Part shown: in pieces, positions 1 to 64,000 of the stretch
How the letters are laid out: the number at the start of each line of letters is the position of its first letter
Position numbering within the stretch: the stretch's first letter is position 1
NCBI GenBank assembly: GCA_001799715.1
Contig: MGTZ01000041.1
Span: forward strand, 35,420 to 99,419
Reading direction: 5' to 3'
DNA length: 64,000 nucleotides
DNA from: Elusimicrobia bacterium GWB2_63_16
GTDB lineage: Bacteria; Elusimicrobiota; Elusimicrobia; Elusimicrobiales; UBA9959
The notes under the pieces: model-generated
Told to the model about the DNA's origin: nothing
What the model saw: the letters and a program-made list of their open reading frames with translations, nothing else
Databases searched by the model: none
Position numbers and translations under genes: made by a program

Positions 1-258
1 TCCGACCTGCTCTTTACCGCCGACTGGAGCAAGGTCATCAAGGAGGACGGCTATTTACAGGCAGGCTTCGAGGCCAACATGCTGCTGCCGCAGCGCATAC
101 TGCTCAGTCTGCGCGCCGGCTACCTGTTCGACCGCGAGGAGGAGGGCCTGACTTTCGGTTTCGGCTTCAGGAGCGGGCGCTGGACCTTCGCTTTCGGCTT
201 CGAGACCCCCAAGAAACTGGACGCCCGCCGCCCGGTCTCGGTCACTTACGACTTCTAG
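1..258 (+). CDS. C-terminal fragment of outer-membrane beta-barrel protein (PorV/PorQ-like)
   Basis: Frame 1 open to TAG at 256-258: ...LSLRAGYLFDREEEGLTFGFGF...PVSVTYDF*. Alternating beta-strand pattern and terminal Phe. Confidence 0.6.
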   Translation, partial: SDLLFTADWSKVIKEDGYLQAGFEANMLLPQRILLSLRAGYLFDREEEGLTFGFGFRSGRWTFAFGFETPKKLDARRPVSVTYDF

Positions 259-333
259 TCAATAAAAAACCCGGCGGGAAGCCGGGGCTGTTGAATGCCG
301 GGCCCCGCAGGGGCCCGGTATCTTTATCTTTCG

Positions 334-1491
334 TCAGCGCGCAGGGGCGAGTTTCGCCCGGATATCCATGAGCGCGGCATCCAGCGCTCTCGCGGACTCT
401 ACGATAACATGGGGTTCTATCCCGTGGTCCTCGATGGGCGTGCCGTCGGGCTGCAGCTGTATCCAGGTGGGGATGCGCACCGAGCCGCTGCTGTAGGGCA
501 GCGGTATCGTGACCGGGTACCCGCTGCTGCCCATAGTGGTCTCGCCGTAAAGCCTGGCCATCCCGCTGAACTTGAACATCACCGCTGAACCTTCGCAGGA
601 ACTCACGCAGCGGCCGTCCACCAGCATGGCCACCGGACCCCTGAAGGGAGAATCACCGCGCGGATTAATCATGCCGGAGGAGAGGGGCGTCCAGCCGGGA
701 TGTTCCGGGTCCTCTTCCAGTTCTCCGTAGCGGGCCAGCGTCTCGCTGGAGATCTTGATGGTTACCTTGCCGGTCGGGATCGGGTGGTCTACAAGTAAAG
801 AGATATAGGCCCGGGTGTAACCGTCGTTGCCGCCGCCGTTGCCGCGCATGTCCACCACCAGCGCCCGCGCCGTTTTCGCCATCTCCAGGCTTTCCCCCAG
901 GCCTTTCTCGAACTCTTCCTGCTCGCCGTAAAGGCGAGAAACCCGGGTTATCAGTATGCCGTCCCCGGTGAGGGTGTTCACCACCGCCGGCGGCAGCTGG
1001 GGATTTTGCTGCGGCAGGCCGTCATAGAAATAGGCGCCGAGGTGGGGATCGCTGAAAAGCCGTATAAAGGACTGGACGGCGGCCCGATATTCCGCGTCCG
1101 AACCGGCCGCCCGTACCCGGGAAAGATAGTCGCTCCTAATTGCCGCGTAGGAGAAACCGAAAAGACGCTGCTTGTTCTCGAGGTGGGAATAAACAGTTTC
1201 CATCTTTCCCAGGATGAAGAGGAACTCGGCTTCACGTTCCGCGGCCGTAAGCGGCGCGCGCCTGGAGGCCGCGCGGAAGGGGATCTCGAATACGCCCGGA
1301 GCTACGGTTTCGCCTGAGAGGGGGTTAAGCCCGGCTTGGCCGCCGGCGGCCGCTATGCCGGCCGGCAGGGCTGGCGTTGCGCCGCTGAAAGAGGCGGAGC
1401 CGCCGGTCCTGCCATCGAAGTTGAGGTCGAGCGCCGGGGCTTTGGCCGCCGCCGCCAGGATTATGAAAACCGCGAATATGTTTTTTTTCAT
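334..1491 (-). CDS. Secreted S41 family peptidase
   Basis: Signal peptide MKKNIFAVFIILAAAAKAPA; motifs DPH, VDMRGNGGG, SSCE, GETTMG, IEDHGIEP. Confidence 0.85.
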   Translation of the reverse strand: MKKNIFAVFIILAAAAKAPALDLNFDGRTGGSASFSGATPALPAGIAAAGGQAGLNPLSGETVAPGVFEIPFRAASRRAPLTAAEREAEFLFILGKMETVYSHLENKQRLFGFSYAAIRSDYLSRVRAAGSDAEYRAAVQSFIRLFSDPHLGAYFYDGLPQQNPQLPPAVVNTLTGDGILITRVSRLYGEQEEFEKGLGESLEMAKTARALVVDMRGNGGGNDGYTRAYISLLVDHPIPTGKVTIKISSETLARYGELEEDPEHPGWTPLSSGMINPRGDSPFRGPVAMLVDGRCVSSCEGSAVMFKFSGMARLYGETTMGSSGYPVTIPLPYSSGSVRIPTWIQLQPDGTPIEDHGIEPHVIVESARALDAALMDIRAKLAPAR

Positions 1492-1533
1492 GCCGATCAA
1501 AACGGAGCAATATTTATGCCGACCCCCCATGCG

Positions 1534-2304
1534 TCAGGGGGCGCGGTAGAGGCGTATGCCGGCGGCTATGGCGCCGGCCATGCGCTCCTGGCCGCCCTCG
1601 CTCTTGATGAAGGCCGCGTCCTGTTTGTTGGTGAGCACCGCCATCTCTATCGTGACGGTGGGGATCTCCGAGAAGATGGAATAGGTCAGCGCGCCCTGGC
1701 GCGAGCCCACCGCCGTGCGAGAATCGCCGCGCACGCCCTGCGGGCGCAGCGCGCCGGCCAGGCCTTCGGTCATGCCGGCGGCCAGCGCGTCGGCCAGCGG
1801 GCGGCTGCCGGTAATAACTCCAGAGGCCGGGCCGCGGGTGCCGTTCTCGGGATCGTTCTTGTAATCGTAGACTCCGGGCCGGTCGGGGTAGTACAGGGCG
1901 AAGCCGGTGCCGGGGGTGCTCTCGCAGTGCAGGTGCACCGCCAGCGCCGCGCCGTTATTGCACAGGCGGGCGCGGTCCTTGTTCTCCACGTAATGCAGCT
2001 CGGCGTTGCGGGTCAGCAGCACGTCGTAGCCCTGTTCCTTGAGGATGCGCTCCAGACGCAACCCCACCTGCCAGTTTATCCTGTTCTCGTTGGTGCCGTT
2101 GACCATGGTGGTGGCGGCGTTGAAGGTGTTGGGGTGGCCCGGATCCACGCAGATCAGCTGGCGGGCGCGCTGCGGCACAGGGACCGCGGGCAGCGAGGCG
2201 GTGACCAGTTCGCCGCCGGGCAGCTCGTCCAGGGCGGCGGCAACGGTCCGGAGCGGGGAGCTCAGGGTTATCGCGGCCAGCAGGGGGAGTATCAGGTTTT
2301 TCAT
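1534..2304 (-). CDS. N-acetylmuramoyl-L-alanine amidase (Amidase_3), secreted
   Basis: ICVDPGH, ENRIN, LLTR, VHLHC, TIEM motifs; signal peptide. Confidence 0.9.
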   Translation of the reverse strand: MKNLILPLLAAITLSSPLRTVAAALDELPGGELVTASLPAVPVPQRARQLICVDPGHPNTFNAATTMVNGTNENRINWQVGLRLERILKEQGYDVLLTRNAELHYVENKDRARLCNNGAALAVHLHCESTPGTGFALYYPDRPGVYDYKNDPENGTRGPASGVITGSRPLADALAAGMTEGLAGALRPQGVRGDSRTAVGSRQGALTYSIFSEIPTVTIEMAVLTNKQDAAFIKSEGGQERMAGAIAAGIRLYRAP

Positions 2305-2323
2305 ATTCTTCGCGCCTATATAA

Positions 2324-2351
2324 AGTCTATCAGGCGCAGAAAAAGTGTCAA
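2324..2351 (-). promoter_or_regulatory. Sigma70-type promoter of amidase
   Basis: Minus strand TTGACA-N16-TAGACT. Confidence 0.6.
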
Positions 2352-2398
2352 GGGCCGACAGGCCCGGTCGGTAGTGGGACTGACCGGCGGGCCCTGTC

Positions 2399-2423
2399 CC
2401 TATCGAGGCGAAGCCTCGATAGG
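2399..2423. repeat. REP-like palindrome CCTATCGAGGC-GAA-GCCTCGATAGG (copy 1 of 3)
   Basis: Perfect 11-bp stem; recurs at 36082-36105 and 39241-39261. Confidence 0.75.
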
Positions 2424-2425
2424 TG

Positions 2426-2459
2426 ACGACACGCCCTTGTCGGGGTGCCGTGCTATACT
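2426..2459 (+). promoter_or_regulatory. Putative WYL-activator (-26) promoter of recQ
   Basis: ACGACA-N6-TGTCGG-N10-TATACT; ATG 8 nt after the -10, so probably leaderless. Confidence 0.7.
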
Positions 2460-2466
2460 ATTAGGG

Positions 2467-4314
2467 ATGAGTCCGGAAGAAATACTGAAAAAACGCTGGG
2501 GCTACGACGCCTTCAAGCCGCTGCAGCGCGAGGCCATAGAGGCCGCGCTGGCCGGCCGCGACTCGCTGGTGGTGCTGCCCACCGGCGGCGGCAAAAGCCT
2601 CTGCTACCAGCTGCCGGCCGTGGCCGGGCAAGGCCTGGTGCTGGTGGTCTCCCCGCTCATCGCCCTGATGGACGACCAGGTGGCCGCCGCCCGCGAGGCG
2701 GGCCTGGCCGCCGACGCGTTGCATTCCAATTTAAAAGTCGGCCCCAAGCGCGAAGTTTACGCCAACCTCAACAACGGGACCACCGAACTGCTCTATGTCA
2801 GCCCCGAGCGGCTGCTGGCCGGCGACCTGTACGAGGCCATAGCCCCGCGCCTGATACTCGCGGCCGTGGACGAGGCGCACTGCGTGTCGCACTGGGGCCA
2901 CGAGTTCCGCCCCGAGTACCGCAAGCTGACCGAGGCGCTGGACCTGTTCCCCAAGGCCGCCCGCATGGCCCTCACCGCCACCGCCACGCCCGCCGTGCGC
3001 CAGGACATACTGGAGCGGCTGGGCCTGCGCTCCCCCGAGATTTTAGTGGGCCACCCGGACCGGCCCAACTTGGTTTACCGCGCCTTCCCGCGCCGCGACC
3101 AGATCAAGCAGGTGCTCGAGGCCGTGCGCCGCCATCCCGGCGAGGGGGGCATAGTGTACGCCCAGACCCGCAAGGACGTGGAGCGCCTGGCCGCCAAGCT
3201 CAAAGAGGAAGGCGTCTCCTGCGCGCCCTACCACGCCGGCCTCGGCGCCGAGGAGCGCCGCCAGGCCCAGCACGATTTCGTCAACGAGCGGCTGGACGTG
3301 ATAGTGGCCACCATCGCCTTCGGCATGGGCATAGACCGCTCCAACGTGCGCTACGTCATCCACGCCAACACGCCCCGCTCCGTGGAGCATTACCAGCAGG
3401 AGAGCGGCCGCGCCGGCCGCGACGGCCAGCCGGCCGAATGCACGCTGCTGTTCTCGGCGTCGGACCTGGCCACCCACCGCTGGCTGGCCAAGAAGGATTT
3501 TACGCTGCCGCCCGAGCGCCTGAAGGCGCTGGAGAAACAGCTGCGCGACATAGGCCGCTACGCCTCGGCGCCCGTCTGCCGCCACGGCCTGCTGGCCGCC
3601 CATTTCAGCGCGCCCTACCCGGCGGACGGCCGCGCCCAGGACGGCTGCGGCGCCTGCGACGTCTGCCTGGGCGAGACCAAGGGCCTGCCCGACGACGAGG
3701 CCCTGCTGACCGCCAAGAAGGTGCTCTCGGCCGCCTGGCGCGCCGAGGGCCGCTACGGCACCGGCTACGTGGTGAATTTGCTGCTGGGCCGCCCCAACGA
3801 CCGCATGGCCGCCAACGGGCACGACAAGCTGCAGGTGTTCGGCCTGCTCAAGGAGGCCGGCGAGCCCGCCGTGCGCTCCTGGATAGACCAATTGATAGTA
3901 CAGGATTTCCTGGAAGTCACCGAGGACAGCGAATACCCGCTGCTGCGCATCACCGCCGAGGGCCGCGCCCTCTGCCAGGACCGCGGCAGCGTTAAACTGG
4001 GCCAGCCGGCGCCGGCCGGCAAGGCCAAGAAGAAGCCCAAGGCCCTCAAGGCCGTGGCCGGAGACTTCTCGGACGCCGACGAAGCCGTGTTCCACCGCCT
4101 GCGCGCCCTGCGCCGGGCGCTGGCCGACAAGGCCGGCATCCCGCCCTACGTCATCTGCCACGACTCCGCCCTGGTGGAGATGGCCGCCGCCAGGCCCGCC
4201 ACGCCGGAGGCGCTGCTGGAGATCAAGGGCATGGGCGAGAAGCGCGTGCAGAAATACGGCGCCGCTTTCCTGGCCGCCGTGGCCGGCCAGGGTGACCTGC
4301 CGGAAGCCGACTGA
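2467..4314 (+). CDS. recQ: ATP-dependent DNA helicase RecQ
   Basis: LPTGGGKSLCYQLP, DEAHCVSHWGHEFRPEY, ATIAFGMGID, QESGRAGRDG, Zn-binding, RQC and HRDC domains; start at ATG 2467. Confidence 0.97.
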   Translation: MSPEEILKKRWGYDAFKPLQREAIEAALAGRDSLVVLPTGGGKSLCYQLPAVAGQGLVLVVSPLIALMDDQVAAAREAGLAADALHSNLKVGPKREVYANLNNGTTELLYVSPERLLAGDLYEAIAPRLILAAVDEAHCVSHWGHEFRPEYRKLTEALDLFPKAARMALTATATPAVRQDILERLGLRSPEILVGHPDRPNLVYRAFPRRDQIKQVLEAVRRHPGEGGIVYAQTRKDVERLAAKLKEEGVSCAPYHAGLGAEERRQAQHDFVNERLDVIVATIAFGMGIDRSNVRYVIHANTPRSVEHYQQESGRAGRDGQPAECTLLFSASDLATHRWLAKKDFTLPPERLKALEKQLRDIGRYASAPVCRHGLLAAHFSAPYPADGRAQDGCGACDVCLGETKGLPDDEALLTAKKVLSAAWRAEGRYGTGYVVNLLLGRPNDRMAANGHDKLQVFGLLKEAGEPAVRSWIDQLIVQDFLEVTEDSEYPLLRITAEGRALCQDRGSVKLGQPAPAGKAKKKPKALKAVAGDFSDADEAVFHRLRALRRALADKAGIPPYVICHDSALVEMAAARPATPEALLEIKGMGEKRVQKYGAAFLAAVAGQGDLPEAD

Positions 4315-4421
4315 GGGCCGCCGGCGCCGCGCAATTCATGGGCTTTAACTTGAACCGCTAAATTACTATTTCATAACATATCTTTCGTTAAGGCTGTTGC
4401 TTTGGGTTGCTACAGGGGACG

Positions 4422-5543
4422 ATGAGACTTCTTCTTATACTGCTTCTCGCAGCGCCGGTGTTTTTTGTTCCGGACTGCGGCGCCACTCCGCCTAAGGCTC
4501 TTCTTTCCGCCAGGGAAGCCATCCTCTCGTCCACCGGAACCCCCCAGGCGGCGTTCCTGAAATACGTAGAGGCCTCTAAAAACACCATCGCCGCGCCGGC
4601 GGTGGCCGAATACGCCTATGCGCTGGCCTACGCTGGCATGGGCGAGGCCGCGCTTTACAACATCGACCGGGCGCTGATAACCGAGCCGCTGAACGCGGAA
4701 GTGCGTTTCTACCTGGCGGAGTTGCTCAACGCCGCCGGGCTGGAGGAAGCCTCCTCGGAGCAGTCCGCCCCGGTCCCCGCCTGGCTCGGGGGGAAGCCGC
4801 TCAAGCTGCCTGCGCTGGAGGTGACGGTGCCCGACGGCGATATGGAGCGCGCATCCGCCGCCATCGGCCTGCTGATGGCTCAAAGGCGTTACGCCGAAAG
4901 CGCGGTACTTTACGACAGGCTGTGCGCGAAGCTGCCAGCGGAGCCGCGCTGCCGGGCTGGCTACGCTATCTGCCTTGAAAAGCTGGGCGCATACCGCTCG
5001 GCCGCGGCCGAGGCCGGAAAGGATCTCGCCTTGAGCAGTTCAACGGAGCATAAAGCGGCGGCGGAAGACTACATCTCCGATCTGGGGAAGCGACCGCCGC
5101 TCACTTATTCTTCGGCTAAAACCACCCTCAAAGGACGTTACCTTGCCTATCTGGGCGGGAGCCTGACCAGGGCGGACGGCCGCAGCCTCACGGCGGTGAG
5201 CGCCAGGCTCGGGCGTTTTCTCAGCGAGCGCGTGGACGTCTCGCTGAACGCCGCCCTGACCGGGGGGCGGGAGGATGGCGATTACAACGGCGTGACGCTG
5301 GGCGTAAGCGGGCGCTACAACAAGCCGCTCGGCCTGACTCCGCTTAACTGGACTTTGGCGGCAAAGCTGGAGCGCGTGCCCGCGCCCGAAAAGAACACAA
5401 GCCTGCTGCTTTCCCCCGGTTTAAGCTACTTCACGGCGTCTGGTTCCCTCGATCTGTACCTCGATATAGCTCTCGCGGGAGCCTTCAGCGGCAGCAGGAC
5501 TCTCTCGCTGGGCTACACGGTTTACTTCGGAGGCGGAAAATGA
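4422..5543 (+). CDS. Secreted TPR protein with C-terminal beta-barrel-like domain
   Basis: Signal peptide, TPR-like helices, amphipathic beta-strands ending LSLGYTVYF; ATGA overlap with the next gene. Confidence 0.7.
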   Translation: MRLLLILLLAAPVFFVPDCGATPPKALLSAREAILSSTGTPQAAFLKYVEASKNTIAAPAVAEYAYALAYAGMGEAALYNIDRALITEPLNAEVRFYLAELLNAAGLEEASSEQSAPVPAWLGGKPLKLPALEVTVPDGDMERASAAIGLLMAQRRYAESAVLYDRLCAKLPAEPRCRAGYAICLEKLGAYRSAAAEAGKDLALSSSTEHKAAAEDYISDLGKRPPLTYSSAKTTLKGRYLAYLGGSLTRADGRSLTAVSARLGRFLSERVDVSLNAALTGGREDGDYNGVTLGVSGRYNKPLGLTPLNWTLAAKLERVPAPEKNTSLLLSPGLSYFTASGSLDLYLDIALAGAFSGSRTLSLGYTVYFGGGK

Positions 5544-6262
5544 CCCGGTCCGCGCTGCTCTGCCTGGCGGGCATAGCCGCTTTCCGCCTGGCCGCGGCCG
5601 CGGCCGAGCCCGTAGCCTTTGTCGGGACGCCGGCGGCGTCCGGCGGCGTGGTGCGCCTGAAGGCAGCCGAACCGTATTTGAAGTGGAAGAAAGCCGAGCG
5701 CAAGGCCGCCGTAGAGGCTGAGTCACGCGCGTACTCGGGCGTAGGCGCGGCCGTGGTGGAGTACCCCGGTGGCGGCGAGATCTGGACCGTAGAGGCGGGC
5801 AGCGCCACACTGGCGGATTCGTGGTCGCGCGGCGGCATGCGCTTCGGCCGGCGCGCGCGCAAGGCGGGCCGCTGGTTCGGCCACGTGGGCGGCCAGTTCG
5901 TGCGCGGGGGCGACCTGCCGTCCAACGGCTGGACCGGCCGCCTCGGCACGACCCTCTTCAAAGACCGCTACGACGCGGCGCTGGCTGTGTCGCGCAACAC
6001 GTTCACCGAGTCCGACGACTCGGCGGTGACCACGCTTGGCCTGACCGTGCGCGCGCTGTATCCCTACACCGAGCACGCCGGTTTCAACCTTGGCCTCCAG
6101 CTTGACCGGGTGAGTTACACAGGTTACAGTAACGTTTCGCCCTCGGCGGTCGGGGGCATAAACATCTACCTGCCGGGCGGCAGCTTTGACGTCAGCCTGA
6201 GCTGTGGCGAGGCGGGGCGCCTGTCGCTGCTGGCCGGCTACACGGTATACATCACCAAATGA
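5540..6262 (+). CDS. Putative small outer-membrane beta-barrel protein
   Basis: Signal peptide; beta-strands ending LLAGYTVYITK, similar to the C-terminus of the upstream gene. Confidence 0.65.
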   Translation: MTRSALLCLAGIAAFRLAAAAAEPVAFVGTPAASGGVVRLKAAEPYLKWKKAERKAAVEAESRAYSGVGAAVVEYPGGGEIWTVEAGSATLADSWSRGGMRFGRRARKAGRWFGHVGGQFVRGGDLPSNGWTGRLGTTLFKDRYDAALAVSRNTFTESDDSAVTTLGLTVRALYPYTEHAGFNLGLQLDRVSYTGYSNVSPSAVGGINIYLPGGSFDVSLSCGEAGRLSLLAGYTVYITK

Positions 6263-9200
6263 TACGCGCCAGAACACTGCTCATCCCATTGCTGACGCTC
6301 CTGGCGTCCGGCTCCGGTGCGGCGACGCTTTCCGGGACCTGCAAAGTGACGGGGAACAGTTTCTCTTCTCCGTACGGCTACTGCGAACAGACTTTCGCGT
6401 TCTCGAGCGTCGAGCTTAGCGATGCCGACTGCCAGCTGTACAAGGCGCAGATGGACGGCGAAGCCTGCCGCGCGGTCGCGCCGTCCGGCGCCTGTAACTT
6501 TACGGCGGGCTATCTGCTGAGCGCCAACTGCAGCGGCGGCGGTTCAGGCTCCGGCTCCTGGTTCGGCGGCAGCGCGTTCTCGCTCGAACCGTTCGCCAGG
6601 CTCAATCCGTTCGGCCCGGAAGAGGGCGAGGCGTTCTACTCCGGCCACTACGGCTCCGGCCTGGAGGATTGGCGCGACGACGCGCTGGAGCGGTGGCGCG
6701 CCTACCTGGCCCGCAACGCATTGGCCAAGGAAACCGGCGTGTTCATCGGGCCGGACAATCCGTTCGCCCGGTCGCTGGAGTGGCTCTACCGGGCCCTGGC
6801 CGGCTCCAAACAGCCGGCCGCGCAGGTGGCGGGCACGTTCACCAATCTCGACTCCTCGCCGGAAACTGCGAGTTCCGCGCGTTACCAGGAAGACTTCGTG
6901 GGCAAGACGGTGCCGCTCCTGCGCGGCGAGGACGCATCCGGCCCTGCTGATGGCGGCTTCTCCGCGGTGAGCGGCAATAATCACGTGGCCGCGCATTGCC
7001 AGAGCGAGCCCGCGCTTTCCATCCCGCCTAGCTTCGGGGTTTCGTACGATTCCCTCTATGGCGGCCGGTCCGAGACCATCGGCCTGGCGCTGGAGCGCTT
7101 CCCCGACGGGCGGGCGGTATTTACGGACGGTTCCAACACCCGCTGGACGTTCAGGCCGTACGGGAAGCTGTCCCCGAAAAAAGGCGATAACTATTATCGT
7201 CCTCCCCTCGGTTCGCCCTACCGCCTGCTACTGGGCAAGCGCGGCTACCGCGTGGAGACTCCGGATGGCGACGTGATAGAGTTTTCGCCCGCGCCCGGTG
7301 AAGAGCGCTGGCGCCCCAGCCGCTACAACGCCGCTGACGGCAGCTGGCTCACCTATGCCTACGGCCCCAATGGTCTCGCCCGCATCACGGATATGCACGG
7401 CCGCTACTACGCTTTCGAACGCGACGCTAAAGGCCTGCCCCTGAGCGTCACCGACCAGAGCGGCAGGAAGACGGTCTTCGCCTACGACGCCCAGGGCCGG
7501 ACCACGGAAGTGGCCTCGCCCGACGGCTTTAAAAAACGTTTCGATTACAACGCCGCCGGCCAGCTGACCGCCGTGAAGAGCGGCTCCCTCGCCGAGGAGC
7601 GGTTTACTTATGATGCCTCCGGCCGGGTGCTTACCTCGGAGGCGGCGGGCGGCGTGAACCGCCTTGAGCATTACTATAACGACGCCGCCTCGAAGACCGT
7701 AATCACTGACGGGCTGGGGAGCCGGACAGAGTATTCCTATGTGAACGAATACGGCCGCAAGTTGACCACCGGGATCACGGACGCACTGGGCGGCCGGGTT
7801 TCCCTGTCATACGACCCGAATTACAACCTCGCCTCCGCCACCGACCAGCTTGGCCGCACCGTGAAGTATATTCGTAACTCCAACGGCGACCCCGAGGTTA
7901 TTACCGATGCTATCGGCAGCACTTCTACCATCCAGTACCAGGTAAAGCGCAAGTACCACGACGCCGCCGGAGAGCATGCCGACTATTATTCCAGGCCCAT
8001 AAGAATAGCCGACGCGCTGGGACGCGTTACCAGCCTGGGGTATGACAAGTACGGCAACCTCGCCAAGACCGTGGACGCTCTTGGCAACGGGACGGAGATG
8101 GACTACGACAAAGCCGGGCATATGTTGAGCCTGCGCGACGCTACGGGGGCCACTTACAGTTATGAGTACGGCAGGGGCCTGTCCCGGAGCGTCGACCCCC
8201 TGGGACGGGCGACCAGGTATCAGCGCGACGCCGAGGGCCGCGTGGCGCTGCTCACCGACCCGCTGGGCAGGAACACCTCTTTCACCTACGACCTCAGCGG
8301 CAACGTCACCTCCGTCACCAACCCGCAGAACTTCGTCATAAAATTCGCTTATGGCGACGGTGCCTGCCCGTCTTGCGCCGGCGGGCAGCTTGCGTCCCTT
8401 ACCGACCCCAAGGGCAATACCTGGGCTTTCAATTACGACCAGTACGGCAGGCTGAGCGATACCGCCAACCCACTTGGCCAGAAGAAAACCTATCAGTACG
8501 ACATGATGTCACGCGTGACCGAAGTGAGAGACCCGGCGGAGAATCTCACTACCTATGCCTACGACGCGATGGGCAGGCTTACCAGAAAGGACATAGAATC
8601 CCCTTCCGGCGGGCACGCAGTAACGACCTACGTCTATGACAAGACGGGGAATCTTTTGAACGCCGCCAACGGCAACGGCATGGTCAGCTTCACTTACGAC
8701 GCACTTAACCGCCCTGTAAAGACAGAGCAGCTGTTCGCCGGCAGGTCCTACGCCATCGCCTACGCCTACGACGCTGTGGGCAACCGCACCAGCATGACCA
8801 CGCCGTGGGGGAAATATACCTACACCTACGATGCCCTGAACAGGCAGACGGGGATAGTTAACCCGCAGGGGATAAACGTGTCATTCGGCTACGACGCTGT
8901 CGGCCGCCGCACCAGCAAGAAGATATTCAAGACCACGCCGGAACTCCTGGCCGAGACCAGTTATTCCTACGACGCCGCGGGGCAGTTGCTCAATATCACC
9001 AACAAGGCGGGCGGCAAGGTTGTGGCCTTTACCAACTACCAATACGACGCCGCCGGCAACCGCGTTAAGAAGGAAGACCGGGACGGCACGACGCAGTACC
9101 GGTACGATGCCTCCAACCGCCTCATCACGGCGGAGCCAGTCCCGATGAAGATGGAGGATGCCGAAGTCTTCATCTACGACCGTAACGGCAACCGCCGCTA

Positions 9201-10353
9201 CGATAAGGGTGCCTGGGATTACAAATACGACGCGGCCAATCGTCTCTTGGAGAACTCCACCTACACCTACACCCACGACCTCAACGGCAATCTGACCGGC
9301 CGTGCCGACAAGCGGGACAATAGCACAATCACCTACGTCTACAACCCGGAGCAGCAACTTTCAGAAGTCATAACCCCTGAGCACAAGGTGCAGTATAAGT
9401 ACGACCCGCTGGGCCGCCGCCTTGAAAAGTCAGTGGACGGCAATATTGTGAGATTCTTCTCAGATGGACAGGATATTATCGCGGACCTTAACGCCGCCGG
9501 CAACCCTATAAACATCTACATCAACGGTCCAGGCATTGACGAGCCGCTGGTGATGACCAAGCCGGACGGCAAGAGCTACTACTATCATGCCGACGCCTTA
9601 GGAAGCGTAATAGCGATTGCGGACGATAGTAACCAAATTGTCGAAACCTACAGCTATAAAGCCTACGGGCAGCCGACGATAAAGGACGTCCAGGGCCAGA
9701 CCATCGAAAGCTCAACCATCGGCAACACTAGGATGTTCGCAGCCAGAGAGTATGAGAGTGAAAGCGGGTTGTACAGCAATCGCCACCGCTACTTAGACCC
9801 AGGCAGAGGCGCATTCACGCAGGAAGATTCTATAGGGTTTGTAGGCGGAAATTCAAATTTATATGTTTATGCGAAAAATCTGCCAAGCAAATATTCGGAC
9901 TCAACGGGCTATATTTTAGAAGAGGCAAAGTTGTGGTGGAAGGGTTTTGGATGGCATACCCATCAGGAAATTATTGATATCTACGCGAAAGATTTTAATC
10001 TTGCTAACGCGAGATTTGTGTTTTATAAACCCGATCTGCAAGCGGAGGGGCACACCTATTATAAGTACGGTGTAACTGGGGTTGCAATATCTGAAGTTGC
10101 TTTTACCAACCCTGGCTGGCTGAAATCAACAATTGGACATGAAGCTCAGCATGTGCAGGATATAGAGGCTATAAAAGCACATAAAATGGGTGGGGCGGAG
10201 GCTGAGGTCAGGGCATATGGGTGGGAATTAACCGCTGGATATATAAAAACAGATTCTGACGATATTCTGTCTGTCCTGGAGCAGTATCAAAAGAATTACA
10301 GTCTGCTCTCTCCAGAGTTGAAGAAGAAGTACTCAAGATGTCCAGGGAACTAG
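6259..10353 (+). CDS. Rhs/YD-repeat polymorphic toxin with signal peptide and C-terminal HExxH metallopeptidase-like tip
   Basis: Many YD repeats; Rhs core end RYLDPGRGAFTQEDSIG...PSKYSDSTG; tip GHEAQH...EAEVRAY; GC drops at the tip. Confidence 0.92.
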   Translation: MIRARTLLIPLLTLLASGSGAATLSGTCKVTGNSFSSPYGYCEQTFAFSSVELSDADCQLYKAQMDGEACRAVAPSGACNFTAGYLLSANCSGGGSGSGSWFGGSAFSLEPFARLNPFGPEEGEAFYSGHYGSGLEDWRDDALERWRAYLARNALAKETGVFIGPDNPFARSLEWLYRALAGSKQPAAQVAGTFTNLDSSPETASSARYQEDFVGKTVPLLRGEDASGPADGGFSAVSGNNHVAAHCQSEPALSIPPSFGVSYDSLYGGRSETIGLALERFPDGRAVFTDGSNTRWTFRPYGKLSPKKGDNYYRPPLGSPYRLLLGKRGYRVETPDGDVIEFSPAPGEERWRPSRYNAADGSWLTYAYGPNGLARITDMHGRYYAFERDAKGLPLSVTDQSGRKTVFAYDAQGRTTEVASPDGFKKRFDYNAAGQLTAVKSGSLAEERFTYDASGRVLTSEAAGGVNRLEHYYNDAASKTVITDGLGSRTEYSYVNEYGRKLTTGITDALGGRVSLSYDPNYNLASATDQLGRTVKYIRNSNGDPEVITDAIGSTSTIQYQVKRKYHDAAGEHADYYSRPIRIADALGRVTSLGYDKYGNLAKTVDALGNGTEMDYDKAGHMLSLRDATGATYSYEYGRGLSRSVDPLGRATRYQRDAEGRVALLTDPLGRNTSFTYDLSGNVTSVTNPQNFVIKFAYGDGACPSCAGGQLASLTDPKGNTWAFNYDQYGRLSDTANPLGQKKTYQYDMMSRVTEVRDPAENLTTYAYDAMGRLTRKDIESPSGGHAVTTYVYDKTGNLLNAANGNGMVSFTYDALNRPVKTEQLFAGRSYAIAYAYDAVGNRTSMTTPWGKYTYTYDALNRQTGIVNPQGINVSFGYDAVGRRTSKKIFKTTPELLAETSYSYDAAGQLLNITNKAGGKVVAFTNYQYDAAGNRVKKEDRDGTTQYRYDASNRLITAEPVPMKMEDAEVFIYDRNGNRRYDKGAWDYKYDAANRLLENSTYTYTHDLNGNLTGRADKRDNSTITYVYNPEQQLSEVITPEHKVQYKYDPLGRRLEKSVDGNIVRFFSDGQDIIADLNAAGNPINIYINGPGIDEPLVMTKPDGKSYYYHADALGSVIAIADDSNQIVETYSYKAYGQPTIKDVQGQTIESSTIGNTRMFAAREYESESGLYSNRHRYLDPGRGAFTQEDSIGFVGGNSNLYVYAKNLPSKYSDSTGYILEEAKLWWKGFGWHTHQEIIDIYAKDFNLANARFVFYKPDLQAEGHTYYKYGVTGVAISEVAFTNPGWLKSTIGHEAQHVQDIEAIKAHKMGGAEAEVRAYGWELTAGYIKTDSDDILSVLEQYQKNYSLLSPELKKKYSRCPGN
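8461..8817 (+). repeat. Near-identical direct repeat shared with orphan Rhs (12203-12559)
   Basis: About 357 bp with few mismatches; offset 3742 bp. A second identical 54-bp block lies at 9367-9420 / 13109-13162. Confidence 0.9.
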
Positions 10354-10357
10354 TTTT

Positions 10358-10975
10358 ATGAAAAGCAACAGTATTTGGAAAATGAGTGTTTGCTCGTTAT
10401 GTCTGTTTGTTGTTATTCTTTTCGGTCAAAAACTAGTTTTCAGGAAAAATGTAAATCAGATAAATGAAGGTTTCGACTGTATTAAAGGAATGGCGTCAGG
10501 AGTTGGCGGTACAGAAAGAACGGCAGCAAAATCGTTGGAGTTTACAGTCCATTTTGAGAAGCAGGAGTATTCATTGTCTGAGCGAATTCCCATAAAAGCA
10601 ACTTTCAACAATACTTCAGATGAAGATTATTATATCGCGATCAGCAATCTTGAAGGCGGACTAGTATTCCGTGCAGAGGAGGGGTCTGTCGGAGAGATCG
10701 TTAGCAAATCAGTTTTGCTGGGAAGACCGGGCTTTCATGGAAAAGATTACTATTATCTGCTCAAAAAACATGAAAGTAAGGTGATAGCCGTTGAGTTCAA
10801 TAAATTGTATTCCGTGAGTCCGATTGGGGAATATAAAATAACAGCGAAATATTGGAACTGCACTGCCGGGAATGTATACACAAGGGTGCCTGCTTGGAAA
10901 TTCTGGAAGACTCAAAATAGGGTTTGGATCGGGGGGGTTGAGTCTAACGCGGTTTCTGTTAAATTTGTGAAATGA
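10358..10975 (+). CDS. Putative immunity protein of Rhs tip 1 (membrane-anchored)
   Basis: Starts 4 nt after the rhs stop; AT-rich; N-terminal hydrophobic segment. Confidence 0.65.
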   Translation: MKSNSIWKMSVCSLCLFVVILFGQKLVFRKNVNQINEGFDCIKGMASGVGGTERTAAKSLEFTVHFEKQEYSLSERIPIKATFNNTSDEDYYIAISNLEGGLVFRAEEGSVGEIVSKSVLLGRPGFHGKDYYYLLKKHESKVIAVEFNKLYSVSPIGEYKITAKYWNCTAGNVYTRVPAWKFWKTQNRVWIGGVESNAVSVKFVK

Positions 10976-11099
10976 TATTAATGCAGGATTGGTTGCTGCA
11001 GTTGCTCGCTGTTGAGAATGTAAAGTGTTGCGTAGGGTGAAAATCAGGAATTAGGAACAAACGCCCCCTCTTTCGGCCCAGAGCCACAGGGGATTTGAT

Positions 11100-11315
11100 A
11101 TGGCTATAAATGAAACAGCATTTTGGGCGGTATTTGTGTCTGGCGTAGTGAGTGCTTTTCTGGGGAGTATTTTGGGGATAATGCTCTATCCCACATTTAA
11201 TCAAGTTATTGGGGGGTATGCGAAATATGGCTCGTGGGGGATTGGCGTTTGTGCGGCAGCGATTCTGTTTGCGTTCACACGCTATTGGATTGTCCATCTG
11301 CTGAAGCATAAATGA
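11100..11315 (+). CDS. Small 2-TM membrane protein (possible orphan immunity)
   Basis: RBS AGGGGA; two hydrophobic segments; inside the low-GC cassette region. Confidence 0.45.
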   Translation: MAINETAFWAVFVSGVVSAFLGSILGIMLYPTFNQVIGGYAKYGSWGIGVCAAAILFAFTRYWIVHLLKHK

Positions 11316-11388
11316 TTCTGGGGTCACGGCGTCGATATCAAAAAGAAGAGAAGGCGAGGGATCTTCGCAATATTCGGAAGAGGGAGGG

Positions 11389-12069
11389 GTGCCAGTGAAA
11401 AGCCAGAGTGACGCGAAACTTCGAGAGCAAATCTTGTTCAGCGAAGGAGCACAACTTGCTGGAGTATCATCTGCTTGCGCTATTAAGATATTGTGCGCAT
11501 TTGCCAGAGACAAAAGCCCGGAGTTGCGGATGCGTGTGTATGAGCGCATGAGCGCATACAAGGGACGAGAGATAGCCATGTGTCTTATGCGTTCACTGCA
11601 TAAAGAGAAGGATGTTTTGGCCACAATCGCAGCCATGGAGAGTGTCGGGTGCCTGAAGATAACGTCTGCGATGAAAATACTTATTGCTAAATTGCATCAC
11701 AGAAATCCCATGGTGCGGGGATATGCTGCGATTGTTTTAAGTGAGCGTTATGGGGCGAAAGTGTTGCGTCAGTTGGAAACCATATTAAAAAAAGAACGCT
11801 CGGCTTGGGGAAAGGCTGCATTGTATATAGGGATGTATAAGGCGGGGGCAACATATGTTCTGCCGGATATGTTGCGGTTGCTTAAGTGCCGGCAATATCG
11901 AGTTAGGTCTTTTATTGTGAATAATCTATGCGGCATAAAGTTCAATAATGACATCGATTCGGTCATCAATGCTTTGCGTTCCCAGGTTAAAATAGAAGAA
12001 AATGTGGTGGTCGCTTCTGCTATGAAGCGCGCTTTAAGGTGTGCACGGGCAATTCGGGTTAGGTCTTGA
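11389..12069 (+). CDS. HEAT-repeat protein (possible orphan immunity)
   Basis: RBS GGAGG before GTG; HEAT-like repeats (NPMVRGYAAIVL, YRVRSFIVNNL). Confidence 0.65.
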   Translation: MPVKSQSDAKLREQILFSEGAQLAGVSSACAIKILCAFARDKSPELRMRVYERMSAYKGREIAMCLMRSLHKEKDVLATIAAMESVGCLKITSAMKILIAKLHHRNPMVRGYAAIVLSERYGAKVLRQLETILKKERSAWGKAALYIGMYKAGATYVLPDMLRLLKCRQYRVRSFIVNNLCGIKFNNDIDSVINALRSQVKIEENVVVASAMKRALRCARAIRVRS

Positions 12070-12085
12070 GACTTCCCGGCATCAA

Positions 12086-14104
12086 ATGATTCGATCCACA
12101 TTTCTGCTCATGTTCATGCTCGTGGCTGGGCTTTCGGCCTTTTCGTATGCCTCGTTGCCCATTTCTCCGACCAAGACTGTGATGTGCGGCCGCCTGCCCG
12201 ACACCGCCAACCCACTTGGCCAGAAGAAAACCTATCAGTACGACATGATGTCACGCGTGACCGAAGTGAGAGACCCGGCGGAGAATCTCACCACCTATGC
12301 CTACGACGCGATAGGCAGGCTTACCAGAAAGGACATAGAATCCCCTTCCGGCGGGCACGCAGTAACGACCTACGTCTATGACAAGACGGGGAATCTTTTG
12401 AACGCCGCCAACGGCAACGGCATGGTGAGCTTCACTTACGACGCACTTAACCGCCCTGTAAAGACAGAGCAGCTGTTCGCCGGCAGGTCCTACGCCATCG
12501 CCTACGCCTTCGATACCGTGGGCAACCGCACCAGCATGACCACGCCGTGGGGGAAATATGACTACACCTACGACGCGCTGAACAGACAGACCGGGATAGT
12601 GACCCCCCAGGGGATAACCGTTACCTTCAGTTATGACGCCGTTGGCCGCCGCACGAAGAAGTCTATCTTCAAGAACAGCCCTGAAGTACTTGCCGAGACC
12701 ACCTACTCCTACGATGCCGCCGGCCAACTGCTTTCAATAGTGAACAAAGCCGGCGGCAAAGTCGTTGCCTTCGCCAACTACGAATACGACGCGGCAGGCA
12801 ACCGCGTTAAGAAGGAAGACCAGGACGGCGCTATAAAATACAGATACGACGCCTCCAACCGCCTAATAACGGCCGAGCCAGTCCCCATGAACATGCCGGA
12901 GGCCGAGGTCTTCATCTACGATAAGAATGGCAACCGCCGCTACGACAGGGGCGCCTGGGACTACAAATACGACGCCGCCAATCGCCTTCTGGAGAACACT
13001 ACCTATACCTACACGCACGACCTCAACGGCAACCTGACCAGCCGTACCAAAAAGGACGACAATAGCGCTATCTCTTATGCGTATAATCCTGAGCAGCAGC
13101 TTTCCGAGGTCATAACCCCTGAGCACAAGGTGCAGTATAAGTACGACCCGCTGGGCCGCCGCACGTCAAAGACCGTGGATGGTAGGACGATAAAATTCAT
13201 CTACGACGGCCAGGACATAATAGCCGAGCTGGATGACAATAACTCTGTCATCAACACCTACACCAACGGGCCGGGTATCGACGAGCCTTTGATAATGGCA
13301 AAGACCGACGGCAAGGCATACTACTACTATGCCGACGCCTTGGGCAGCATAAATGCAATCACCGATTACAGTAATCAGGTTGTAGAAACCTATGGTTACA
13401 AAGCCTACGGCCAGCCGACAATAAAGAACGCCTATGGGGAAATAGTCCAGAACTCGGTTATCGGCAACACGCGCATGTTTGCTGCTAGGGAATATGAGCG
13501 CGAGAGTAATATCTATAATAACCGCAATAGATATATGCATCCCGGTATGGGGAGATTTATACAAGAAGATCCTGCTGGTTTTGCAGGTGGAGATGCTAAT
13601 TTGTATGGGTACATTTTGGGGAACCCGCTTGCAGGGCGTGACCCGATGGGGTTATGGATTTATGTTGATAGGAAGGATTATAGGGAGTGGTATTCTTCAC
13701 GACAGAAATTGATTGGGGATCCATCTATTGCTGCTATATTTGAATATCTTGAAACAAATTCAAATAAGGATTATAAAATAATAATAAATTCTTCATTTCA
13801 CAATGAATTTGTCCCGTACGAGAACACTATATATTGGGACCCCAATACATGGGCAAAAACTACCGAAGGTGGCGATAGAAGCCCCACAGTATTATTGGCG
13901 CATGAACTTGCACATGCGCAACTGTTTGATTCTAGTCCTACGTCATACATAAGGTATAAACTTACTGGAATCGTACTGAATCATCTTCTGAATTGGAAGT
14001 ATGATGACCTTGAGGAGTGGCGAGTTATTGAATTATTTGAAAATCAAGCTGCAGGTGCATTAAAGGAATGTCAACGACACGACCATCGTCTTAAGAGGAA
14101 ATAG
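12086..14104 (+). CDS. Orphan (truncated) Rhs cassette with HExxH metallopeptidase-like tip
   Basis: Paralogous to the 3' half of the upstream rhs; NPLAGRDPMG cleavage motif; tip LLAHELAH. Confidence 0.88.
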   Translation: MIRSTFLLMFMLVAGLSAFSYASLPISPTKTVMCGRLPDTANPLGQKKTYQYDMMSRVTEVRDPAENLTTYAYDAIGRLTRKDIESPSGGHAVTTYVYDKTGNLLNAANGNGMVSFTYDALNRPVKTEQLFAGRSYAIAYAFDTVGNRTSMTTPWGKYDYTYDALNRQTGIVTPQGITVTFSYDAVGRRTKKSIFKNSPEVLAETTYSYDAAGQLLSIVNKAGGKVVAFANYEYDAAGNRVKKEDQDGAIKYRYDASNRLITAEPVPMNMPEAEVFIYDKNGNRRYDRGAWDYKYDAANRLLENTTYTYTHDLNGNLTSRTKKDDNSAISYAYNPEQQLSEVITPEHKVQYKYDPLGRRTSKTVDGRTIKFIYDGQDIIAELDDNNSVINTYTNGPGIDEPLIMAKTDGKAYYYYADALGSINAITDYSNQVVETYGYKAYGQPTIKNAYGEIVQNSVIGNTRMFAAREYERESNIYNNRNRYMHPGMGRFIQEDPAGFAGGDANLYGYILGNPLAGRDPMGLWIYVDRKDYREWYSSRQKLIGDPSIAAIFEYLETNSNKDYKIIINSSFHNEFVPYENTIYWDPNTWAKTTEGGDRSPTVLLAHELAHAQLFDSSPTSYIRYKLTGIVLNHLLNWKYDDLEEWRVIELFENQAAGALKECQRHDHRLKRK

Positions 14105-14106
14105 TT

Positions 14107-14736
14107 ATGATAAGCCTCTTGTCTGTAAGGGTTGTTGTATCTATAATTGCCGTTCTCTTCGCGGGGTATGTTTATAATTTGAAGCATATGCGATATAAAA
14201 ATGTTTATGCTGGTTCAATACTTACTCTCGGACTGGTTTTATTTCTTTATACCGTGTTTGAATATCGACGAATGAGATATGTCAATCACAAGTCAGACGC
14301 TGCGTTAATACAAGCCGAATTTAATTCGTATGCCGAACAGGTCTGTTCGGGGAATATATCCCATATTCGCTTGTACTATGTGTCTTTTTTTAGAGAGTCG
14401 GTCGCAAATATCGCTAAGGAATCAATTGCGGAATCTGCCGATATCACAATTGATCTTTATCCCAAAACAGATATAAATAGTATTAACCAGTTATGCTCTC
14501 GCATGATGGAATCCAAATTGTACGGTGCGGAATTCGAGGGGGATGGTTTTGATGCCCGAAGAGGATTGATAGTTTACGGTGAAAATAAAGCCCCTCTTTT
14601 CTCATTATATAGTGAAGGGGTGGGGGTTGGATATTTGAACGAAATTCAAGTGGTGTATCCTTGGAAAATAGACTCTTGGATACGTAATTCTTGCGTTGAA
14701 CATACTGGGAGGAATTCTTGGTATTTTATCTTGTAA
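14107..14736 (+). CDS. Putative immunity protein of Rhs tip 2 (2 TM plus soluble domain)
   Basis: 2 nt after the rhs stop; AT-rich; two N-terminal TM segments. Confidence 0.65.
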   Translation: MISLLSVRVVVSIIAVLFAGYVYNLKHMRYKNVYAGSILTLGLVLFLYTVFEYRRMRYVNHKSDAALIQAEFNSYAEQVCSGNISHIRLYYVSFFRESVANIAKESIAESADITIDLYPKTDINSINQLCSRMMESKLYGAEFEGDGFDARRGLIVYGENKAPLFSLYSEGVGVGYLNEIQVVYPWKIDSWIRNSCVEHTGRNSWYFIL

Positions 14737-14833
14737 GCGATAATGATAACTGCTGTGGCCGGGAAAATCCGGACCGATCTTTAGCCTGACTTAAGGTGTG
14801 GACTGCATGTAACAACTAATTGTTATGTATGCT

Positions 14834-15901
14834 ATGCGAAATGCGCTGATCCTGATATCGGTGATAGCTATCCCCGGCGTTTGCATGGGGGGACAGAATG
14901 CTGTCGTGCTGGCGCCATCTTCTCAACAGGGAGCCAGCCTGGACAAACTTACTTCGGAGATTTCAGCCAATGGCGGCTCAGTCTCTGTACTCCCCGCCGA
15001 AGAAGCCGATGTTAACCAGGCGGGGTTGCTTAATAACGGCGGGCCTGTCATCGTGGCCGAGCCGGGCGCGAAGGGTGGATATAAAGTCTACGACGGGGCA
15101 ACTGGCGCTGACATAACGAAGAAGTTCAACTCCGGGCTGGCGCCTAAAGAAGAGCCGCTTCCCGCGGCGGAGCCTGAGCCCGAACTCAAGAGAATAGAGC
15201 AGGCCGAGCCTAAAGCTAAGACTAAAGAAGCAGGCAGGTTCAAGCGCAACCACATCGGCCTTTCCGCCGGCATGACAAACTTGGAGAAGAACGAGGACAG
15301 CCTGGATATGCTGGCCACCAATCCCAACGCGGAGGCGAGCTATACCAAAACCACCGGGCGGTTCAGGATTTTCTTCGAGCATTATTTCAGCGAGAAGTAC
15401 GGCCTGGGCCTTGCCGTCGGCGCGCAAAAGGGCGCTCAGAGCATGCTGGATTTTTCCAACCGCACACTAGAGATAGACGGAGACCCCAAAAGCGCCACTC
15501 TGTACGGTATCCGTCGTTTTGGGCGGCATTTCGGCGTTTATCTGGGGGGCGGGGTGGACCTAACAGCCATAACACTGGACGATCCCTCCAACTTGGCCGG
15601 CGTCCCTTCCGGCGCGGGAGCCTTCGAGGGGCAGATCACGGCGCCTCACGCGGAGGCCGGGTTGATCTTCAGCGCCGGGAATTTCTCGCTGCGCTTCTCC
15701 CTCAAGGAAATCATGGGCGAAGGCACGGACGAACTGACCCGCGGCGCCAACGGCCCCAAATACCTGCTGATAACGCGCAACAACAACTCCGTTTCCTATA
15801 AATATTCCGGCCAGTCCCTGGGGCCCAACGAAGAGTATTTCAAGGTGGATATGGGCGGCTTCGCCTCCGCCGTCACCCTGAACTACGTCTTCGGCAACTA
15901 G
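14834..15901 (+). CDS. Secreted protein with C-terminal outer-membrane beta-barrel
   Basis: Signal peptide, Pro/Glu linker, beta-strands ending VTLNYVF. Confidence 0.7.
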   Translation: MRNALILISVIAIPGVCMGGQNAVVLAPSSQQGASLDKLTSEISANGGSVSVLPAEEADVNQAGLLNNGGPVIVAEPGAKGGYKVYDGATGADITKKFNSGLAPKEEPLPAAEPEPELKRIEQAEPKAKTKEAGRFKRNHIGLSAGMTNLEKNEDSLDMLATNPNAEASYTKTTGRFRIFFEHYFSEKYGLGLAVGAQKGAQSMLDFSNRTLEIDGDPKSATLYGIRRFGRHFGVYLGGGVDLTAITLDDPSNLAGVPSGAGAFEGQITAPHAEAGLIFSAGNFSLRFSLKEIMGEGTDELTRGANGPKYLLITRNNNSVSYKYSGQSLGPNEEYFKVDMGGFASAVTLNYVFGN

Positions 15902-16015
15902 TAGGCCGTGCCGCGCATGGCCCGGCCGGCGCCGCACCGGTATACGGGCGGCCTTGTATTTGTTAATATTGTAGAGGCTTTTCGGCCAGAAGGCAGAGTT
16001 GTAGCAAAGGAAAAC

Positions 16016-16243
16016 ATGAAACCCTATAAGAACCTCAGCGGCAAATCCACCGTGACGATGTACGAACTGGCGAAAGATTTTATAAAAGTGCGCTTCGCCG
16101 ACCAGGGCGTGTACCGCTGGACCAACCAGAGCGCCGGCTCCGAGAACGTGCGCCAGATGAAGACCCTCGCCGTCACCGGCAAGGGCCTGGGCACCTACAT
16201 CGAGAGCAAGGCCAAAGCCCTCTACGACCGGAAGATCAGGTAA
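16016..16243 (+). CDS. Small conserved hypothetical protein (KTSC-like)
   Basis: RBS AAGGA; MKPYKNLSGKS...MKTLAVTGKGLGTYI resembles a widespread ~75-aa family. Confidence 0.65.
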   Translation: MKPYKNLSGKSTVTMYELAKDFIKVRFADQGVYRWTNQSAGSENVRQMKTLAVTGKGLGTYIESKAKALYDRKIR

Positions 16244-16259
16244 TCATCGCGGCAACGCG

Positions 16260-16991
16260 ATGGCTGACACCATCTACATCTACAGCGACGGCGCCTGTTC
16301 CGGCAACCCCGGGCCGGGCGGCTGGGCCGCTGTCATTATCTACCCCGAGGGCCGCGTGCGCGAGCTCGGCGGGGCAGAGCGGCCCTCTACGAACAACCGC
16401 ATGGAGATGAGCGGCGCCATAGCCGCGCTGGTGGCGGTGGCGGACCGGCCCGAGCCGGTGAAGCTCTATACCGACTCCGGCCTGCTGATAAACGGCATCA
16501 AGGGCTGGATACACGGCTGGAAGCGCAAGGGCTGGCTGACGGCCGCCGGGCAGCCGGTGGTGAACCGGGACCTATGGGAGAGCCTGGACGCGCTGGCGTC
16601 CGCCCGCAAGGGCCGCCTCTCCTGGGGCCACGTCAAAGGCCACGCCGGCCACGACCTCAATGAGCGCTGCGATGTGATAGCCGTATCTTTTTCCAAGGGC
16701 AACCCGGTAAAACTTTACGACGGCCCCGCCGTGGGCTGCGGCTACTCGCTGCTCGAGCCAGGCGCCGAGCACCTGCACGCGCCCGCCGCGGCCAAAACCG
16801 GGGCCTCCTCTAAACCCAGGGTTAAGAAGGGCCCCGCGGTCTACCTCAGTTATGTGAACGGCACGGTGCAGCGCCACGCCACCTGGGACCAGTGCAAGGC
16901 CCGCGTGCACGGCGTAGCCGGAGTAAAATTTAAGAAAGTAACCTCACCCGAGGAAGAGAGCGAAGTCCTCAAGTCCTGGGGCGCGGCCTAG
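16260..16991 (+). CDS. rnhA: Ribonuclease HI with C-terminal viroplasmin-like hybrid-binding domain
   Basis: SDGACSGNPGPGGW, TNNRME, YTDS, HVKGHAG..NERCD; C-terminal TWDQCKARVHG..FKK. Confidence 0.93.
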   Translation: MADTIYIYSDGACSGNPGPGGWAAVIIYPEGRVRELGGAERPSTNNRMEMSGAIAALVAVADRPEPVKLYTDSGLLINGIKGWIHGWKRKGWLTAAGQPVVNRDLWESLDALASARKGRLSWGHVKGHAGHDLNERCDVIAVSFSKGNPVKLYDGPAVGCGYSLLEPGAEHLHAPAAAKTGASSKPRVKKGPAVYLSYVNGTVQRHATWDQCKARVHGVAGVKFKKVTSPEEESEVLKSWGAA

Positions 16992-17017
16992 TTAAACAGT
17001 TTCCAGGGGGGCCGTTT

Positions 17018-19810
17018 CTGCGAATCACGATATTAGATCCCAAGATCAGCCTGGTCGAAAAGACCGGGGAGATCCTGCTCGCCTCCAAGTCCGCAGCGGA
17101 GAACCTGGTCGTGTTCCCCGGCAAGCGGCCGGCGCATTTCCTGCGCCGCTACCTGGCCGAAAAGAGAGGCGCCGCGCTCAAGGCGCCGGTCATCGCCTCC
17201 ATGGACGGCTTCGTGGAGCTGGCGGCGCAGCAGCTGGGCATTGTCGGCCGCGAGGCCTCCCAGCTGGACCTGGCCTATTTGCTCTACCACCGCCTCAAGG
17301 CCGAGCTGTGCAGCGTTATCTCGCGCGACCCGCTGGACCTGTCGCTCGACGCCGTGCTGCCCTGGGCCCTCAAACTTATCGGCGACTTTGAAGAATTGCG
17401 GATAGAGCTCAAGACCCCCAAGGACCTCGCCGCCTACGATTCCATCCTGCCGCAGGACCTGCGCACCGACGCCTTCGCGCGCAAGCTCGAGAGCTTCAGC
17501 CGCCTCTACGAGAATTTCTACGCCGCCGTGGAGGCGGAGGGTTTGCTGACCCGCTCCTCCCGCTACGCCGCGGTGGCCGCCGGCATAGACCGGCTGGACG
17601 TCTCCGGCTACGAGAATATGGTCTTCGCCGGTTTCTTCGCCCTGACCGCCTCCGAGAAAACCATACTTCGCCGCCTGGGGAGCGAAGGGGCGCAACTGCT
17701 GCTGGAGCCCGGCCCCGGCCTGGCAGAGCAGTTCGCTTTCCTCGGCAACAGCCTGCCGGCGCTCGCGGCCGGGCGGCAGGCCGCTACGGCCCTGCATTTT
17801 TACAAGGCCCCCGACGCGCACAGCGAGATCTTCAGCCTGGCCCGCGCGCTGAAAGACCCGGGCCCCGGCGACGTGATAGTGCTGCCCGAGGCCAGAGCGC
17901 TGTTCCCGCTCATCGAGCACGTGCTGCCGGCCGCCGGGGACTACAACGTGTCGATGGGCTATCCGCTCTCGGCCACGCCGGTGTACGCCCTGCTCGACGC
18001 GCTGGGCGACCTGCTGGACAAGCGCGGCGAGGCCGGCTACTTCGCCCCGAACTACCTCAAGTTCGTCTTCCATCCCTATATCAAGAACACCTACCTCGAC
18101 GGCGCGGCCGAGCCCAGCCGCGTCATCTTCCAGGCCGTGGAAGAGCGCCTGTCCGGGCGCGTCAACAAGTACGTGACGCTGGAGGAGATAGAGAACGACG
18201 CCGACCTGCTGCGGTCGGCCGCCGCCCGCCTGGGCGAGGGCGGGCCGGACGCCGCGGCGGTAAAAGCGCATATCAGGGGCGTGCACGACCGGCTGCTGCG
18301 GCCTTTCGAGGAGATAAAGGACATCGCCGATTTCGCCGGCAAGCTGCTGGCCTTCATCTCGCAGGTGTCGGAGAACAGCACAGCGCCGCTGCACCCGTAC
18401 TGGGCGCCTTTCGTGGAGCGTGCCATAGAGCGCATCCTGGAGCTGCGCGGCAGCCGCCTGGGCGGGGAGCGCTTCGCCGCGCCGGCGGGCTACTTCAAGT
18501 TCTTCAAGACCTTCATGCAGGGCGCGAGCTACCCTTTTCCCGGCACGCCGCTCAAGGGCCTGCAGGTGCTGGGCTTCCTGGAGACGCGCGGCCTGAAGTT
18601 CGACCGCGTCTATTTCCTCGACGCCAACGCCGACCTGCTGCCCGCCGCCCGCAAGGAGGACACCATCCTGCCGCATTTCGTGCGCGAGGGGCTGGGCCTG
18701 GCCACCTACAAGACGAGCGAGCGCCTGAGCCGCTACTATTTCGGGGCGCTGCTGGGCGGCGCGCGCGAGGCGCATATTTTCTACAAGGACGCCGCCGACC
18801 AGGAGCGCAGCCCGTTCGTGGAGGCGCTGGCCTGGGAGCAGGAGCGCCGCGGGGCCAAGCCCGCCGAGGAAGAGGTGCACCTGCGCGTGGACTTCTCGCA
18901 GGCGGACCCCAGGCCCGTGCCCAAGACGCCGGAGATAATAGCCGCGCTGCGCGCGCGCGAGTATTCCCCGTCGGCCATAGACACCTACCTGGCCTGCAAC
19001 CTGCGCTTCTACTACCGCTACGCCCTGCGCCTGGCCGAGAAGGACGGCGTCTCCGACGACATCGAGCAGCGCGACATCGGCAATATCGTGCACAAGACGC
19101 TGGAAGTTTTCTTCGGCGCGCGCTTGAACAAGCCGCTGACCATAACGGAGAAGGATTACGGCGAGCTGCAGGCCGCCGCGGAGATGGTCTTCGACGCCGA
19201 TCTCAAGGGCCACAAGGCCGGCTTCGAGTACCTCATCAAGCGGCAGGTGGAGCGCCGCCTGCGCGATATCCTGGACTACCACCGCGCCAACCTCGGCGAG
19301 ATAACGATACTGGGCTGCGAGACGGAACTGAAGGCGGAGTTGCCCACCCGCTGGGGCCCCGTCAAACTTAAAGGCTACGCCGACCGCGTGGACCTGCGAG
19401 GCGGCACCGTGCATATACTCGACTACAAGACCGGCGCCGCGGCGGCCGCGCCCAACTGGGAGAGCTTCGACACCGGGATGCGCGCCGACTGGCCCGCCAC
19501 GCTGAAGTCGGTGCAGCTGCCCTTCTATATCCTGGCCTGGCTGGCGGCCCACCCCGGCACCGCGGCTTCGGGCATGGACGCCTCGCTGCTGCTGCTGGGC
19601 GCCGAGAACATAACCGAAGAGGCGCTGTTCAAGGAGCGCCACAGGAAGCCGCCGGCGAAAGAGGCCGTCTTCGCCGCCTTCCGCGAAGGCATCATCACCC
19701 TGGTGGAGGAGATCCTGGACCCGGAAATGCCCTTCTATCCAGCCGCCGAGGAGAAGAACTGCGCCGGCTGCCAGTTCAGGCGCCTTTGCGGCCGGCAGTG
19801 GGTGGAGTAG
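17018..19810 (+). CDS. AddB-like inactive helicase / PD-(D/E)XK nuclease with Fe-S cysteines
   Basis: VFPGKR, LQVLGFLETR, SPSAIDTYLAC, GYADRVD, LDYKTG, CxxCxxxxxC; start uncertain (CTG 17018 or GTG 17111). Confidence 0.85.
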   Translation: MRITILDPKISLVEKTGEILLASKSAAENLVVFPGKRPAHFLRRYLAEKRGAALKAPVIASMDGFVELAAQQLGIVGREASQLDLAYLLYHRLKAELCSVISRDPLDLSLDAVLPWALKLIGDFEELRIELKTPKDLAAYDSILPQDLRTDAFARKLESFSRLYENFYAAVEAEGLLTRSSRYAAVAAGIDRLDVSGYENMVFAGFFALTASEKTILRRLGSEGAQLLLEPGPGLAEQFAFLGNSLPALAAGRQAATALHFYKAPDAHSEIFSLARALKDPGPGDVIVLPEARALFPLIEHVLPAAGDYNVSMGYPLSATPVYALLDALGDLLDKRGEAGYFAPNYLKFVFHPYIKNTYLDGAAEPSRVIFQAVEERLSGRVNKYVTLEEIENDADLLRSAAARLGEGGPDAAAVKAHIRGVHDRLLRPFEEIKDIADFAGKLLAFISQVSENSTAPLHPYWAPFVERAIERILELRGSRLGGERFAAPAGYFKFFKTFMQGASYPFPGTPLKGLQVLGFLETRGLKFDRVYFLDANADLLPAARKEDTILPHFVREGLGLATYKTSERLSRYYFGALLGGAREAHIFYKDAADQERSPFVEALAWEQERRGAKPAEEEVHLRVDFSQADPRPVPKTPEIIAALRAREYSPSAIDTYLACNLRFYYRYALRLAEKDGVSDDIEQRDIGNIVHKTLEVFFGARLNKPLTITEKDYGELQAAAEMVFDADLKGHKAGFEYLIKRQVERRLRDILDYHRANLGEITILGCETELKAELPTRWGPVKLKGYADRVDLRGGTVHILDYKTGAAAAAPNWESFDTGMRADWPATLKSVQLPFYILAWLAAHPGTAASGMDASLLLLGAENITEEALFKERHRKPPAKEAVFAAFREGIITLVEEILDPEMPFYPAAEEKNCAGCQFRRLCGRQWVE

Positions 19811-19832
19811 CTTTTTGTATACTGGAGGAACT

Positions 19833-20861
19833 ATGACCGCTTCTAAAAAAGCTTCCAACCTGACCCTGCTGGCTCTGTTGGCCGTCTTCCTGGGCATCTT
19901 CATCGCCATGATCTGGCCCTACCTGTTCGCCCTGTTCATGGGCCTGCTGCTGGCCATACTCAGCCGGCCGCTCTACGAGGCCCTGGCCGCGCGCCGGCTC
20001 GGGCCGCGCACGGCCGCCGGGCTGACGATGGCGATAATACTGCTGGCCATCATCGCGCCGCTCTCCGCCTTCGCCGTGACCGCCGTTAAACAGGCCATCG
20101 CGCTGGCCGCTTACCTGGCCGACGAGCGCGGGGCCGAGTTCATCCGCCAGGCGGTGGCCGCCGTCACCGCGCTGCGCCCCGTGCAGTGGGTTATAGCCAA
20201 CCCCGTGGACCTGCAGGCCAAGGGCCTGGAGTTCGCCCAGAGCGCCGGGGCCGCGCTGAGCACCATCATCCTGGTGCAGGCCGCGGCCCTGCCCGAGCTG
20301 GCCCTTAAGGTTATCCTCTCGCTGCTGGCCTGGTTCTTCCTGCTGTTCGAGGGGGAGGGCTTTATGAAGTGGCTGATAGGCAAAGTGCCGATGGACTCCG
20401 CGCTGAAAGGCCGCCTGACCGCCGCTTTCCGCGCCACCGCCGCCTCTACCGTGTGGGCCACCTCGGCCGCCGCGGCCGCGCAGGCGCTGGTGGTGATGCT
20501 GGGTTTCCTGCTGTTGGGCGTGCCCGGGGTTTTCCTGGCCGGCGGGGCCACTTTCATCTTCGCCTGGATACCGATACTGGGCAGCATGCCGGTCTGCGTG
20601 GCTGCCGCCGTCTATCTCTATTTCAAGGGTTCCATGGCCAAGCTGGTGCTGATGGGCCTGGTGGCCGTGGTGGCCGGTCTGATGGACAACGTGGTGCGGC
20701 CCATAGTAATGAAAGGCCACGGGGACATGCACCCGCTGCTGGCGCTGGTCTCCATTTTCGCGGGCATCAGGATGTTCGGCCTGCTGGGCGTGATCTTCGG
20801 TCCCATAGTGGCGGCCATGCTGCTGGCCCTGCTGAATTCCTGGCAGCTGCAGGCAGATTGA
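19833..20861 (+). CDS. AI-2E family transporter
   Basis: Multi-TM; DNVVRP, HPLLALVSIFAG..FGLLGVIFGP; RBS GGAGG. Confidence 0.9.
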   Translation: MTASKKASNLTLLALLAVFLGIFIAMIWPYLFALFMGLLLAILSRPLYEALAARRLGPRTAAGLTMAIILLAIIAPLSAFAVTAVKQAIALAAYLADERGAEFIRQAVAAVTALRPVQWVIANPVDLQAKGLEFAQSAGAALSTIILVQAAALPELALKVILSLLAWFFLLFEGEGFMKWLIGKVPMDSALKGRLTAAFRATAASTVWATSAAAAAQALVVMLGFLLLGVPGVFLAGGATFIFAWIPILGSMPVCVAAAVYLYFKGSMAKLVLMGLVAVVAGLMDNVVRPIVMKGHGDMHPLLALVSIFAGIRMFGLLGVIFGPIVAAMLLALLNSWQLQAD

Positions 20862-20867
20862 GGTTGA

Positions 20868-20946
20868 GGGGACGCTGATTCCTAATTCCGCACCTATTAC
20901 GGTCAGTTTGTTTGAAAATAATTAGGAATTAGGAATCAGCGTCCCC
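20868..20946. repeat. REPIN/MITE-like 22-bp perfect inverted repeat
   Basis: GGGGACGCTGATTCCTAATTCC (20868-20889) / GGAATTAGGAATCAGCGTCCCC (20925-20946), with a 35-nt AT-rich spacer. Confidence 0.8.
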
Positions 20947-21055
20947 ATAGGTCCAAAGGCCTAGGCCCCCGTTTACCTTAAGACCCGTGCGGGGGCCGGC
21001 GCAATACCGCTATAATTAAATAGCGGCAGTTAAAACTAGATAATAAGGCGGCTGA

Positions 21056-22258
21056 ATGAAGAAAATTAACTTCCTGTCCCTGCTCCTGCTCGGTTCCATG
21101 GCGTCCAATGTTTTCGCCCTGGACCTCAATAAACCCCTTCCCAACTGGATAGATAAAGACCGCGAACAGGCCGACGGCAAGCCGCCGGTCATGCTGCCCA
21201 CGCGGCGCGGCGTCACCCCTTCCGACTTCCGTATGCCGGCCGAGTACGAGCCTGTCTCGGCCGTGGCCATAGGCTGGGCCGCTTACACGCCCATGCTGAC
21301 CGGCATCGCCAAGGCCGTCACCGGCATCGCCAAGGCGCAGCTCTGGGCCGTCGGCGGCCCCTCCTCCATCTCCGGCGTCCCCGCCTCCAGCTATACCAGG
21401 ATCCCCGCCCCGCTCGACACCGTCTGGATGCGCGACTACGGCCCCTTCGGCGTGGCCGGCGGCAAGCCCGGCATCGTGGACTCCATCTACCGCCACTACC
21501 AGTACCGCCGCAACGACGACGCCGTCCCCGGCGTGCTGGGCCGCGCCAAGAACATCGGCGTGTACGGCATGCCTATCATCATGGACGGCGGCAACCTGAT
21601 GGTCGACAGCCAGGGCACCCTCTTCCACACCAACCGCACCTACCTCTGGAACTCCAATATGAGCCGCGACCAGGTGGACAATCACCTGAAGAACTACCTG
21701 AAGGTCAAGAAGATCGTCACCTTCGACTACGCCGGCTACCCCGGCGAGCCGGCTGACGGCACCGGCCACATCGACATGTTCGTGAAGCTGCTCAACGACA
21801 ACACCGTGCTGCTGGCGGTGACCGAGGACGAGCCCTTCAAAACCGCCTGCGACAAGGCCATGGCCTGGTTCAAGGCCAACAAGGCCCCCAACGGCCAGCC
21901 TTACAAGATCCTTACCGTGAAGGCCTGGGCCACCGACGCCTGGTATACCTACACCAACTCGCTGGTGGTCAACAACGTGGCCATCATCCCTTCGTACTCG
22001 GTCTCGACCGAAGAGGCCAAAGCCAAGGCCGCCTACGAGGCCGCCGGCTACACCGTGGTGCCGGTGCCCTCCGACGACAGCATAGTCGCCGGCGGCTCCA
22101 TCCACTGCGTGACGCAGACCATCCCCGGCGCGCCCGGTAAGGCCGTCGACATGACCGCCATCCCCGAGTTCGACGGCGGTGTGGCCGTGGAAGTTCCCCT
22201 GGCCCCGCTGACCAACGGGTCCTCCAGCTCGGTTAACCAGCTGCTGCAGGGCTTCTAA
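21056..22258 (+). CDS. Secreted agmatine/peptidyl-arginine deiminase family protein
   Basis: RMPAEYE, WMRDYGP, DGGN, GHID, GGSIHCVT motifs; signal peptide. Confidence 0.9.
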   Translation: MKKINFLSLLLLGSMASNVFALDLNKPLPNWIDKDREQADGKPPVMLPTRRGVTPSDFRMPAEYEPVSAVAIGWAAYTPMLTGIAKAVTGIAKAQLWAVGGPSSISGVPASSYTRIPAPLDTVWMRDYGPFGVAGGKPGIVDSIYRHYQYRRNDDAVPGVLGRAKNIGVYGMPIIMDGGNLMVDSQGTLFHTNRTYLWNSNMSRDQVDNHLKNYLKVKKIVTFDYAGYPGEPADGTGHIDMFVKLLNDNTVLLAVTEDEPFKTACDKAMAWFKANKAPNGQPYKILTVKAWATDAWYTYTNSLVVNNVAIIPSYSVSTEEAKAKAAYEAAGYTVVPVPSDDSIVAGGSIHCVTQTIPGAPGKAVDMTAIPEFDGGVAVEVPLAPLTNGSSSSVNQLLQGF

Positions 22259-22273
22259 GACTTAAAGCCCCCT

Positions 22274-22312
22274 AAAAAGAAAACCGCCGGCAAAACCGGC
22301 GGTTTTTCTTTT
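22274..22312. terminator. Bidirectional intrinsic terminator
   Basis: A-tract, ACCGCCGG-CAAAA-CCGGCGGT, T-tract between convergent genes. Confidence 0.8.
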
Positions 22313-22325
22313 GCCAGGCCGGGGC

Positions 22326-22772
22326 CTATTTCGAGAGGAGCTTGTCCCTGAGGGATCTCTGCATGGCGGCCAGGCGGCGTATGCTGGAGGGGATGACCAG
22401 CACGGTGTTGTCGCCGGCCACGGTGCCCAGCACCTCGGGCAGGCGCTGCGAGTCTATGTATTCGGCCACGGTGCCGGCGGCGCCGGGCAGGGTGCGGATG
22501 AGTACCAGCGTCTCGTTGGCGCCGATGTCGGTGACGCTGGCCCCCAGCAGCGTGCGCAAGGGGGGGACGGCCCCCGGCGCGGTCAGGGCGTAGCGGCCGC
22601 CGTCGGGGCCGGGCACCCAGGAGACGCCCAGGTCTTTGAGGTCGCGCGACAGCGTGGCCTGGGTGACCTTGCAGCCTTCCCGCGCGAGCTCGCGGCGCAG
22701 GTCTTCCTGGCTGCCCACCATGCCGGCGGCTATGATCTTCCTTATGCAGTAGAGGCGTTCGGTCTTGGTCAT
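22326..22772 (-). CDS. argR: Arginine repressor
   Basis: SQEDL, VTQATLSRDL, GTVAGDNT. Confidence 0.95.
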   Translation of the reverse strand: MTKTERLYCIRKIIAAGMVGSQEDLRRELAREGCKVTQATLSRDLKDLGVSWVPGPDGGRYALTAPGAVPPLRTLLGASVTDIGANETLVLIRTLPGAAGTVAEYIDSQRLPEVLGTVAGDNTVLVIPSSIRRLAAMQRSLRDKLLSK

Positions 22773-22789
22773 GCTTTCCTTTGGACGCT

Positions 22790-22827
22790 ATTGCATAATT
22801 ATACAGGATTTTGTATATTTATTCAAG
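22790..22827. promoter_or_regulatory. Tandem ARG boxes
   Basis: TGCATAATTATACA (22792-22805) and TGTATATTTATTCA (22812-22825) between divergent argR and argG. Confidence 0.85.
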
Positions 22828-22865
22828 ACCCGGCCCCGCCCGGACATATATAAGGAGAGCGATAA

Positions 22866-24103
<1,238 letters not shown>

Positions 24104-24104
<1 letters not shown>

Positions 24105-25279
24105 TGAAACTCTGGGCCAAGGGCTATGACCTGGACAAGGATATAGAGTCCTTCACGGTGGGGGACGACTATATACTGGACCGCCGGCTGGTCAGGCACG
24201 ACTGCGCGGCTTCGCTGGCGCACGCCAAGGCCCTGCGCAAGGCCGGCCTGCTGACCGCTAAAGAACTGGCGAACATCGCCGCCGGGCTCAAGGCCATAGC
24301 GGCGCTGGACGCGGCCGGCAAGTTCAAGATAAAGCGGGAGGACGAGGATTGCCACACGGCCATAGAGAACTGGCTGACGGCGAAATACGGCGAGGCCGGC
24401 AAGAAGGTGCATACCGGCCGCTCGCGCAACGACCAGGTGCTGACGGCCCTGCGGCTCTACGAGAGGGAAACCCTCGGCGAGCTGAAGGCGCGGCTGGCGG
24501 CTTTCTCTGCCGCCTGTAAAAAACTTGCGGCCAAGCAGGGCCGCATACCCATGCCGGGCTACACGCATACGCGCCGGGCCATGCCCACCACGGCGGGCAC
24601 CTGGATAGGCTGTTTCGCCGCCGCCGCGGCCGACGACGCCCGCCACGCGGAGTTCCTGCTCAAGCTGATAGACCAGTCCCCGCTGGGCTCGGCCGCCGGC
24701 TTCGGCGTGCCGGTGCTGAACATCGACAAGGGCTACAGCGCCAGGCTGATGGGCTTCTCGAAAGCCATAGAGAACCCGATCTACGCCCAGTTCACCCGCA
24801 GCAAGTTCGAGCCGGCCGTCATGCACCTGTGCTCGCAGGTCATGCTGACCCTGAACAAGCTGGCCACCGACCTGGTGCTATTCAGCATGCCCGAGTTCGG
24901 CTTCGTCACCCTGCCCGAGAAGTTCTGCACCGGCAGCTCCATCATGCCGCAGAAAAAGAACCCCGACGTGCTGGAACTGGTGCGGGGGAAATACCACGCG
25001 GTGATAGGCGAGGAGCTGAAGGCGCTGTCCCTGGCCGGCAACCTGCCGTCCGGCTACAACCGCGACGCCCAGCTGGGCAAAGGCCCGCTGTTCGCCGCGC
25101 TGGACGCAGCACTCGCCTCGCTCGGCATCATGGCCAAGGTGACCGAGGGTCTGAAGTTCAATAAGGAAAAGTGCGCCCTCGCCCCGGAACTATTCGCCAC
25201 GGAAGAGGCCTACAAGCTGGTAAAAGCCGGCCTCCCCTTCCGCGACGCCTATCGCCAGTTAGCCGAAAAGTTCCGCTGA
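24104..25279 (+). CDS. argH: Argininosuccinate lyase (short form)
   Basis: HTGRSRNDQ, MPGYTH, GSSIMPQKKNPD, GYNRD. Confidence 0.95.
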
Positions 25280-25340
25280 TCACAAGGAGTCGTAAACCCA
25301 AAACCGCCGGCCCAACCCCCGGCGGTTTTGTTTTGGCTGC

Positions 25341-25374
25341 CCGACACTCCCTTGTCGGGGTCGCCTGTTAGGAT
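25341..25374 (+). promoter_or_regulatory. Putative WYL-activator (-26) promoter of ORF6N gene
   Basis: CCGACA-N6-TGTCGG-N10-TAGGAT. Confidence 0.7.
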
Positions 25375-25396
25375 ATTTGTGAACAAGGGGGGGTAT

Positions 25397-25918
25397 ATGC
25401 CGAAAAAAGAGATCGCCGGTCAGGTGGAGATAGAAGACCGGATATTCCTGATGCGTGGCCGCCGGGTTATGCTGGACGCGGACCTCGCGGTCCTGTATGG
25501 CGTCAAGACCAAGTATCTGAACCAGCAGGTGAACCGGAACAGCGGCAGGTTCCCCGGGGCTTTCATGTTCAGGCTTACGCTCCGGGAAAGGGACGAACTG
25601 GTTGCAAATTGCAACCGGTTGTCCGGGCTTAAGCATTCCAGCACTATGCCCCGCGCTTTTACCGAGCACGGGGTGGCAATGCTTGCCAGCGTGCTCAGGA
25701 GCGCTATCGCGGTAAAGATAAGCGTAAGCATAATAGAGACTTTCATCAGGCTGAAGGAGATGTTCTCCGCCCATAAGGAACTGGCTGAAAAACTAAGGGC
25801 CTTGGAGCAGAGGATCGCGAGCCATGATGCGGAGATCGGCACTTTGTTCGACGCTATACGTTCCCTGATGCCAAAAGAGGACGATGCCACCAGCCATCAG
25901 ATCGGTTTCCGGCCGTGA
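25397..25918 (+). CDS. ORF6N-domain DNA-binding protein
   Basis: RGRRVMLDADLAVLYGV, RFPGAFMFRL, PRAFTEHGVAMLASVL, terminal IGF. Confidence 0.92.
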   Translation: MPKKEIAGQVEIEDRIFLMRGRRVMLDADLAVLYGVKTKYLNQQVNRNSGRFPGAFMFRLTLRERDELVANCNRLSGLKHSSTMPRAFTEHGVAMLASVLRSAIAVKISVSIIETFIRLKEMFSAHKELAEKLRALEQRIASHDAEIGTLFDAIRSLMPKEDDATSHQIGFRP

Positions 25919-25970
25919 GTTTGTGGCGTATGGGGATTACAAAAGCCGGGGCGGGGCCGGCGGTTTTGTT

Positions 25971-26144
25971 TTAGGGCTGGGCCCGGGCGAGGGAGCTTAC
26001 GTAAACGCCGATGTAGTACGGCCAGAGGATGAGGGCGAGCGCGCCTTTCCAGAAAGCGAGCTTCAGGAAGCCGACGGTGAAAAGCCAGCCGGCTAACCAG
26101 GAGAGGCCGGTAGCGCTCTGATTCGTGATTTTTATCTTTTCCAT
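25971..26144 (-). CDS. 57-aa membrane protein missing from the ORF track
   Basis: Manually translated: MEKIKITNQSATGLSWLAGWLFTVGFLKLAFWKGALALILWPYYIGVYVSSLARAQP*. Confidence 0.7.
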   Translation of the reverse strand: MEKIKITNQSATGLSWLAGWLFTVGFLKLAFWKGALALILWPYYIGVYVSSLARAQP

Positions 26145-26249
26145 GGGTAAATGATATCACAATGACCGGGGGCTTGGCAGGCGGCCGCGGGCGGCTTATC
26201 AGCGGCGCCCTGAAATGTTATCATTGCGTTGGCGCCGGGCGGCGCCGCT

Positions 26250-27773
26250 ATGAAGCGCATTAAAAACGCCAAAAGATCCGCGGCGCGGGGTAAACCGGGC
26301 AGTATGCCCGCCACTTACCGCGTGCTGGCCGAGGGGCTGCGCCGGGAATACTTCTTCTACCGCCACGGCACCGACGGCGTTTTCACCTACGTCAGCCCTT
26401 CCATCGCCGCCGTGCTGGGCTACACGCGCGCGGAATTCCTGCGGCATTTTTCCGATTATCTCACGGATTCCCCGGTCAATAAGGCCGTCCTGGCGCGCAC
26501 CCGCCAGAGCATACTCGGCCGCCGCCAGCCGCCTTACGAGGTGGAAATCTTCCACAAGGACGGGGGCGTGCGCACGCTCGAGGTTCTGGAAGTGCCGGTG
26601 CGCGAGCGCGGCCGCGTGGTGGCGGTGGAGGGCATAGCCAGGGACATAACCCTGGAGAAGCGGGCCGGAGAAAAAATGGCCGCGGCCCGGGCCGAGGCCG
26701 AGGAGCGCGAGCGCCTGGTGCTGCGGCATTCCGGCGACGGCATCATCGGCACGGACGCCGCCGGCCGGGTCATCTTCATGAACGGCGCGGCCGAGCGCCT
26801 GCTGGGCTGGAAGCCCCACGAGCTGGCCGGCCGGCCGCTGCATCCCGCCATACATTACAAGCATGCCGACGGCACGCCTTACCCCGCCACCGTCTGTCCC
26901 ATGAACGCGGCGATGCGCCGCGGCAAATCCTCCCGGGTGGAAGGGGAACTGCTCTGGCGCAAGGACGGCAGCAGCTTCCCCGTCAGTTACTCGGCGCACC
27001 CTATCTGGCGGGCCGGCAAGCCGGACGGCGCGGTTATAACTTTCCAGGACATCACGGAGCGCAAGCGCCTGGAAGAATCGCGGGATTTCCTGGTGCATGC
27101 CCTGGTGCATGATCTCAACAACCCGCTGGCGGCGATAGTGGCGGCGGCTGAAATGGCCTATGAATGCCCGGCCGGCCTGGCCGTCTGCGCCAACCGCGAG
27201 GAGATCGGCATCATTCACGGCGCCGCCATGGACATGAAGCGCCTGCTTTCCGATATACTGGACATTAACCGCATGGAGTCCGGGCATCTGCGCCTGGCAA
27301 GGCGCCGGCTGCGCCCCTCCGCCCTGGCCGCCGCGGCCGTCCGTCCCATCCGGGTGCTGGGCGGCTCGTCCGGGAAGAAGGTCGACGTGGCCGTCAGCCC
27401 CGGTCTGCCCAGGATCAACGCTGATATCGTGGTGCTGCGCCGCGTCCTGGAGAACCTGCTGGGCAATTCGCTCAAATTCACGCCGCCCGGCACGGCTGTA
27501 AAGCTTGCCGCCGCGCGTAAAGGGAAATTCGTGGTTTTCTCCGTATCGGATTCCGGGGCCGGGGTCAGGCCGGAGAACCTCGATCGCATTTTCGACAAGT
27601 ACTTCCAGTCGGACCAGCCGGCCGAGATGGCCCGCAAGGGTAAGGGGCTGGGCCTGACCTTCTGCCGCCTGGCGGTAGAGGCGCACGGCGGCAGCATCAA
27701 GGCTGAAAATCTCGCAGGCGGCGGCTGCCGGGTCAGCTTCACGCTGCCGGCCGACGGCGCCGCTGAAAAATAG
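26250..27773 (+). CDS. Cytoplasmic two-PAS sensor histidine kinase
   Basis: Two PAS/PAC domains, HDLNNPL, ENLLGNSLKF, DSGAG, GKGLGL. Confidence 0.92.
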   Translation: MKRIKNAKRSAARGKPGSMPATYRVLAEGLRREYFFYRHGTDGVFTYVSPSIAAVLGYTRAEFLRHFSDYLTDSPVNKAVLARTRQSILGRRQPPYEVEIFHKDGGVRTLEVLEVPVRERGRVVAVEGIARDITLEKRAGEKMAAARAEAEERERLVLRHSGDGIIGTDAAGRVIFMNGAAERLLGWKPHELAGRPLHPAIHYKHADGTPYPATVCPMNAAMRRGKSSRVEGELLWRKDGSSFPVSYSAHPIWRAGKPDGAVITFQDITERKRLEESRDFLVHALVHDLNNPLAAIVAAAEMAYECPAGLAVCANREEIGIIHGAAMDMKRLLSDILDINRMESGHLRLARRRLRPSALAAAAVRPIRVLGGSSGKKVDVAVSPGLPRINADIVVLRRVLENLLGNSLKFTPPGTAVKLAAARKGKFVVFSVSDSGAGVRPENLDRIFDKYFQSDQPAEMARKGKGLGLTFCRLAVEAHGGSIKAENLAGGGCRVSFTLPADGAAEK

Positions 27774-27942
27774 GTTTCTGTCCCCGGGAAAGCCGCCGGA
27801 AGTCCGGCGGCTTTTTCTTTTTTACCGCCTTAGGGCCCGCGCCGCGCCTGGGTCCAATACCGGCGGCCGCCTGGGTACTAAGCACCTATTGGCCGCCGGC
27901 CGCTTTTCATATCATTATTATATGGTGTCAGCAGGAGGCAGA

Positions 27943-28926
27943 ATGAAGAACAGGGTAACTTTCTTTGCAGCGGTGTTGCTGGTTTTTTCCGCCGCGGCCC
28001 GCGCCGCCGAAGTGAATTTTGACAATCCCAAGGCCAACGGCGCCCTGGACCTGATGCAGGAGGCCGCCGATCTCAAGGGCCCTCACCAGCCCTCGAACGG
28101 CCCGCAGCAGGCACCCAAGCCCCCTAAGCCGCCGCAGCCCGGCCACCCCGGCCATCCCGGCTGGAACCCGAATATGCCGCCCCCGCCTCCGCCCCCGACG
28201 CAGTATAATTTCGGCGGCTACCGCGACAGCTGCCGCACCTTCACCTTTACCGCGCAGAGCCCCCTGACGCTCAACGAAGAAATGATACTGGAGGAGTACG
28301 GCCAGGAATGCCAGAACTTCGGCCAGGGCTTCACCGGCCCTTGCCGTCCCGCCAGCCGCTACCACCGCCGCAAGGTGACCGTGGAAGTCGGCCGCCGCCA
28401 GCTGGAATCCTGGGAGACCGAGCGCCTGGAACTTTGCATGAAGGGCCCCAAGCGCATAGACGCCAATATCGACGGCATGCTCTACGATTACGCCGTGGCG
28501 GTGCGCAACGACGACGGCATCTTCAAGCGCTCCACCGTCTTCACGCTCACCCCCGGCGCCAAGAAGCCCGCCAGGCCGGATTCGAAGGAGCTCGCCATCG
28601 GCTTTACCGGCGTGACCGCCGCCGGCGACGTGCGCATGGTGCTGGCCGACAGCCGCGCCGAGTATTTCCGCGACGGCACTATCACCATCACCGCCGACTG
28701 CCTGCGCCTGCCCGAGATAACGCAGAACATGCCGGTGGAGGACCTGCTCGACGGCTTTACCAAGTACAACGTCACGCAGACCTTCGCCGTGGCGGGCACC
28801 TACGAGCTGAAGCTCTCCGATACGCCCAAGCCCGGCAAGTACATGGTCACCGTGAAGTTCTCCCGCTCCGGCCCGCTGTCCTCCGGCGCCGAGGCCACGA
28901 TCATCGGGAGTTTCGAGATCCGCTAG
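27943..28926 (+). CDS. Secreted hypothetical protein with Pro-rich linker
   Basis: RBS AGGAGG, signal peptide, PGHPGHPG and poly-Pro tract. Confidence 0.8.
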   Translation: MKNRVTFFAAVLLVFSAAARAAEVNFDNPKANGALDLMQEAADLKGPHQPSNGPQQAPKPPKPPQPGHPGHPGWNPNMPPPPPPPTQYNFGGYRDSCRTFTFTAQSPLTLNEEMILEEYGQECQNFGQGFTGPCRPASRYHRRKVTVEVGRRQLESWETERLELCMKGPKRIDANIDGMLYDYAVAVRNDDGIFKRSTVFTLTPGAKKPARPDSKELAIGFTGVTAAGDVRMVLADSRAEYFRDGTITITADCLRLPEITQNMPVEDLLDGFTKYNVTQTFAVAGTYELKLSDTPKPGKYMVTVKFSRSGPLSSGAEATIIGSFEIR

Positions 28927-28938
28927 GCGGCTCCGCCC

Positions 28939-28977
28939 AAAGAAGAACCCCGCGTTTTAGCGCGGGGTTCTTCTTTT
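28939..28977. terminator. Bidirectional intrinsic terminator
   Basis: AAAGAAGAACCCCGCG-loop-CGCGGGGTTCTTCTTT. Confidence 0.8.
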
Positions 28978-29065
28978 ATCCCGACAAGCCCTTGTGGTTG
29001 TGTCCGTAGCGGCGCAGGATAGCGAAGTCCACCCGGGTTGCCCCTCCGCGGCCATCTTCTTCCAG

Positions 29066-29103
29066 CAACCCGACAAGCCCTTGTCGGGTTGGCCTGCTAT
29101 GCT
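29066..29103 (+). promoter_or_regulatory. Orphan copy of the -26 promoter motif
   Basis: CAACCCGACAA-GCCC-TTGTCGGGTTG perfect palindrome; TGTCGG-N10-TATGCT. A degenerate copy lies at 28981-28998. Confidence 0.6.
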
Positions 29104-29124
29104 ATGGGTATGGGGCAGGGGATA

Positions 29125-30117
29125 TTAAACAGGTTTTGCGGCCGGCTCTACGGCCTTAAAGGCGCCGTCCACGACCACTTCCAGGGTGTCGTCGAGGTCG
29201 GTGCGGAACACTTTGGCGCCCGAGCCGAGCAGGCGGCCCAGCGCGTCCTGCGTTGGGTGGCCGTAGTTGTTCTTGCCTACCTCTATGTAAGCCCTGGCGG
29301 GCTGTACGGCCTTCAGGAAGGCGTTGGTGGAGGAGTACTTGCTGCCGTGGTGGCCGACCTTCAGCACGTCGGCGCGCAGCTCGGCGCCGTACCTGGCGGC
29401 CAGCAGTTCCTCGGTCTCGCCCTCGGTGTCGCCGGTGAACAGCATGGAGGAGCCGTTATAGGAGAGCTTGAACATGATGGAGCAGTTGTTGATGACCTTG
29501 CTGGTCTTGCTGGCGGACTCGACCGGGCAGGAGTTGAAGACCTTGATCTCCACGCCCGGGGCGCTCCAGTCCAGCCTGTCGCCGGGGGCGGGGTAAACGG
29601 TGTTGACGCCCAGCGCGCGCACCTGGTCGCGCAGGGTGTTGTCGGCGGCGGCGCCCTTGTTGTCCAGGCGGGTGTCGTAGAAGTTCTCCACGGTTATGTT
29701 GGAGAAGACGTACTGCAGGCCGTTGTAATGGTCGCTGTGGGGGTGGGTGAGCACCACGTGGTCAATCTTGGAGACTTTCTTGGCCGCCAGGAACTTGGCC
29801 AGGCCGCCGTCGGCGGCGCGGGAGGGGCCGCCGTCTATCAGGGCGTTGCGGCCGCCGGGCAGTTCCATATAGATGGCGTCGCCCTGGCCGACATTAAGGA
29901 AATATACATTAAGGCCGGGGCCGGCGGCGTAGAGGGTGGCGTCCTGCGGGGGCGGCGCCAGCGGTATCTCCACCGCGGGGGCGGCGGCCAGCAACTGGCC
30001 GTAGGCCTGTGCGGCGGCGGAGGGGGCAAAATGGAATACGGTTAGGAAAAGAAGAAAGGCCGAAAGGGCTGCTTTGAATACTGCGGGGACTGGAGAGTTC
30101 TGGTTCACGCGATGCAT
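29125..30117 (-). CDS. Secreted MBL-fold hydrolase (ComEC/Rec2 C-terminal-like nuclease)
   Basis: NVGQGD, THPHSDH, NNCS, LFTGD, LKVGHHGS, NNYGHP, RTD; signal peptide; no ComEC membrane domain. Confidence 0.9.
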   Translation of the reverse strand: MHRVNQNSPVPAVFKAALSAFLLFLTVFHFAPSAAAQAYGQLLAAAPAVEIPLAPPPQDATLYAAGPGLNVYFLNVGQGDAIYMELPGGRNALIDGGPSRAADGGLAKFLAAKKVSKIDHVVLTHPHSDHYNGLQYVFSNITVENFYDTRLDNKGAAADNTLRDQVRALGVNTVYPAPGDRLDWSAPGVEIKVFNSCPVESASKTSKVINNCSIMFKLSYNGSSMLFTGDTEGETEELLAARYGAELRADVLKVGHHGSKYSSTNAFLKAVQPARAYIEVGKNNYGHPTQDALGRLLGSGAKVFRTDLDDTLEVVVDGAFKAVEPAAKPV

Positions 30118-30246
30118 ATCCACCTCCCACTGCCTGCGCCGGCGCTTGAAGTAAGTGCGCGCCGCTCGCTCCGGCCCAGTGGTGAATCCGGATTAAGGTC
30201 CGGAGGTGGATGCTTCCCGGCCAATCCCGGGAATTACACAGAAGCC
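30118..30246 (-). ncRNA. Putative structured cis-regulatory 5' leader
   Basis: Promoter TTGAGC-N17-TAACCT (30281-30253); anti-SD AUCCACCUCC pairs with SD GGAGGUGGAU; nested stems. Confidence 0.5.
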
Positions 30247-30429
30247 ATATATAGGTTACGCCGTGAGTTGACTTTGCTCAAGGGCCAAAAGGCCTATGCC
30301 TACATAGGCCCAAAGACCTATATTGGTATAGGCCAACTGTTCGCGCCTTCTGGGTACTATGGGACTGCCCCCTCTGTTTTCGGGGCTGTATAATTGAACT
30401 GTAGATGAAAGCCGGAGCAGGAGAACAAC

Positions 30430-31206
30430 ATGAAAAAGATCCTTACCCTGACCGTAGCTGCAGCGGCCCTCTTAGCCGGGCGAGCCTCCGCCCAGGATAT
30501 CAGCGACCCCCGGTATTTCGCGGTAGACGAAAAATCCATAATTATCGAAGAACTGAAAGGCGAAGCGATACCCCCGCTCGCGCCCATCGGCGCCGCTGCC
30601 CCCAAGCTGGACATAGGCGGCACTATAGACACGCTGAGCAATATCGTCAACCTTTTCGAGAAGATCTGGAACATCATCGAGAAGAATCAGCCGGTGGTGA
30701 ACATCACCACCAACTACGCCAACGCGGTGCCTTTCGGCACCAGCCACTGGAGCCAGCTGCAGGGCTGGAGCCGGCCCACCACCAAGAAGTACAGCTTTTC
30801 CATGAAGAACGGCTTCGGTTCGCAGGTGGTGAAGGTGGTTTACCAGCTGCACTATACCTATAAGGGGAATTTCCAGGGCAAGGGCAAGTTCCTTACCGGC
30901 GTCACCGTGGAACCCGTCAGCGTGACTACGGCCTGGGGCTACAAGGTCAGCCTGGTCTCCGAGGTGCCGGATTCCACCATCGCCAACGTGGGCACGCACG
31001 AGGACCCGGTGGCCTCCATGCAGGTGCAGCTGAAGTGGTCGGTGCACACCTCCGTGAAGGACATCTCTTCCAAGGCCATCTACTACGTGCAGGGCGACGG
31101 GCTGATGGAGGAGATCGGCACGCCTTTCAAGAACGCCCGCGACCAGCGCGAGGCTACCCGGCTGGAAACCGCCGGCCTGCAGCTCGTGAACGTCAGCTTC
31201 AACTAG
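30430..31206 (+). CDS. Secreted hypothetical protein
   Basis: RBS AGGAG, signal peptide, strong codon bias, terminator at 31221-31252. Confidence 0.85.
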   Translation: MKKILTLTVAAAALLAGRASAQDISDPRYFAVDEKSIIIEELKGEAIPPLAPIGAAAPKLDIGGTIDTLSNIVNLFEKIWNIIEKNQPVVNITTNYANAVPFGTSHWSQLQGWSRPTTKKYSFSMKNGFGSQVVKVVYQLHYTYKGNFQGKGKFLTGVTVEPVSVTTAWGYKVSLVSEVPDSTIANVGTHEDPVASMQVQLKWSVHTSVKDISSKAIYYVQGDGLMEEIGTPFKNARDQREATRLETAGLQLVNVSFN

Positions 31207-31297
31207 CCCGCGGCTCAAAGACCGGCCCCTGTAACAAGGGGCCGGTTTTTTTGTGTCCCGGCCGGACTTTTGTTAAATGGTAAAATAGGGTCCTCCC

Positions 31298-32893
31298 ATG
31301 GATGACCAGGAAATAGAGTTCAACGAGCAGTTCAGCCGCGCGCTGAACGTGCTGCAGCACGGCACCGGCAACGTCTTCGTTACCGGCAAGGCCGGCACCG
31401 GCAAGAGTACCCTGCTGCGCTATTTCCGCGCCCATACGGACAAGAAGATAGTGGTGCTGGCCCCCACCGGGGTGGCCGCGCTGAACGTGGCCGGCGAGAC
31501 CATCCATTCCTTCTTCCGCTTCAAGCCTGGCACCACTCCCGACAGGGTGCGGCGCGCCCGCAAGCGCGACGCCGAGCTGTACAAGGCGCTCGACGCCATC
31601 GTGATAGACGAGGCCTCCATGGTGCGCGCCGACCTGCTGGACTGCGTGGACGCCTTCATGCGCCTCAACGGCCGCGACCCGGGCAAGCCATTCGGCGGGG
31701 CGCAACTGGCGCTGTTCGGGGACCTCTACCAGCTGCCGCCGGTGGTGACAGGCTCCGAGCGCGACTTGTTCCGCACCTACTACCCCGGCCCCTATTTCTT
31801 CAACGCGCGGGTCTTCGCCCAGGCCTCTATAGAATACCTGGAACTGGAGAAGATCTACCGCCAGCGGGACCAGAACTTCATCGAGATACTCAACGCCATC
31901 CGCAACAACCGCGTGAGCCCCGCCCAGCTGGAATTGCTGAACCGGCGCGTGGGCGCCGACGTGGAGAGCGCCGGCCGAGGCATCGTGGTGCGGCTGCTCA
32001 CCACCAACGCCGACGCGGCGGAGATCAATAACGAGCGCCTGCGGGCCATAGACGGCCGGGCGCAGGTCTACAAGGCCGGGATCGCCGGTGAGTTCTCCCG
32101 CGACTCCTACCCGGCCGACGAGGAGCTGCACCTGAAGGCCGGCGCGCAGGTGATGCTGCTCAACAACGACCCCGACGGCCGCTGGGTGAACGGCACCATG
32201 GCCGTGCTGCAGGATATCATGAAGGGCCGGCCCGGCGCCGAGGACGTGATACACGTGCGCCTGGCCGACGGCTCGGTGGAGCCGGTGGAGCAGCACGCCT
32301 GGGAGCTCTTTCATTTCGCTTTCGACGCGGCCGCGGGCAAGATCAAAGCCGAGACGGCCGGCACGTTCAGGCAGTTCCCGCTCAAGCTGGCCTGGGGCAT
32401 AACGATACACAAGAGCCAGGGCAAGACCTTCGAGCGCGCCGTCATAGACCTGGGCCGCCGCGCCTTCGCCGCCGGGCAGACCTACGTGGCGCTCTCGCGC
32501 TGCACCGCGCTGGAGGGCCTGTCGCTGGCGCGGGCGGTGCGCCCGTCGGACGTGATGACCGACTGGCGCATAGTGCGCTACGTCACCGGCCACCAGTACG
32601 GCGCCAGCGAACAGCTGATGCCCGCGGCCGACAAGATACGGCTGATAGAGCGCGCCATCGCCGAGGGACGCTGCCTGGAACTCACCTACCTGAAGGCCAC
32701 CGACGAGAAGAGCCGCCGCCTGGTGCGGCCGGTGAGCGTGGGGGACTGCGCCTACCAGAAGACCAAATTCAAAGGCTTGGTGGCGGACTGTCTTGCCCGC
32801 GGCCAGCGCCGCACCTTCAGGGTGGACCGCATACTGGAGCTGAAGGCCGCCGACGCCGGCGAAAAAAAGCAGGAAGATACGGGGGACTTATGA
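31298..32893 (+). CDS. PIF1-family (SF1B) helicase with C-terminal WYL domain
   Basis: GKAGTGKS, DEASM, GDLYQLPPV, QFPLKLAWGITIHKSQG, YVALSR; C-terminal AIAEGRCLELTY...RRTFRVDRI. Confidence 0.93.
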   Translation: MDDQEIEFNEQFSRALNVLQHGTGNVFVTGKAGTGKSTLLRYFRAHTDKKIVVLAPTGVAALNVAGETIHSFFRFKPGTTPDRVRRARKRDAELYKALDAIVIDEASMVRADLLDCVDAFMRLNGRDPGKPFGGAQLALFGDLYQLPPVVTGSERDLFRTYYPGPYFFNARVFAQASIEYLELEKIYRQRDQNFIEILNAIRNNRVSPAQLELLNRRVGADVESAGRGIVVRLLTTNADAAEINNERLRAIDGRAQVYKAGIAGEFSRDSYPADEELHLKAGAQVMLLNNDPDGRWVNGTMAVLQDIMKGRPGAEDVIHVRLADGSVEPVEQHAWELFHFAFDAAAGKIKAETAGTFRQFPLKLAWGITIHKSQGKTFERAVIDLGRRAFAAGQTYVALSRCTALEGLSLARAVRPSDVMTDWRIVRYVTGHQYGASEQLMPAADKIRLIERAIAEGRCLELTYLKATDEKSRRLVRPVSVGDCAYQKTKFKGLVADCLARGQRRTFRVDRILELKAADAGEKKQEDTGDL

Positions 32894-33564
32894 GAGGACT
32901 TTTACTTTGCGCCGCACTGCTGCTGGGCGCCCTGCCCGCCGCGGCCGGCACGGTGCTGTTCGTGGGCGATTCGCATTCGGTAGGGCCTTTCGGCTGGAAG
33001 CTGGACGCGCTGCTGCGCGAGGCGGGCCACCGCACCGCCACCTACGCCTCCTGCGGCTCCATAGCGCAGTGGTGGGTGACCGGCAAGCCCACGCCCTGCG
33101 GCTACTTCTTCCGCGACCTGGCCGGCGAAACTCAGAAAGGGCAGAAAGGCCCCACGCCCATCTTCGCGGACCTGCTCGCCAAGGTCAAGCCGGACGCGGT
33201 GATAGTGGAGCTCGGGGCCAATTACGCCGGCAACCCGTCCGACGAGTTCGCCGTGAAGGACATGGGTGCCCTGGCCGACGCTATTCTGGCCTCCGGCGCC
33301 TCCTGCCTGTGGGTGACCAAGCCCGACTCGCGCAAGAACCACTCTGACATACCGCGCATACTGGAGCTCACCTATAAGGCCGCGGAGGGTAAATGCCCGG
33401 TCTTCGACAGCACGCTGGTCACCAAGTACCCGGAGACCGGCGGGGACGGCATACATTACTGGTTCAAGGAAGGCCTGCCCATCGCCGACGCCTGGGCCGC
33501 CAGAGTTTACGAGTGGGCCGCCCCGCAGCTGCCGGCAAGACCCGCTCCCGCGCCGGCGCGCTAG
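32890..33564 (+). CDS. Secreted SGNH/GDSL hydrolase
   Basis: FVGDSH, LGAN, DGIH. Confidence 0.85.
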   Translation: MRGLLLCAALLLGALPAAAGTVLFVGDSHSVGPFGWKLDALLREAGHRTATYASCGSIAQWWVTGKPTPCGYFFRDLAGETQKGQKGPTPIFADLLAKVKPDAVIVELGANYAGNPSDEFAVKDMGALADAILASGASCLWVTKPDSRKNHSDIPRILELTYKAAEGKCPVFDSTLVTKYPETGGDGIHYWFKEGLPIADAWAARVYEWAAPQLPARPAPAPAR

Positions 33565-33622
33565 CGTCGGCACAAATAAAAAAAGCGCGGCCAGTGGCCG
33601 CGCTTTTTTGCGCCCCGGGGCG

Positions 33623-33868
33623 CTAGATATAGCCTTTGAAGTTCAGCAGGACTATCAGCATGAAAAGGATGGAGGCGGCGCCTACGCCTATCAGTATGGC
33701 GCCTATCAACCGCCCGGCCTTTTGCGCGCCGGTGGGCGCGGGGGCCTCCGCCCCTTCGGCGGCGGGAGCCGGCGAGAATTTTCTGCGCAGCAGCACGCCC
33801 ACCGCTATGGGGACGAAGGGTACGGCCAGCAGCAGTATGGCCTCGAGCAGGTAGCCCAGGTCGGTCAT
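33623..33868 (-). CDS. Small 2-TM membrane protein
   Basis: Two hydrophobic segments; ATGA overlap with the upstream gene. Confidence 0.7.
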   Translation of the reverse strand: MTDLGYLLEAILLLAVPFVPIAVGVLLRRKFSPAPAAEGAEAPAPTGAQKAGRLIGAILIGVGAASILFMLIVLLNFKGYI

Positions 33869-35325
33869 GGCTCAGGTACCTCCCTGCCGTCCCGGTAGCA
33901 GACCTTCTTGCCGGCCACGTAGCCGGGGGTGGTGGCTTCCTGGTTGCCCATCAGGCGCGTCAGGCCGGGCAGGCGGCCCGGCACCAGGCCGAAAGTGCGG
34001 TAGCCGCAGACCACGGTGCCGCGCATCTGCAGGCTGGTGTCGCGCGACAGGTCCGCGTTCCAGGTCTTCTCCCACTGTTCCCTGGCCTGCGCCGCGGGCA
34101 CGCCGTCCATGCGGTCCTGGAAATAAGGCAGGCTGAAATAGAGCAGCCGGCGCGCGGCCATGGAAATGCCCACCGCGGGATTTACCGAGGCGCCGCCGAT
34201 GGAGGCCGTGTTGCAGCCGGAGAACTGTACCACGCCGCCGCGGGCCATCTTGCCCTTGAGCATGGCGGCGGCGGAGTCCGGGTCGTAGGCGTCGTCGCCG
34301 ACGGTCTGCATGCCGGGCGAACCGTGGCCGTAAAGGGTTATCCTGGAGATGGAGCCGTCGGGCAGCTGACGGATGGCGGCTTCGGCGTCGCGGGCCTTGC
34401 GGAAGGTCAGCGGCTCGGGGCGGCCGGCCACCTGCACGGTGATGCCGTAGGCGTCCGAGGTCCACGCTGTTGACTTTTTCTGCGCCGCGGTTCCCGGCAG
34501 CGGGGCCGGAACTGAAGATTTTACTGCGGGGGTGGCCGGTATGCGCTGCGGAGATGCTGCGCCGGCGCTTTTGTTCGCCAGGGCGCCGGTCCGGCCGGTC
34601 AAGCCGGAGACGGCGGTGTTGGCTGCGGGGATATCGTGCCGGCCGGCCGCTGCCTGGACGGGAGTGACGTCGCCGGTGGCCGTGGAGCCGTCGAAAGCTT
34701 TGGCCAGGTTGCCGCTTACCGAGCCGCCTAGCCGGCCGGTGACGCCCTGCAGGGTGCTGTTCACCGCGCCTTTCGGGATCTCGTTCCTGGCGGGGTCGGC
34801 CTTAACCGCGGCCTGCCGCTGCAGCGAGACCGCGGCGCGCAAGGAGCCAAGGTCGGCTATGGCCTCCGGGGTAAGGTAAGGCTGCAGGGCGGCCCTGTCC
34901 CCGGCGTCCAGCCCTTCGGCCGCCGCTTTCTTTATCATCGCCCTGCTAACCGAAAGTTTTTTCTTGAAGGCCTCCGCTTTGGTCTGGCCCAACCACAGTT
35001 TGACGGCCGCTATGTCCGCATCCTTCACCCCGGCGGCGTAGCCGTTCAGTTCCTGCGTATTCCAGGGCTTCATCGCGGTCTCGTAATAAACGGTCATCGC
35101 GGCCAGGCGCTCGCCGGCCGGCTGGCGGGCTTCGCCGAGCAACCGGGTCTGCTCGAGGGGGGGCAGGGCGGTCCAGGTCTCGCGGGTGTAGGCTTCGCTC
35201 TCGGTGAACAGGGCGAACTCAGGCCTGAAATCCTGGTGTTTCCACTCCACCGCTTCCTGGGCAAAAGCCGCTCCGCCGGCCAGGGCCAGCAGCAGCAGCG
35301 AGATAAGGAAACGGGGCGCCTTCAT
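33865..35325 (-). CDS. Secreted protein with C-terminal DUF4347/caspase-like His-Cys domain
   Basis: Signal peptide; ITLYGHGSPG ... QFSGCNT; promoter TTGACA-N16-TAGACT. Confidence 0.7.
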   Translation of the reverse strand: MKAPRFLISLLLLALAGGAAFAQEAVEWKHQDFRPEFALFTESEAYTRETWTALPPLEQTRLLGEARQPAGERLAAMTVYYETAMKPWNTQELNGYAAGVKDADIAAVKLWLGQTKAEAFKKKLSVSRAMIKKAAAEGLDAGDRAALQPYLTPEAIADLGSLRAAVSLQRQAAVKADPARNEIPKGAVNSTLQGVTGRLGGSVSGNLAKAFDGSTATGDVTPVQAAAGRHDIPAANTAVSGLTGRTGALANKSAGAASPQRIPATPAVKSSVPAPLPGTAAQKKSTAWTSDAYGITVQVAGRPEPLTFRKARDAEAAIRQLPDGSISRITLYGHGSPGMQTVGDDAYDPDSAAAMLKGKMARGGVVQFSGCNTASIGGASVNPAVGISMAARRLLYFSLPYFQDRMDGVPAAQAREQWEKTWNADLSRDTSLQMRGTVVCGYRTFGLVPGRLPGLTRLMGNQEATTPGYVAGKKVCYRDGREVPEP

Positions 35326-35342
35326 AGGTAATATAGTCTACC

Positions 35343-36059
35343 TCATACCGGCGGGTTGTCAAGGGCGGGCGGCGCGGAGGGCGCGGCGTTCGCGCTTAGG
35401 CCGTACCTGACGTAGATCTCGCGCACGCAGTCGGCGTAGGGTTTGCGCTTCTCGGGGGTGAAATCACGGTAGACCAGCTCCACGGCCCGGCCGGCGCCGA
35501 ACATGGCGTGGTCTATGGGGAACAGCGCCTCGCTGCCGGCGGGCAGGAATTCCTTCTTCATCTCCAGGCGCAGGCCCCAGCCGGCCAGCAGCGACAGGCA
35601 GTACACCCATTTCTGCGTGGCCTTGTTGAAGATCTTGAGCACCGGGCCGGGGTTCTTGGCAGTGTTGGGGCGCATCTCCCAGGTCTGGCCCGGGGCGTCG
35701 CCGGCGGCGGCCATCAGCTCGGCCCAGAATTCGCGGAAAGCCTCGGCGGACTTGGGGTAGCGCACGGCGATATGCTTTACGAACTTCTCGAACTCCTCTC
35801 GGATCAGCGCCGGGTCGGTCTTCACCGTTTTGGCCCGCTCCCGGTTCTCCTCCTCGAGCTTCAGGCGGGTGACCAGGTCGCGCAGGGCGGCGGTCTCGGC
35901 CTCCGTGGCGGGGGCCAGGTACTGGGATTTGAAGGTCATGCGTTCGCCGGCCAGCGGCTGCACGGTGATATTCTCGCCGGCCACCTTCACCACCACGCCG
36001 AGGGCTTTGTTGATGGTATTGCGCACCGGCGCGTAAATTTCAAAGGTCGTGGGTTCCAT
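35343..36059 (-). CDS. Hypothetical protein (SH3-like N-terminus)
   Basis: Genome-typical codon usage from ATG 36059; RBS AGGGG. Confidence 0.7.
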   Translation of the reverse strand: MEPTTFEIYAPVRNTINKALGVVVKVAGENITVQPLAGERMTFKSQYLAPATEAETAALRDLVTRLKLEEENRERAKTVKTDPALIREEFEKFVKHIAVRYPKSAEAFREFWAELMAAAGDAPGQTWEMRPNTAKNPGPVLKIFNKATQKWVYCLSLLAGWGLRLEMKKEFLPAGSEALFPIDHAMFGAGRAVELVYRDFTPEKRKPYADCVREIYVRYGLSANAAPSAPPALDNPPV

Positions 36060-36081
36060 AGCCCCTAATTCTACAAAAATC

Positions 36082-36105
36082 CCTATCGGGGCTTCGCCTC
36101 GATAG
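36082..36105. repeat. REP-like palindrome (copy 2, inverted)
   Basis: CTATCGGGGC-TTC-GCCTCGATAG. Confidence 0.7.
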
Positions 36106-36109
36106 CAAC

Positions 36110-36143
36110 CCGACAAGCCCTTGACGGGGTGGCCTGCTAGGAT
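36110..36143 (+). promoter_or_regulatory. Putative WYL-activator (-26) promoter of radC
   Basis: CCGACA-N6-TGACGG-N10-TAGGAT. Confidence 0.7.
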
Positions 36144-36173
36144 ATATCGGGGCCGAAAGGCGAAGGGGGGATT

Positions 36174-36848
36174 ATGAGAGGAGCAGGAACCATACAGGAC
36201 ATGCCGAGGGTGGAGCGCCCGCGCGAGAAGATCATGCGCTACGGGCCGGAGAAACTCTCCGACGAGGAGCTGCTGGCAGTGCTGCTGCGCACGGGCACGC
36301 GGGGAACTGGCGTGCTGGACCTGGCCGGCGAGCTGCTGCGGAAATTCGGCCGCGGGGATATCGCCAAGGCCGGCTTCGCCGAGCTGCGGGCCGCTCACGG
36401 CCTGGGTCCCGCCCGGGCTTGCGAGATATTAGCCGCCTTCGAACTGGGCCGCCGCTACCTCAACGGCAAGAAGGCGGGCATCTACCTCAAGCCGCGCGAT
36501 ATCTGGGAGGAATTGCGCGACATCCGCGACCAGAAGAAGGAGCATTTCATCGTGTTCTATCTCGACACGCGCAACCAGGAGATCAAGCGGGACATCGTTT
36601 CCATCGGCACGCTGAACTATAACCTGGTGCACCCGCGCGAGGTGTTCGAGCCGGCGGTGAAGAACCTGGCGGCCAGCGTGATAGTGGCGCATAACCACCC
36701 GTCGGGCTGCCTGGAGCCCTCGGACGAGGACCTGAGCCTCACCAAACGCCTCTCGCAGGCGGGCAAGCTGCTGGGCATAGAACTGCTGGACCACGTGATA
36801 GTGACGCGGGAGGGCTTCATGAGTTTCAAGCAGAAAGGGCTGATGTAG
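36174..36848 (+). CDS. radC: RadC (JAB domain) protein
   Basis: RPREK, ELLAVLLRTG, VHPREVF, HNHPSG, LLDHVI. Confidence 0.96.
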   Translation: MRGAGTIQDMPRVERPREKIMRYGPEKLSDEELLAVLLRTGTRGTGVLDLAGELLRKFGRGDIAKAGFAELRAAHGLGPARACEILAAFELGRRYLNGKKAGIYLKPRDIWEELRDIRDQKKEHFIVFYLDTRNQEIKRDIVSIGTLNYNLVHPREVFEPAVKNLAASVIVAHNHPSGCLEPSDEDLSLTKRLSQAGKLLGIELLDHVIVTREGFMSFKQKGLM

Positions 36849-36935
36849 GGGCGGCCCCTGCCGACGGCGCAGTGGCCCGCCAGGCCGGCTTTTTTATATC
36901 CTATACCGGAGCAGCAGGATTTTCCGGAGGATATA

Positions 36936-39239
36936 ATGAGCGACGCATACGTAACCAAGATCTCTGGCGAGCTGGGGCTGAACCCCGCCGGCGTGGCCGC
37001 AGTCATGACCCTGTTCAAGGAAGACGCCACCATCCCTTTCATCGCCCGCTACCGCAAGGAGGCCACCGGGAACCTCGACGAGGTGGCCATCGGCAAGATT
37101 CAGGAGCGCCTGGAGCAGCTCAGAGAACTGGACACCCGCCGCGAGGCCATCCTGAAGTCGCTCACCGAGCGGAACCTGCTCACCGAGGAACTCAAGGCCA
37201 AAATTGAGGCAGCCCAAGTGCTCTCCAAGCTGGAAGACATCTACCTGCCCTTCCGCCCCAAGCGCCGCACCCGCGCCACCATAGCCAAGGAAAAGGGCCT
37301 GGAGCCGCTGGCCGACAAGATCTACGAGCAGGGCAATGAAGACCCCGCCGCGCTGGCCGCCCCTTTTATCAGCGAGGAGAAGGGCGTGAAGACCGCCGCG
37401 GAGGCCCTGGCCGGCGCCCGCGACATCATAGCCGAGCGCGTCAGCGAGGACGAGGGCGCCCGCGCCCGCCTGCGCCAGCTCTTCGCCCAGAAAGGCGTTT
37501 TCCATTCCAAGGTGCTGACCGGCAAAGAGGCCGAGGGCGCCAAGTTCAAGGACTATTTCGACTGGAAAGAGCCGGCCGCCAAGGCCCCGTCCCACCGCAT
37601 TCTGGCCATGCGCCGCGGCGAGACCGAAGGTTTCCTCTCCATGCGCATAGAGGTGGAGGCCGAGGAGGCCATAGCCCTGCTGGAGCCGCTGTTCGTGCAG
37701 AACGGCGGCGCCTGCGGCCTGCAGGTCAAAGAGGCCGTGACCGACGCCTATAACCGGCTGCTCGCCATCTCCATGGAAGGCGAGGCCCGCCTGGAGACCA
37801 AGAAGCGCGCCGACGCCGAGGCCATAGGCGTGTTCGCCCGAAACCTGCGCGAGATCCTCATGAGCTCGCCGCTCGGGCACAAGAATATCCTGGCGCTGGA
37901 CCCCGGCTTCCGCACCGGCTGCAAGCTGGTCTGCCTGGACAGCAACGGCAAGCTGATCCACGACGACGTGATCTACCCGCATACCGGTGACGGCCAGGCC
38001 GCCTCCGCCGCGGAGAAGGTGAAGAAACTCGCCGCCCAGTTCAAGACCGAGGTCATCGCCATAGGCAACGGCACCGCCGGCCGCGAGACCGAGGAGTTCG
38101 CCCGCGGTCTTAAACTCGAGGGCGTCATCATAGTCATGGTCAATGAGAGCGGCGCTTCGGTGTACTCGGCTTCCGAAGTGGCCCGCAACGAATTCCCGGA
38201 CAAGGACGTGACCGTGCGCGGCGCCGTATCCATCGGCCGCCGCCTGATGGACCCGCTGGCCGAACTGGTGAAGATAGACCCCAAGAGCATCGGCGTGGGG
38301 CAGTACCAGCACGACGTGGACCAGAACGGCCTCAAGAAGAGCCTGGACGCCACCGTGGAGAGCTGCGTCAACAGCGTGGGCGTGGAAGTGAACACAGCCA
38401 GCCGTGAGCTGCTCAGCTACGTCTCCGGCCTGAACGCGGCGCTGGCCAAGAACATCGTGGAATTCCGCAACGAGAACGGGGCTTTCCCGAGCCGAAGCGC
38501 GCTGAAGAAAGTGCCCCGCCTCGGCCCCAAGGCTTTCGAGCAGGCCGCCGGCTTCCTGCGCCTCTCCGCCGGCAAGAACCCGCTGGACGCCAGCGCCGTG
38601 CATCCCGAGCGCTACGAGATAGTGGAGAAGATGGCCGCCGACCTGGGCTGCTCCGTGCAGGACCTGATGGACAAGGCCGAGCTGCGCTCGAAGATCGACA
38701 TCAAGAAATATATCTCCGACGGCGTGGGCGAGCCCACCCTCAGGGACATCCTGGCCGAGCTGGCCAAGCCCGGCCGCGACCCGCGCAAGCAGTTCGAGGC
38801 TTTCGTCTTCGGCGAGGCGCAGAAGATAGGCGACCTCAAGCCCGGCCAGAAACTGCCCGGCATAGTGACCAACGTGGCCGCCTTCGGCGCCTTCGTGGAC
38901 ATCGGCGTGCACCAGGACGGCCTGGTGCATATCAGCGAGCTGGCCGACCGCTACGTGCAGGACGCCGCCGCGGTGGTGAAGGTGGGGCAGCGCGTCAGCG
39001 TGACGGTGATAGACGTGGACCTGCCGCGCAACCGCATAGCCCTTTCCATGAAGTCCAACCCGCTGGTCGGGCCCCGCGAGAGCCGCGGCCCCCGCCAGGA
39101 GCCGGCGCAGGCCCCGGCCGGTCCCAGGCCCGGCTTCGACCGCAACCGCAGGCCCGACAACCGCCCGCGCCAGGCCGAGGCCCCGCAGGGTTCCATGGCC
39201 GAGGCCCTGAAAGCCTTCATGGACAAGCGCCGCAACTAA
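36936..39239 (+). CDS. tex: Tex RNA-binding transcriptional accessory protein
   Basis: TIPFIARYRKEATG, DPGFRTGCK, DPKSIGVGQYQHD, C-terminal S1 domain. Confidence 0.96.
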   Translation: MSDAYVTKISGELGLNPAGVAAVMTLFKEDATIPFIARYRKEATGNLDEVAIGKIQERLEQLRELDTRREAILKSLTERNLLTEELKAKIEAAQVLSKLEDIYLPFRPKRRTRATIAKEKGLEPLADKIYEQGNEDPAALAAPFISEEKGVKTAAEALAGARDIIAERVSEDEGARARLRQLFAQKGVFHSKVLTGKEAEGAKFKDYFDWKEPAAKAPSHRILAMRRGETEGFLSMRIEVEAEEAIALLEPLFVQNGGACGLQVKEAVTDAYNRLLAISMEGEARLETKKRADAEAIGVFARNLREILMSSPLGHKNILALDPGFRTGCKLVCLDSNGKLIHDDVIYPHTGDGQAASAAEKVKKLAAQFKTEVIAIGNGTAGRETEEFARGLKLEGVIIVMVNESGASVYSASEVARNEFPDKDVTVRGAVSIGRRLMDPLAELVKIDPKSIGVGQYQHDVDQNGLKKSLDATVESCVNSVGVEVNTASRELLSYVSGLNAALAKNIVEFRNENGAFPSRSALKKVPRLGPKAFEQAAGFLRLSAGKNPLDASAVHPERYEIVEKMAADLGCSVQDLMDKAELRSKIDIKKYISDGVGEPTLRDILAELAKPGRDPRKQFEAFVFGEAQKIGDLKPGQKLPGIVTNVAAFGAFVDIGVHQDGLVHISELADRYVQDAAAVVKVGQRVSVTVIDVDLPRNRIALSMKSNPLVGPRESRGPRQEPAQAPAGPRPGFDRNRRPDNRPRQAEAPQGSMAEALKAFMDKRRN

Positions 39240-39240
39240 T

Positions 39241-39261
39241 TATCGAGGCGAAGCCTCGATA
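39241..39261. repeat. REP-like palindrome (copy 3)
   Basis: TATCGAGGC-GAA-GCCTCGATA right after the tex stop, followed by a terminator at 39265-39294. Confidence 0.75.
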
Positions 39262-39384
39262 GACGGACGCCCGCGAGAGCGGGCGTCTTTTTTTGCTGGG
39301 TATATAGGGCCCAGGCGGGTAGGCCCTTTAGGCCTTGCCGATTTGCGGGGGGGCTGTTAGACTATAACCATGAAAGGGACTTTT

Positions 39385-40650
39385 ATGAAAAAACTCATCC
39401 TCACCATCACTGCGTCGCTCGCTCTCGCGGCCTCCGGTTACTCCGGGGATTTCGGCCTCGAGTCGCTCAGCGTCTCCGACCTGAAGGCCTCGCAGGAGAA
39501 CCTGGCGCTCAGCGTGCCGGCTCCCGAGGACATCGAGGGGATCACCAAGTCGCCCAATCTGCCTTCCCCTTTCCTGGACCTGACGATCAAACTGCCCTTC
39601 TCCTCGCTGAGCTCGCGCCTCGCGGAGCTGCCGGGCGTAAAGATACTGCCCATCAACCCCGGCGCCCCGATACTCTTCAAGCAGGCCGACCACATCGCCT
39701 TCAGCAACGTGGCCGTGAACTATAACGGCATCGAGGTGGAGCCCACCATCCTCATCAAGCCCGCTTTCGAGGGCCTCAACAAGCTCTCCATAAAGGTGAT
39801 GAAGGTGGAGGCCGACGTAGCCTTCGGCCCCGCCAAGGCCCTGCCCGCCGAGCTGGACAAGGACGGCCTGATGGAAATGGTGATGACCAACCTCACCACC
39901 GGCATGCTGGAGAGCATGGACGCGGCCTTCGCCAAGAACAAGGTGAACCTGCGCGCCAAAGACGTGCTGGTATTCGCCTATGACCGCCGCAGCTGGACGC
40001 TGCGCGCCACCGTGAACCCCAATTTCATAGCGCCGCTGATGCCCGGCCTGATCAGCAACGTCAGCCTCTCCAACTTCAGCTTCGACGCCGAGGGCTTCGC
40101 TCTCAGCGTGAAGACCGGCTCCGTCAACGCCGCCCAGCTGGCCGGCTACAACCTGACGCTGTCCGACGGCCTGCTGGACAACTTTATCAACCAGTTCACG
40201 CAGGGCACCGACTTCACCTTCCACCCCCAGGGCAAGGAAGGCGGCCTGAAGTTCCGCGCGGACGGCCGCCTGGAGATAGCCGGCAAGATCTACGCCCGCG
40301 ACGTGTTCGGCAAGCCCAACGTCTACTTCAAGGCGACCATCCTGGCCGAGTGCATAGGGCCCAACACACTGCGCGTGAAAGTGGAGCGCGTGGACGTGGA
40401 CAAGGCCTACGGCATCGGCATCCCCGGCTTCATCAACAACTGGATACAGGGCAAGGTCATCCGCTCCATCACCGAGACGCTGGTGAGCAACCCGGCCCTG
40501 GCCAAGGTGATGACCGCCAGCAAGATCGACGACAAGACCGTGCGCATAGTGCTCAAGAACAGCGCTTTCATGCCCTCCTTCGCCAAGGGCTCCGTGATAC
40601 AGAGACTTAAGATCACCAACGGCCTGCTGTACCTCGGCTTCGACCTGTGA
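39385..40650 (+). CDS. Secreted hypothetical protein (two-domain paralog of the next gene)
   Basis: Signal peptide; N-terminal half aligns by eye with 40674-41426. Confidence 0.85.
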   Translation: MKKLILTITASLALAASGYSGDFGLESLSVSDLKASQENLALSVPAPEDIEGITKSPNLPSPFLDLTIKLPFSSLSSRLAELPGVKILPINPGAPILFKQADHIAFSNVAVNYNGIEVEPTILIKPAFEGLNKLSIKVMKVEADVAFGPAKALPAELDKDGLMEMVMTNLTTGMLESMDAAFAKNKVNLRAKDVLVFAYDRRSWTLRATVNPNFIAPLMPGLISNVSLSNFSFDAEGFALSVKTGSVNAAQLAGYNLTLSDGLLDNFINQFTQGTDFTFHPQGKEGGLKFRADGRLEIAGKIYARDVFGKPNVYFKATILAECIGPNTLRVKVERVDVDKAYGIGIPGFINNWIQGKVIRSITETLVSNPALAKVMTASKIDDKTVRIVLKNSAFMPSFAKGSVIQRLKITNGLLYLGFDL

Positions 40651-40673
40651 GCGGCAGCGTAAGAGGAAAATTT

Positions 40674-41426
40674 ATGAAAAAACTCACTTTCCTGATAGCG
40701 ATAGCGGCCCTGCTCGGAGCCGGCCGCGCCAGCGCGCAGCAGTTCGACCTCTCCGGCCTGGACGCCGGCGACGTGCGCGCCGCGCAGTACGACTTCAGGG
40801 CCCCGGCCCCGCTGGCGGACGTTTCCGAGAAAGCCGCGCAGACGGGCAGCGGCCTGATAGGCCTGGATATAAACATCCGCGTGCCCTACAAGGTGATGAA
40901 GAACGCCGTGGAGTCCATGGCCGCCACGGAGCGCCGCCTGACCATCATAGACCGCAACGCCCCCGTGATCTTCAAGTACGGAGAGTTCCTGCGCATCAGC
41001 AACCTCAAGATAGACCAGGGCGGCATCATCATCATCCCCACGCTGACGCTCAAGCCCTATTTCAACGGCACCGACAAGCTGGCCGTGCGGGTGCAGCGCA
41101 TACAGCTGCACGCCTCCATGGAGCCTTCGGTGAAGTCCGCGCCGGCCCAGATAGACCAGGAGCAGATCATGACGCAGGTGATGGACGTGCTGATAAAGGG
41201 CGTCTACTCCGCCCTCGACGCCAAGCTGAAGGCCAAGAATATCCCGCTCAGGGCCCAGGACGTGGTCTCCCTGCGCTACGACAAGGCCGCCTGGACCCTG
41301 CACGCGCAGGTGTCCTCCCGCATCATGCGCGAGTTCGTGCCGGCCGGCCTCATCGGCGACCTGCACCTCACCGGCTTCTCTTTCAGCGATTCCGGCTTGG
41401 CCCTCAAGCTGCAGACCGCCAATTAA
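40674..41426 (+). CDS. Secreted hypothetical protein (paralog)
   Basis: Signal peptide; PTLTLKPYF / LRAQDV..YDKAAWTL match the upstream gene. Confidence 0.85.
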   Translation: MKKLTFLIAIAALLGAGRASAQQFDLSGLDAGDVRAAQYDFRAPAPLADVSEKAAQTGSGLIGLDINIRVPYKVMKNAVESMAATERRLTIIDRNAPVIFKYGEFLRISNLKIDQGGIIIIPTLTLKPYFNGTDKLAVRVQRIQLHASMEPSVKSAPAQIDQEQIMTQVMDVLIKGVYSALDAKLKAKNIPLRAQDVVSLRYDKAAWTLHAQVSSRIMREFVPAGLIGDLHLTGFSFSDSGLALKLQTAN

Positions 41427-41528
41427 GTCCGTCCCACAGCGTGAAGGGCCCCGCCTCGAGCGGGGCTTTTCATTTGCGGCCGCGGGAATTTCCTATAATC
41501 TAATGACTTTAACGCAGCCGGAGGACGC

Positions 41529-41936
41529 ATGCTTTTCGACAAAATGGGCGCGGACATGGTGAAGGCGATAATAGAGGCCATGCCGGCCGAGATCACGGTG
41601 ATAGACGCCAACGACGAGGTGGCGGGCTGGAACAAGCACGAGACCCGCATCTTCAAGCGGCCGATGACGGCGATGGGCATGAATTTCCGCCAGTGCCACC
41701 CCCAGAAGAGCCTGGAGATGGTGGAGCGGCTGATAGGCGAGATGAAGGCCGGCTCCCGCGACAAGGCCACCTTCTGGATAGACCTCGAGGTGGCGAAGGG
41801 CGAGCCCAAGCACAAGATGCTCATAGAGTTCTACGCCCTGCGCGACGACAAGGGCAAATATATCGGCTGCCTGGAATTCACCCAGGACGTGCAGGCCATC
41901 CGCGACCTGCAGGGCCAGAAACGCTTGATGGACTAG
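41529..41936 (+). CDS. Stand-alone PAS domain protein (PAS_10-like)
   Basis: MPAEITVIDAND, CHPQKS, FWI, GKYIGCLE. Confidence 0.85.
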   Translation: MLFDKMGADMVKAIIEAMPAEITVIDANDEVAGWNKHETRIFKRPMTAMGMNFRQCHPQKSLEMVERLIGEMKAGSRDKATFWIDLEVAKGEPKHKMLIEFYALRDDKGKYIGCLEFTQDVQAIRDLQGQKRLMD

Positions 41937-42007
41937 CGGGACCCGCGGCGAAGTATAAAAGAAGAAGCCGGACACGGGTCCGGCTTCTTTCTTTGTTAAG
42001 GAGGGGG

Positions 42008-42640
42008 CTATTTGGGTTTGTAGAGGCCGGGCCAGATGGGGGACAGCGAGCGCACGAAGGCGTCGGTGATGCCGGTCATTGCCGAGGCCACGTCGAAGCC
42101 CTCATAGGCCATGGAGGCCGACCACATGATGGAGCCGGTCTGCACGTCCACCATGCGAGACAGCAGCGACACGTTGGCCGTGGTGCTGAGCAGCTGCGAG
42201 TTGGGCAGGCCCATCACGGAGCCCTCGGAATATACGGTGCCGCCGCTGACCTGCGTCATGGTGGTGTTGCGCGGGTTGTCCGACTGATTGACTATATAGG
42301 AGCTCTGCGGCGTGCTCTCGGCTACCGTGCCCACGAACAGCGCGTCCACGCCCAGCAGCTTGCCCAGCTGCTTGGCGGTGGCCGGGTCGAAGGAGCCGGA
42401 GTCGGCCAGCGACTGCTCGCGCAATACGGCGTCCAGGCGCTGGCGCTCCACCACGTCGGCGCCGTGCATCAGCAGGCTCTGGGTCATCAGGTCGGCGGCC
42501 AGGTCGCCGCTGGGGCCGCTGAAAGAGATCACCGCCACGCGCTTTACCGAGGAGAAGTCCGAGCGGGGGTTCACGGCCACCCTGGGGGCGGCGCAGGCGG
42601 CTAGCAGCAGCAGGGCCGGCAGCAATAGTTGTTTTTTCAT
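42008..42640 (-). CDS. CsgG/HfaB-like lipoprotein
   Basis: Lipobox LAAC; VVERQRLDAVLREQ, GKLLGVDAL. Confidence 0.8.
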   Translation of the reverse strand: MKKQLLLPALLLLAACAAPRVAVNPRSDFSSVKRVAVISFSGPSGDLAADLMTQSLLMHGADVVERQRLDAVLREQSLADSGSFDPATAKQLGKLLGVDALFVGTVAESTPQSSYIVNQSDNPRNTTMTQVSGGTVYSEGSVMGLPNSQLLSTTANVSLLSRMVDVQTGSIMWSASMAYEGFDVASAMTGITDAFVRSLSPIWPGLYKPK

Positions 42641-42644
42641 GTTG

Positions 42645-43064
42645 TCAGTTGGCGTTGAGGTTGTTGAGGTGCTTGACCGCGGTATCCTTGAGCTTCTGCT
42701 CCGCGGCGGTCTCCAGGCAGGCCTTCCAGGCCGCTATGGCCTTTTCCTTGAGGCCTTTCTTCTCGTAGATGAGGCCCAGCATGTAATGGGCTATGGCTTT
42801 GCGGGGGTCCAGCCGGACGGCGCCCTCGAAGGCATGCTGCGCGGCATCGGCGCGGCCCAGGCGGGTATAGGTGAAGCCCAGCTTCACGTGCAGTTCCACG
42901 CTGGCCGGCTGCAGGGTCAGCGCCTGCTCCAGCTCCACGGCGGTCTTGCTTAGTTCGGCCTGGGTCTGCAGGCGTATGTCCTTCTCCGGGCCGGTCTGCG
43001 GAGCGGTCTGGGCGGCCAGCGGCAGGGCGCAGGCCAGCAACAGGGCTGTGAATAAATAGTTCAT
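42645..43064 (-). CDS. Secreted TPR protein
   Basis: Signal peptide from MNYLF; canonical TPR motifs. Confidence 0.85.
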   Translation of the reverse strand: MNYLFTALLLACALPLAAQTAPQTGPEKDIRLQTQAELSKTAVELEQALTLQPASVELHVKLGFTYTRLGRADAAQHAFEGAVRLDPRKAIAHYMLGLIYEKKGLKEKAIAAWKACLETAAEQKLKDTAVKHLNNLNAN

Positions 43065-43151
43065 AATAGTCTCCTGAAAGTAGCATATAAAATACGGCGG
43101 GGCTTGTGTAGTGCCGGTCCCGAGTGCTACCATTTGCGCAAGGAGACACAC

Positions 43152-43523
43152 ATGGAATTCACCTTCTCTCACAACAATCTCAACGTGCTGGACCTGGAAA
43201 AAAGCCTGAAGTTCTACAAGGAGGCGCTGGGCCTGCGCGAGACTCGCCGCAAGCAGGCGGCCGACGGCAGCTACACTCTGGTCTTCCTGGGCGACGGCGC
43301 CACCCCGCACAAACTGGAGCTGACCTGGCTGCGCGACAGGAAGGAAAAGTACGACCTGGGCGACAACGAGATACACCTGGCCTTCACCACCCCCGACTAC
43401 GCCGGGGCGCATGCCCTGCACAAGGGCATGGGTTGCGTCTGTTTCGAGAACGAGGCCATGGGCATCTATTTCATAGTGGACCCGGACGGCTACTGGCTGG
43501 AAATACTGCCGGAGAAGCAATGA
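43152..43523 (+). CDS. Lactoylglutathione lyase / VOC family
   Basis: HNNLNV.DLEKSLKFY, LELTW, HLAF, DPDGYWLE. Confidence 0.9.
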   Translation: MEFTFSHNNLNVLDLEKSLKFYKEALGLRETRRKQAADGSYTLVFLGDGATPHKLELTWLRDRKEKYDLGDNEIHLAFTTPDYAGAHALHKGMGCVCFENEAMGIYFIVDPDGYWLEILPEKQ

Positions 43524-43744
43524 ACAATTGCCCGCGCTGCGGCGCCCCCATAGAGGGCGGCAGGGCCTACTGCTCCAACCCGGCCTGCGGGGCCGCGCCC
43601 TCACAGGCCGCCCCCGCGTCCAGGAAGGTGCTGGATAAAAAAATAGAACTAAAGCTGACCTTCGACTTCGCCCTGGTAGCCCGCCTGGCGGCTGTCCTGA
43701 TCGTGCTGATAGCCGCCGCCCTGCTGTATTTCGCCCGCCGCTGA
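43520..43744 (+). CDS. Zinc-ribbon membrane protein
   Basis: CPRC...CSNPAC plus a C-terminal TM segment. Confidence 0.7.
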   Translation: MNNCPRCGAPIEGGRAYCSNPACGAAPSQAAPASRKVLDKKIELKLTFDFALVARLAAVLIVLIAAALLYFARR

Positions 43745-43752
43745 CCCCAGAT

Positions 43753-44922
43753 ATGGAACGACGCATAGTGCACGTGGACATGGACGCCTTTTTCGCGGCC
43801 ATAGAGGTGCGGGATAACCCCTCGCTGAAGGGGAAGCCCGTCATCATAGGGGCCGATCCCAAGGGCGGGCGCGGGCGGGGCGTGGTCTCCACCTGCTCCT
43901 ATGAGGCGCGCAAGTTCGGGGTGCGTTCGGCCATGCCCATCTCCGAGGCCTGGCGCCGCTGCCCGCGCGGGGTTTTCCTGCCCCCGGATTTCCATAAGTA
44001 CGAGGAGGCCTCGGGCAAGATCCGGGCGGTCTTCTTCGAGTTCACCCCCGACGTGGAGCAGGTCAGCATAGACGAGGCTTTCCTGGATATCACGCGCAGC
44101 GCCCACCTGTTCGGCGGGCCGCTGGAGACCTGCCGCCGCATCAAGGCGCGGGTGAAAGAGGAGACCGGCCTCTCCTGCTCGGTAGGCCTGGCCCCCACCA
44201 AGATGGCCGCCAAGATAGCCTCGGACCTGAAGAAGCCCGACGGCCTGGTGGAGGTGCGCGAGGCGGGGCTGCGCGCCTTCCTGGCCCCGCTGGATATTTC
44301 AAAACTCTGGGGGCTGGGGCCCAAGACGGCCGCCCTGCTGCGCGAGCGCGGCGTGAACACGGTGGGGGAGCTGGCCGCGGCCGGGCCGGAGGCGCTGGGC
44401 GGCCTGGGGTCGCAAGGGGCGTCGCTGCGGGAGCTGGCGCTGGGCGAGGACCCGCGCGAGGTGCGCGAGGATGGCGAGACCAAGTCGGTGGGCAACGAGA
44501 CCACTTTCGGGACCGACACCGGGGACGCGCGCGAGATAAAGTCTTCGCTGCTGGCGCTGGCCGACAAGGTGTCCTCCCGGTTGCGCGAGGCCGGCCTCAA
44601 GGGCCGCACCGTGACGCTGAAGCTGCGGCTGGAAGGTTTCGAGACCTATACCAGGGCGCGCACGCTGCCGCTCTCTACCAACTACGCGGACGTGATAGCC
44701 CGGGAGGTATTGGCTCTCTATGAGGCTTTCGACAAGGGTCGCCGGCGGGTGCGGCTGCTGGGCGTGAAGGTTTCCGGCCTGATGCCGGCCGGTGAGCGGG
44801 AGAGCCTGTTCGAGGACGAGCTGGACGGGCGGCGGGAGAAAGCCCATAAGGCCATAGAGGCCATCAGGGGGAAGTTCGGGCATTCCTCCATCTACAGGGC
44901 CGGCGGTAAGAAGGAAATTTAG
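43753..44922 (+). CDS. dinB: DNA polymerase IV
   Basis: HVDMDAFFA, SYEARKFGV, SIDEAFLD, KPDG. Confidence 0.96.
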   Translation: MERRIVHVDMDAFFAAIEVRDNPSLKGKPVIIGADPKGGRGRGVVSTCSYEARKFGVRSAMPISEAWRRCPRGVFLPPDFHKYEEASGKIRAVFFEFTPDVEQVSIDEAFLDITRSAHLFGGPLETCRRIKARVKEETGLSCSVGLAPTKMAAKIASDLKKPDGLVEVREAGLRAFLAPLDISKLWGLGPKTAALLRERGVNTVGELAAAGPEALGGLGSQGASLRELALGEDPREVREDGETKSVGNETTFGTDTGDAREIKSSLLALADKVSSRLREAGLKGRTVTLKLRLEGFETYTRARTLPLSTNYADVIAREVLALYEAFDKGRRRVRLLGVKVSGLMPAGERESLFEDELDGRREKAHKAIEAIRGKFGHSSIYRAGGKKEI

Positions 44923-44926
44923 CGGT

Positions 44927-45544
44927 TCAGGAACGCCAGCCCGTCAGGGCGGCCAGGTAAGTCTTCCATTTGGCTTCGAGGGCGGCCGGGGAGGTGGAGC
45001 CTTCCGGCGCCGAGGCGGCGTAGAGCATGGCGCCGAAGAGGGCGTCCTGCAGTATCTCCGCCACCGCCTCGGGCTTGTCCTGCAGTTTGAAAAGGCCTTC
45101 GCGCGCGCCGGCCAGCAAGTGCTCCATGATGCGCTCGCGGCCTTTGGCTATCATCCCTTCGAAAAGTTCCGAGAAATTCCTGCCGCGGCCGGCGAGGTAG
45201 TAAAGAAGTATGAGTATCTGCGCGTCCTGCCTGCGGTAGCGCAGCGCCCAGGTCACGTTGCCCACGCAATGCTTGAGCAGCCGGCGGCCGGCGTCGTCCT
45301 TGATATCGGCCAGCCCGGCCACCACGTCATGGTTGCGCCGCACGATGGCCCGCACCAGCTCGGCGAACAGGGCGTTCTTGTCGGGGAAATGGTACATGAC
45401 CGCGGACTGGCTGAGGCCTATGTCGTCGGCTATCATCTGGAAGCTGGCGTCGGCGAAGCCGTGCCTGGCGGCCAGCTTTATAGCCGACTCCACGATGCGC
45501 TGACGCGTCCTGCCGCCTTTGGCCGTTTCGGGGCGCTGGGTCAT
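44927..45544 (-). CDS. TetR/AcrR family regulator
   Basis: N-terminal HTH IADDIGLSQSAVMYHFPDK. Confidence 0.9.
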   Translation of the reverse strand: MTQRPETAKGGRTRQRIVESAIKLAARHGFADASFQMIADDIGLSQSAVMYHFPDKNALFAELVRAIVRRNHDVVAGLADIKDDAGRRLLKHCVGNVTWALRYRRQDAQILILLYYLAGRGRNFSELFEGMIAKGRERIMEHLLAGAREGLFKLQDKPEAVAEILQDALFGAMLYAASAPEGSTSPAALEAKWKTYLAALTGWRS

Positions 45545-45702
45545 GCGAAAATTTTACCTTATTTCAGCCCCCGCCGCCCCGCGGGGGGGCCGGAGGGCCC
45601 AGGCGGGCCAGGGCCCTCGGGCCCGTGACAAAAAGGCCGGCATAGAATACAATGTAATACACGGAAATAACAAAGTTGTGCGCGGATAGAACGGAGGAAC
45701 GG

Positions 45703-46167
45703 ATGGCGAAAATACTGCTGGCGGTACTGGTCCTGGCGGCGCTGGCGCGGCCCTCGGCGGCGGCGGACCCCTCGGTGGACGCGCTGGCCGGCTCGCCGGT
45801 GTTCTCGGACCAGGCTTTCCAGGATTTCGTCGAGACCGTCTACGGCTATAAAGGCCCGGCCGGCGACGCGCTGCGCGCCCCGGCTTACCGCGACGCCGTG
45901 GCCGCCCCCGCGCCGGTCCCCAAAAAGGGCGCCTATGTTTACGTCAGCATACTGCCCCGCCTGGCCGGCGGCGCCGCCCTGGCGGCCGAGCTGGAGCGCA
46001 GCGCGGGTTTTATCCTTACCGGCCGCCGCTACCTGGTGTCCGGCGGGGTAAAGCGGGTGCGCCTCAACGGCTGGGTTAAGGCCTGGGCCGTGGAGGCCCT
46101 GCGCTACAACCCCGGCGTGGCCGGCCTGCGCGTAGGCTTCGCCAAACCGCCGGCCGCCGCTCTTTAA
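45703..46167 (+). CDS. Secreted hypothetical protein
   Basis: RBS GGAGG; signal peptide. Confidence 0.7.
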   Translation: MAKILLAVLVLAALARPSAAADPSVDALAGSPVFSDQAFQDFVETVYGYKGPAGDALRAPAYRDAVAAPAPVPKKGAYVYVSILPRLAGGAALAAELERSAGFILTGRRYLVSGGVKRVRLNGWVKAWAVEALRYNPGVAGLRVGFAKPPAAAL

Positions 46168-46198
46168 GGTTTTGCCGGCGGTTCAATTTTAATAATAT

Positions 46199-46636
46199 AT
46201 GGGTATGCCTATATCCAAAGTCTTAGAGTACGTGCAGGCCGTCAAGCCCGAAGAAATAGACGGGTTGGGCCACGTGAATAACCAGGTCTACCTGGACTGG
46301 CTCATGTGCGCCGCCACCAGGCATTCCGAAGTGGTGGGGTGGGATATAGATAAGCTTATCGCGATGGGGGAGGGCTGGGTGGTGCGGCGGCACGAGGTGG
46401 ACTATCTGCTGCCGGTGCTGCCGGGCGACTCTTTCCGCATGCGCACCTGGATAGAGACCGCAGAGCGGGCTTCCTCCGAGCGGCGCTACGAGGTGTTCAG
46501 GCTCTCCGACGGCCGCCTGGCCTGTTCGGGCAGGACCCTCTGGGTCTGGATAAATTACAAGACGGGCCGCCCGGCCCGCATTCCCGCCGCGGTTATCAAG
46601 GATTTTACCGACTGGAGCCCGGCCCCGGCGAATTAG
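46199..46636 (+). CDS. Acyl-CoA thioesterase (4HBT family)
   Basis: IDGLGHVNNQVY motif. Confidence 0.9.
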   Translation: MGMPISKVLEYVQAVKPEEIDGLGHVNNQVYLDWLMCAATRHSEVVGWDIDKLIAMGEGWVVRRHEVDYLLPVLPGDSFRMRTWIETAERASSERRYEVFRLSDGRLACSGRTLWVWINYKTGRPARIPAAVIKDFTDWSPAPAN

Positions 46637-47144
46637 CGCCGGCTGCCTTTTCCGCCCTCTCCTGTTCCACCGTTATCATTATTTTAGCGCAGGCTTCGGC
46701 GTCCGAGAGGGCGTTGTGATGCTTCAGCGGTATGCTGAGGTGGTGGCAGACATGCGACAGCGTGGACGGCTTGAGCAGCAGCTCTTTCCTGGCCAGCTGC
46801 ACCGTGCAGACGAAGGGCTGCGGCGGCGCCTGCAGGCCGGCCGCGGCGCAGCAGGCGTACAGTACTCCCCTGTCGAAAGGCGCGTTATGCGCCGCGATGA
46901 AATCTATACCCTCGAAGAGATACGCCAATTCCGGCCAGACCCCGGCGAAGTCCGGCTCGCCGGCCACTTGCTTCCAGGTTATATTGTGTATGTGAGTGAA
47001 CAGGATCTGGCGCCGCGGCGGGCGTATCAGCCTGTAGGCGGTGCGGGCTATTTTCCCGTTCTCGACGCGCGCCAGGCCCACGGCGCAGGCGGAATCCCGG
47101 CCGTGGTCGGCCGTCTCGAAATCTATGGCGGTAAAGGCCGGCAT
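46605..47144 (-). CDS. DEDDh 3'-5' exonuclease (Pol III epsilon-like)
   Basis: IDFETA, AHNAPFD, HHNALSDA. Confidence 0.92.
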   Translation of the reverse strand: MPAFTAIDFETADHGRDSACAVGLARVENGKIARTAYRLIRPPRRQILFTHIHNITWKQVAGEPDFAGVWPELAYLFEGIDFIAAHNAPFDRGVLYACCAAAGLQAPPQPFVCTVQLARKELLLKPSTLSHVCHHLSIPLKHHNALSDAEACAKIMITVEQERAEKAAGANSPGPGSSR

Positions 47145-47878
47145 CAGGGGGCGGGGACCGCCGCGAGGCGGCCCTCGTAGTAGGCGAAATATTCGGTGAC
47201 CTTGGTCACGTAGTTGCGCGTCTCCTTGAAAGGGGGGACGTCGTCGTACTTGCGCACGTTGCCCTGGCCGGCGTTATAGGCCGCTATGGACATGCGCGAG
47301 GCCTTCCTGGCCATGTCCTCCGGGGTAAGTTCCGTAGGGGCCATGTCGCCGAACTCTCCCCACAGGTATTTGAGGTATTTGACGCCGTACTTGATGTTGA
47401 CGGCGGGGGTGGTGAGCTTGGAGGTGTCCTTGAGCCCCAGCCACTTGGCGGTGGAGGGCAGCAGCTGCATCAGGCCGACCGCGCCGGCGGCGCTGCGGGC
47501 CTTGGGGTTGAAGGTGGATTCTTTCTGTATCACGGCCAGGACCAGTGCCAGGTCCACGCCCTGCGCCGCGGCCTCGGCCCGGGCGGTCTCCAGAAAAGGT
47601 ATCGGCTTCTCGGCCGGGACGGATTTGGAGAAGCCGCCCTCCCGTTCCCAGGGGATGTAGAGTTCGGCTCCGGGTTCGTGTTCGGCCTCGGGCTTCACCA
47701 GGAAATCGAAGTCGGCCCGCAGCGCCTCGCTGCCGGGTTCCTCTTCGGCGCTGGCGGGGGACACGGCCGGCACTTCAATGCCGGAGGCGTCGCCGTACTC
47801 CGACAGCTGGGAGAGCGACTGGGCGCCGGCGGGAGCGGCGGCGCAGAGCAGCAGGGCGGGCAGGATGTGGTTGATCAT
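47144..47878 (-). CDS. Lytic transglycosylase (SLT domain), secreted
   Basis: ES.F, GAVGLMQL, AAYNAG, ETRNYV. Confidence 0.92.
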   Translation of the reverse strand: MINHILPALLLCAAAPAGAQSLSQLSEYGDASGIEVPAVSPASAEEEPGSEALRADFDFLVKPEAEHEPGAELYIPWEREGGFSKSVPAEKPIPFLETARAEAAAQGVDLALVLAVIQKESTFNPKARSAAGAVGLMQLLPSTAKWLGLKDTSKLTTPAVNIKYGVKYLKYLWGEFGDMAPTELTPEDMARKASRMSIAAYNAGQGNVRKYDDVPPFKETRNYVTKVTEYFAYYEGRLAAVPAP

Positions 47879-47893
47879 AAAAAGCCTCAAGAT

Positions 47894-47922
47894 AGTGTAT
47901 TTGACACGTCAATACTTGTCAA
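47894..47922 (-). promoter_or_regulatory. Promoter of SLT gene with internal palindrome
   Basis: TTGACA-N17-TACACT; TTGAC-AC-GTCAA (47901-47912) lies in the spacer. Confidence 0.6.
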
Positions 47923-47991
47923 GGGCCTGGCGGGCAGGCGCAAAAAAACGCGGCGGGCCGGGCCGCCGCGTCCTTTCGTCCCTTACGGGGC

Positions 47992-48894
47992 TTACTTAAG
48001 AATGTCGGTCTTCTGCACCGCGGCCTTGGTCTCGGCTATGGAGAACTTGGGGTTGACCTTTACCACCTTGGCCGTCCCTATCTTCTCCTCCTCCGAGCCC
48101 AGCGATTCGCCGGTGTCCGGGTCCACCATGTCCTCGCCCATGCGGTAGATGCCGTAGACCTTGCCTGCCTTCTCGCCGTCCGCTCCGCCGGAGTTGATGT
48201 AGACCTGGTTGCCGGTGACCTTTATGATCTTCACGGCCCCGCCGCCGCCTTCGTCGAAAGCTTTGGTGAGTTCCTTGACCACGCTTTCTACCGCCTCGCG
48301 GGCGGCCTTGCCGATGATGGTCTCGTCGAAGCCGTCCTTGCCGAAGTCGAAGTCGGGCGCTATGCTGAGGTCGCCGGAGAACTCGGCGCTGGACTTCTTG
48401 CCCTCGCCCTTGGCCGCCGCCACGATCTGGGCGGAGGTGGTGTCGATGGCCCTGATATCTATGGCCGCGCGGGCGGTGTTCTTGGACATCTTGGCCCCGC
48501 CGCCGAAAGGCAGCACCTTCTCCAGGCCGCCCACTCCGATCTTGCTGTCCTTGACGCCGAACTCGGTGATGGAGCCGGTGATGATATAGTTGGCGCCCAG
48601 CAGGCGGCCTATCTTGGCAGCGGTCTGCGCGGTGACGGCGCCCGAGGCGCCCAGCCGCTGTTCGTCGAGCACCTTCTCCAGCTTCTCCCTTTCTATAAGG
48701 GTGTATTTTTTGGTCTCGGCCAGGGCCGTGACCATCATGTCGGCCACGCCGGTGCCCACGTTCTGCCAGCTGTGGCTGTGGCTGGATTTGTCCTCCAGTT
48801 CCATGACGCAGACTATCTTCTTGCCGGCGCAGAAGCCCGGCGCCGCCGCGGCCAGCAACAGCGAAATAGAGACGAGAATTGTCCGTTTATTCAT
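47992..48894 (-). CDS. CsgG/HfaB family protein with FlgT-C-like domain
   Basis: IEREKLEKVLDEQ, GRLLGANYIITGSITEF, DPDTGESLG. Confidence 0.85.
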   Translation of the reverse strand: MNKRTILVSISLLLAAAAPGFCAGKKIVCVMELEDKSSHSHSWQNVGTGVADMMVTALAETKKYTLIEREKLEKVLDEQRLGASGAVTAQTAAKIGRLLGANYIITGSITEFGVKDSKIGVGGLEKVLPFGGGAKMSKNTARAAIDIRAIDTTSAQIVAAAKGEGKKSSAEFSGDLSIAPDFDFGKDGFDETIIGKAAREAVESVVKELTKAFDEGGGGAVKIIKVTGNQVYINSGGADGEKAGKVYGIYRMGEDMVDPDTGESLGSEEEKIGTAKVVKVNPKFSIAETKAAVQKTDILK

Positions 48895-48988
48895 TTTTTT
48901 CCTCCCTTAACTGCCCGTCGTCAAATAATAGCAAAAAAATGCGCCGCCGCTAATTTTGTAAAATACAGGGGCTAGTTAAGGAGGCAAG

Positions 48989-49876
48989 ATGGCTTTCGCT
49001 AAAAGAACCATGATTTTCCTGGGCGTCAACGCCCTGATACTGCTGACGCTGTCGTTCACGCTGAGACTGCTGGGCATAGGTCATTATTTCACCGCCCGGG
49101 GCATAGATTATAATTCCCTGCTCGCGTTCTGCCTGGTCTGGGGCATGGGCGGCGCCTTCATCTCGCTGGCGCTGTCGCGCGTGCTGGCCAAGTGGATGAT
49201 GGGCGTGCGGGTGATAGACCCGAACACCTCCGAGCCGGAGCTGCGCGAGCTGGTGGCCACCGTGCACCGCCTGGCCAGCGCGGCCGGTCTGCCCGAGATG
49301 CCCGAGGTGGGCTGGTACCCCAGCCCCGAGGTCAACGCTTTCGCCACCGGCCCCACCAGGAGCCGCGCGCTGGTGGCCGTCTCCGCCGGCCTGCTGGAGC
49401 GCATGGACCGCTCCGCGGTGGAGGGGGTGCTGGGCCACGAGATAGCCCATGTCGCCAACGGCGACATGGTCACCATGACGCTGGTGCAGGGCGTGATCAA
49501 CGCGCTGGTGATGTTCCTGGCCCGCGTGATAGCCTTCTTCCTGGCCAACCGCGGCCGCTCCGACGACAGCAGCGCCGCGCCGAGCTACTTCATAATCTTC
49601 ATCCTGGAAATGGCGCTGAGCGCGCTGGGCATGATAGCCGTGGCCGCCTTCTCGCGCTACCGCGAGTACCGCGCCGACGCCGGCGGGGCGGAGCTGGCCG
49701 GCCGCCAGAAGATGATAGGCGCCCTCGAAGCCCTGCAGCGGACCACCGCGCTGGTGGACCTGACCGGCAAGGAGTCCCTGGCCACGCTGAAGATCTCCGG
49801 CAAGCGCAAGTTCTCGCTGTTCGCCACGCACCCGCCGCTGGACGAGCGCATAGCCCGCCTGAAGGCCATGGTTTAA
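48989..49876 (+). CDS. htpX: Membrane Zn protease HtpX
   Basis: NAFATG, HEIAH, NGDMVT, SRYREYRAD, THPPL..RI. Confidence 0.95.
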   Translation: MAFAKRTMIFLGVNALILLTLSFTLRLLGIGHYFTARGIDYNSLLAFCLVWGMGGAFISLALSRVLAKWMMGVRVIDPNTSEPELRELVATVHRLASAAGLPEMPEVGWYPSPEVNAFATGPTRSRALVAVSAGLLERMDRSAVEGVLGHEIAHVANGDMVTMTLVQGVINALVMFLARVIAFFLANRGRSDDSSAAPSYFIIFILEMALSALGMIAVAAFSRYREYRADAGGAELAGRQKMIGALEALQRTTALVDLTGKESLATLKISGKRKFSLFATHPPLDERIARLKAMV

Positions 49877-49949
49877 GACCCCGCGCCCTGGAATACCGCC
49901 CGCCCCCGCGGGCGGTATTTTTTTGCCCTATTATTTGGGATAATGGGGT

Positions 49950-50720
49950 ATGAGCAGGCTGAACCTGAAATATCTATTCCTCTCCTCCGCGGCCCTGCTC
50001 CTCCTTTCCTGGTACATGTATTCCAGCACCTACAAGCGCGTGGGGCCGCTGCTGCCTGCCACCCACGCGGCGCCGTTGCAGGAGCCGCTGCCCGGGACGG
50101 CGCAGGCTCCTTCCTGCTGTAAGGGACCGTACTGCTGGCAGTTCACCCCGCTGCACGAGTATGCCGTCACCGGCCTGGCCTTCGGCATCTCGCATAAACT
50201 TTCCAGCGACTTCGACGACGTAATGGCCGCGGACGTGGGCCTGCTGTGGGGCGAGAACGCCGCGAAGGAATTGTACCGCGACGTGAAGCTGCGCGTGATG
50301 ATGGACCACTACGAGGTCTGGTGGAAGGACGGCCAGCGTTTCAGCCTGCGCGACGCGGCCAATACCCACCTGGCCTCCTGCGACGACGGGGCCTTTGCCG
50401 CCGCGAAGAAGATCCGGCCCGGTGACCAGGTGCGCATACGCGGCTGGCTGGTGAACGCCAAAGCCTTTAAAGAGCCCGGCGAGACGGACCCGCGCAAGAT
50501 CCTCTCCTGGTTCAGCAGCGTCACCCGCGAGGACAGGGGGGAGGGCGCCTGCGAATTGCTCTACGTCCGCTCCGCCGACGACATAGAGATACTGGAGAAG
50601 GGGCCGCGCTTCTGGGCCTGGACCCGCTGGCTGGGCGGCGCTGGGATGCTCCTCGCGGTATTCCTGTGGCACCGGCGCCTGAAGGCGCATCTGGCGGCGG
50701 TCAGTAAAGTCGATTTTTGA
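49950..50720 (+). CDS. Hypothetical membrane-anchored protein
   Basis: TM segments at both ends; ANTHL, GACE motifs. Confidence 0.75.
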   Translation: MSRLNLKYLFLSSAALLLLSWYMYSSTYKRVGPLLPATHAAPLQEPLPGTAQAPSCCKGPYCWQFTPLHEYAVTGLAFGISHKLSSDFDDVMAADVGLLWGENAAKELYRDVKLRVMMDHYEVWWKDGQRFSLRDAANTHLASCDDGAFAAAKKIRPGDQVRIRGWLVNAKAFKEPGETDPRKILSWFSSVTREDRGEGACELLYVRSADDIEILEKGPRFWAWTRWLGGAGMLLAVFLWHRRLKAHLAAVSKVDF

Positions 50721-50762
50721 AGCCGCGGCGGGGGGGAATTGGTATAATTCGGGGGGGAAAAT

Positions 50763-51494
50763 ATGTGCGGCAGATACTCACAATCTTTCGACCTGGCCGA
50801 GGTGGTGAAGCGCTTCGGCCTCAAGCAGGCGCCTTTCAACGCCAAGGCCTCCTATAATATCGCGCCCGGGACGCAGGTGCCGGTGATCTGCGCGGCCGGC
50901 CTGCGCCAGATGAAATGGGGCTTCGTCCCAGCCTGGAGCGCCGGGGCTTTCGGCGCGGGGGCCTCCGTGCCGCTTTTCTCCGCCGGCAATACGCTGGAAC
51001 GCAAGTTCTCCGAAGAGACCGCCCCCGACAGCGCCGCCACGCCCGGCCGCGAAGGCTTCATCAACGCCCGCGCCGAGGGCATAGCCTCCCGCCCCGCCTT
51101 CCGCAACGCTTTCTACCGCACCCGCTGCATAGTCCCCGCCGACGCCTTCTACGAGTGGCAGGCTTCCGCCGGCGCGCGGACGCCCTACCGCATAGAGATG
51201 CGCGACAAAGGGCTGTTCGGCATGGCCGGCGTCTACGAGGAGAAGACCGGCACCTTCGCCATCATCACCGCGGCCGCCAGCGCCCTGGTGCGCACCGTGC
51301 ATCACCGCATGCCGGTGATCCTGGAGCCGCGACATGAGGCGCTGTGGGTGGACCCCCGGATGCGCGACAGCGAGACGCTGCTGCCGCTGCTGCGCGCCTA
51401 CGATTCCTCGAAAATGCATCTCTACCGCGTCTCCGACACAGTCAACGACCCCGCGAACGATTCCCCCGCCTGCGCGGAGCCGCTGCGGGCCTGA
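50763..51494 (+). CDS. SRAP (YedK/HMCES) abasic-site processing protein
   Basis: MCGRY start, YNIAP, WG, INARAE, FYEW, HHRMPVIL. Confidence 0.93.
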   Translation: MCGRYSQSFDLAEVVKRFGLKQAPFNAKASYNIAPGTQVPVICAAGLRQMKWGFVPAWSAGAFGAGASVPLFSAGNTLERKFSEETAPDSAATPGREGFINARAEGIASRPAFRNAFYRTRCIVPADAFYEWQASAGARTPYRIEMRDKGLFGMAGVYEEKTGTFAIITAAASALVRTVHHRMPVILEPRHEALWVDPRMRDSETLLPLLRAYDSSKMHLYRVSDTVNDPANDSPACAEPLRA

Positions 51495-51496
51495 CC

Positions 51497-52240
51497 ATGA
51501 CGGAAGGATTGGGAAAAGCCCGGGAGCTGCTGGCGGCCGCCAAGAAGATCCTGGTCTTCACCGGGGCCGGTGTTTCCACCGGCAGCGGCATCCCCGATTA
51601 CCGCGGTCCCGACGGCGAGTGGACCCGGCGCGAGCCGGTGCTGTACCAGGATTTCCTCGCCTCCACCAAAGCCAAACAGGACTACTGGCGCTACAAGGCG
51701 GCCACTTTTCCGGCGTTCAGGCGGGCCGCGCCCAACGCCGCGCACCTGGCCCTGGCGGAGCTGGAAAAAACCGGCCGGCTGCTGGCGCTGGTGACGCAGA
51801 ACATAGACGGCCTGCACCGCGCGGCCGGCCTCGGCGCGGACAAACTGGTGGAGCTGCACGGCTCGGGGCTGTGCGCCGAATGCCTGGACTGTTATGCCTG
51901 GACCTCCATGGAGGAGGCGCTGGACAAATTCAACGCCGACGGCGCGCCGCCGCTCTGCGCCTGCGGCGGCTGGCTGAAGCCGGCCGTGATCATGTTCGGC
52001 CAGCCGCTGGACCAGGAAACCCTGCTGCGGGCTTTCCGGGCGGCCGAGACCTGCGACCTGGTGCTGGCGGCCGGCTCTACCCTGTCGGTGGAACCCGCGG
52101 CCTCGGTGCCGCTGGCGGCCAAGTCGGCAGGGAAACCATACATAATAGTGAACCGCGGTCCCACGGCGCAGGACGCCGCGGCCGACGTCAGGCTGGAAGG
52201 CGACGCCTGCGACCTGCTCCCGGCGCTGCTGGCCTTTTAG
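51497..52240 (+). CDS. Sirtuin NAD-dependent deacylase
   Basis: GAGVSTGSGIPDYRG, TQNIDGLH, ELHG, Zn cysteines. Confidence 0.93.
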   Translation: MTEGLGKARELLAAAKKILVFTGAGVSTGSGIPDYRGPDGEWTRREPVLYQDFLASTKAKQDYWRYKAATFPAFRRAAPNAAHLALAELEKTGRLLALVTQNIDGLHRAAGLGADKLVELHGSGLCAECLDCYAWTSMEEALDKFNADGAPPLCACGGWLKPAVIMFGQPLDQETLLRAFRAAETCDLVLAAGSTLSVEPAASVPLAAKSAGKPYIIVNRGPTAQDAAADVRLEGDACDLLPALLAF

Positions 52241-52272
52241 TAGAATATCCCTGTCGCGCGGCTGCTCCAACA

Positions 52273-53841
52273 ATGAAAAACGCATTCAACATCCTCTTGC
52301 TGCTCTCCGTCTGCTGCCTGCCCGCCGCGGCCCAGCAGCCCGCCGCGCCGTCGGCCGTCCGCTCCACCGCTCCGGCGCCGGGCGGCTACGACTACGGCAT
52401 GCTGCAGTACCGGCAGGGCGACCAGGCCGGGGCCAAGCTGACCTTCATGAACCTGCTGCTCGCCAATCCCGCCGGGGCCGGCGCGCTGGAGGGCCTGAGC
52501 CTGTCCTGCATAGCCCTCGGTCAGTACGAGGAGGCCGCCGTTTACCTGGAGCAGTGGAACGCGCAGAGCCCGGGCAACCAGTACGTGCTCAGCCTGCTGG
52601 CCCGCGCCAGGGGAGGCATGAACGACGACAAGGGCGCTCTGCGCGCCTACGCCGGACTGGCCGCGCTGGACCCGCGCAACTGTTCGGCCCGGCAGCGGGT
52701 GGATTCACTTTCCGAGCGGGCCGGGGCCGCCATCTTCCCGAGGGCGCGTGCCTACCGCTCCGTCTCGCTTGAAAGCCTGGCCACCGCCAATCCGCAGCGC
52801 ATAATTTACGAGGGCTCTTCCGCGGGCGCCCGCTTCCGGACGCCGCTGCTGGCCGGGCTGGATATTTTCGGCGGCGCCGACCTGCGCACCGACGCGCAGC
52901 GCAACGCCGGCCGCGGCTTCACTTATTTTGAGATCCAGGAGCAGGCTTACTCCGCCGGCCTCTCCGGGCGTTACGGTAAAGACTTGTACTGGGAAGGCGA
53001 GTACGGGCAGTCCCTGTTCTCCGATATCGCTTCGCCAGGCGGCGAGCAGCTTTCAATGGGCCGTGCCAGGGCCGCTCTGCGCAGGCGCTCGTCCTCAATG
53101 GAACTGATCAGCCAGCCCCGGCTGGTGCGCGTCTCCGGCGGGTCGCACCTCTACAGGATACCCCGCGAAAACTCGGTCCGCGCCGAAACCGCCGGGCCGC
53201 TGCTGGGCTGGGATTGGACCGCACGCGGCGGGCTCAGTTCCCTGGCCGGCGGTACCACGCTGGGCTCTTTGGGCCTGCGCGGCCTGAAGGACTACGGCGC
53301 TTACGGTTTTTCGGCCGGCTATTCGCACGGCCAGCAGGAGTTCTACAGCGCGGCCGCCTCCGGGCGCCTGCGCTACGTGCACGCGGACCGCTTCAGCGTC
53401 GGCGTCGGCCGCGGACAGAAGGAAGTTTACAGGGCGGGGGCGACGCTCGGCCGCTCGTTCTTCTCCGACGGCAACCGGCTCTCCGAGGCCGACGGCTACC
53501 TGACGGCCTGGCTGCCCTGGCAGAAAGAGTTCTGGGGCGGCTACCGGTTCGCCCACCTTAATTTCACCAAGGGCCTCGACGGCTATGACACCCTCGACGA
53601 GACCGGCCACTGGCTCAGCGCAGGCTGGCGCCGCTGCGCCGGCTACAACTGGTCGGCCGACGCCGGCTACGAGCACGGCTACGTGACCGACAAGCTGATG
53701 TCCTACCACGCCGATCTCTATACGGCCGGGGCGGAATGGTATTCCGGCCGCGGCTCGCTGCGGCTGCAGGGCCGCCGCCGCACTACGGGCGGCCGCGGCC
53801 ATTCCTGGTCGGCCGGCCTGCAGGCCCGCTATAATTTTTAG
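52273..53841 (+). CDS. TPR plus outer-membrane beta-barrel protein (PgaA/YaiO-like architecture)
   Basis: Signal peptide, TPRs, beta-strands ending LQARYNF. Confidence 0.8.
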   Translation: MKNAFNILLLLSVCCLPAAAQQPAAPSAVRSTAPAPGGYDYGMLQYRQGDQAGAKLTFMNLLLANPAGAGALEGLSLSCIALGQYEEAAVYLEQWNAQSPGNQYVLSLLARARGGMNDDKGALRAYAGLAALDPRNCSARQRVDSLSERAGAAIFPRARAYRSVSLESLATANPQRIIYEGSSAGARFRTPLLAGLDIFGGADLRTDAQRNAGRGFTYFEIQEQAYSAGLSGRYGKDLYWEGEYGQSLFSDIASPGGEQLSMGRARAALRRRSSSMELISQPRLVRVSGGSHLYRIPRENSVRAETAGPLLGWDWTARGGLSSLAGGTTLGSLGLRGLKDYGAYGFSAGYSHGQQEFYSAAASGRLRYVHADRFSVGVGRGQKEVYRAGATLGRSFFSDGNRLSEADGYLTAWLPWQKEFWGGYRFAHLNFTKGLDGYDTLDETGHWLSAGWRRCAGYNWSADAGYEHGYVTDKLMSYHADLYTAGAEWYSGRGSLRLQGRRRTTGGRGHSWSAGLQARYNF

Positions 53842-54764
53842 TTCTTGGGCTTCTGGCTTTCCAGCCAGGTGCGGTAGGTGCGGTAGTGGTGGATCACGAA
53901 GCCGCCGAAGGCCGGTTCCGGGGTAAAAGCTTTCTCGGCCAGCGCCAGTTCCCGCTCCATGTCTCCCGCCTTCAGGTGGTAGAAAGAGACCTTCTCTATT
54001 TCGTTCTTGCCCGTTTCAACCCCGATAATAACTTTGCGCCCCAGCCCTGCCGCGTATTTCAATTCCCGGGCGGCGTGGGCTATGATGCCGTCGCGGCCTT
54101 CGGCGCGGTCGCGATAATCCATCAGCGCCAGGTAATCGTAGACGTCGGCGGCGTGTTCGCTGACCGGCTTCAGACGGCCTTCCCATTCCAGCGTGATGCC
54201 GTCCAGCCAGAACGGCACGGCTGGGCCTATCGCCAGTTCCAGGCCGCAGGCTTTCTTCAGATCCATCAGCTTGCGGCTCATCGTGAGAAACTCCAGCAGC
54301 AGCTCGTTCTTGCGGTCCTTCCACTGGTCGAGGATGTGGGGTTCGATGTCGAGGTTCACCCCGTCGAACCTGTCGGCCGGCTTTTCGCGCTCGTTATAGT
54401 CCAGCACGCGTTTCAGCATCGCCACCGCGTCGGGGTGACGGGCGGGCAGGACATATTCCTCGGTGTTGAGGTAGGCGGAACCCAGCAGGGCGTAAGTGCG
54501 GATGCCTTCGCCCCGCAGCCTGCGTATCAGGCGGCGGTACAGCCGCGGCTTCTGCGTCAGTAAATTGCGGCCCTGGAAAGAGTCGGCGTAAAGATACAGC
54601 GTGTTTATGCCCCGGGCTTTAAAAAAAGCGACAGCGTCTTTCGCGGCCGACCTGCTCTCCAGCAGGGCGTAAGACTCTTTTTCCCACATCCAGACCGCCC
54701 GGTCGGCCGCGGCCCGGGCGCAGGGCGCCAGCAGCAGGAGCAGCGCGGCGAGCAGGCTCCTCAT
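53838..54764 (-). CDS. Secreted TIM-barrel glycoside hydrolase-like protein
   Basis: AVWMW, FDGVNLDIEP, LMDYRD, GVET. Confidence 0.7.
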   Translation of the reverse strand: MRSLLAALLLLLAPCARAAADRAVWMWEKESYALLESRSAAKDAVAFFKARGINTLYLYADSFQGRNLLTQKPRLYRRLIRRLRGEGIRTYALLGSAYLNTEEYVLPARHPDAVAMLKRVLDYNEREKPADRFDGVNLDIEPHILDQWKDRKNELLLEFLTMSRKLMDLKKACGLELAIGPAVPFWLDGITLEWEGRLKPVSEHAADVYDYLALMDYRDRAEGRDGIIAHAARELKYAAGLGRKVIIGVETGKNEIEKVSFYHLKAGDMERELALAEKAFTPEPAFGGFVIHHYRTYRTWLESQKPKN

Positions 54765-57187
54765 TTGCCGCTCCCCGTGAGCAGCACCGGGATGCGGTAC
54801 TTGCCGGCGCCCACGGCCTTGCCGGTGTCCGGGTGGGAGGGAATGACGGCCAGGAAATAGCGGCCCGGCGCGACCTTGTCGGATTTGATATTCAGGCGCA
54901 GGGTGACCGAACCGTCCGGCTTGAGTTCCTGCGGCAGGCCGTAAGATTCCGTCAGTTCCCGCGCTTCGGCGGTCATCAGCACCGCCAGCGGGACGAATTT
55001 GGGCGAAGGGTCTTTGCCGGGATTGGCGAAGGTGATCTCTACCGTCAGGGCGCCGGCCCTGGCGCTCTCCGGGGCGCGCACCTCGCGCACGGCCAGCCCG
55101 GGCGTAAGGTTGTCGGTGACCGCGTCTGGCAGCCTGAGGCGGTCTTCCTGCACATAAGGCCCCAGGTCGGCCTCCGTACCTTCCGGCATCAGCGCGTTGG
55201 TCCTGGCCACTACGGCGTTGGCGGCTTTGAAGGCGGCGAACTTTTCCTTCATCACCCGCAGGGCTTCCTTGTCGGACGACTGCGGGATCTGCATGGAATC
55301 CCCCAGGCGGTAGACGGCGTCGTGGTTGAGGTACCAGTAGCCGGAAATAAAATCCACCAGGTCGGTCTTGGTCTGCATCATCGGCAGGGTCTGCACGTTG
55401 CGGAAGGAGGTCTGCGTGTCCAGGCCGGAGCCCAGCCAGGTCACGCGCCGCGGCGTCTGCAGGCCGTAGTTATGAGCCAGGAAGGCCAGTACCGACGGCG
55501 TTATGTCCAGGTGGGAGGAGACGGATTTAAAGCGGGCGGGCGCCTTCAGCATGGGCGAGAGCACCAGCAGCGGCACGTAGTAGCGCGACAGGCGCGTGCT
55601 CATCGGGATCTCCGGCAGGCGGTGGTCGCCGGTCAGGATAAAGACGGTATTGCGCCAGGCCGGGCGTTTCCTCAGCTCACCGATGAAGCGGGCGATCTCG
55701 TCGTCGAAGTAGAGGACGGAGGTGTAGATGTCCCTGTGTTTGCGGTAGGCTTCTTTCCTGTTCTCCTGTATGCCGAGGGCGTCCAGGTGCCGCTCGAAAA
55801 CCGGGTAGTAAGCCTCCTGGCCCTGGAACCTGTAGGGGGTGTGCATCGTGGAGGTTTTTAGCACGGTAATGTAAGGTTCCCCGGCCGCCCGGGCCTCGCC
55901 GGCCAGCGCGCGCGTGATCAGCTCCCTGTCGGCGTAACCCCAGGAGGTGCTCTTCTTGTAGCCGGGCCCGAAGTTCAGCTCGTCGGTGATGCTGTCGGCG
56001 CCGTTGATGGTGTAGAAGGCGCGGTCATTGTCGAAATCGGAGTTGAAGCCGCAGTAGACCCGCACGCCGTAGCCGGCTTTCTTTACTATGCTCAGCAGCG
56101 TCATGTGCGGCGGCATCTTGTCGCCCAGCTCGGCCAGGCCGTTCCTGCCGAAGGGCATAGAGCCGAACAGCGCCGGCAGCACGCCGAAGGTGCGGCCCTG
56201 GTTGGCCAGGAAATTCTCCCAGTACAGCCCTTCGGCCGCGAGCGCGTCCAGCTTGGGCGTGAAGCTGCCCAGCACGGCGCCCGGCCCGGAGAAGCCGCGG
56301 CCCAGCCCCTCGGCTATGAAGAAAACGAAGTTCGGCGCGCGGGGCGCTTTGTTGAAATAAGGGCCCAGCGCGTCATAGGTGCGCTCTTCGCGCAGGAAAG
56401 GATACTCCGTGGACAGGCTGCCCAGGGCCATGCCGGAGGAGGCCTCCGTCTTTATCACCTTCCGGCCGGCCGGGGAGAAATAGGCGGCGGTCCCGTCTAT
56501 GAAGAAGGCGGTCTTGTTCACGGCCAGGCCGAGAGCGTGCTCCGTGAGGCCGCGTACGGTGCCCGGCTGCGCCGGGGCGAAAAAGAGCAGGGGCAGCGCC
56601 GCCGCCAGCGTCAGTCCGGCCGCCCTGGCCGGAAGTTGCGGCACGGCGCGCTTCTCGATCAAGGTCAGCGCGGCCCACAGGGCCGCCAGGGCCGCGCCCA
56701 GGCCCGTGAACATGGAAACGGAAAGCGAGCCGGCGCCCTTTACCGTGGTGAAGATGTCCTTAAGGGTATAGGCGTAGAGGTCCGACCCCAGCGGCACGCC
56801 CGAGAGCAGGTAGTACTGTACCAGCGCCAACTGGAGAAGGACAAGGACGGACCAGAGCAGGCCCAGTTTAAGGCGCGAGGGCTGCCCCTTCGGAGGCAGG
56901 AAAGGCAGCGAGACCAGGAAGAGCAGCGGCAAATGCCTGGCGAGGCAGAACAGATCCAGCGCGGCGGCCGTGGCCCAGATGCGCGCCGCGGCGGCGAAGC
57001 CTATGGCGGGCTCCATGCCGGACATCAGTTCGGCGGCGCGCAGCACCAGCAGTCCGGCCAGCAGGGCCGGCAGGGCGCGGAAAAATACCGCGGCGCGTTC
57101 GCCGAGCCGGGAGGCCAGCCTTGCCGGGGCGGGTGCGGTCCTGTTCCCGGTTTGCGGCGGCGTGTTCTCCGTGTTTTGCTGGTCCAT
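54761..57187 (-). CDS. LTA synthase / sulfatase-like membrane enzyme with C-terminal Ig-like domain
   Basis: N-terminal TMs; PNFVFFIAEG, catalytic Thr in GRT, HTPY, TGDH. Confidence 0.88.
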   Translation of the reverse strand: MDQQNTENTPPQTGNRTAPAPARLASRLGERAAVFFRALPALLAGLLVLRAAELMSGMEPAIGFAAAARIWATAAALDLFCLARHLPLLFLVSLPFLPPKGQPSRLKLGLLWSVLVLLQLALVQYYLLSGVPLGSDLYAYTLKDIFTTVKGAGSLSVSMFTGLGAALAALWAALTLIEKRAVPQLPARAAGLTLAAALPLLFFAPAQPGTVRGLTEHALGLAVNKTAFFIDGTAAYFSPAGRKVIKTEASSGMALGSLSTEYPFLREERTYDALGPYFNKAPRAPNFVFFIAEGLGRGFSGPGAVLGSFTPKLDALAAEGLYWENFLANQGRTFGVLPALFGSMPFGRNGLAELGDKMPPHMTLLSIVKKAGYGVRVYCGFNSDFDNDRAFYTINGADSITDELNFGPGYKKSTSWGYADRELITRALAGEARAAGEPYITVLKTSTMHTPYRFQGQEAYYPVFERHLDALGIQENRKEAYRKHRDIYTSVLYFDDEIARFIGELRKRPAWRNTVFILTGDHRLPEIPMSTRLSRYYVPLLVLSPMLKAPARFKSVSSHLDITPSVLAFLAHNYGLQTPRRVTWLGSGLDTQTSFRNVQTLPMMQTKTDLVDFISGYWYLNHDAVYRLGDSMQIPQSSDKEALRVMKEKFAAFKAANAVVARTNALMPEGTEADLGPYVQEDRLRLPDAVTDNLTPGLAVREVRAPESARAGALTVEITFANPGKDPSPKFVPLAVLMTAEARELTESYGLPQELKPDGSVTLRLNIKSDKVAPGRYFLAVIPSHPDTGKAVGAGKYRIPVLLTGSGK

Positions 57188-57280
57188 ATTCTTTTCGTTA
57201 ACCGCGGTTTTGGCTGAAATATCGCCGCTCAAAACTATTTGCTATCATACGTAGACTGGCCGTGCTCACCTGCGGCAGAT

Positions 57281-57655
57281 ATGAAAAAACGCATACAGAG
57301 CTTTAAATACGCGGGCCGCGGCGTGGCGAAAGTGGCGGCGACCGAGATCAATTTCCGCCTGCACCTGCTGGCCGCCGCGGCGGTTACCGCGCTGGGTTTC
57401 TACTTCCGCCTGGCGCCGCTGGAATGGGCCGCCGTGCTGCTCTGCTTCGGCCTCGTTCTGTCCGCCGAGGCAATGAACAGCGCCGTGGAGCGGCTCGTGA
57501 ATTTTATCTCGCCAGGCCGGCACGAGCAGGCGGGGGAGATAAAAGACATCGCCGCCGGAGCCGTGCTGCTGGCCGCCGCGGCCGCCGCGATCGTAGGCGG
57601 GATAATCTTCATTCCTAAAATGGCCGCCCGCCTGGGCGCGCTTACTTCGCCTTAG
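57281..57655 (+). CDS. dgkA: DgkA-family diacylglycerol/undecaprenol kinase
   Basis: SFKYA..G, E.NFR.H, EAMNSAVE, KDIAAGAV. Confidence 0.9.
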   Translation: MKKRIQSFKYAGRGVAKVAATEINFRLHLLAAAAVTALGFYFRLAPLEWAAVLLCFGLVLSAEAMNSAVERLVNFISPGRHEQAGEIKDIAAGAVLLAAAAAAIVGGIIFIPKMAARLGALTSP

Positions 57656-58748
57656 CGGCCGCGTAGTAAGCCGCGAAATCTTCACATTCAGGCGCCTTCG
57701 AAAGGAAGGCGTGCACCACTGCCGGCTTTTTAACCGCGCGGATGTCCTTCATCGCGGTCTTCCTGGCGCCCTCGCCCAGCGAGACCCAGGGGCAGCTGAC
57801 CAGCGCCAGGCCGTATTTTTCAGCTATCGCCTCTTCCTTCTTTATCCACGGCAGATTGTCGGGGTTGGCCGGGTCCAGCAGCGAAACCAGTGTGTGCACG
57901 GTGCCGTTGAGGATATAGCCGAAGAATTCCTCGTCAGTGGGGTACGGGGTCAGGTAGACGTCGCGCTCCAGTTCCGTGATCGCGCCCCGCTCGAAACTCT
58001 TGAGGCCTTTCAACGTGCGCGCCGAGGAAGCGTCCAGGTTCTTTACCGCCCCGCCGGAAGCCGCCGCCAGCAGCCGCTTAAAGACGTTGACCCGGTCCTT
58101 GCCCAGGTAGCAGTGCACGTAATATTTCCCCGGTCCCCTGCGCTCCAGTTCCTTCAGGCGGGCCGTTACGTGGTCGTTGGAGGAGACCCAGGGCAGCATG
58201 GGGATGTGGATGAGTTCCAGCCCCGCTTCCCGGGCGGCGTCCCGCTCCAGTGCCAGCAGTACCGGTTCGAAAGGCACCACGGCCGGGCTCAGCAGGGAGA
58301 TGACGGCGCTATATCCTTCGGCCTTCAGCCCGGCCAGCCGCTCCTTTTCCGGGTAGGGGCCGAAGACGAATTCCGACCAGGCGGAACTCTCCGAGGTGGT
58401 CTTCATGCCGGCGTCTATCATCAGTTTCGGGTTCATCCAGAACCAGAGCGCGGCGGCGAACAGGGCCAGCGACAGCGCCGGCAGGGCGTAGCGCCGGCGG
58501 CCGGCCGCGGCTTCGGTCCTGAGCGTCAGCAGCCGGGCCAGCAGCAGCGAGACGGCCGCCAGCGCGCCGATGAAGGCCAGGACCAGCAACTTCTCCGCCA
58601 GGCCGCTCCAGCCCGCGCCGCGCGCGTAATTGGTGGCCCAGCGCACCGGCCCCATCAGCGTCAGCGTGCCCAGGAAAAAGCCCGTCAGCACCCAGTGCCA
58701 GAGAAAGAGCGCGGCGCGCCCCGCGGTGAAATCGGACGCTTTTATCAT
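57642..58748 (-). CDS. Membrane protein with tandem PTP/DSP-like domains
   Basis: 3 TM, then two GPYP/TPYP...ISLL repeats; HCYLGKDR (CX5R) in the first, HAFLSK in the second. Confidence 0.75.
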   Translation of the reverse strand: MIKASDFTAGRAALFLWHWVLTGFFLGTLTLMGPVRWATNYARGAGWSGLAEKLLVLAFIGALAAVSLLLARLLTLRTEAAAGRRRYALPALSLALFAAALWFWMNPKLMIDAGMKTTSESSAWSEFVFGPYPEKERLAGLKAEGYSAVISLLSPAVVPFEPVLLALERDAAREAGLELIHIPMLPWVSSNDHVTARLKELERRGPGKYYVHCYLGKDRVNVFKRLLAAASGGAVKNLDASSARTLKGLKSFERGAITELERDVYLTPYPTDEEFFGYILNGTVHTLVSLLDPANPDNLPWIKKEEAIAEKYGLALVSCPWVSLGEGARKTAMKDIRAVKKPAVVHAFLSKAPECEDFAAYYAAAKAK

Positions 58749-60163
58749 ACTGTTGTTCCCTTCTTTTCGAAGACCCGCCTGTCCTGCGTGCCCCAGTCCT
58801 TCTTGCGGAAGGTGACCGTGGCTACCAGGCGCTCCAGCAGCATGATCTGCCTGTAGCCGAAGAACTCGGCGGCCGACAGCACGCAGAGGCGCAGTATGTC
58901 GGAGGTCTTCTTATAGCGCCTGAAATTGTAGATGTCCAGGAAGACGGCCCCGATATTGATGGAGATGCCCCAGAACACGGCCAGCAGCACCAGCATGACG
59001 AAGAAGCGCTCGTTGAGCATGCCGAAATAATAGAGTATCGGAATCGACACATAGCCGAAAAGCTCTATCAGCGGACCCAGGAATTCCACGAAGACGAAGT
59101 AGGAGATGCCGATGAGGCTGGTGGCCCCGTACTTGCGGTTGAGTATCATGACACGGTTGGCCAGCAGTGCGTCTATCATGCCGCGGTGCCAGCGGTTGCG
59201 CTGCTTGAGCAGCATGCGCAGGCTGAACGGGGCCTGCGTCCAGCAGACCGGGTCCGGCACGAAGAGGATCTTGTAGGGTATGGCGCGGTCCCGGCAGTGC
59301 CGGTGCAGGCGCATCACCAGGTCCATGTCCTCGCCGACGGTCTTGCGGTAGCCGTTGACGGCCACCACCATGTCCTTGCGGAACACGCCGAAGGCTCCCG
59401 AAATGATCAGCAGGCTCTTGAGCGCGTTCCAGCCGGTGCGGCCGGAGAGGAAGGCGCGCGTGTATTCCAGTACCTGCATGGCTTCCAGGAAGCCGCGCGG
59501 CAGGCCGATCTCCGTCACGGAACCGTCCTGCACCTTGCAGCCGTTGAGGATGCGGATGATGCCGCCGGTGGCTATCAGTTCGTCGTCCTCCAGGAACAGC
59601 TTGGAGGACTTGAGCAGCGCGTCCGGCTCCAGCAGCGAATCGGCGTCTATGGAGCAGAAGATGGGGTAGGAGGAGACATTGATGCCCGCGTTGATGGCGT
59701 CGGCCTTGCCGCCGTTGACTTTGTCCACCACTATGAGGTGGCTGTAGGCGGCGGAGCGGTACACGCCGCGTATGGCCTCGTGCGGCACCTGGAGGCGCAC
59801 CGGCTTGGCGCAGGACTGCAGGCTGAAATCCAGCCGCAACCGCTCCAGCGTATCGTCGGTGGACCCGTCGTTGACCACTATCACCTCGAATTCCGGATAA
59901 TGCAGGTTGAGCAGCGCCTGCACGCTCTGCGTGATGACGGCGGCCTCGTTGTGGGCGGGCACTATGACGGAGACCGGCTTGAAATAGAACTCGCTGGCCA
60001 GCTGGCGCCTGGCCACGCGCGAGGTGGTGAGGTAGGCGTGGCGCACTATGTCGCGCAGCGCGAGGAAGATGAGCGCCGTGTAGACCGAATTGACTACGAG
60101 GAAGTAAAGGAAGACCACGTACTGCGAGGCGTGGACGGCTATCCAGAGCAGAAAAAGTTTCAC
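58745..60163 (-). CDS. Processive GT2 glycosyltransferase (PgaC-like)
   Basis: VPAHNE, NDGSTD, GGKADA, IDADS, GEDMD, QRNRW; GTG start. Confidence 0.93.
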   Translation of the reverse strand: MKLFLLWIAVHASQYVVFLYFLVVNSVYTALIFLALRDIVRHAYLTTSRVARRQLASEFYFKPVSVIVPAHNEAAVITQSVQALLNLHYPEFEVIVVNDGSTDDTLERLRLDFSLQSCAKPVRLQVPHEAIRGVYRSAAYSHLIVVDKVNGGKADAINAGINVSSYPIFCSIDADSLLEPDALLKSSKLFLEDDELIATGGIIRILNGCKVQDGSVTEIGLPRGFLEAMQVLEYTRAFLSGRTGWNALKSLLIISGAFGVFRKDMVVAVNGYRKTVGEDMDLVMRLHRHCRDRAIPYKILFVPDPVCWTQAPFSLRMLLKQRNRWHRGMIDALLANRVMILNRKYGATSLIGISYFVFVEFLGPLIELFGYVSIPILYYFGMLNERFFVMLVLLAVFWGISINIGAVFLDIYNFRRYKKTSDILRLCVLSAAEFFGYRQIMLLERLVATVTFRKKDWGTQDRRVFEKKGTTV

Positions 60164-61248
60164 GCGGCCTCCTGGGTGAGGGCGTAGGCCGCCGCCGAGG
60201 CCGCGAAGGCGTCGGGGCCGGCCGCCGCTTCCCGCAGTGCCACGCGGCACTTGTTGTCCCCTTTAGCCAGCGCCAGCGCGGCGTTGAGCCGCACGTGGTA
60301 ACTTGGGTCGTTCAGCATGGCCCGTATTTCGGGGAGCATGTCCATGCAGCAGAGATGGGCGTGTTTGAGGGCTGCCAGCCGCACGCGCCAGTCCGGGTTC
60401 TTGAGCGCCTCCGCCGTGACCGAGAAATCTCCCACCCGCGCCAGCGCCTTGACGGCGGATATCAGTATCTCCGGCTCGCCGGGGAAGGCCGCGTAGTACT
60501 CCCTGAGCAGGCCGCGGCCCCGCTCGCAGCCGGCGGCGTAGCAGGCCGTGATACAGTCCCGCTTCACCAGGTTCAGCACGGTCTTGTCGTGCATGATCTC
60601 CCGCATGAAGATGCCGAACTCGGCCTCGCTGCCGGAGGCCTTGAGGGAGGTGATGATGTTGTAAAAGATGTCCTCGGTGTATTTAGCCGTCAGGTAGGGC
60701 AGGCCGGAGAGCAGGCGCGCCAGGGCGCGGATGTCGGCGTGTTCGCGCGCCAGACGGCTGAGGCCGTAAATGATGCGGTAGCGCACATCCAGCGCGGGCT
60801 CGCTGCGGAATACGGCCAGGAAGAATTCCCGGTTGCTCTTCAGTCTGAACGAGGAGAGGATGTCGATGGCGTTGCCGCGCTTGTACCAGACCCGGTGCCT
60901 GGCCAGGCGGCGGTAATGATCGTCTATGCCCAGGTCGGAGATGAGCTTCACCGCCTTGACCGCGATCTCGCCCTCGAAGCTGTCCAGCACGCTGGCTATC
61001 GCCTCGCTGTAGGCGGCGAACTCTTCCTCTTTGATGGGCCTGGGCAGCAGCTCGGCGGGATCGGTGGCGGTGATGAGGGCCGTGGAGGCCAGCCGCTTGA
61101 GGTTCTGGCGCTTTACCTCGGAGCGCTCCACCCGGGCCTTGTTCCAGAGCAGGAAAAGGACCTCGGCCACGTTGAAGACGCCGAGCAGCAGCACGGCGGC
61201 GGTCACGTAGTCGTAGAAATGCGGGGACTGGGTGAGTATCTCCAGCAA
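60160..61248 (-). CDS. Membrane-anchored HEAT-repeat protein
   Basis: N-terminal TM; DWRVRLAAL, YHVRLNAALAL. Confidence 0.85.
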   Translation of the reverse strand: MLEILTQSPHFYDYVTAAVLLLGVFNVAEVLFLLWNKARVERSEVKRQNLKRLASTALITATDPAELLPRPIKEEEFAAYSEAIASVLDSFEGEIAVKAVKLISDLGIDDHYRRLARHRVWYKRGNAIDILSSFRLKSNREFFLAVFRSEPALDVRYRIIYGLSRLAREHADIRALARLLSGLPYLTAKYTEDIFYNIITSLKASGSEAEFGIFMREIMHDKTVLNLVKRDCITACYAAGCERGRGLLREYYAAFPGEPEILISAVKALARVGDFSVTAEALKNPDWRVRLAALKHAHLCCMDMLPEIRAMLNDPSYHVRLNAALALAKGDNKCRVALREAAAGPDAFAASAAAYALTQEAA

Positions 61249-61281
61249 GGTTCGCCTCGGGGCGCCGGGGCGCCGTACCTG

Positions 61282-61653
61282 TTACTTCCTGCTCTGCAGG
61301 AACTTCTCTATCCTGAGTTTCAGGTGTTCCACATTGGCCGGCTTGGTGATGTATTCTTCTATGCCCAGGCCGTAGCCGCGCTGTATGTTGGCTTCCTGCT
61401 TCAGAGAGGTCATCATGAAGATGGGGATGTTCTTCGTGGCGGGATTTTCCTTCAGTTTTTTGGCCACGTCGAACCCCGACATCCTGGGCATGTTGATGTC
61501 CAGCAGCAGCAGGTCGGGCTGGAAGGCTTCCGCCTTGACCAGGCCCTCGGGGCCGTCGTAGGCTTCCTCGATGATGTGGCCTGACTTGGTGAGGTAGGCC
61601 CGGCAGATGAGGTGTATGGTCTCGTCGTCGTCGATGATCAGTATTTTCGCCAT
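61282..61653 (-). CDS. Single-domain response regulator
   Basis: ILIIDDD, LLDINMP, MT, KP. Confidence 0.95.
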   Translation of the reverse strand: MAKILIIDDDETIHLICRAYLTKSGHIIEEAYDGPEGLVKAEAFQPDLLLLDINMPRMSGFDVAKKLKENPATKNIPIFMMTSLKQEANIQRGYGLGIEEYITKPANVEHLKLRIEKFLQSRK

Positions 61654-61704
61654 TTTAAAACGTCCCGGCCCCCCTGCAGAGGGAGGCCGGGCGTAGTTGT
61701 TTCC

Positions 61705-62433
61705 TTAATTCAGCAGCTGCGCGCTCTTGATATAGTCGAGGTTGGGGAAGTCCGCCTTCAGGTAGGCGTTGCCCTTCATCTGCACGCGGCCCTGGTCGGG
61801 GCCGTTGCCGGACGGGGCGCCCTCGCCGTAGCCGGAGTAGATGCTCTCCACTACGTCCATGCCCTCGGTCACCTTGCCGAAGGGGGAGAAACCCATGTCG
61901 TCGAGGCGGGCGTTGTCTCCGTAGTTGATGAAGAACTGGGTGGTGCGGGTATTGGGGCCGGCCATCGCGTAGGAGATATAGCCCTTGGCGTTGCTCTGCT
62001 TCACGGGGTCGTCCTGTATGCGGGCGCCGCGCCAGGCGGAGGCCACCTCGGGGTCGCCGTGTATGCCGAACTGCACCATGAAGCCCTCTATGACGCGGAA
62101 GAAGGCGACGTCGGCGAAGAAGCCGGCCTTGACCAGGTTGTAGAAGCGGTCGGCGCCGAGGGGCGACCAGGCGCGGGTGACTTCCAGGACGAAGTCGCCT
62201 TTGGTGGTGGCGAATTTAACCTTGAAGGTGTCGGGGGCTTTTTCGGTAGCTTTGGAAGGGTTTTTGAGCGTGTCCATAACCGGTGTCATCTCCTTGTAGT
62301 TTCCCTGTGCCGCCGAGGCCGGCGGCGCCGAGGGGGCGGCCTGCTGCGCGTGGTCCTGCATTTCCGGCGCCTTGGGGGAGCAGGAAACGGCGAGGAACGC
62401 GGCAGAAAGTATCGCTAAGTGGCGGATGTTCAT
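61705..62433 (-). CDS. Cyclophilin-type PPIase lipoprotein
   Basis: Lipobox AVSC; FFRVIEGFMVQFG, TQFFIN, PFGKVTEGMDVV. Confidence 0.92.
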   Translation of the reverse strand: MNIRHLAILSAAFLAVSCSPKAPEMQDHAQQAAPSAPPASAAQGNYKEMTPVMDTLKNPSKATEKAPDTFKVKFATTKGDFVLEVTRAWSPLGADRFYNLVKAGFFADVAFFRVIEGFMVQFGIHGDPEVASAWRGARIQDDPVKQSNAKGYISYAMAGPNTRTTQFFINYGDNARLDDMGFSPFGKVTEGMDVVESIYSGYGEGAPSGNGPDQGRVQMKGNAYLKADFPNLDYIKSAQLLN

Positions 62434-62510
62434 ATTACTGTATCCTCCTTAACGGAATGTGACGAGAGATAAGTATTATAATAAATCGGAGCGGGACTTT
62501 AGGAGGAAAT

Positions 62511-62912
62511 ATGGGTTTCAAGATCAGCGCCGAATACACCGGTGACGACCGCGTGGAGCTTACCCACGGCCTAAGCGGCAGCAAGATGGTCACCGACCTG
62601 CCGCCCGACAACGGCGGCCGGGGCCGCACCTTCTCCCCTACCGACCTGGCCGCGGCCTCGGTGGCCTCCTGCGTGCTGACCATCATGGCCAAGATAGCCG
62701 AGCGCAACGGCATAGATTTTAAAGGTTCCTCCTTCGAGATAGAGAAGCACATGCAGGAGAGCCCGCGGCGCATAGCCCGCCTGACCGGCGTCATCACCCT
62801 GCCGCCCGGACTGGACCCCGCGCAGCGAGAGAAGCTGCTGGCCGCCGTGCGGGCCTGCCCGGTCAGCCGCAGCCTGCACCCGGACATAGCGCTGGAGTTC
62901 GAGTACCGCTAA
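62511..62912 (+). CDS. OsmC family protein
   Basis: FSPTDL..ASC, ACPVSRSL. Confidence 0.9.
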   Translation: MGFKISAEYTGDDRVELTHGLSGSKMVTDLPPDNGGRGRTFSPTDLAAASVASCVLTIMAKIAERNGIDFKGSSFEIEKHMQESPRRIARLTGVITLPPGLDPAQREKLLAAVRACPVSRSLHPDIALEFEYR

Positions 62913-63560
62913 ATGAAGAAAACCGCTCTGCTGCTGTTCCCCGTACTCGCGTTGGCCGCTCTGGGCCTCTGGGCTTACGACAACCTGACGGCGCCTATGG
63001 GCAGTTTCTTCGCCGACGGCGCCGGCCTGATAATGGCGCTCGCGCGCCTGACCGGCATCCTGGGCGCCCTCGGCGTGATGGGGCAGATCCTGCTGATGTC
63101 GCGGGCCCCCTGGCTGGCGCCGCTTACCGGCGGCGTTCCGCCGGTTAAATGGCATCACCGGGCCGGCATGGTCATCCCGCTGCTGCTGCTGGCGCACCCG
63201 CCGCTGGCCGCCTGGCACCATTCGCTGCTGTCCGGGGTCCCTTTCGCGGAGCAATACCTGTCCATCCTGGGCTGGGAGGACGTGCCGCTGGCCGCGGCCG
63301 GTCTGGCGCTGATAGTCGCCGCGGCTCTGCTGTCGCTGGACTACTTCCGCCGCCGCCTGCCCTACGCCCTCTGGCAGCGGCTGCACCTGGGAGTCTACGC
63401 CGGGCTGGCCCTGTCGGTGGGCCACCAGCTGGAACTCGGCGGCGACCTGTCGGCCGAGCTGCCTTACTTCTCCTGGGCCTGGTACGGCCTGCTGGCCTTT
63501 ACGGCCGGCAGCGCGCTGTGGTTCCGGCTGCTGAAGCCTAAGTTCGGAGCGAAAGCATGA
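62913..63560 (+). CDS. Ferric reductase-like transmembrane (MsrQ-like) heme protein
   Basis: Multi-TM with His at KWHH, LAH, WQRLH, VGH; no FAD/NAD domain. Confidence 0.8.
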   Translation: MKKTALLLFPVLALAALGLWAYDNLTAPMGSFFADGAGLIMALARLTGILGALGVMGQILLMSRAPWLAPLTGGVPPVKWHHRAGMVIPLLLLAHPPLAAWHHSLLSGVPFAEQYLSILGWEDVPLAAAGLALIVAAALLSLDYFRRRLPYALWQRLHLGVYAGLALSVGHQLELGGDLSAELPYFSWAWYGLLAFTAGSALWFRLLKPKFGAKA

Positions 63561-64000
63561 AAAAGGTAAAACTTTTCGCGCTGGCCGCGGCCGCGCTGCT
63601 TTGCGCCTGCGGAGCGGATACGGAGAAAAAGCTTATGGACGAAAACAAGAAACTCGAGACCGCCACGCTGGCCGGCGGCTGTTTTTGGGGCATGGAGGAG
63701 ATACTGCGCGAGCTGCCCGGCGTGGAGGACCCCGTGGTGGGCTACTGCGGCGGCAAGACCGAAAACCCCGTCTACGAGCAGGTGAAGACCGGGACCACCG
63801 GTCACGCCGAGACCATACAGTTCCGCTTCGACCCGGCCAAGATCTCCTACGCCGCCATCCTGGACATGTTCTTCAAGATGCACGACCCGACCACGCCGAA
63901 CCGGCAGGGCAACGACGCGGGCACGCAGTACCGCTCCGTAATTTTCTATCATGACGAGGGGCAGCGGCTGGAGGCCGGGGCGGCCGTAAAGCGCGCGCAG
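63557..64000 (+). CDS. msrA: Methionine sulfoxide reductase A, lipoprotein (truncated by window end)
   Basis: Manually read MKKVKLFALAAAALLCACG...LAGGCFWGME...TGHAE...HDPT..NRQGND.GTQYRS. Confidence 0.93.
   Translation, partial: MKKVKLFALAAAALLCACGADTEKKLMDENKKLETATLAGGCFWGMEEILRELPGVEDPVVGYCGGKTENPVYEQVKTGTTGHAETIQFRFDPAKISYAAILDMFFKMHDPTTPNRQGNDAGTQYRSVIFYHDEGQRLEAGAAVKRAQ

Follow-up and report, generated by a model that had tools for sequence, protein, structure and literature searches.

The palindrome CGACA-N6-TGTCG, followed after 11 nt by a -10 box and lacking a -35, occurs at 32 sites in the genome of Elusimicrobia bacterium GWB2_63_16 (GCA_001799715.1). This box is probably the binding site of the sole HTH-WYL-WCX protein of that genome, predicted from its sequence and by analogy to be a homodimeric activator of the DriD/DdaA type that is switched by single-stranded DNA (ssDNA), and the assignment includes a copy that lies antisense to a nuclease gene. 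Sequence evidence establishes the motif itself, the constant spacing, the genes targeted, the distribution across the family and the shared occurrence with the WYL gene. What is new is the antisense copy, box 3, as a conserved promoter directed against a riboswitch-led nuclease gene.

Four copies fall within the window, the whole stretch of 64,000 nt that was analysed (contig MGTZ01000041.1, positions 35,420-99,419 of the forward strand). The first-pass annotation had placed them at 2426, 25341, 29070 and 36110 with a shared geometry, and all four were confirmed:

2426..2459, + strand: box 1, ACGACA-N6-TGTCGG, N10, extended -10 TATACT; predicted recQ promoter
2467..4314, + strand: recQ helicase gene; Pfam DEAD, Helicase_C, RQC and HRDC
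25341..25374, + strand: box 2, perfect palindrome, -10 TAGGAT; predicted promoter of the ORF6N gene
25397..25918, + strand: ORF6N-domain gene, also a match to the PADLOC candidate PDC-S05
29070..29103, + strand: box 3, perfect palindrome, -10 TATGCT; lies in the nuclease 3' UTR in antisense orientation
36110..36143, + strand: box 4, CCGACA-N6-TGACGG, -10 TAGGAT; predicted radC promoter
36174..36848, + strand: radC (JAB-domain) gene, with domain and family profile matches

Box 1 departs from the perfect palindrome at one base of its left arm (ACGACA), and box 4 at one base of its right arm (TGACGG). With at most one mismatch allowed, the full pattern matches the window five times, at the four boxes and at box 3 read in reverse, and 100 shuffles of the window gave a mean of 0.00 matches and a maximum of 0. 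The TG-extended -10 described for these copies, exactly 10 nt past the right arm, is present in all four, and genome-wide TANNNT stands at exactly N10 in 22 of 24 perfect CCGACA-N6-TGTCGG palindromes, which make 23 oriented promoters given that one is bidirectional. The absence of a -35 at normal spacing also held, as no hexamer 16-18 nt from the -10 matches TTGACA at more than 3/6 positions at any of the 32 sites. The start codon of recQ lies 7 nt past the -10 of box 1, so that a leaderless mRNA is predicted. Start codons 6-7 nt past the -10 are found for recQ, the radical-SAM gene, comM, the DinB-like gene and the AddA-like gene, and in relatives too, and thereby place the +1 where the activator model needs it. 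Profile matches confirmed the genes named downstream of boxes 1, 2 and 4, although for recQ the score for TIGR01389 (614.7 bits) is slightly below the cut-off of 640.2; TIGR00614 is above its cut-off. A terminator-like hairpin lies immediately 5' of box 2.

Genome-wide, the box precedes genes for recA, recQ, radC, ssb, comM-dprA, dinD and a DinB-like polymerase, as well as restriction and toxin-antitoxin genes and all ORF6N and RAYT genes. Repair or recombination genes follow 10 of the 32 sites, including dinD, which scores above its NCBIfam cut-off, an AddA-like helicase, an SbcCD-like pair, a second ssb and a radical-SAM pair. The proposal of a repair-centred regulon behind a real promoter motif is supported. 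The proposed ties of RadC and ORF6N to the box are upheld as well, since the box is upstream of radC in 30/30 orthologues examined and of ORF6N genes in 3/3 cases in the source genome and 21/30 in relatives. For recA the box is kept in five of the eight family genomes examined; a second, canonical -35/-10 promoter can be read further upstream, and this pairing of promoters is a likeness to the PafBC system. Of the targets that had been predicted, recA and ssb are boxed. No box was found within 3 kb upstream of uvrA, uvrB, ruvB or radA; therefore, the uvr and ruv groups fail.

The predicted HTH-WYL regulator encoded outside the window was found as a single HTH_11-WYL-WCX gene (G000:C53:25653-26594). 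Its product of 314 aa scores above the Pfam cut-off for all three domains and matches the pattern used to recognise homodimeric WYL activators, one gene with wHTH, WYL and WCX in about 300-335 aa. The only other WYL match in this 91%-complete genome is a Pif1 helicase fusion with no HTH. The gene is single-copy in most genomes of the genus, where most genomes have 9-56 boxes with recA among the targets. Across the genomes of the family, as judged from sequence, the box tracks this one HTH-WYL-WCX gene and not LexA. In a sample of the phylum, a box is present in 35/45 genomes with a WYL homologue vs 11/105 without, and at least three boxes in 27/45 vs 1/105, although P values for such co-occurrence are overstated because the genomes are kin and not independent. 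Ten of the 45 WYL-positive genomes have no perfect box. Within the family, 68/73 genomes carry the box and 65/73 the WYL gene; all five box-free genomes lack a WYL match, and three genomes (81-92% complete) have boxes and no WYL match. When spacers of N4-N8 were tested near WYL homologues, all 19 perfect palindromes proved to have N6 and a -10 box 11 nt further on, and many lie about 50 nt upstream of the WYL gene itself. This adjacency comes mostly from homologues that are 25-33% identical; no box lies within 1.5 kb of the source genome's WYL gene or of any of the three closest orthologues tested.

The predicted fold of the WYL protein (pTM 0.35) matches DriD best (E 9.7e-13), with DriD and PafBC above CapW and BrxR. 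The modelled linker between wHTH and WYL is helical (helices 72-75, 79-95 and 97-111, pLDDT about 60-70) and so appears activator-like, unlike the helix-hairpin of the BrxR and CapW repressors. Residues R40 and R44 of the recognition helix are conserved among orthologues, and two arginines in this helix are also a feature of PafBC. Conserved Y153, Y177 and R194 align with ssDNA-contact residues of DriD (Y168, Y192, R204 and R207); the position of DriD Arg204, from the portion of the source available, is Ala191 here, beside a conserved Lys192, and this first contact arginine is an alanine in DdaA as well. Sequence searches give no clear preference between DriD and PafBC (profile scores of 45.7 bits for DriD, 44.1 for PafC and 60.9 for fused PafBC).

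DriD of Caulobacter crescentus (PMC13004042, PMC10853764; PDB 8tp8, 8tpk, 9pfv, 9pfq), as described in the available portions of these papers, shares the wHTH-helical linker-WYL-WCX arrangement and a CGAC...GTCG palindrome over the -35 position, at a fixed distance to the -10 and with no -35; counted on the printed probes, its right arm is 11 nt before the -10, as here. However, the proteins are 17-19% identical, the DriD box (CGAC-N7-GTCG) has five bases from CGACA to TGTCG where the Elusimicrobia box has six, the box centre is mostly AT-rich in DriD sites and mostly GC-rich here, and DriD controls few targets and works alongside a complete SOS system. No antisense target of DriD appears in those portions. 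DdaA, a homodimeric WYL activator that replaced LexA within one family of Acinetobacter relatives, the Moraxellaceae (PMC12392091, PMC13010146), is alike in its global regulon, with recA and ssb together with restriction genes; that regulon also has CRISPR genes. It differs in its box (CGWCA-N5-TGWCG, about 50 bp upstream of the start site), in its phylum, and in that uvrA/C, ruvAB and gyrA/B belong to its regulon. In the source genome, CGACA-Nx-TGTCG occurs 35 times with N6 and 0-5 times at any of the remaining spacings between N3 and N9, and the sole N5 palindrome has no -10. Therefore, the box is, on sequence grounds, a variant of the DriD/DdaA-type box with a spacer one base longer, and the protein is probably not an orthologue of DriD or DdaA.

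By analogy with DriD, DdaA and PafBC, ssDNA that arises from damage, or from DNA entering the cell, would bind the WYL domains of the activator and free two winged helices for the two half-sites that flank the -35 position. The dimer would then keep the housekeeping RNA polymerase, which activators of the DriD/DdaA type touch at alpha-CTD and beta, on a promoter with only a -10, often extended. In this way it would switch on recA, recQ, the AddA-like helicase, the SbcCD-like pair, the second ssb, comM-dprA, radC, dinD, the DinB-like polymerase and the radical-SAM pair, along with the defence and mobile cassettes that have the same promoter.

Box 3 had been taken for an orphan; it instead points into the 3' end of a convergently transcribed gene, in the following surroundings:

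28939..28977, no strand: inverted repeat between A and T runs, seen in the sequence
28981..28998, + strand: partial box duplicate (left arm, spacer, broken right arm), the start of a segment of about 90 nt
29110..30045, + strand: antisense reading frame, 311 codons, ATG 6 nt past the -10 of box 3
29125..30117, - strand: stand-alone ComEC-type beta-lactamase-like (metallo-hydrolase) gene; Pfam Lactamase_B, partial TIGR00361
30174..30244, - strand: 2'-dG-II riboswitch aptamer; Rfam RF03165, 72.1 bits vs a cut-off of 60, full length

The inverted repeat, which a consensus scan did not report, lies between the convergent genes and probably terminates transcription in both directions. The nuclease best matches a competence protein in the PDB (9ic4, the isolated ComEC nuclease domain; E 2.5e-32), and is predicted to be an exported DNase, with a hydrophobic N-terminus and a signal peptide judged by eye. 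The aptamer lies in its leader, 56 nt upstream of the start codon, and was found in 20/20 nuclease loci tested. Fold prediction pairs the aptamer core with the nuclease ribosome-binding site, and such anti-Shine-Dalgarno pairing is seen in 24/28 orthologues; the model points to an ON switch. Switches of this class were reportedly found by Weinberg et al. in 2017 to lie often upstream of ComEC-domain genes. The match to the 2'-dG-II class (PMC6847200, PMC9295807) is full length and above the gathering score. Compared with the described ComEC nuclease domain (PMC12455585), the protein here stands alone, unfused to the ComEC channel, and its gene has a WYL-type antisense promoter at the 3' end.

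The antisense box is present at 30/30 nuclease orthologues examined in the genus and at 19/40 further loci, spanning six genera, and box 3 is, by this sequence conservation, a conserved antisense promoter. The antisense frame is in codon register with the nuclease gene. An in-register start follows the antisense box at 32/32 loci vs 2/15 paralogues, and is found at only 1/30 radC and 1/30 ORF6N 3' ends. Among the further loci, two genomes have the antisense box without an in-register start, and at four the in-register frame closes 3-57 codons past the nuclease stop. The genome has a rho gene. Driven by the same activator, box 3 would likely fire a translated antisense transcript through the nuclease gene, with ribosome loading to shield the RNA from Rho, and so override the 2'-dG riboswitch and silence the nuclease. 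This shut-off is the least certain step, and we judge its chances to be about even. Literature searches found no activator-driven translated antisense RNA that opposes a riboswitch on a DNA-scavenging nuclease.

Alternatively, box 3 might express a real overlapping protein or be the relic of a lost cassette, with the nuclease gene unregulated, which we consider unlikely. An overlapping protein would fit a start that is kept in one frame despite many indels, whether leaderless (20 loci) or led by a Shine-Dalgarno sequence (12), and a frame open for some 300 codons in most genomes. However, this frame ranges from 147 to 321 codons among orthologues, four-fold sites of the nuclease gene diverge no less than those of radC (0.373 vs 0.358, 25 genomes), stop-equivalent codons show no depletion relative to radC, and long in-register antisense frames are usual in this GC-rich genome. 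With no Pfam match and an AlphaFold pLDDT of 24, the product gives no sign of a conserved protein in sequence or model. Boxes do often sit behind terminators ahead of mobile cassettes, as a relic might, although a relic would not retain a perfect core in 30/30 genomes and six genera.

For the activator itself, the first-pass annotation had proposed the sigma-adaptation mechanism of mycobacterial PafBC (PMC8635444; PDB 7p5x, 9fnd), with one winged helix on the right arm (-28 to -23) and the other under sigma domain 4. The right arm with N10 does equal the PafBC consensus tGTCgg(N10)tA(N3)T as printed in the available portion of that paper, PafC is the best single-sequence PDB match of the WYL protein (E 8.4e-5), the homodimer SiwR requires its -26 region according to the text available (PMC10693628), and the longer spacer shifts the geometry relative to DriD. 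However, PafBC is described there as a heterodimer on one non-palindromic site, and here no PafB/PafC pair or fusion accompanies the one HTH-WYL-WCX gene, and the left arm is conserved as strongly as the right. TGTCG-N11-TANNNT is found 76 times, where other spacings give 18-45, and in 33 of these 76 the left arm is present with no more than one mismatch; the excess is due to these two-arm sites and leaves no excess of single-arm promoters. The PafBC-style mechanism is therefore improbable and the claim for it is not supported; DriD/DdaA-type activation is preferred.

It is very improbable that the box is bound by a different dimeric activator, or by an alternative sigma factor, in response to competence or DNA uptake and not damage. 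The genes ssb, radC, dprA and comM are cytoplasmic members of the Haemophilus influenzae competence regulon, from the portion of PMC1635313 available, and the ComEC-like nuclease gene is among the targets. Yet there is no box in the 5.5 kb upstream of comEC itself (G000:C43); dinD, the DinB-like polymerase and the radical-SAM pair indicate damage, the -10 is the housekeeping-type TANNNT, and the box both co-occurs with WYL genes and lies beside them.

A gene of 218 aa with an HTH and an S24 peptidase, LexA-like, is encoded back-to-back with recA, the box regulon resembles an SOS regulon, and the LexA HTH family matches 27/38 genus genomes. That the palindrome is the operator of this repressor is nonetheless most improbable, given that a fixed position with no -35 suits an activator, where LexA operators would overlap canonical promoters at variable positions, and that box and LexA come apart in both directions. 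Four boxed genera have no LexA HTH match (g5, 0/7 genomes; g69, 0/3; g67, 0/3; g65, 0/2), and g5 has 8-35 boxes per genome and four genomes that are 100% complete. Conversely, G160 has a strong LexA match with neither WYL match nor box, and G103, whose LexA-like protein is 71% identical, has no box either. Within the phylum sample, 17/45 LexA-like-positive vs 29/105 LexA-like-negative genomes carry the box. The description of the regulon as LexA-independent therefore stands for the box only, as a LexA-like gene is present.

Hardly credible is the view that RAYT transposases spread the palindrome as a REP-like or mobile hairpin and that it resembles a promoter only secondarily: a box does precede 4/4 complete Y1 transposase genes and a fifth that a contig end truncates, REP-like hairpins adjoin boxes 1 and 4, and the segment of about 90 nt that starts at 28981 is common to three boxes, as it precedes two others in the genome, but the boxes are single, upstream and oriented with the -10 at one exact distance, keep their arms while the spacer varies, and are retained at recA and radC in relatives, and a different repeat (GGGGACGCTG, 68 copies) flanks the RAYT genes. 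REP/RAYT elements are clustered, paired hairpins downstream of genes, and this identity is largely refuted; the random or downstream placement named beforehand as grounds for rejecting the regulon was not what was found.

Taken whole, the proposal is that a WYL ssDNA sensor runs recombination repair across this Elusimicrobiales family through the N6 palindrome, and represses by activating a translated antisense transcript through an exported-DNase gene induced by a dG riboswitch. This full picture is tentative, and we place it somewhat short of an even chance. If true, an unstressed cell would feed on outside DNA, and a damaged cell would spare DNA and induce RecA, DprA, ComM, SSB and RadC; in short, DNA would switch from food to repair template on damage. 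Conserved antisense start codons would then be a general marker of regulatory antisense transcripts proofed against Rho, and the arrangement could be rebuilt in a laboratory strain with about 1.3 kb and one gene. The box, one base longer with the right arm unmoved, is a natural test of how a homodimeric WYL activator seats on RNA polymerase. RadC, ORF6N, the RAYT transposases and many defence cassettes are predicted to be linked to an ssDNA signal. After the Actinobacteria and the Moraxellaceae, this appears to be a third independent lineage in which a WYL activator, and not LexA, apparently controls recA, and a phylum with few cultured members gains a defined and testable repair regulon.

There is good reason to regard the promoter-like element of the first-pass annotation, a CGACA-N6-TGTCG palindrome followed 11 nt later by a -10 element (the box), as a real, family-wide feature that most likely marks the regulon of a DriD/DdaA-type WYL activator. 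The four copies proposed for the window are all present where they were placed, and copies 1, 2 and 4 are followed, as had been stated, by recQ, by a gene of the ORF6N type and by radC. The features of the window are as follows.

2426-2459: box 1, upstream of recQ, with left arm ACGACA
25341-25374: box 2, upstream of the ORF6N gene
29070-29103: box 3, pointing antisense into the nuclease gene
29125-30117, minus strand: gene for a predicted ComEC-like nuclease
30174-30244, minus strand: riboswitch in the leader of the nuclease gene
31298-32893, plus strand: Pif1-like helicase gene with a C-terminal WYL match
36110-36143: box 4, upstream of radC, with right arm TGACGG

A search of the window for the full pattern with at most one mismatch returns five matches, namely the four copies and copy 3 read in reverse, and each of 100 shuffles returns none. 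Across the source genome (2.87 Mb, 91% complete), there are 24 perfect CCGACA-N6-TGTCGG palindromes, and the N10 spacing noted earlier is conserved, given that TANNNT lies exactly 10 nt past the right arm in 22 of them, one on both sides. The CGACA-Nx-TGTCG core occurs 35 times at N6, versus 0-5 times at every other spacing from N3 to N9. By weight-matrix scoring, 32 sites reach at least 40 bits and two degenerate sites lie near 32, with background below 19 and shuffles peaking at 5-12; the matrix was derived from 29 of the 32 sites, such that their own scores are circular and only the gap to background was used. Three weak matches in coding sequence (contig C4 at 62922, C45 at 32138 and C60 at 92013) were excluded ahead of this count. 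The reported lack of a -35 at normal spacing extends to all 32 sites, none of which has a candidate better than 3/6, and TG precedes the -10 at 25. In five repair genes, an ATG lies 6-7 nt past the -10, as in leaderless mRNAs, and is kept in relatives, which supports the placement of the -10 independently of the motif. Of 14 public RNA runs listed, none covers half of the sequence words that make up the recA-lexA stretch, and four public runs consist of short contigs from mixed relatives, from which starts and strand are not readable.

Two repeated elements adjoin some boxes. The same REP-like hairpin, with five matching genome copies, abuts box 1 (2398-2423) and box 4 (36081-36106). A segment of about 90 nt that starts with a broken box copy lies upstream of three boxes (window 28981-29069, near 26325 on contig C16 and near 19130 on C59 of the source genome), as if a small element had entered the palindrome and duplicated it.

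The genes that follow the 32 sites fall into the groups below.

Targets of the box in the source genome
Repair and recombination, 10 of 32 sites: recA, recQ, radC, second ssb, comM (dprA downstream), dinD, DinB-like polymerase, AddA/RecB-like helicase, SbcCD-like pair, TIGR03916/TIGR03915 radical-SAM pair
Y1/RAYT transposase genes, 5 of 32 sites: all four found by Pfam and one truncated by a contig end
ORF6N genes, 3 of 32 sites: all three in the genome
Defence or toxin-antitoxin units, 8 of 32 sites: two broken
Other targets, 6 of 32 sites: box 3 among them

Boxes had been predicted before recA, uvr, ruv and ssb. The prediction holds for recA and the second ssb and fails for uvrA, uvrB and ruvB: in the source genome, the 3 kb upstream of each of these genes and of radA contain no box, and neither do the 5.5 kb upstream of comEC. 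NCBIfam models supplied the positions of uvrA, uvrB and ruvB, a hallmark-peptide screen having missed most genes and given false matches. In relatives, the box is upstream of radC at 30/30 loci (the best-scoring 30 of 72 positive genomes), upstream of ORF6N at 21/30 loci (the best-scoring 30 of 46) and upstream of recA in 5/8 family genomes examined and 0/3 more distant ones. Within the window, no box precedes the canonical dinB or the gene of the SRAP family (43753-44922 and 50763-51494), and a second, divergent Y-family polymerase with a box is encoded on the same contig as the box-less dinB. Two RHS-repeat genes with small neighbours (6259-14104) form a possible polymorphic toxin locus.

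Exact matches to CGACA-N6-TGTCG-N11-TANNNT are found in 68/73 other genomes of the family, with up to 56 copies, and a reversed control gives 0-1. A scan of the GTDB collection matched at least 123 stretches; among the 80 listed, 59 are from Elusimicrobiota and 17 from other phyla. For these 17, a WYL gene is absent from the surrounding 1.5 kb, and they may be chance matches. Two genomes of Bacillota (locus L146 from Paenibacillus, and L199) also have an N6 box with a -10 upstream of a gene for an AlkZ-like DNA glycosylase, a hint from sequence that the geometry also exists outside Elusimicrobiota. Two sister families, f2 and f12 (contigs G050:C3, G140:C40 and G038:C2 are examples), have the N6 box only in groups close to WYL genes, often placed as a bidirectional promoter for the WYL gene itself; recA lacks it in the two genomes checked. 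This arrangement appears to be a local form of the regulon that is global in the source family.

An HTH-WYL regulator encoded outside the window had been postulated, and the genome indeed has one such gene, for a 314-aa HTH_11-WYL-WCX protein (contig C53, 25653-26594, minus strand). Proteins annotated as Elusimicrobia or Elusimicrobiales are among its close homologues, which places the source organism in Elusimicrobiota. The only other WYL match in the genome is the Pif1 helicase fusion in the window, which was rejected as the regulator on account of its lack of an HTH; its gene has no box upstream, and similar WYL matches of 510-580 aa are found in three other genomes (G052, G058, G084). Among 150 genomes of the phylum, the box is present in 35/45 with a homologue of the WYL protein versus 11/105 without, and at least three copies in 27/45 versus 1/105, with the caveat for both comparisons that related genomes are not independent data points. 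Of the genomes in the family, 65/73 encode the WYL protein, all five box-free genomes lack it, and three incomplete genomes have boxes and no WYL match. At 33 loci around WYL homologues, all 19 perfect palindromes found (N4-N8 tested) have N6 spacing and a -10 11 nt away, and many lie some 50 nt upstream of the WYL gene. On the other side, most of the box-flanked homologues share only 25-33% identity with the source protein, and no box lies within 1.5 kb of the source genome's own WYL gene or of the three closest orthologues tested.

DriD is the top match of the predicted fold of the WYL protein (mean pLDDT 75.7, pTM 0.35), followed in order by PafBC, CapW and BrxR; searches by sequence leave DriD and PafBC unresolved from each other. 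The recognition-helix residues R40 and R44 of the WYL protein are conserved and spaced like R46 and R50 of PafB, which contact the GTC guanines to read them (PMC8635444). Residues Y153, Y177 and R194 align with the ssDNA contacts Y168, Y192 and R207 described for DriD (PMC10853764), whereas the position of DriD R204 is an alanine, as has been described for DdaA (PMC12392091).

The first-pass annotation also proposed the same sigma-adaptation mechanism as PafBC, in which a single helix reads tGTCgg(N10)tA(N3)T (PMC8635444). DriD uses both helices to bind a palindrome that spans the -35 position, with a set distance to the -10, and it anchors polymerase via alpha-CTD and beta (PMC13004042). Counted on the DriD probes printed there, TGTCG is 11 nt from the -10, equal to PafBC and to the Elusimicrobia box, and therefore the spacing by itself is no argument for sigma adaptation. 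Given that both arms are kept and single-arm promoters are not in excess, the DriD mode is favoured. The Elusimicrobia box does differ from those of DriD and DdaA (CGWCA-N5-TGWCG, as given in PMC13010146) in that its arms are one base further apart.

The box does not track the LexA-like gene. In the source genome this gene is back-to-back with recA and scores 84 bits versus the cut-off of 111 for TIGR00498. LexA HTH matches are missing from four genera in which boxes occur (0/7, 0/3, 0/3 and 0/2), one genome with a strong LexA match (G160) has neither box nor WYL match, and another (G103) has a LexA-like protein 71% identical and no box. The recA-lexA intergenic region (L003:1194-1440, contig C39) has canonical -35/-10 promoters for both genes, back-to-back; that of recA lies further upstream than the box, such that dual control of recA is possible. 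The stretch GTTAACATAA is kept upstream of the recA box in four genomes from three genera (L003, L104, L105, L106), in two of them directly after a second -10. A search for a genome-wide LexA box yielded a 16-nt stretch over the recA and LexA-like promoters, common to the source genome, to G120 and to G103, a distant genome; the stretch has a single occurrence in the source genome and is a candidate self-operator. For the E. coli and Firmicutes LexA patterns, the analysis covered genome counts. In f2, the lexA-like promoters (L089, L090, L093, L095, L103) carry a direct repeat with a 12-bp period, TAGAAC-N6-TAGAAC, a candidate LexA box that is absent from the source genome.

Box 3 had been called an orphan, but it points into a convergent gene, 21 nt from its stop codon. 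The product, a metallo-beta-lactamase-fold protein that stands alone, has a hydrophobic N-terminus, and its best PDB match is the isolated nuclease domain of ComEC (E 2.5e-32), a domain found to degrade DNA (PMC12455585). The leader has a 2'-dG-II riboswitch (72.1 bits versus a cut-off of 60), also found in 20/20 genus orthologues tested. Such switches were reportedly linked to ComEC-domain genes by Weinberg et al. in 2017. In 24/28 leaders the aptamer core is predicted to pair with the ribosome-binding site, which predicts an ON switch, such that the ligand would turn on the nuclease. The 30 best-scoring genus orthologues (of 38) all carry an antisense box whose core is perfect. A further 40 homologue loci comprise 18 with box and riboswitch, one with the box only, six with the riboswitch only (in four of these, the flank is short or masked) and 15 with neither; orthologues and paralogues were distinguished with a quick tree, used solely for this purpose. 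Antisense boxes are found in six genera.

At 32/32 loci, the antisense box is followed, after gaps of 18-122 nt, by a start codon in register with the antisense frame; 20 are leaderless and 12 Shine-Dalgarno-led. The same holds for 17/19 further antisense boxes, and control in-register ATGs within 60 nt of the stop are few (paralogues 2/15, radC 1/30, ORF6N 1/30). The exceptions are two genomes without an in-register start and four loci whose frames close 3-57 codons past the stop. The frame does not behave as a selected protein, a reading that was rejected: its length varies from 147 to 321 codons among orthologues, silent divergence beneath it is not reduced (0.373 versus 0.358 for radC), stops are avoided no more than otherwise, and the product has no Pfam match and a predicted fold with pLDDT 24. 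It is, though, the sole long frame on the antisense strand (median 303 codons versus 41 and 27), and the genome encodes rho. The conserved start, non-protein-like product, long frame and rho together suggest selection for ribosome loading on the antisense RNA. Ribosome loading would let this RNA run through the nuclease gene and silence it, and we infer from the arrangement that box 3 RNA may act in this way. As a conserved sequence arrangement, the putative antisense brake is well supported.

A literature search, mostly of open-access main texts, found no paper on a WYL regulon in Elusimicrobiota, on an N6 form of the WYL box, on an ORF6N gene in a damage regulon or on WYL-driven antisense transcription. 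The surprising part of the finding is the putative antisense control of a predicted nuclease gene that has a riboswitch in its leader. The simpler hypothesis for its role is that deoxyguanosine released by repair would falsely trigger the nuclease, and that the antisense RNA overrides this signal. A second hypothesis draws on the targets ssb, radC, dprA and comM, which in H. influenzae make up the cytoplasmic part of the competence regulon (PMC1635313). With these genes induced and a predicted exported DNase muted, outside DNA would be spared on induction and may be kept as a repair template.

Follow-up and report, generated by a model that had tools for sequence, protein, structure and literature searches.

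CdiB is a single 16-stranded Omp85 barrel with POTRA domains, and Slam (type XI) proteins, whose genes adjoin those of their cargo, consist of a TPR domain fused to a 14-stranded outer-membrane barrel with DUF560. Known T9SS signals are C-terminal, not N-terminal. Export of Rhs proteins by Sec is in itself not new, since RHS repeats stand under a T2SS/Sec route in Table 1 of PMC3482391. Cargo-specific barrels have been proposed to anchor cargo (according to the accessible text of PMC9143113), and deletion of mafA in Neisseria is reported not to have stopped MafB secretion (PMC4287609, accessible text); an outer-membrane gene can thus be linked to a toxin gene and yet have no part in export. 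For MafB and teneurin-like proteins (TLPs), the outer-membrane step or delivery machinery is stated to be unknown in the accessible portions of PMC4287609 and PMC13018210, and how Sec-exported polymorphic toxins cross the diderm outer membrane and are held there is a gap.

Here we describe a cassette, lying in a window of 64,000 nucleotides (the whole stretch of DNA that was analysed), which names candidate parts for this step: two small barrels, A and B, and a short common cargo segment, to which quite different bodies are joined (an Rhs cage of 1,300 residues at one extreme, peptidases and repeat proteins at the other). We think it likely, with a confidence just short of even, that A–B are the cargo's dedicated dock and surface anchor rather than a pore. 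The cassette is a real and apparently undescribed module for polymorphic-toxin trafficking, with a mechanism that we infer. Three genes would let the step be probed in E. coli and, should the segment prove to be a portable signal, it would offer a new handle for surface display and show how an uncultured groundwater/sediment lineage without a T6SS competes.

Architecture of the cassette

Three open frames, all on the forward strand, are joined as the initial annotation had read them: the start of B overlaps the stop of A, and the start of the cargo gene overlaps the stop of B, in each case through ATGA. This coupling recurs in most related loci and is therefore not a matter of chance. Gene A (4422–5543, +) encodes 373 aa from its ATG, with a predicted signal peptide, a TPR and a predicted 8-stranded outer-membrane β-barrel; an in-frame TTG lies upstream at 4407. 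Gene B (5540–6262, +) encodes 240 aa, with a predicted signal peptide, a small α/β domain and a predicted 8-stranded barrel. AlphaFold2 models place the TPR of A at residues 25–223 and its eight strands at 240–369 (mean pLDDT 89.2), and the α/β domain of B at 27–96 with eight strands at 112–237 (pLDDT 87.9). The best structural match of A was OprF, an OmpA-type 8-stranded outer-membrane barrel (Z 17.3, rmsd 2.1, 122 residues aligned), and that of B was NspA, an 8-stranded outer-membrane barrel (Z 17.7, rmsd 2.3, 130 residues aligned), which agrees with the earlier description of the pair as a TPR-plus-barrel protein and a barrel. A also matches Pfam TPR_19 (E 3e-5, slightly below cut-off), and B matches only unnamed barrel clusters in the ESM Atlas, with 143–152 of 256 features in common. 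The fold searches placed no known secretion translocon near the top of their lists, a result that does not exclude one.

A and B are related to each other by BLASTP (29% over 134 aa, E 4e-7) and by profile–profile comparison (probability 98.7%, E 4e-16, 135 columns), alignments by which their paralogy is confined to the barrel. The initial annotation had both proteins ending in GYTVY; the motif is indeed common to the two, but lies slightly before the end (GYTVYF-GGGK in A, GYTVYI-TK in B). Conserved residues are kept in predicted outer loops (L2–L4 of A, L1 of B), and neither alignment contains a conserved cysteine. We collected 96 homologues of A, the named ones being Elusimicrobia except for one labelled Bdellovibrionota, and 24 of B. 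In a weak test of the range outside Elusimicrobiota, that Bdellovibrionota record (P0089) was the only one found for A/B; B was not found in plasmids or phages, and a PHROGs search with six proteins gave no match.

The cargo gene (6259–10353, +) encodes an Rhs/YD polymorphic toxin of 1364 aa with a Sec-type leader, called by hydropathy rather than SignalP. Reading of the N-terminal part (6259–6558, +) confirmed the annotated features: a predicted leader (about residues 1–21), a head (22–91) with six cysteines at 28, 42, 58, 70, 79 and 91, and a Gly/Ser linker. There follow a conserved segment at residues 99–179 (6553–6795, +), with the pattern F..GxExG..F[ST]xH[YA]...W, and the Rhs core (7246–9909, +), which has a CxxC at residue 703 and the Asp motifs DSIG at 1190 and DSTG at 1214. 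RHS_repeat matched in 15 stretches (E 1.6e-84), the Rhs_assc_core model TIGR03696 scored 52.3 bits, above its cut-off of 32.5, and the best solved relatives are Rhs cages. The Asp motifs, whose role in Rhs proteins is autoproteolysis, both precede a variable C-terminal tip of 147 aa (9910–10353, +), which is low in GC (0.43 against 0.59 in the core) and has an HExxH at 1294, suggesting a putative zinc metallopeptidase toxin. Pfam and NCBIfam gave no match to the tip and none for a PAAR or VgrG N-terminus on the cargo, and Pfam gave none to cargo residues 1–330. A lead from the ESM Atlas to DUF6531 for residues 22–250 (0.81) was no better than chance.

The earlier reading of the cassette left out the immunity gene, a short Rhs module and gene C, as well as the N-terminal domain of B. 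Directly downstream of the tip, a 205-aa frame (10358–10975, +) encodes a putative cognate immunity protein, a function suggested by its position, its GC of 0.40 and an N-terminal hydrophobic anchor or signal. Two further frames are probable orphan immunity genes: one for a small hydrophobic protein of 71 aa, read directly (11100–11315, +), and one for a HEAT-repeat protein (11389–12069, +; HEAT_2 E 1e-10), the start of which is uncertain. The short Rhs module (12086–14104, +) has its own signal-peptide-like leader, the C-terminal half of the core (79.5% identical to the main Rhs core over 488 aa) and a different HExxH tip, which matches Peptidase_M91 (E 3e-5, 24.9 bits against a cut-off of 25); its putative immunity protein (14107–14736, +) has two predicted membrane segments.

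Gene C (14825–15901, +), encoding a secreted protein with a probable C-terminal β-barrel, closes the Rhs-type cassette in relatives. It adjoins the cassette in L008, L013, L021, L027, L037 and L015/L066, with a remnant in L002, and its strong matches (E <= 3e-67) fall in 9 of 401 genomes, every one A-positive. Genome G333 has two short Rhs modules and C with no A–B within 11.6 kb upstream, and two A–B loci elsewhere. No homology was found between C and B, and a T2SSK match in the window proved to be the HhH of a Tex protein. Contigs of related strains in one RNA run overlie A, the Rhs core and C in part; flanking genes are also covered and DNA carry-over is not excluded, so that the run is no evidence of transcription.

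Linkage of A–B to an N-terminal cargo segment

A–B are recurrently and exclusively linked with the N-terminal cargo segment, with or without an Rhs body. The initial annotation had proposed gene-neighbourhood conservation as a check on its barrel pair, and a cargo gene stands beside A–B in 23 of 29 related genome loci, the other six being cut off by a contig end where the cargo would lie. The cargo is an Rhs in 16 loci and a non-Rhs protein in six. L060, near-identical to the window, was not counted as independent, L073 was dropped as a false 21-residue match, and in L068 and L072 the cargo side is too short. Gene order varies with cargo type (A–B–Rhs or cargo–[X]–A–B), and the link holds in both orders; in the tree of A, a single branch (100/99) divides the loci with Rhs cargo from those with non-Rhs cargo.

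The cargo genes have in common a signal peptide, a variable Cys-rich head and the conserved segment of 60–80 residues. Heads differ from relative to relative, and that of the window's Rhs is not confined to Rhs proteins: together with the motif start it is 37% identical to the non-Rhs cargo of L020 (E 2e-27). Of 401 Elusimicrobiota genomes, 13 have the segment, and each of these has A as well (E <= 1.3e-72); at 15 of the 16 sites of the segment, A is no more than about 2 kb away on the same contig. These counts are to be read with the kinship of the A-bearing genomes, many of which seeded the segment profile. That profile also recovered the unseeded non-Rhs loci L069–L071 (E 1e-16, 4e-12 and 3e-18). 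L013 and L016 have a degenerate form of the segment (E about 1e-3), and none was detected in L062. In one record on a single contig, L024, head and segment are fused in frame with A, and the frames that precede A contain no further leader. Residues 99–179, which Rhs and non-Rhs cargo have in common, are a candidate recognition signal.

Among relatives, the conserved core bears different tips, HExxH peptidases and Tlde1-like domains among them (Tlde1 matches in 3 of 15 tips, one above cut-off), and for the tips and the first immunity gene of the window, the near-identical L060 gave the only match, or there was none. Genes 3′ of the tips encode a signal or membrane segment in 13 of 14 cases in relatives and in both cases in the window, and most immunity genes look envelope-bound. 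Gene order, coupling, the Rhs core and the variable tips with their low-GC downstream genes are all observed directly, and, as far as sequence can tell, the combination of varying tips, tip/immunity pairs of low GC and additional tip modules is that of a polymorphic toxin.

Possible routes across the outer membrane

In accord with the initial annotation, which saw no T6SS gene nearby, a search of the genome (G000, 91% complete) gave no TssC, VgrG or PAAR, with control profiles matching, and TssC was absent from all 16 A-bearing genomes searched (G000 and 15 others). A phage sheath (eCIS) and VKOR were not found either, and PF03865 (TpsB) had no match across the genome, where no control matched either. 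In the suggested check for a T9SS, a SprA-like protein of 1776 aa is present (TIGR04189 E 3.6e-37), but at 127 bits it lies below the family cut-off of 200, and none of the 20 CTD-like matches in the genome is on this Rhs. A SprA-like gene occurs in 15/15 A-positive and also in 20/20 A-negative genomes, and its presence is therefore uninformative. Another, 3 kb from the cargo gene of G262, was treated as a chance neighbour, since housekeeping genes lie between the two, one of them on the opposite strand.

In the docking reading that we favour, Sec would carry the cargo over the inner membrane and its Cys-rich head would form disulfides. A–B would recognise segment 99–179, with the TPR of A facing the periplasm. 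The outer membrane would be crossed via a large shared channel, for which the phylum-wide SprA-like barrel is the likeliest candidate, or else via a secretin, and A–B would then hold the cargo at the surface, much as PorP/SprF-like barrels are proposed to do for T9SS type B cargo. The Rhs cage would cleave itself, freeing a tip directed against the envelope of a competitor in contact with the cell, the target being chosen by the variable Cys-rich head, and envelope-located immunity proteins would protect kin. The initial annotation had a dedicated barrel pair exporting or displaying the Rhs, and would have counted it against this reading if the upstream proteins were no barrels or their homologues stood apart from rhs in other genomes; neither was observed. 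The linkage speaks for the pairing, which extends to non-Rhs cargo; because 8-stranded OmpA-type barrels are too narrow for the passage of a protein, display or docking fits better than export. More tentatively, and with some doubt, A–B may amount to a new outer-membrane delivery route, in which cargo-specific 8-stranded barrels read an N-terminal signal and then either pass the cargo to the Elusimicrobiota SprA-like translocon, in the manner of T9SS type B sorting but from the N-terminus, or combine as a split 8+8 pore; Rhs cages and non-Rhs effectors alike would leave by this route without a T6SS.

In 8-stranded barrels the N-terminal domain lies on the periplasmic side, where the fusion in L024 would for this reason put its cargo. 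It is conceivable, though unlikely, that the cargo stays inside the outer membrane, tethered by the periplasmic TPR of A, which would load vesicles or pass cargo on at membrane contact; the tips look envelope-acting, and vesicles are reported to contain MafA and MafB (PMC4287609, accessible text). Against such a tether, the predicted outer loops hold conserved residues, the variable Cys-rich head is most easily understood as an exposed receptor-binding part, and the fusion is a single record. We think it quite unlikely that A and B are themselves the translocon, their 8-strand halves forming a 16-stranded hybrid barrel or larger oligomer and their TPR and α/β domains taking the POTRA role in a new two-partner-like secretion type. 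Such a pore would suit paralogous barrels that are coupled in nearly every locus, preceded by periplasmic domains and furnished with very short loops, and 8+8 is the strand count of TpsB/Omp85; however, each chain alone is a confident 8-stranded barrel matching OmpA-type folds, the conserved charged strand residues would fit a plugged lumen and a disulfide-bonded head would be hard to thread.

A–B might also travel with the toxin without moving it, as receptor, kin-recognition or adhesion proteins, the cargo leaving alone via a secretin or a SprA-like channel. MafA is a precedent (PMC4287609, accessible text), the genome has four secretins, one of them GspD-leaning, and since 53 of the 65 Rhs-bearing genomes of the phylum lack a strong A match, other Rhs proteins of the phylum manage without A. 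A mere passenger would nevertheless hardly be expected to track the N-terminal segment over two gene orders and many bodies, to be translationally coupled or to be fused to cargo, and we hold this explanation to be improbable. Display of adhesins or surface enzymes rather than weapons, with toxin tips as a side branch, seems very improbable. Several non-Rhs cargo proteins do consist only of Cys-rich repeats or helical bodies (L070, P0128, P0130 and P0132 have Cys-rich repeat ends and no evident toxin) and precede a conserved propeller-like gene rather than a variable immunity gene, but the Rhs type of the window shows the polymorphic-toxin pattern described above.

Relation to known systems

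The locus resembles Neisseria MafA–MafB–MafI, as described in the accessible text of PMC4287609 and PMC3482391, in being lineage-restricted, in the signal peptide, conserved N-domain and variable tip of its toxin, in an upstream lineage-specific outer-membrane gene and in immunity genes and spare tips downstream. In contrast to MafA, a lipoprotein described there as dispensable for secretion, A and B are predicted integral barrels, one with a TPR, and neither has a MafA match; the cargo lacks DUF1020 (no Pfam match in residues 1–330), may bear an Rhs cage and has a Cys-rich head. CdiA/CdiB, too, have the gene for an outer-membrane barrel placed before that of a Sec-dependent polymorphic toxin whose N-terminal part includes a secretion segment (here a candidate one), but A and B have 8 predicted strands each, no ShlB or POTRA match was found for either, and there is no TPS domain or FHA repeat. 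A recalls Slam as a TPR fused to an outer-membrane barrel near a cargo gene, and differs in its 8 predicted strands and in having no DUF560 match in Pfam.

With T9SS type B and its PorP/SprF-like proteins, the cassette shares the idea of a cargo-specific barrel, proposed to take over cargo from SprA and serve as its anchor (PMC9143113, accessible text), as well as TPR and propeller partners nearby and a SprA-like protein in the genome. The PorP-like barrels are, according to the same text, 14-stranded and bind a signal at the C-terminus, whereas A and B have 8 predicted strands, the common segment is N-terminal and no T9SS CTD is found on the cargo.

Bacterial TLPs, as far as described in the accessible text of PMC13018210, and WapA are likewise Sec-targeted YD-shell toxins without a contractile machine. 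Diderm TLPs are described there as SPII lipoproteins with a TIP domain, much longer than the 1364 aa of the window's Rhs, and that text describes no barrel pair for them; the window's Rhs has no such match in Pfam and no Cys after the h-region. Its match to T6SS-type cages (E 4e-48) is stronger than that to TLPs (E 2e-26). With the T6SS Rhs proteins (PDB 7q97, 8h8b, 7pq5) it shares the YD-repeat cage, two Asp motifs, a variable tip and an immunity gene, and it differs from them in that a Sec-type leader and Cys-rich head replace PAAR/VgrG and the core contains a CxxC.

Three coupled genes and their cassette

The initial annotation described three genes joined by ATGA overlaps, and this arrangement was confirmed: gene A (4422-5543, plus strand) is an open frame, gene B (5540-6262, plus) starts within the stop of A, and the Rhs cargo gene (6259-10353, plus) starts within that of B. 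A and B had been read as paralogous beta-barrels. Neither gave a match above cut-off in family profile searches. AlphaFold2 models comprise TPR plus eight strands for A (pLDDT 89.2, 73 sequences) and, for B, eight strands preceded by a small alpha/beta domain (pLDDT 87.9, 46 sequences). Their best structural matches, OprF for A (Z 17.3, rmsd 2.1) and NspA for B (Z 17.7, rmsd 2.3), are OmpA-type eight-stranded outer-membrane barrels, with Foldseek in agreement, in support of both barrels, and the barrel parts are paralogous with a probability of 98.7%. The Rhs N-terminus was also as described, with a hydrophobic leader, six cysteines at residues 28-91 and then a Gly/Ser linker. Its YD core (Pfam, E 1.6e-84; TIGR03696, above cut-off) has both Asp motifs, at 1190 and 1214, and contains a CxxC at residue 703 (window 8365-8376) kept in all full-length relatives aligned. 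The tip, 147 residues of low GC, carries HExxH at 1294.

The last gene of the cassette is C (14825-15901), a probable barrel. Here the cassette lies between recQ and rnhA; since these two adjoin each other in another genome (L001), A through C looks like a single inserted unit. C adjoins the cassette in L008, L013, L021, L027, L037 and L015/L066 and is reduced to a remnant in L002; it is absent from several loci and is therefore not core. Nine of 401 genomes have strong C matches, and each of them is A-positive; of 15 further genomes with barrel-only matches, 14 are A-negative. In the window's own genome A, B, C and the cargo segment are each single-copy, and the only Rhs genes are the main one and a short one. 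Named homologs come from Elusimicrobia, except one record labelled Bdellovibrionota.

A shared cargo segment linked to A and B

Cargo proteins, Rhs or not, run from a leader through a Cys-rich head (widely differing, 4-12 Cys) and a Gly-rich linker to a conserved segment of 60-80 residues. A profile seeded from 17 loci recovered the unseeded non-Rhs loci L069 (E 1e-16), L070 (4e-12) and L071 (3e-18), matched L013 and L016 weakly (E about 1e-3) and did not match L062; the window Rhs head and segment start matched a non-Rhs cargo at E 2e-27. With a later 29-row profile the segment was found in 13 of 401 Elusimicrobiota genomes, all with a strong A match, and lay within about 2 kb of A at 15 of 16 places, contig ends cutting both genes at the sixteenth. 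As many of the 13 are profile seeds and kin, the informative outcome is the 388 match-free genomes; the runner-up frame in the window's own genome reached only E 0.12. A is truncated by a contig end in three more genomes. A matches of any strength occur in 67 genomes, in 51 of which they are weak only (E 7e-9 or worse) and almost all in the TPR part. We are highly confident that both the cassette and the segment shared by its cargo are real and conserved.

Linkage was counted over 29 loci of species-representative genomes. Sixteen have the order A-B-Rhs, and in L015 the order is A-B-cargo, the contig stopping after 99 cargo residues. A non-Rhs cargo gene lies upstream of A-B in five (L019, L020, L022, L025, L028), cargo is fused to A in L024, and a contig edge falls on the cargo side in six (L003, L011, L012, L014, L026, L029). 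None of the 29 has complete flanks without cargo. Of fourteen metagenome loci, eight follow the A-B-cargo order; one of these is almost identical to the window, and in three the sequence is too short for an Rhs core to show. The remainder comprised three non-Rhs loci, two that were too short and one false match. The linkage of barrel homologs to rhs in other genomes held, but the pair is not specific to Rhs. Rhs cores occur in 65 of the 401 genomes and only 12 of these are A-positive, which argues that the A-B pair tracks the segment rather than Rhs. In an unrooted tree of 28 A proteins, with L015 typed from gene order alone, one branch (100/99) parts Rhs-type from non-Rhs-type loci.

Two or three A-B loci per genome occur in G333 (C1, C2), G206 (three contigs) and G212 (two contigs). 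In G212 there is one of each type, and in both the cargo gene is split into two frames. Between non-Rhs cargo and A, five loci (L019 1350-2306, L022, L025, L028, L071) encode D, a secreted protein that is conserved and about 320 aa long. It is propeller-like by eye, has no Pfam match above cut-off and may have an accessory role instead of conferring immunity.

Putative toxin tips and immunity genes, and spare modules

The tip differs in each relative examined. Tlde1 is matched by three of the 15 tips scanned (E 1.5e-17, above cut-off; 1.1e-6; 0.012) and Peptidase_M91 by one, the remainder giving no useful match; by eye others appear Gly-rich or similar to phospholipase A2, and HExxH or papain-like motifs appear in non-Rhs cargo. 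The Rhs gene is followed by a putative immunity gene (10358-10975) and by two further genes that are probably orphan immunity genes. Next come a short Rhs whose HExxH tip is a different one (12086-14104; Peptidase_M91 E 3e-5, just below cut-off) and, directly downstream, its own putative immunity gene. Signal or membrane segments in 13 of 14 hand-picked genes right after tips, and in both in the window, point to envelope targets.

The short Rhs module opens with a separate signal-peptide-like leader, read in the same frame as its core. Two other genomes (L105 11673-13730 and 14549-16513; L027 5776-7104) also have short Rhs genes preceded by a related leader that meets the core at the same point, which makes four copies with the window; by eye, shared codons differ mainly at third positions. 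Judged from sequence, these may be exported half-cage proteins, not silent orphans. G322, a genome from the same genus that is A-negative, encodes an Rhs of 3856 aa whose N-terminus is different and which has spare modules after it (L106 7094-18664).

Candidate outer-membrane routes and the proposed role of A and B

The genome checks proposed initially were run. Searches of the window's own genome (91% complete) detected no TssC, VgrG, PAAR or contractile sheath, and 15 further A-bearing genomes gave no TssC match. The own genome has three Omp85 matches, four secretins (among them PilQ, Tad-linked and GspD-leaning), 20 T9SS-CTD-like matches and a SprA-like barrel of 1776 aa (G000:C8 4671-10001; E 3.6e-37, below cut-off). 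The SprA-like barrel and CTD-like matches suggest a probable reduced T9SS-like pathway in the phylum. A SprA-like protein is present in all 35 other Elusimicrobiota genomes tested (36 of 36 with this one) irrespective of A, and is therefore available but not implicated. Window 1-258 is the end of a probable beta-barrel gene; the gene before it, just upstream of the window, encodes a peptidase M6-like protein whose end is CTD-like. Two CsgG-family genes lie on the minus strand (42008-42640 and 47992-48894), the second adjoining a lytic transglycosylase gene.

Eight-stranded OmpA-type barrels are too narrow for a polypeptide to pass, and their N-terminal domains point into the periplasm. We tentatively propose, at slightly under an even chance, that A-B is a cargo-specific dock and anchor: the pair would recognise the N-terminal segment and anchor the cargo, while a large shared channel would carry it across the outer membrane. 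In L024 (5904-8429, protein P0131; a single contig) a leader, Cys-rich head, segment and Cys-rich repeats are joined to A, which supports cargo and A being physically linked. This fusion fits equally well with periplasmic tethering of cargo for vesicle or contact delivery, which we consider unlikely. In the related L026, B carries two additional repeated N-terminal domains.

That A and B, each modelled with eight strands, form a split 8+8 pore is improbable, and a role unrelated to export, set against their linkage to the segment, is slightly less likely still. Cys-rich repeats ending some non-Rhs cargo, and conserved gene D after cargo in five loci, speak against a pure toxin reading; display of non-toxin cargo, set beside the tip matches, nevertheless seems very improbable.

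In PMC3482391, RHS repeats are placed under a Sec/T2SS route, lineage-specific N-terminal domains (MAFB-N, Microscilla-N, APD) are described and Elusimicrobia appear in a toxin phyletic list. MafB secretion depends on its signal peptide, with PilQ and MafA both dispensable (PMC4287609), 14-stranded PorP-like barrels are proposed as cargo-specific anchors (PMC9143113), and teneurin-like toxins have no obvious delivery machinery (PMC13018210); the available part of bioRxiv 10.1101/2023.11.21.568195 does not mention the system. Full-text searches over main texts, mostly of open-access papers, returned no paper on the cassette; the supplements of PMC3482391 could list such proteins. In conclusion, the cassette is read as a putative polymorphic-toxin system of Elusimicrobiota, with a proposed trafficking module made of two small predicted barrels and an N-terminal cargo segment. 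The module belongs to none of T6SS, CdiAB and Slam; it is likewise distinct from MafAB and T9SS type B, yet MafAB and PorP-anchored cargo are the systems that it would most resemble in its working.
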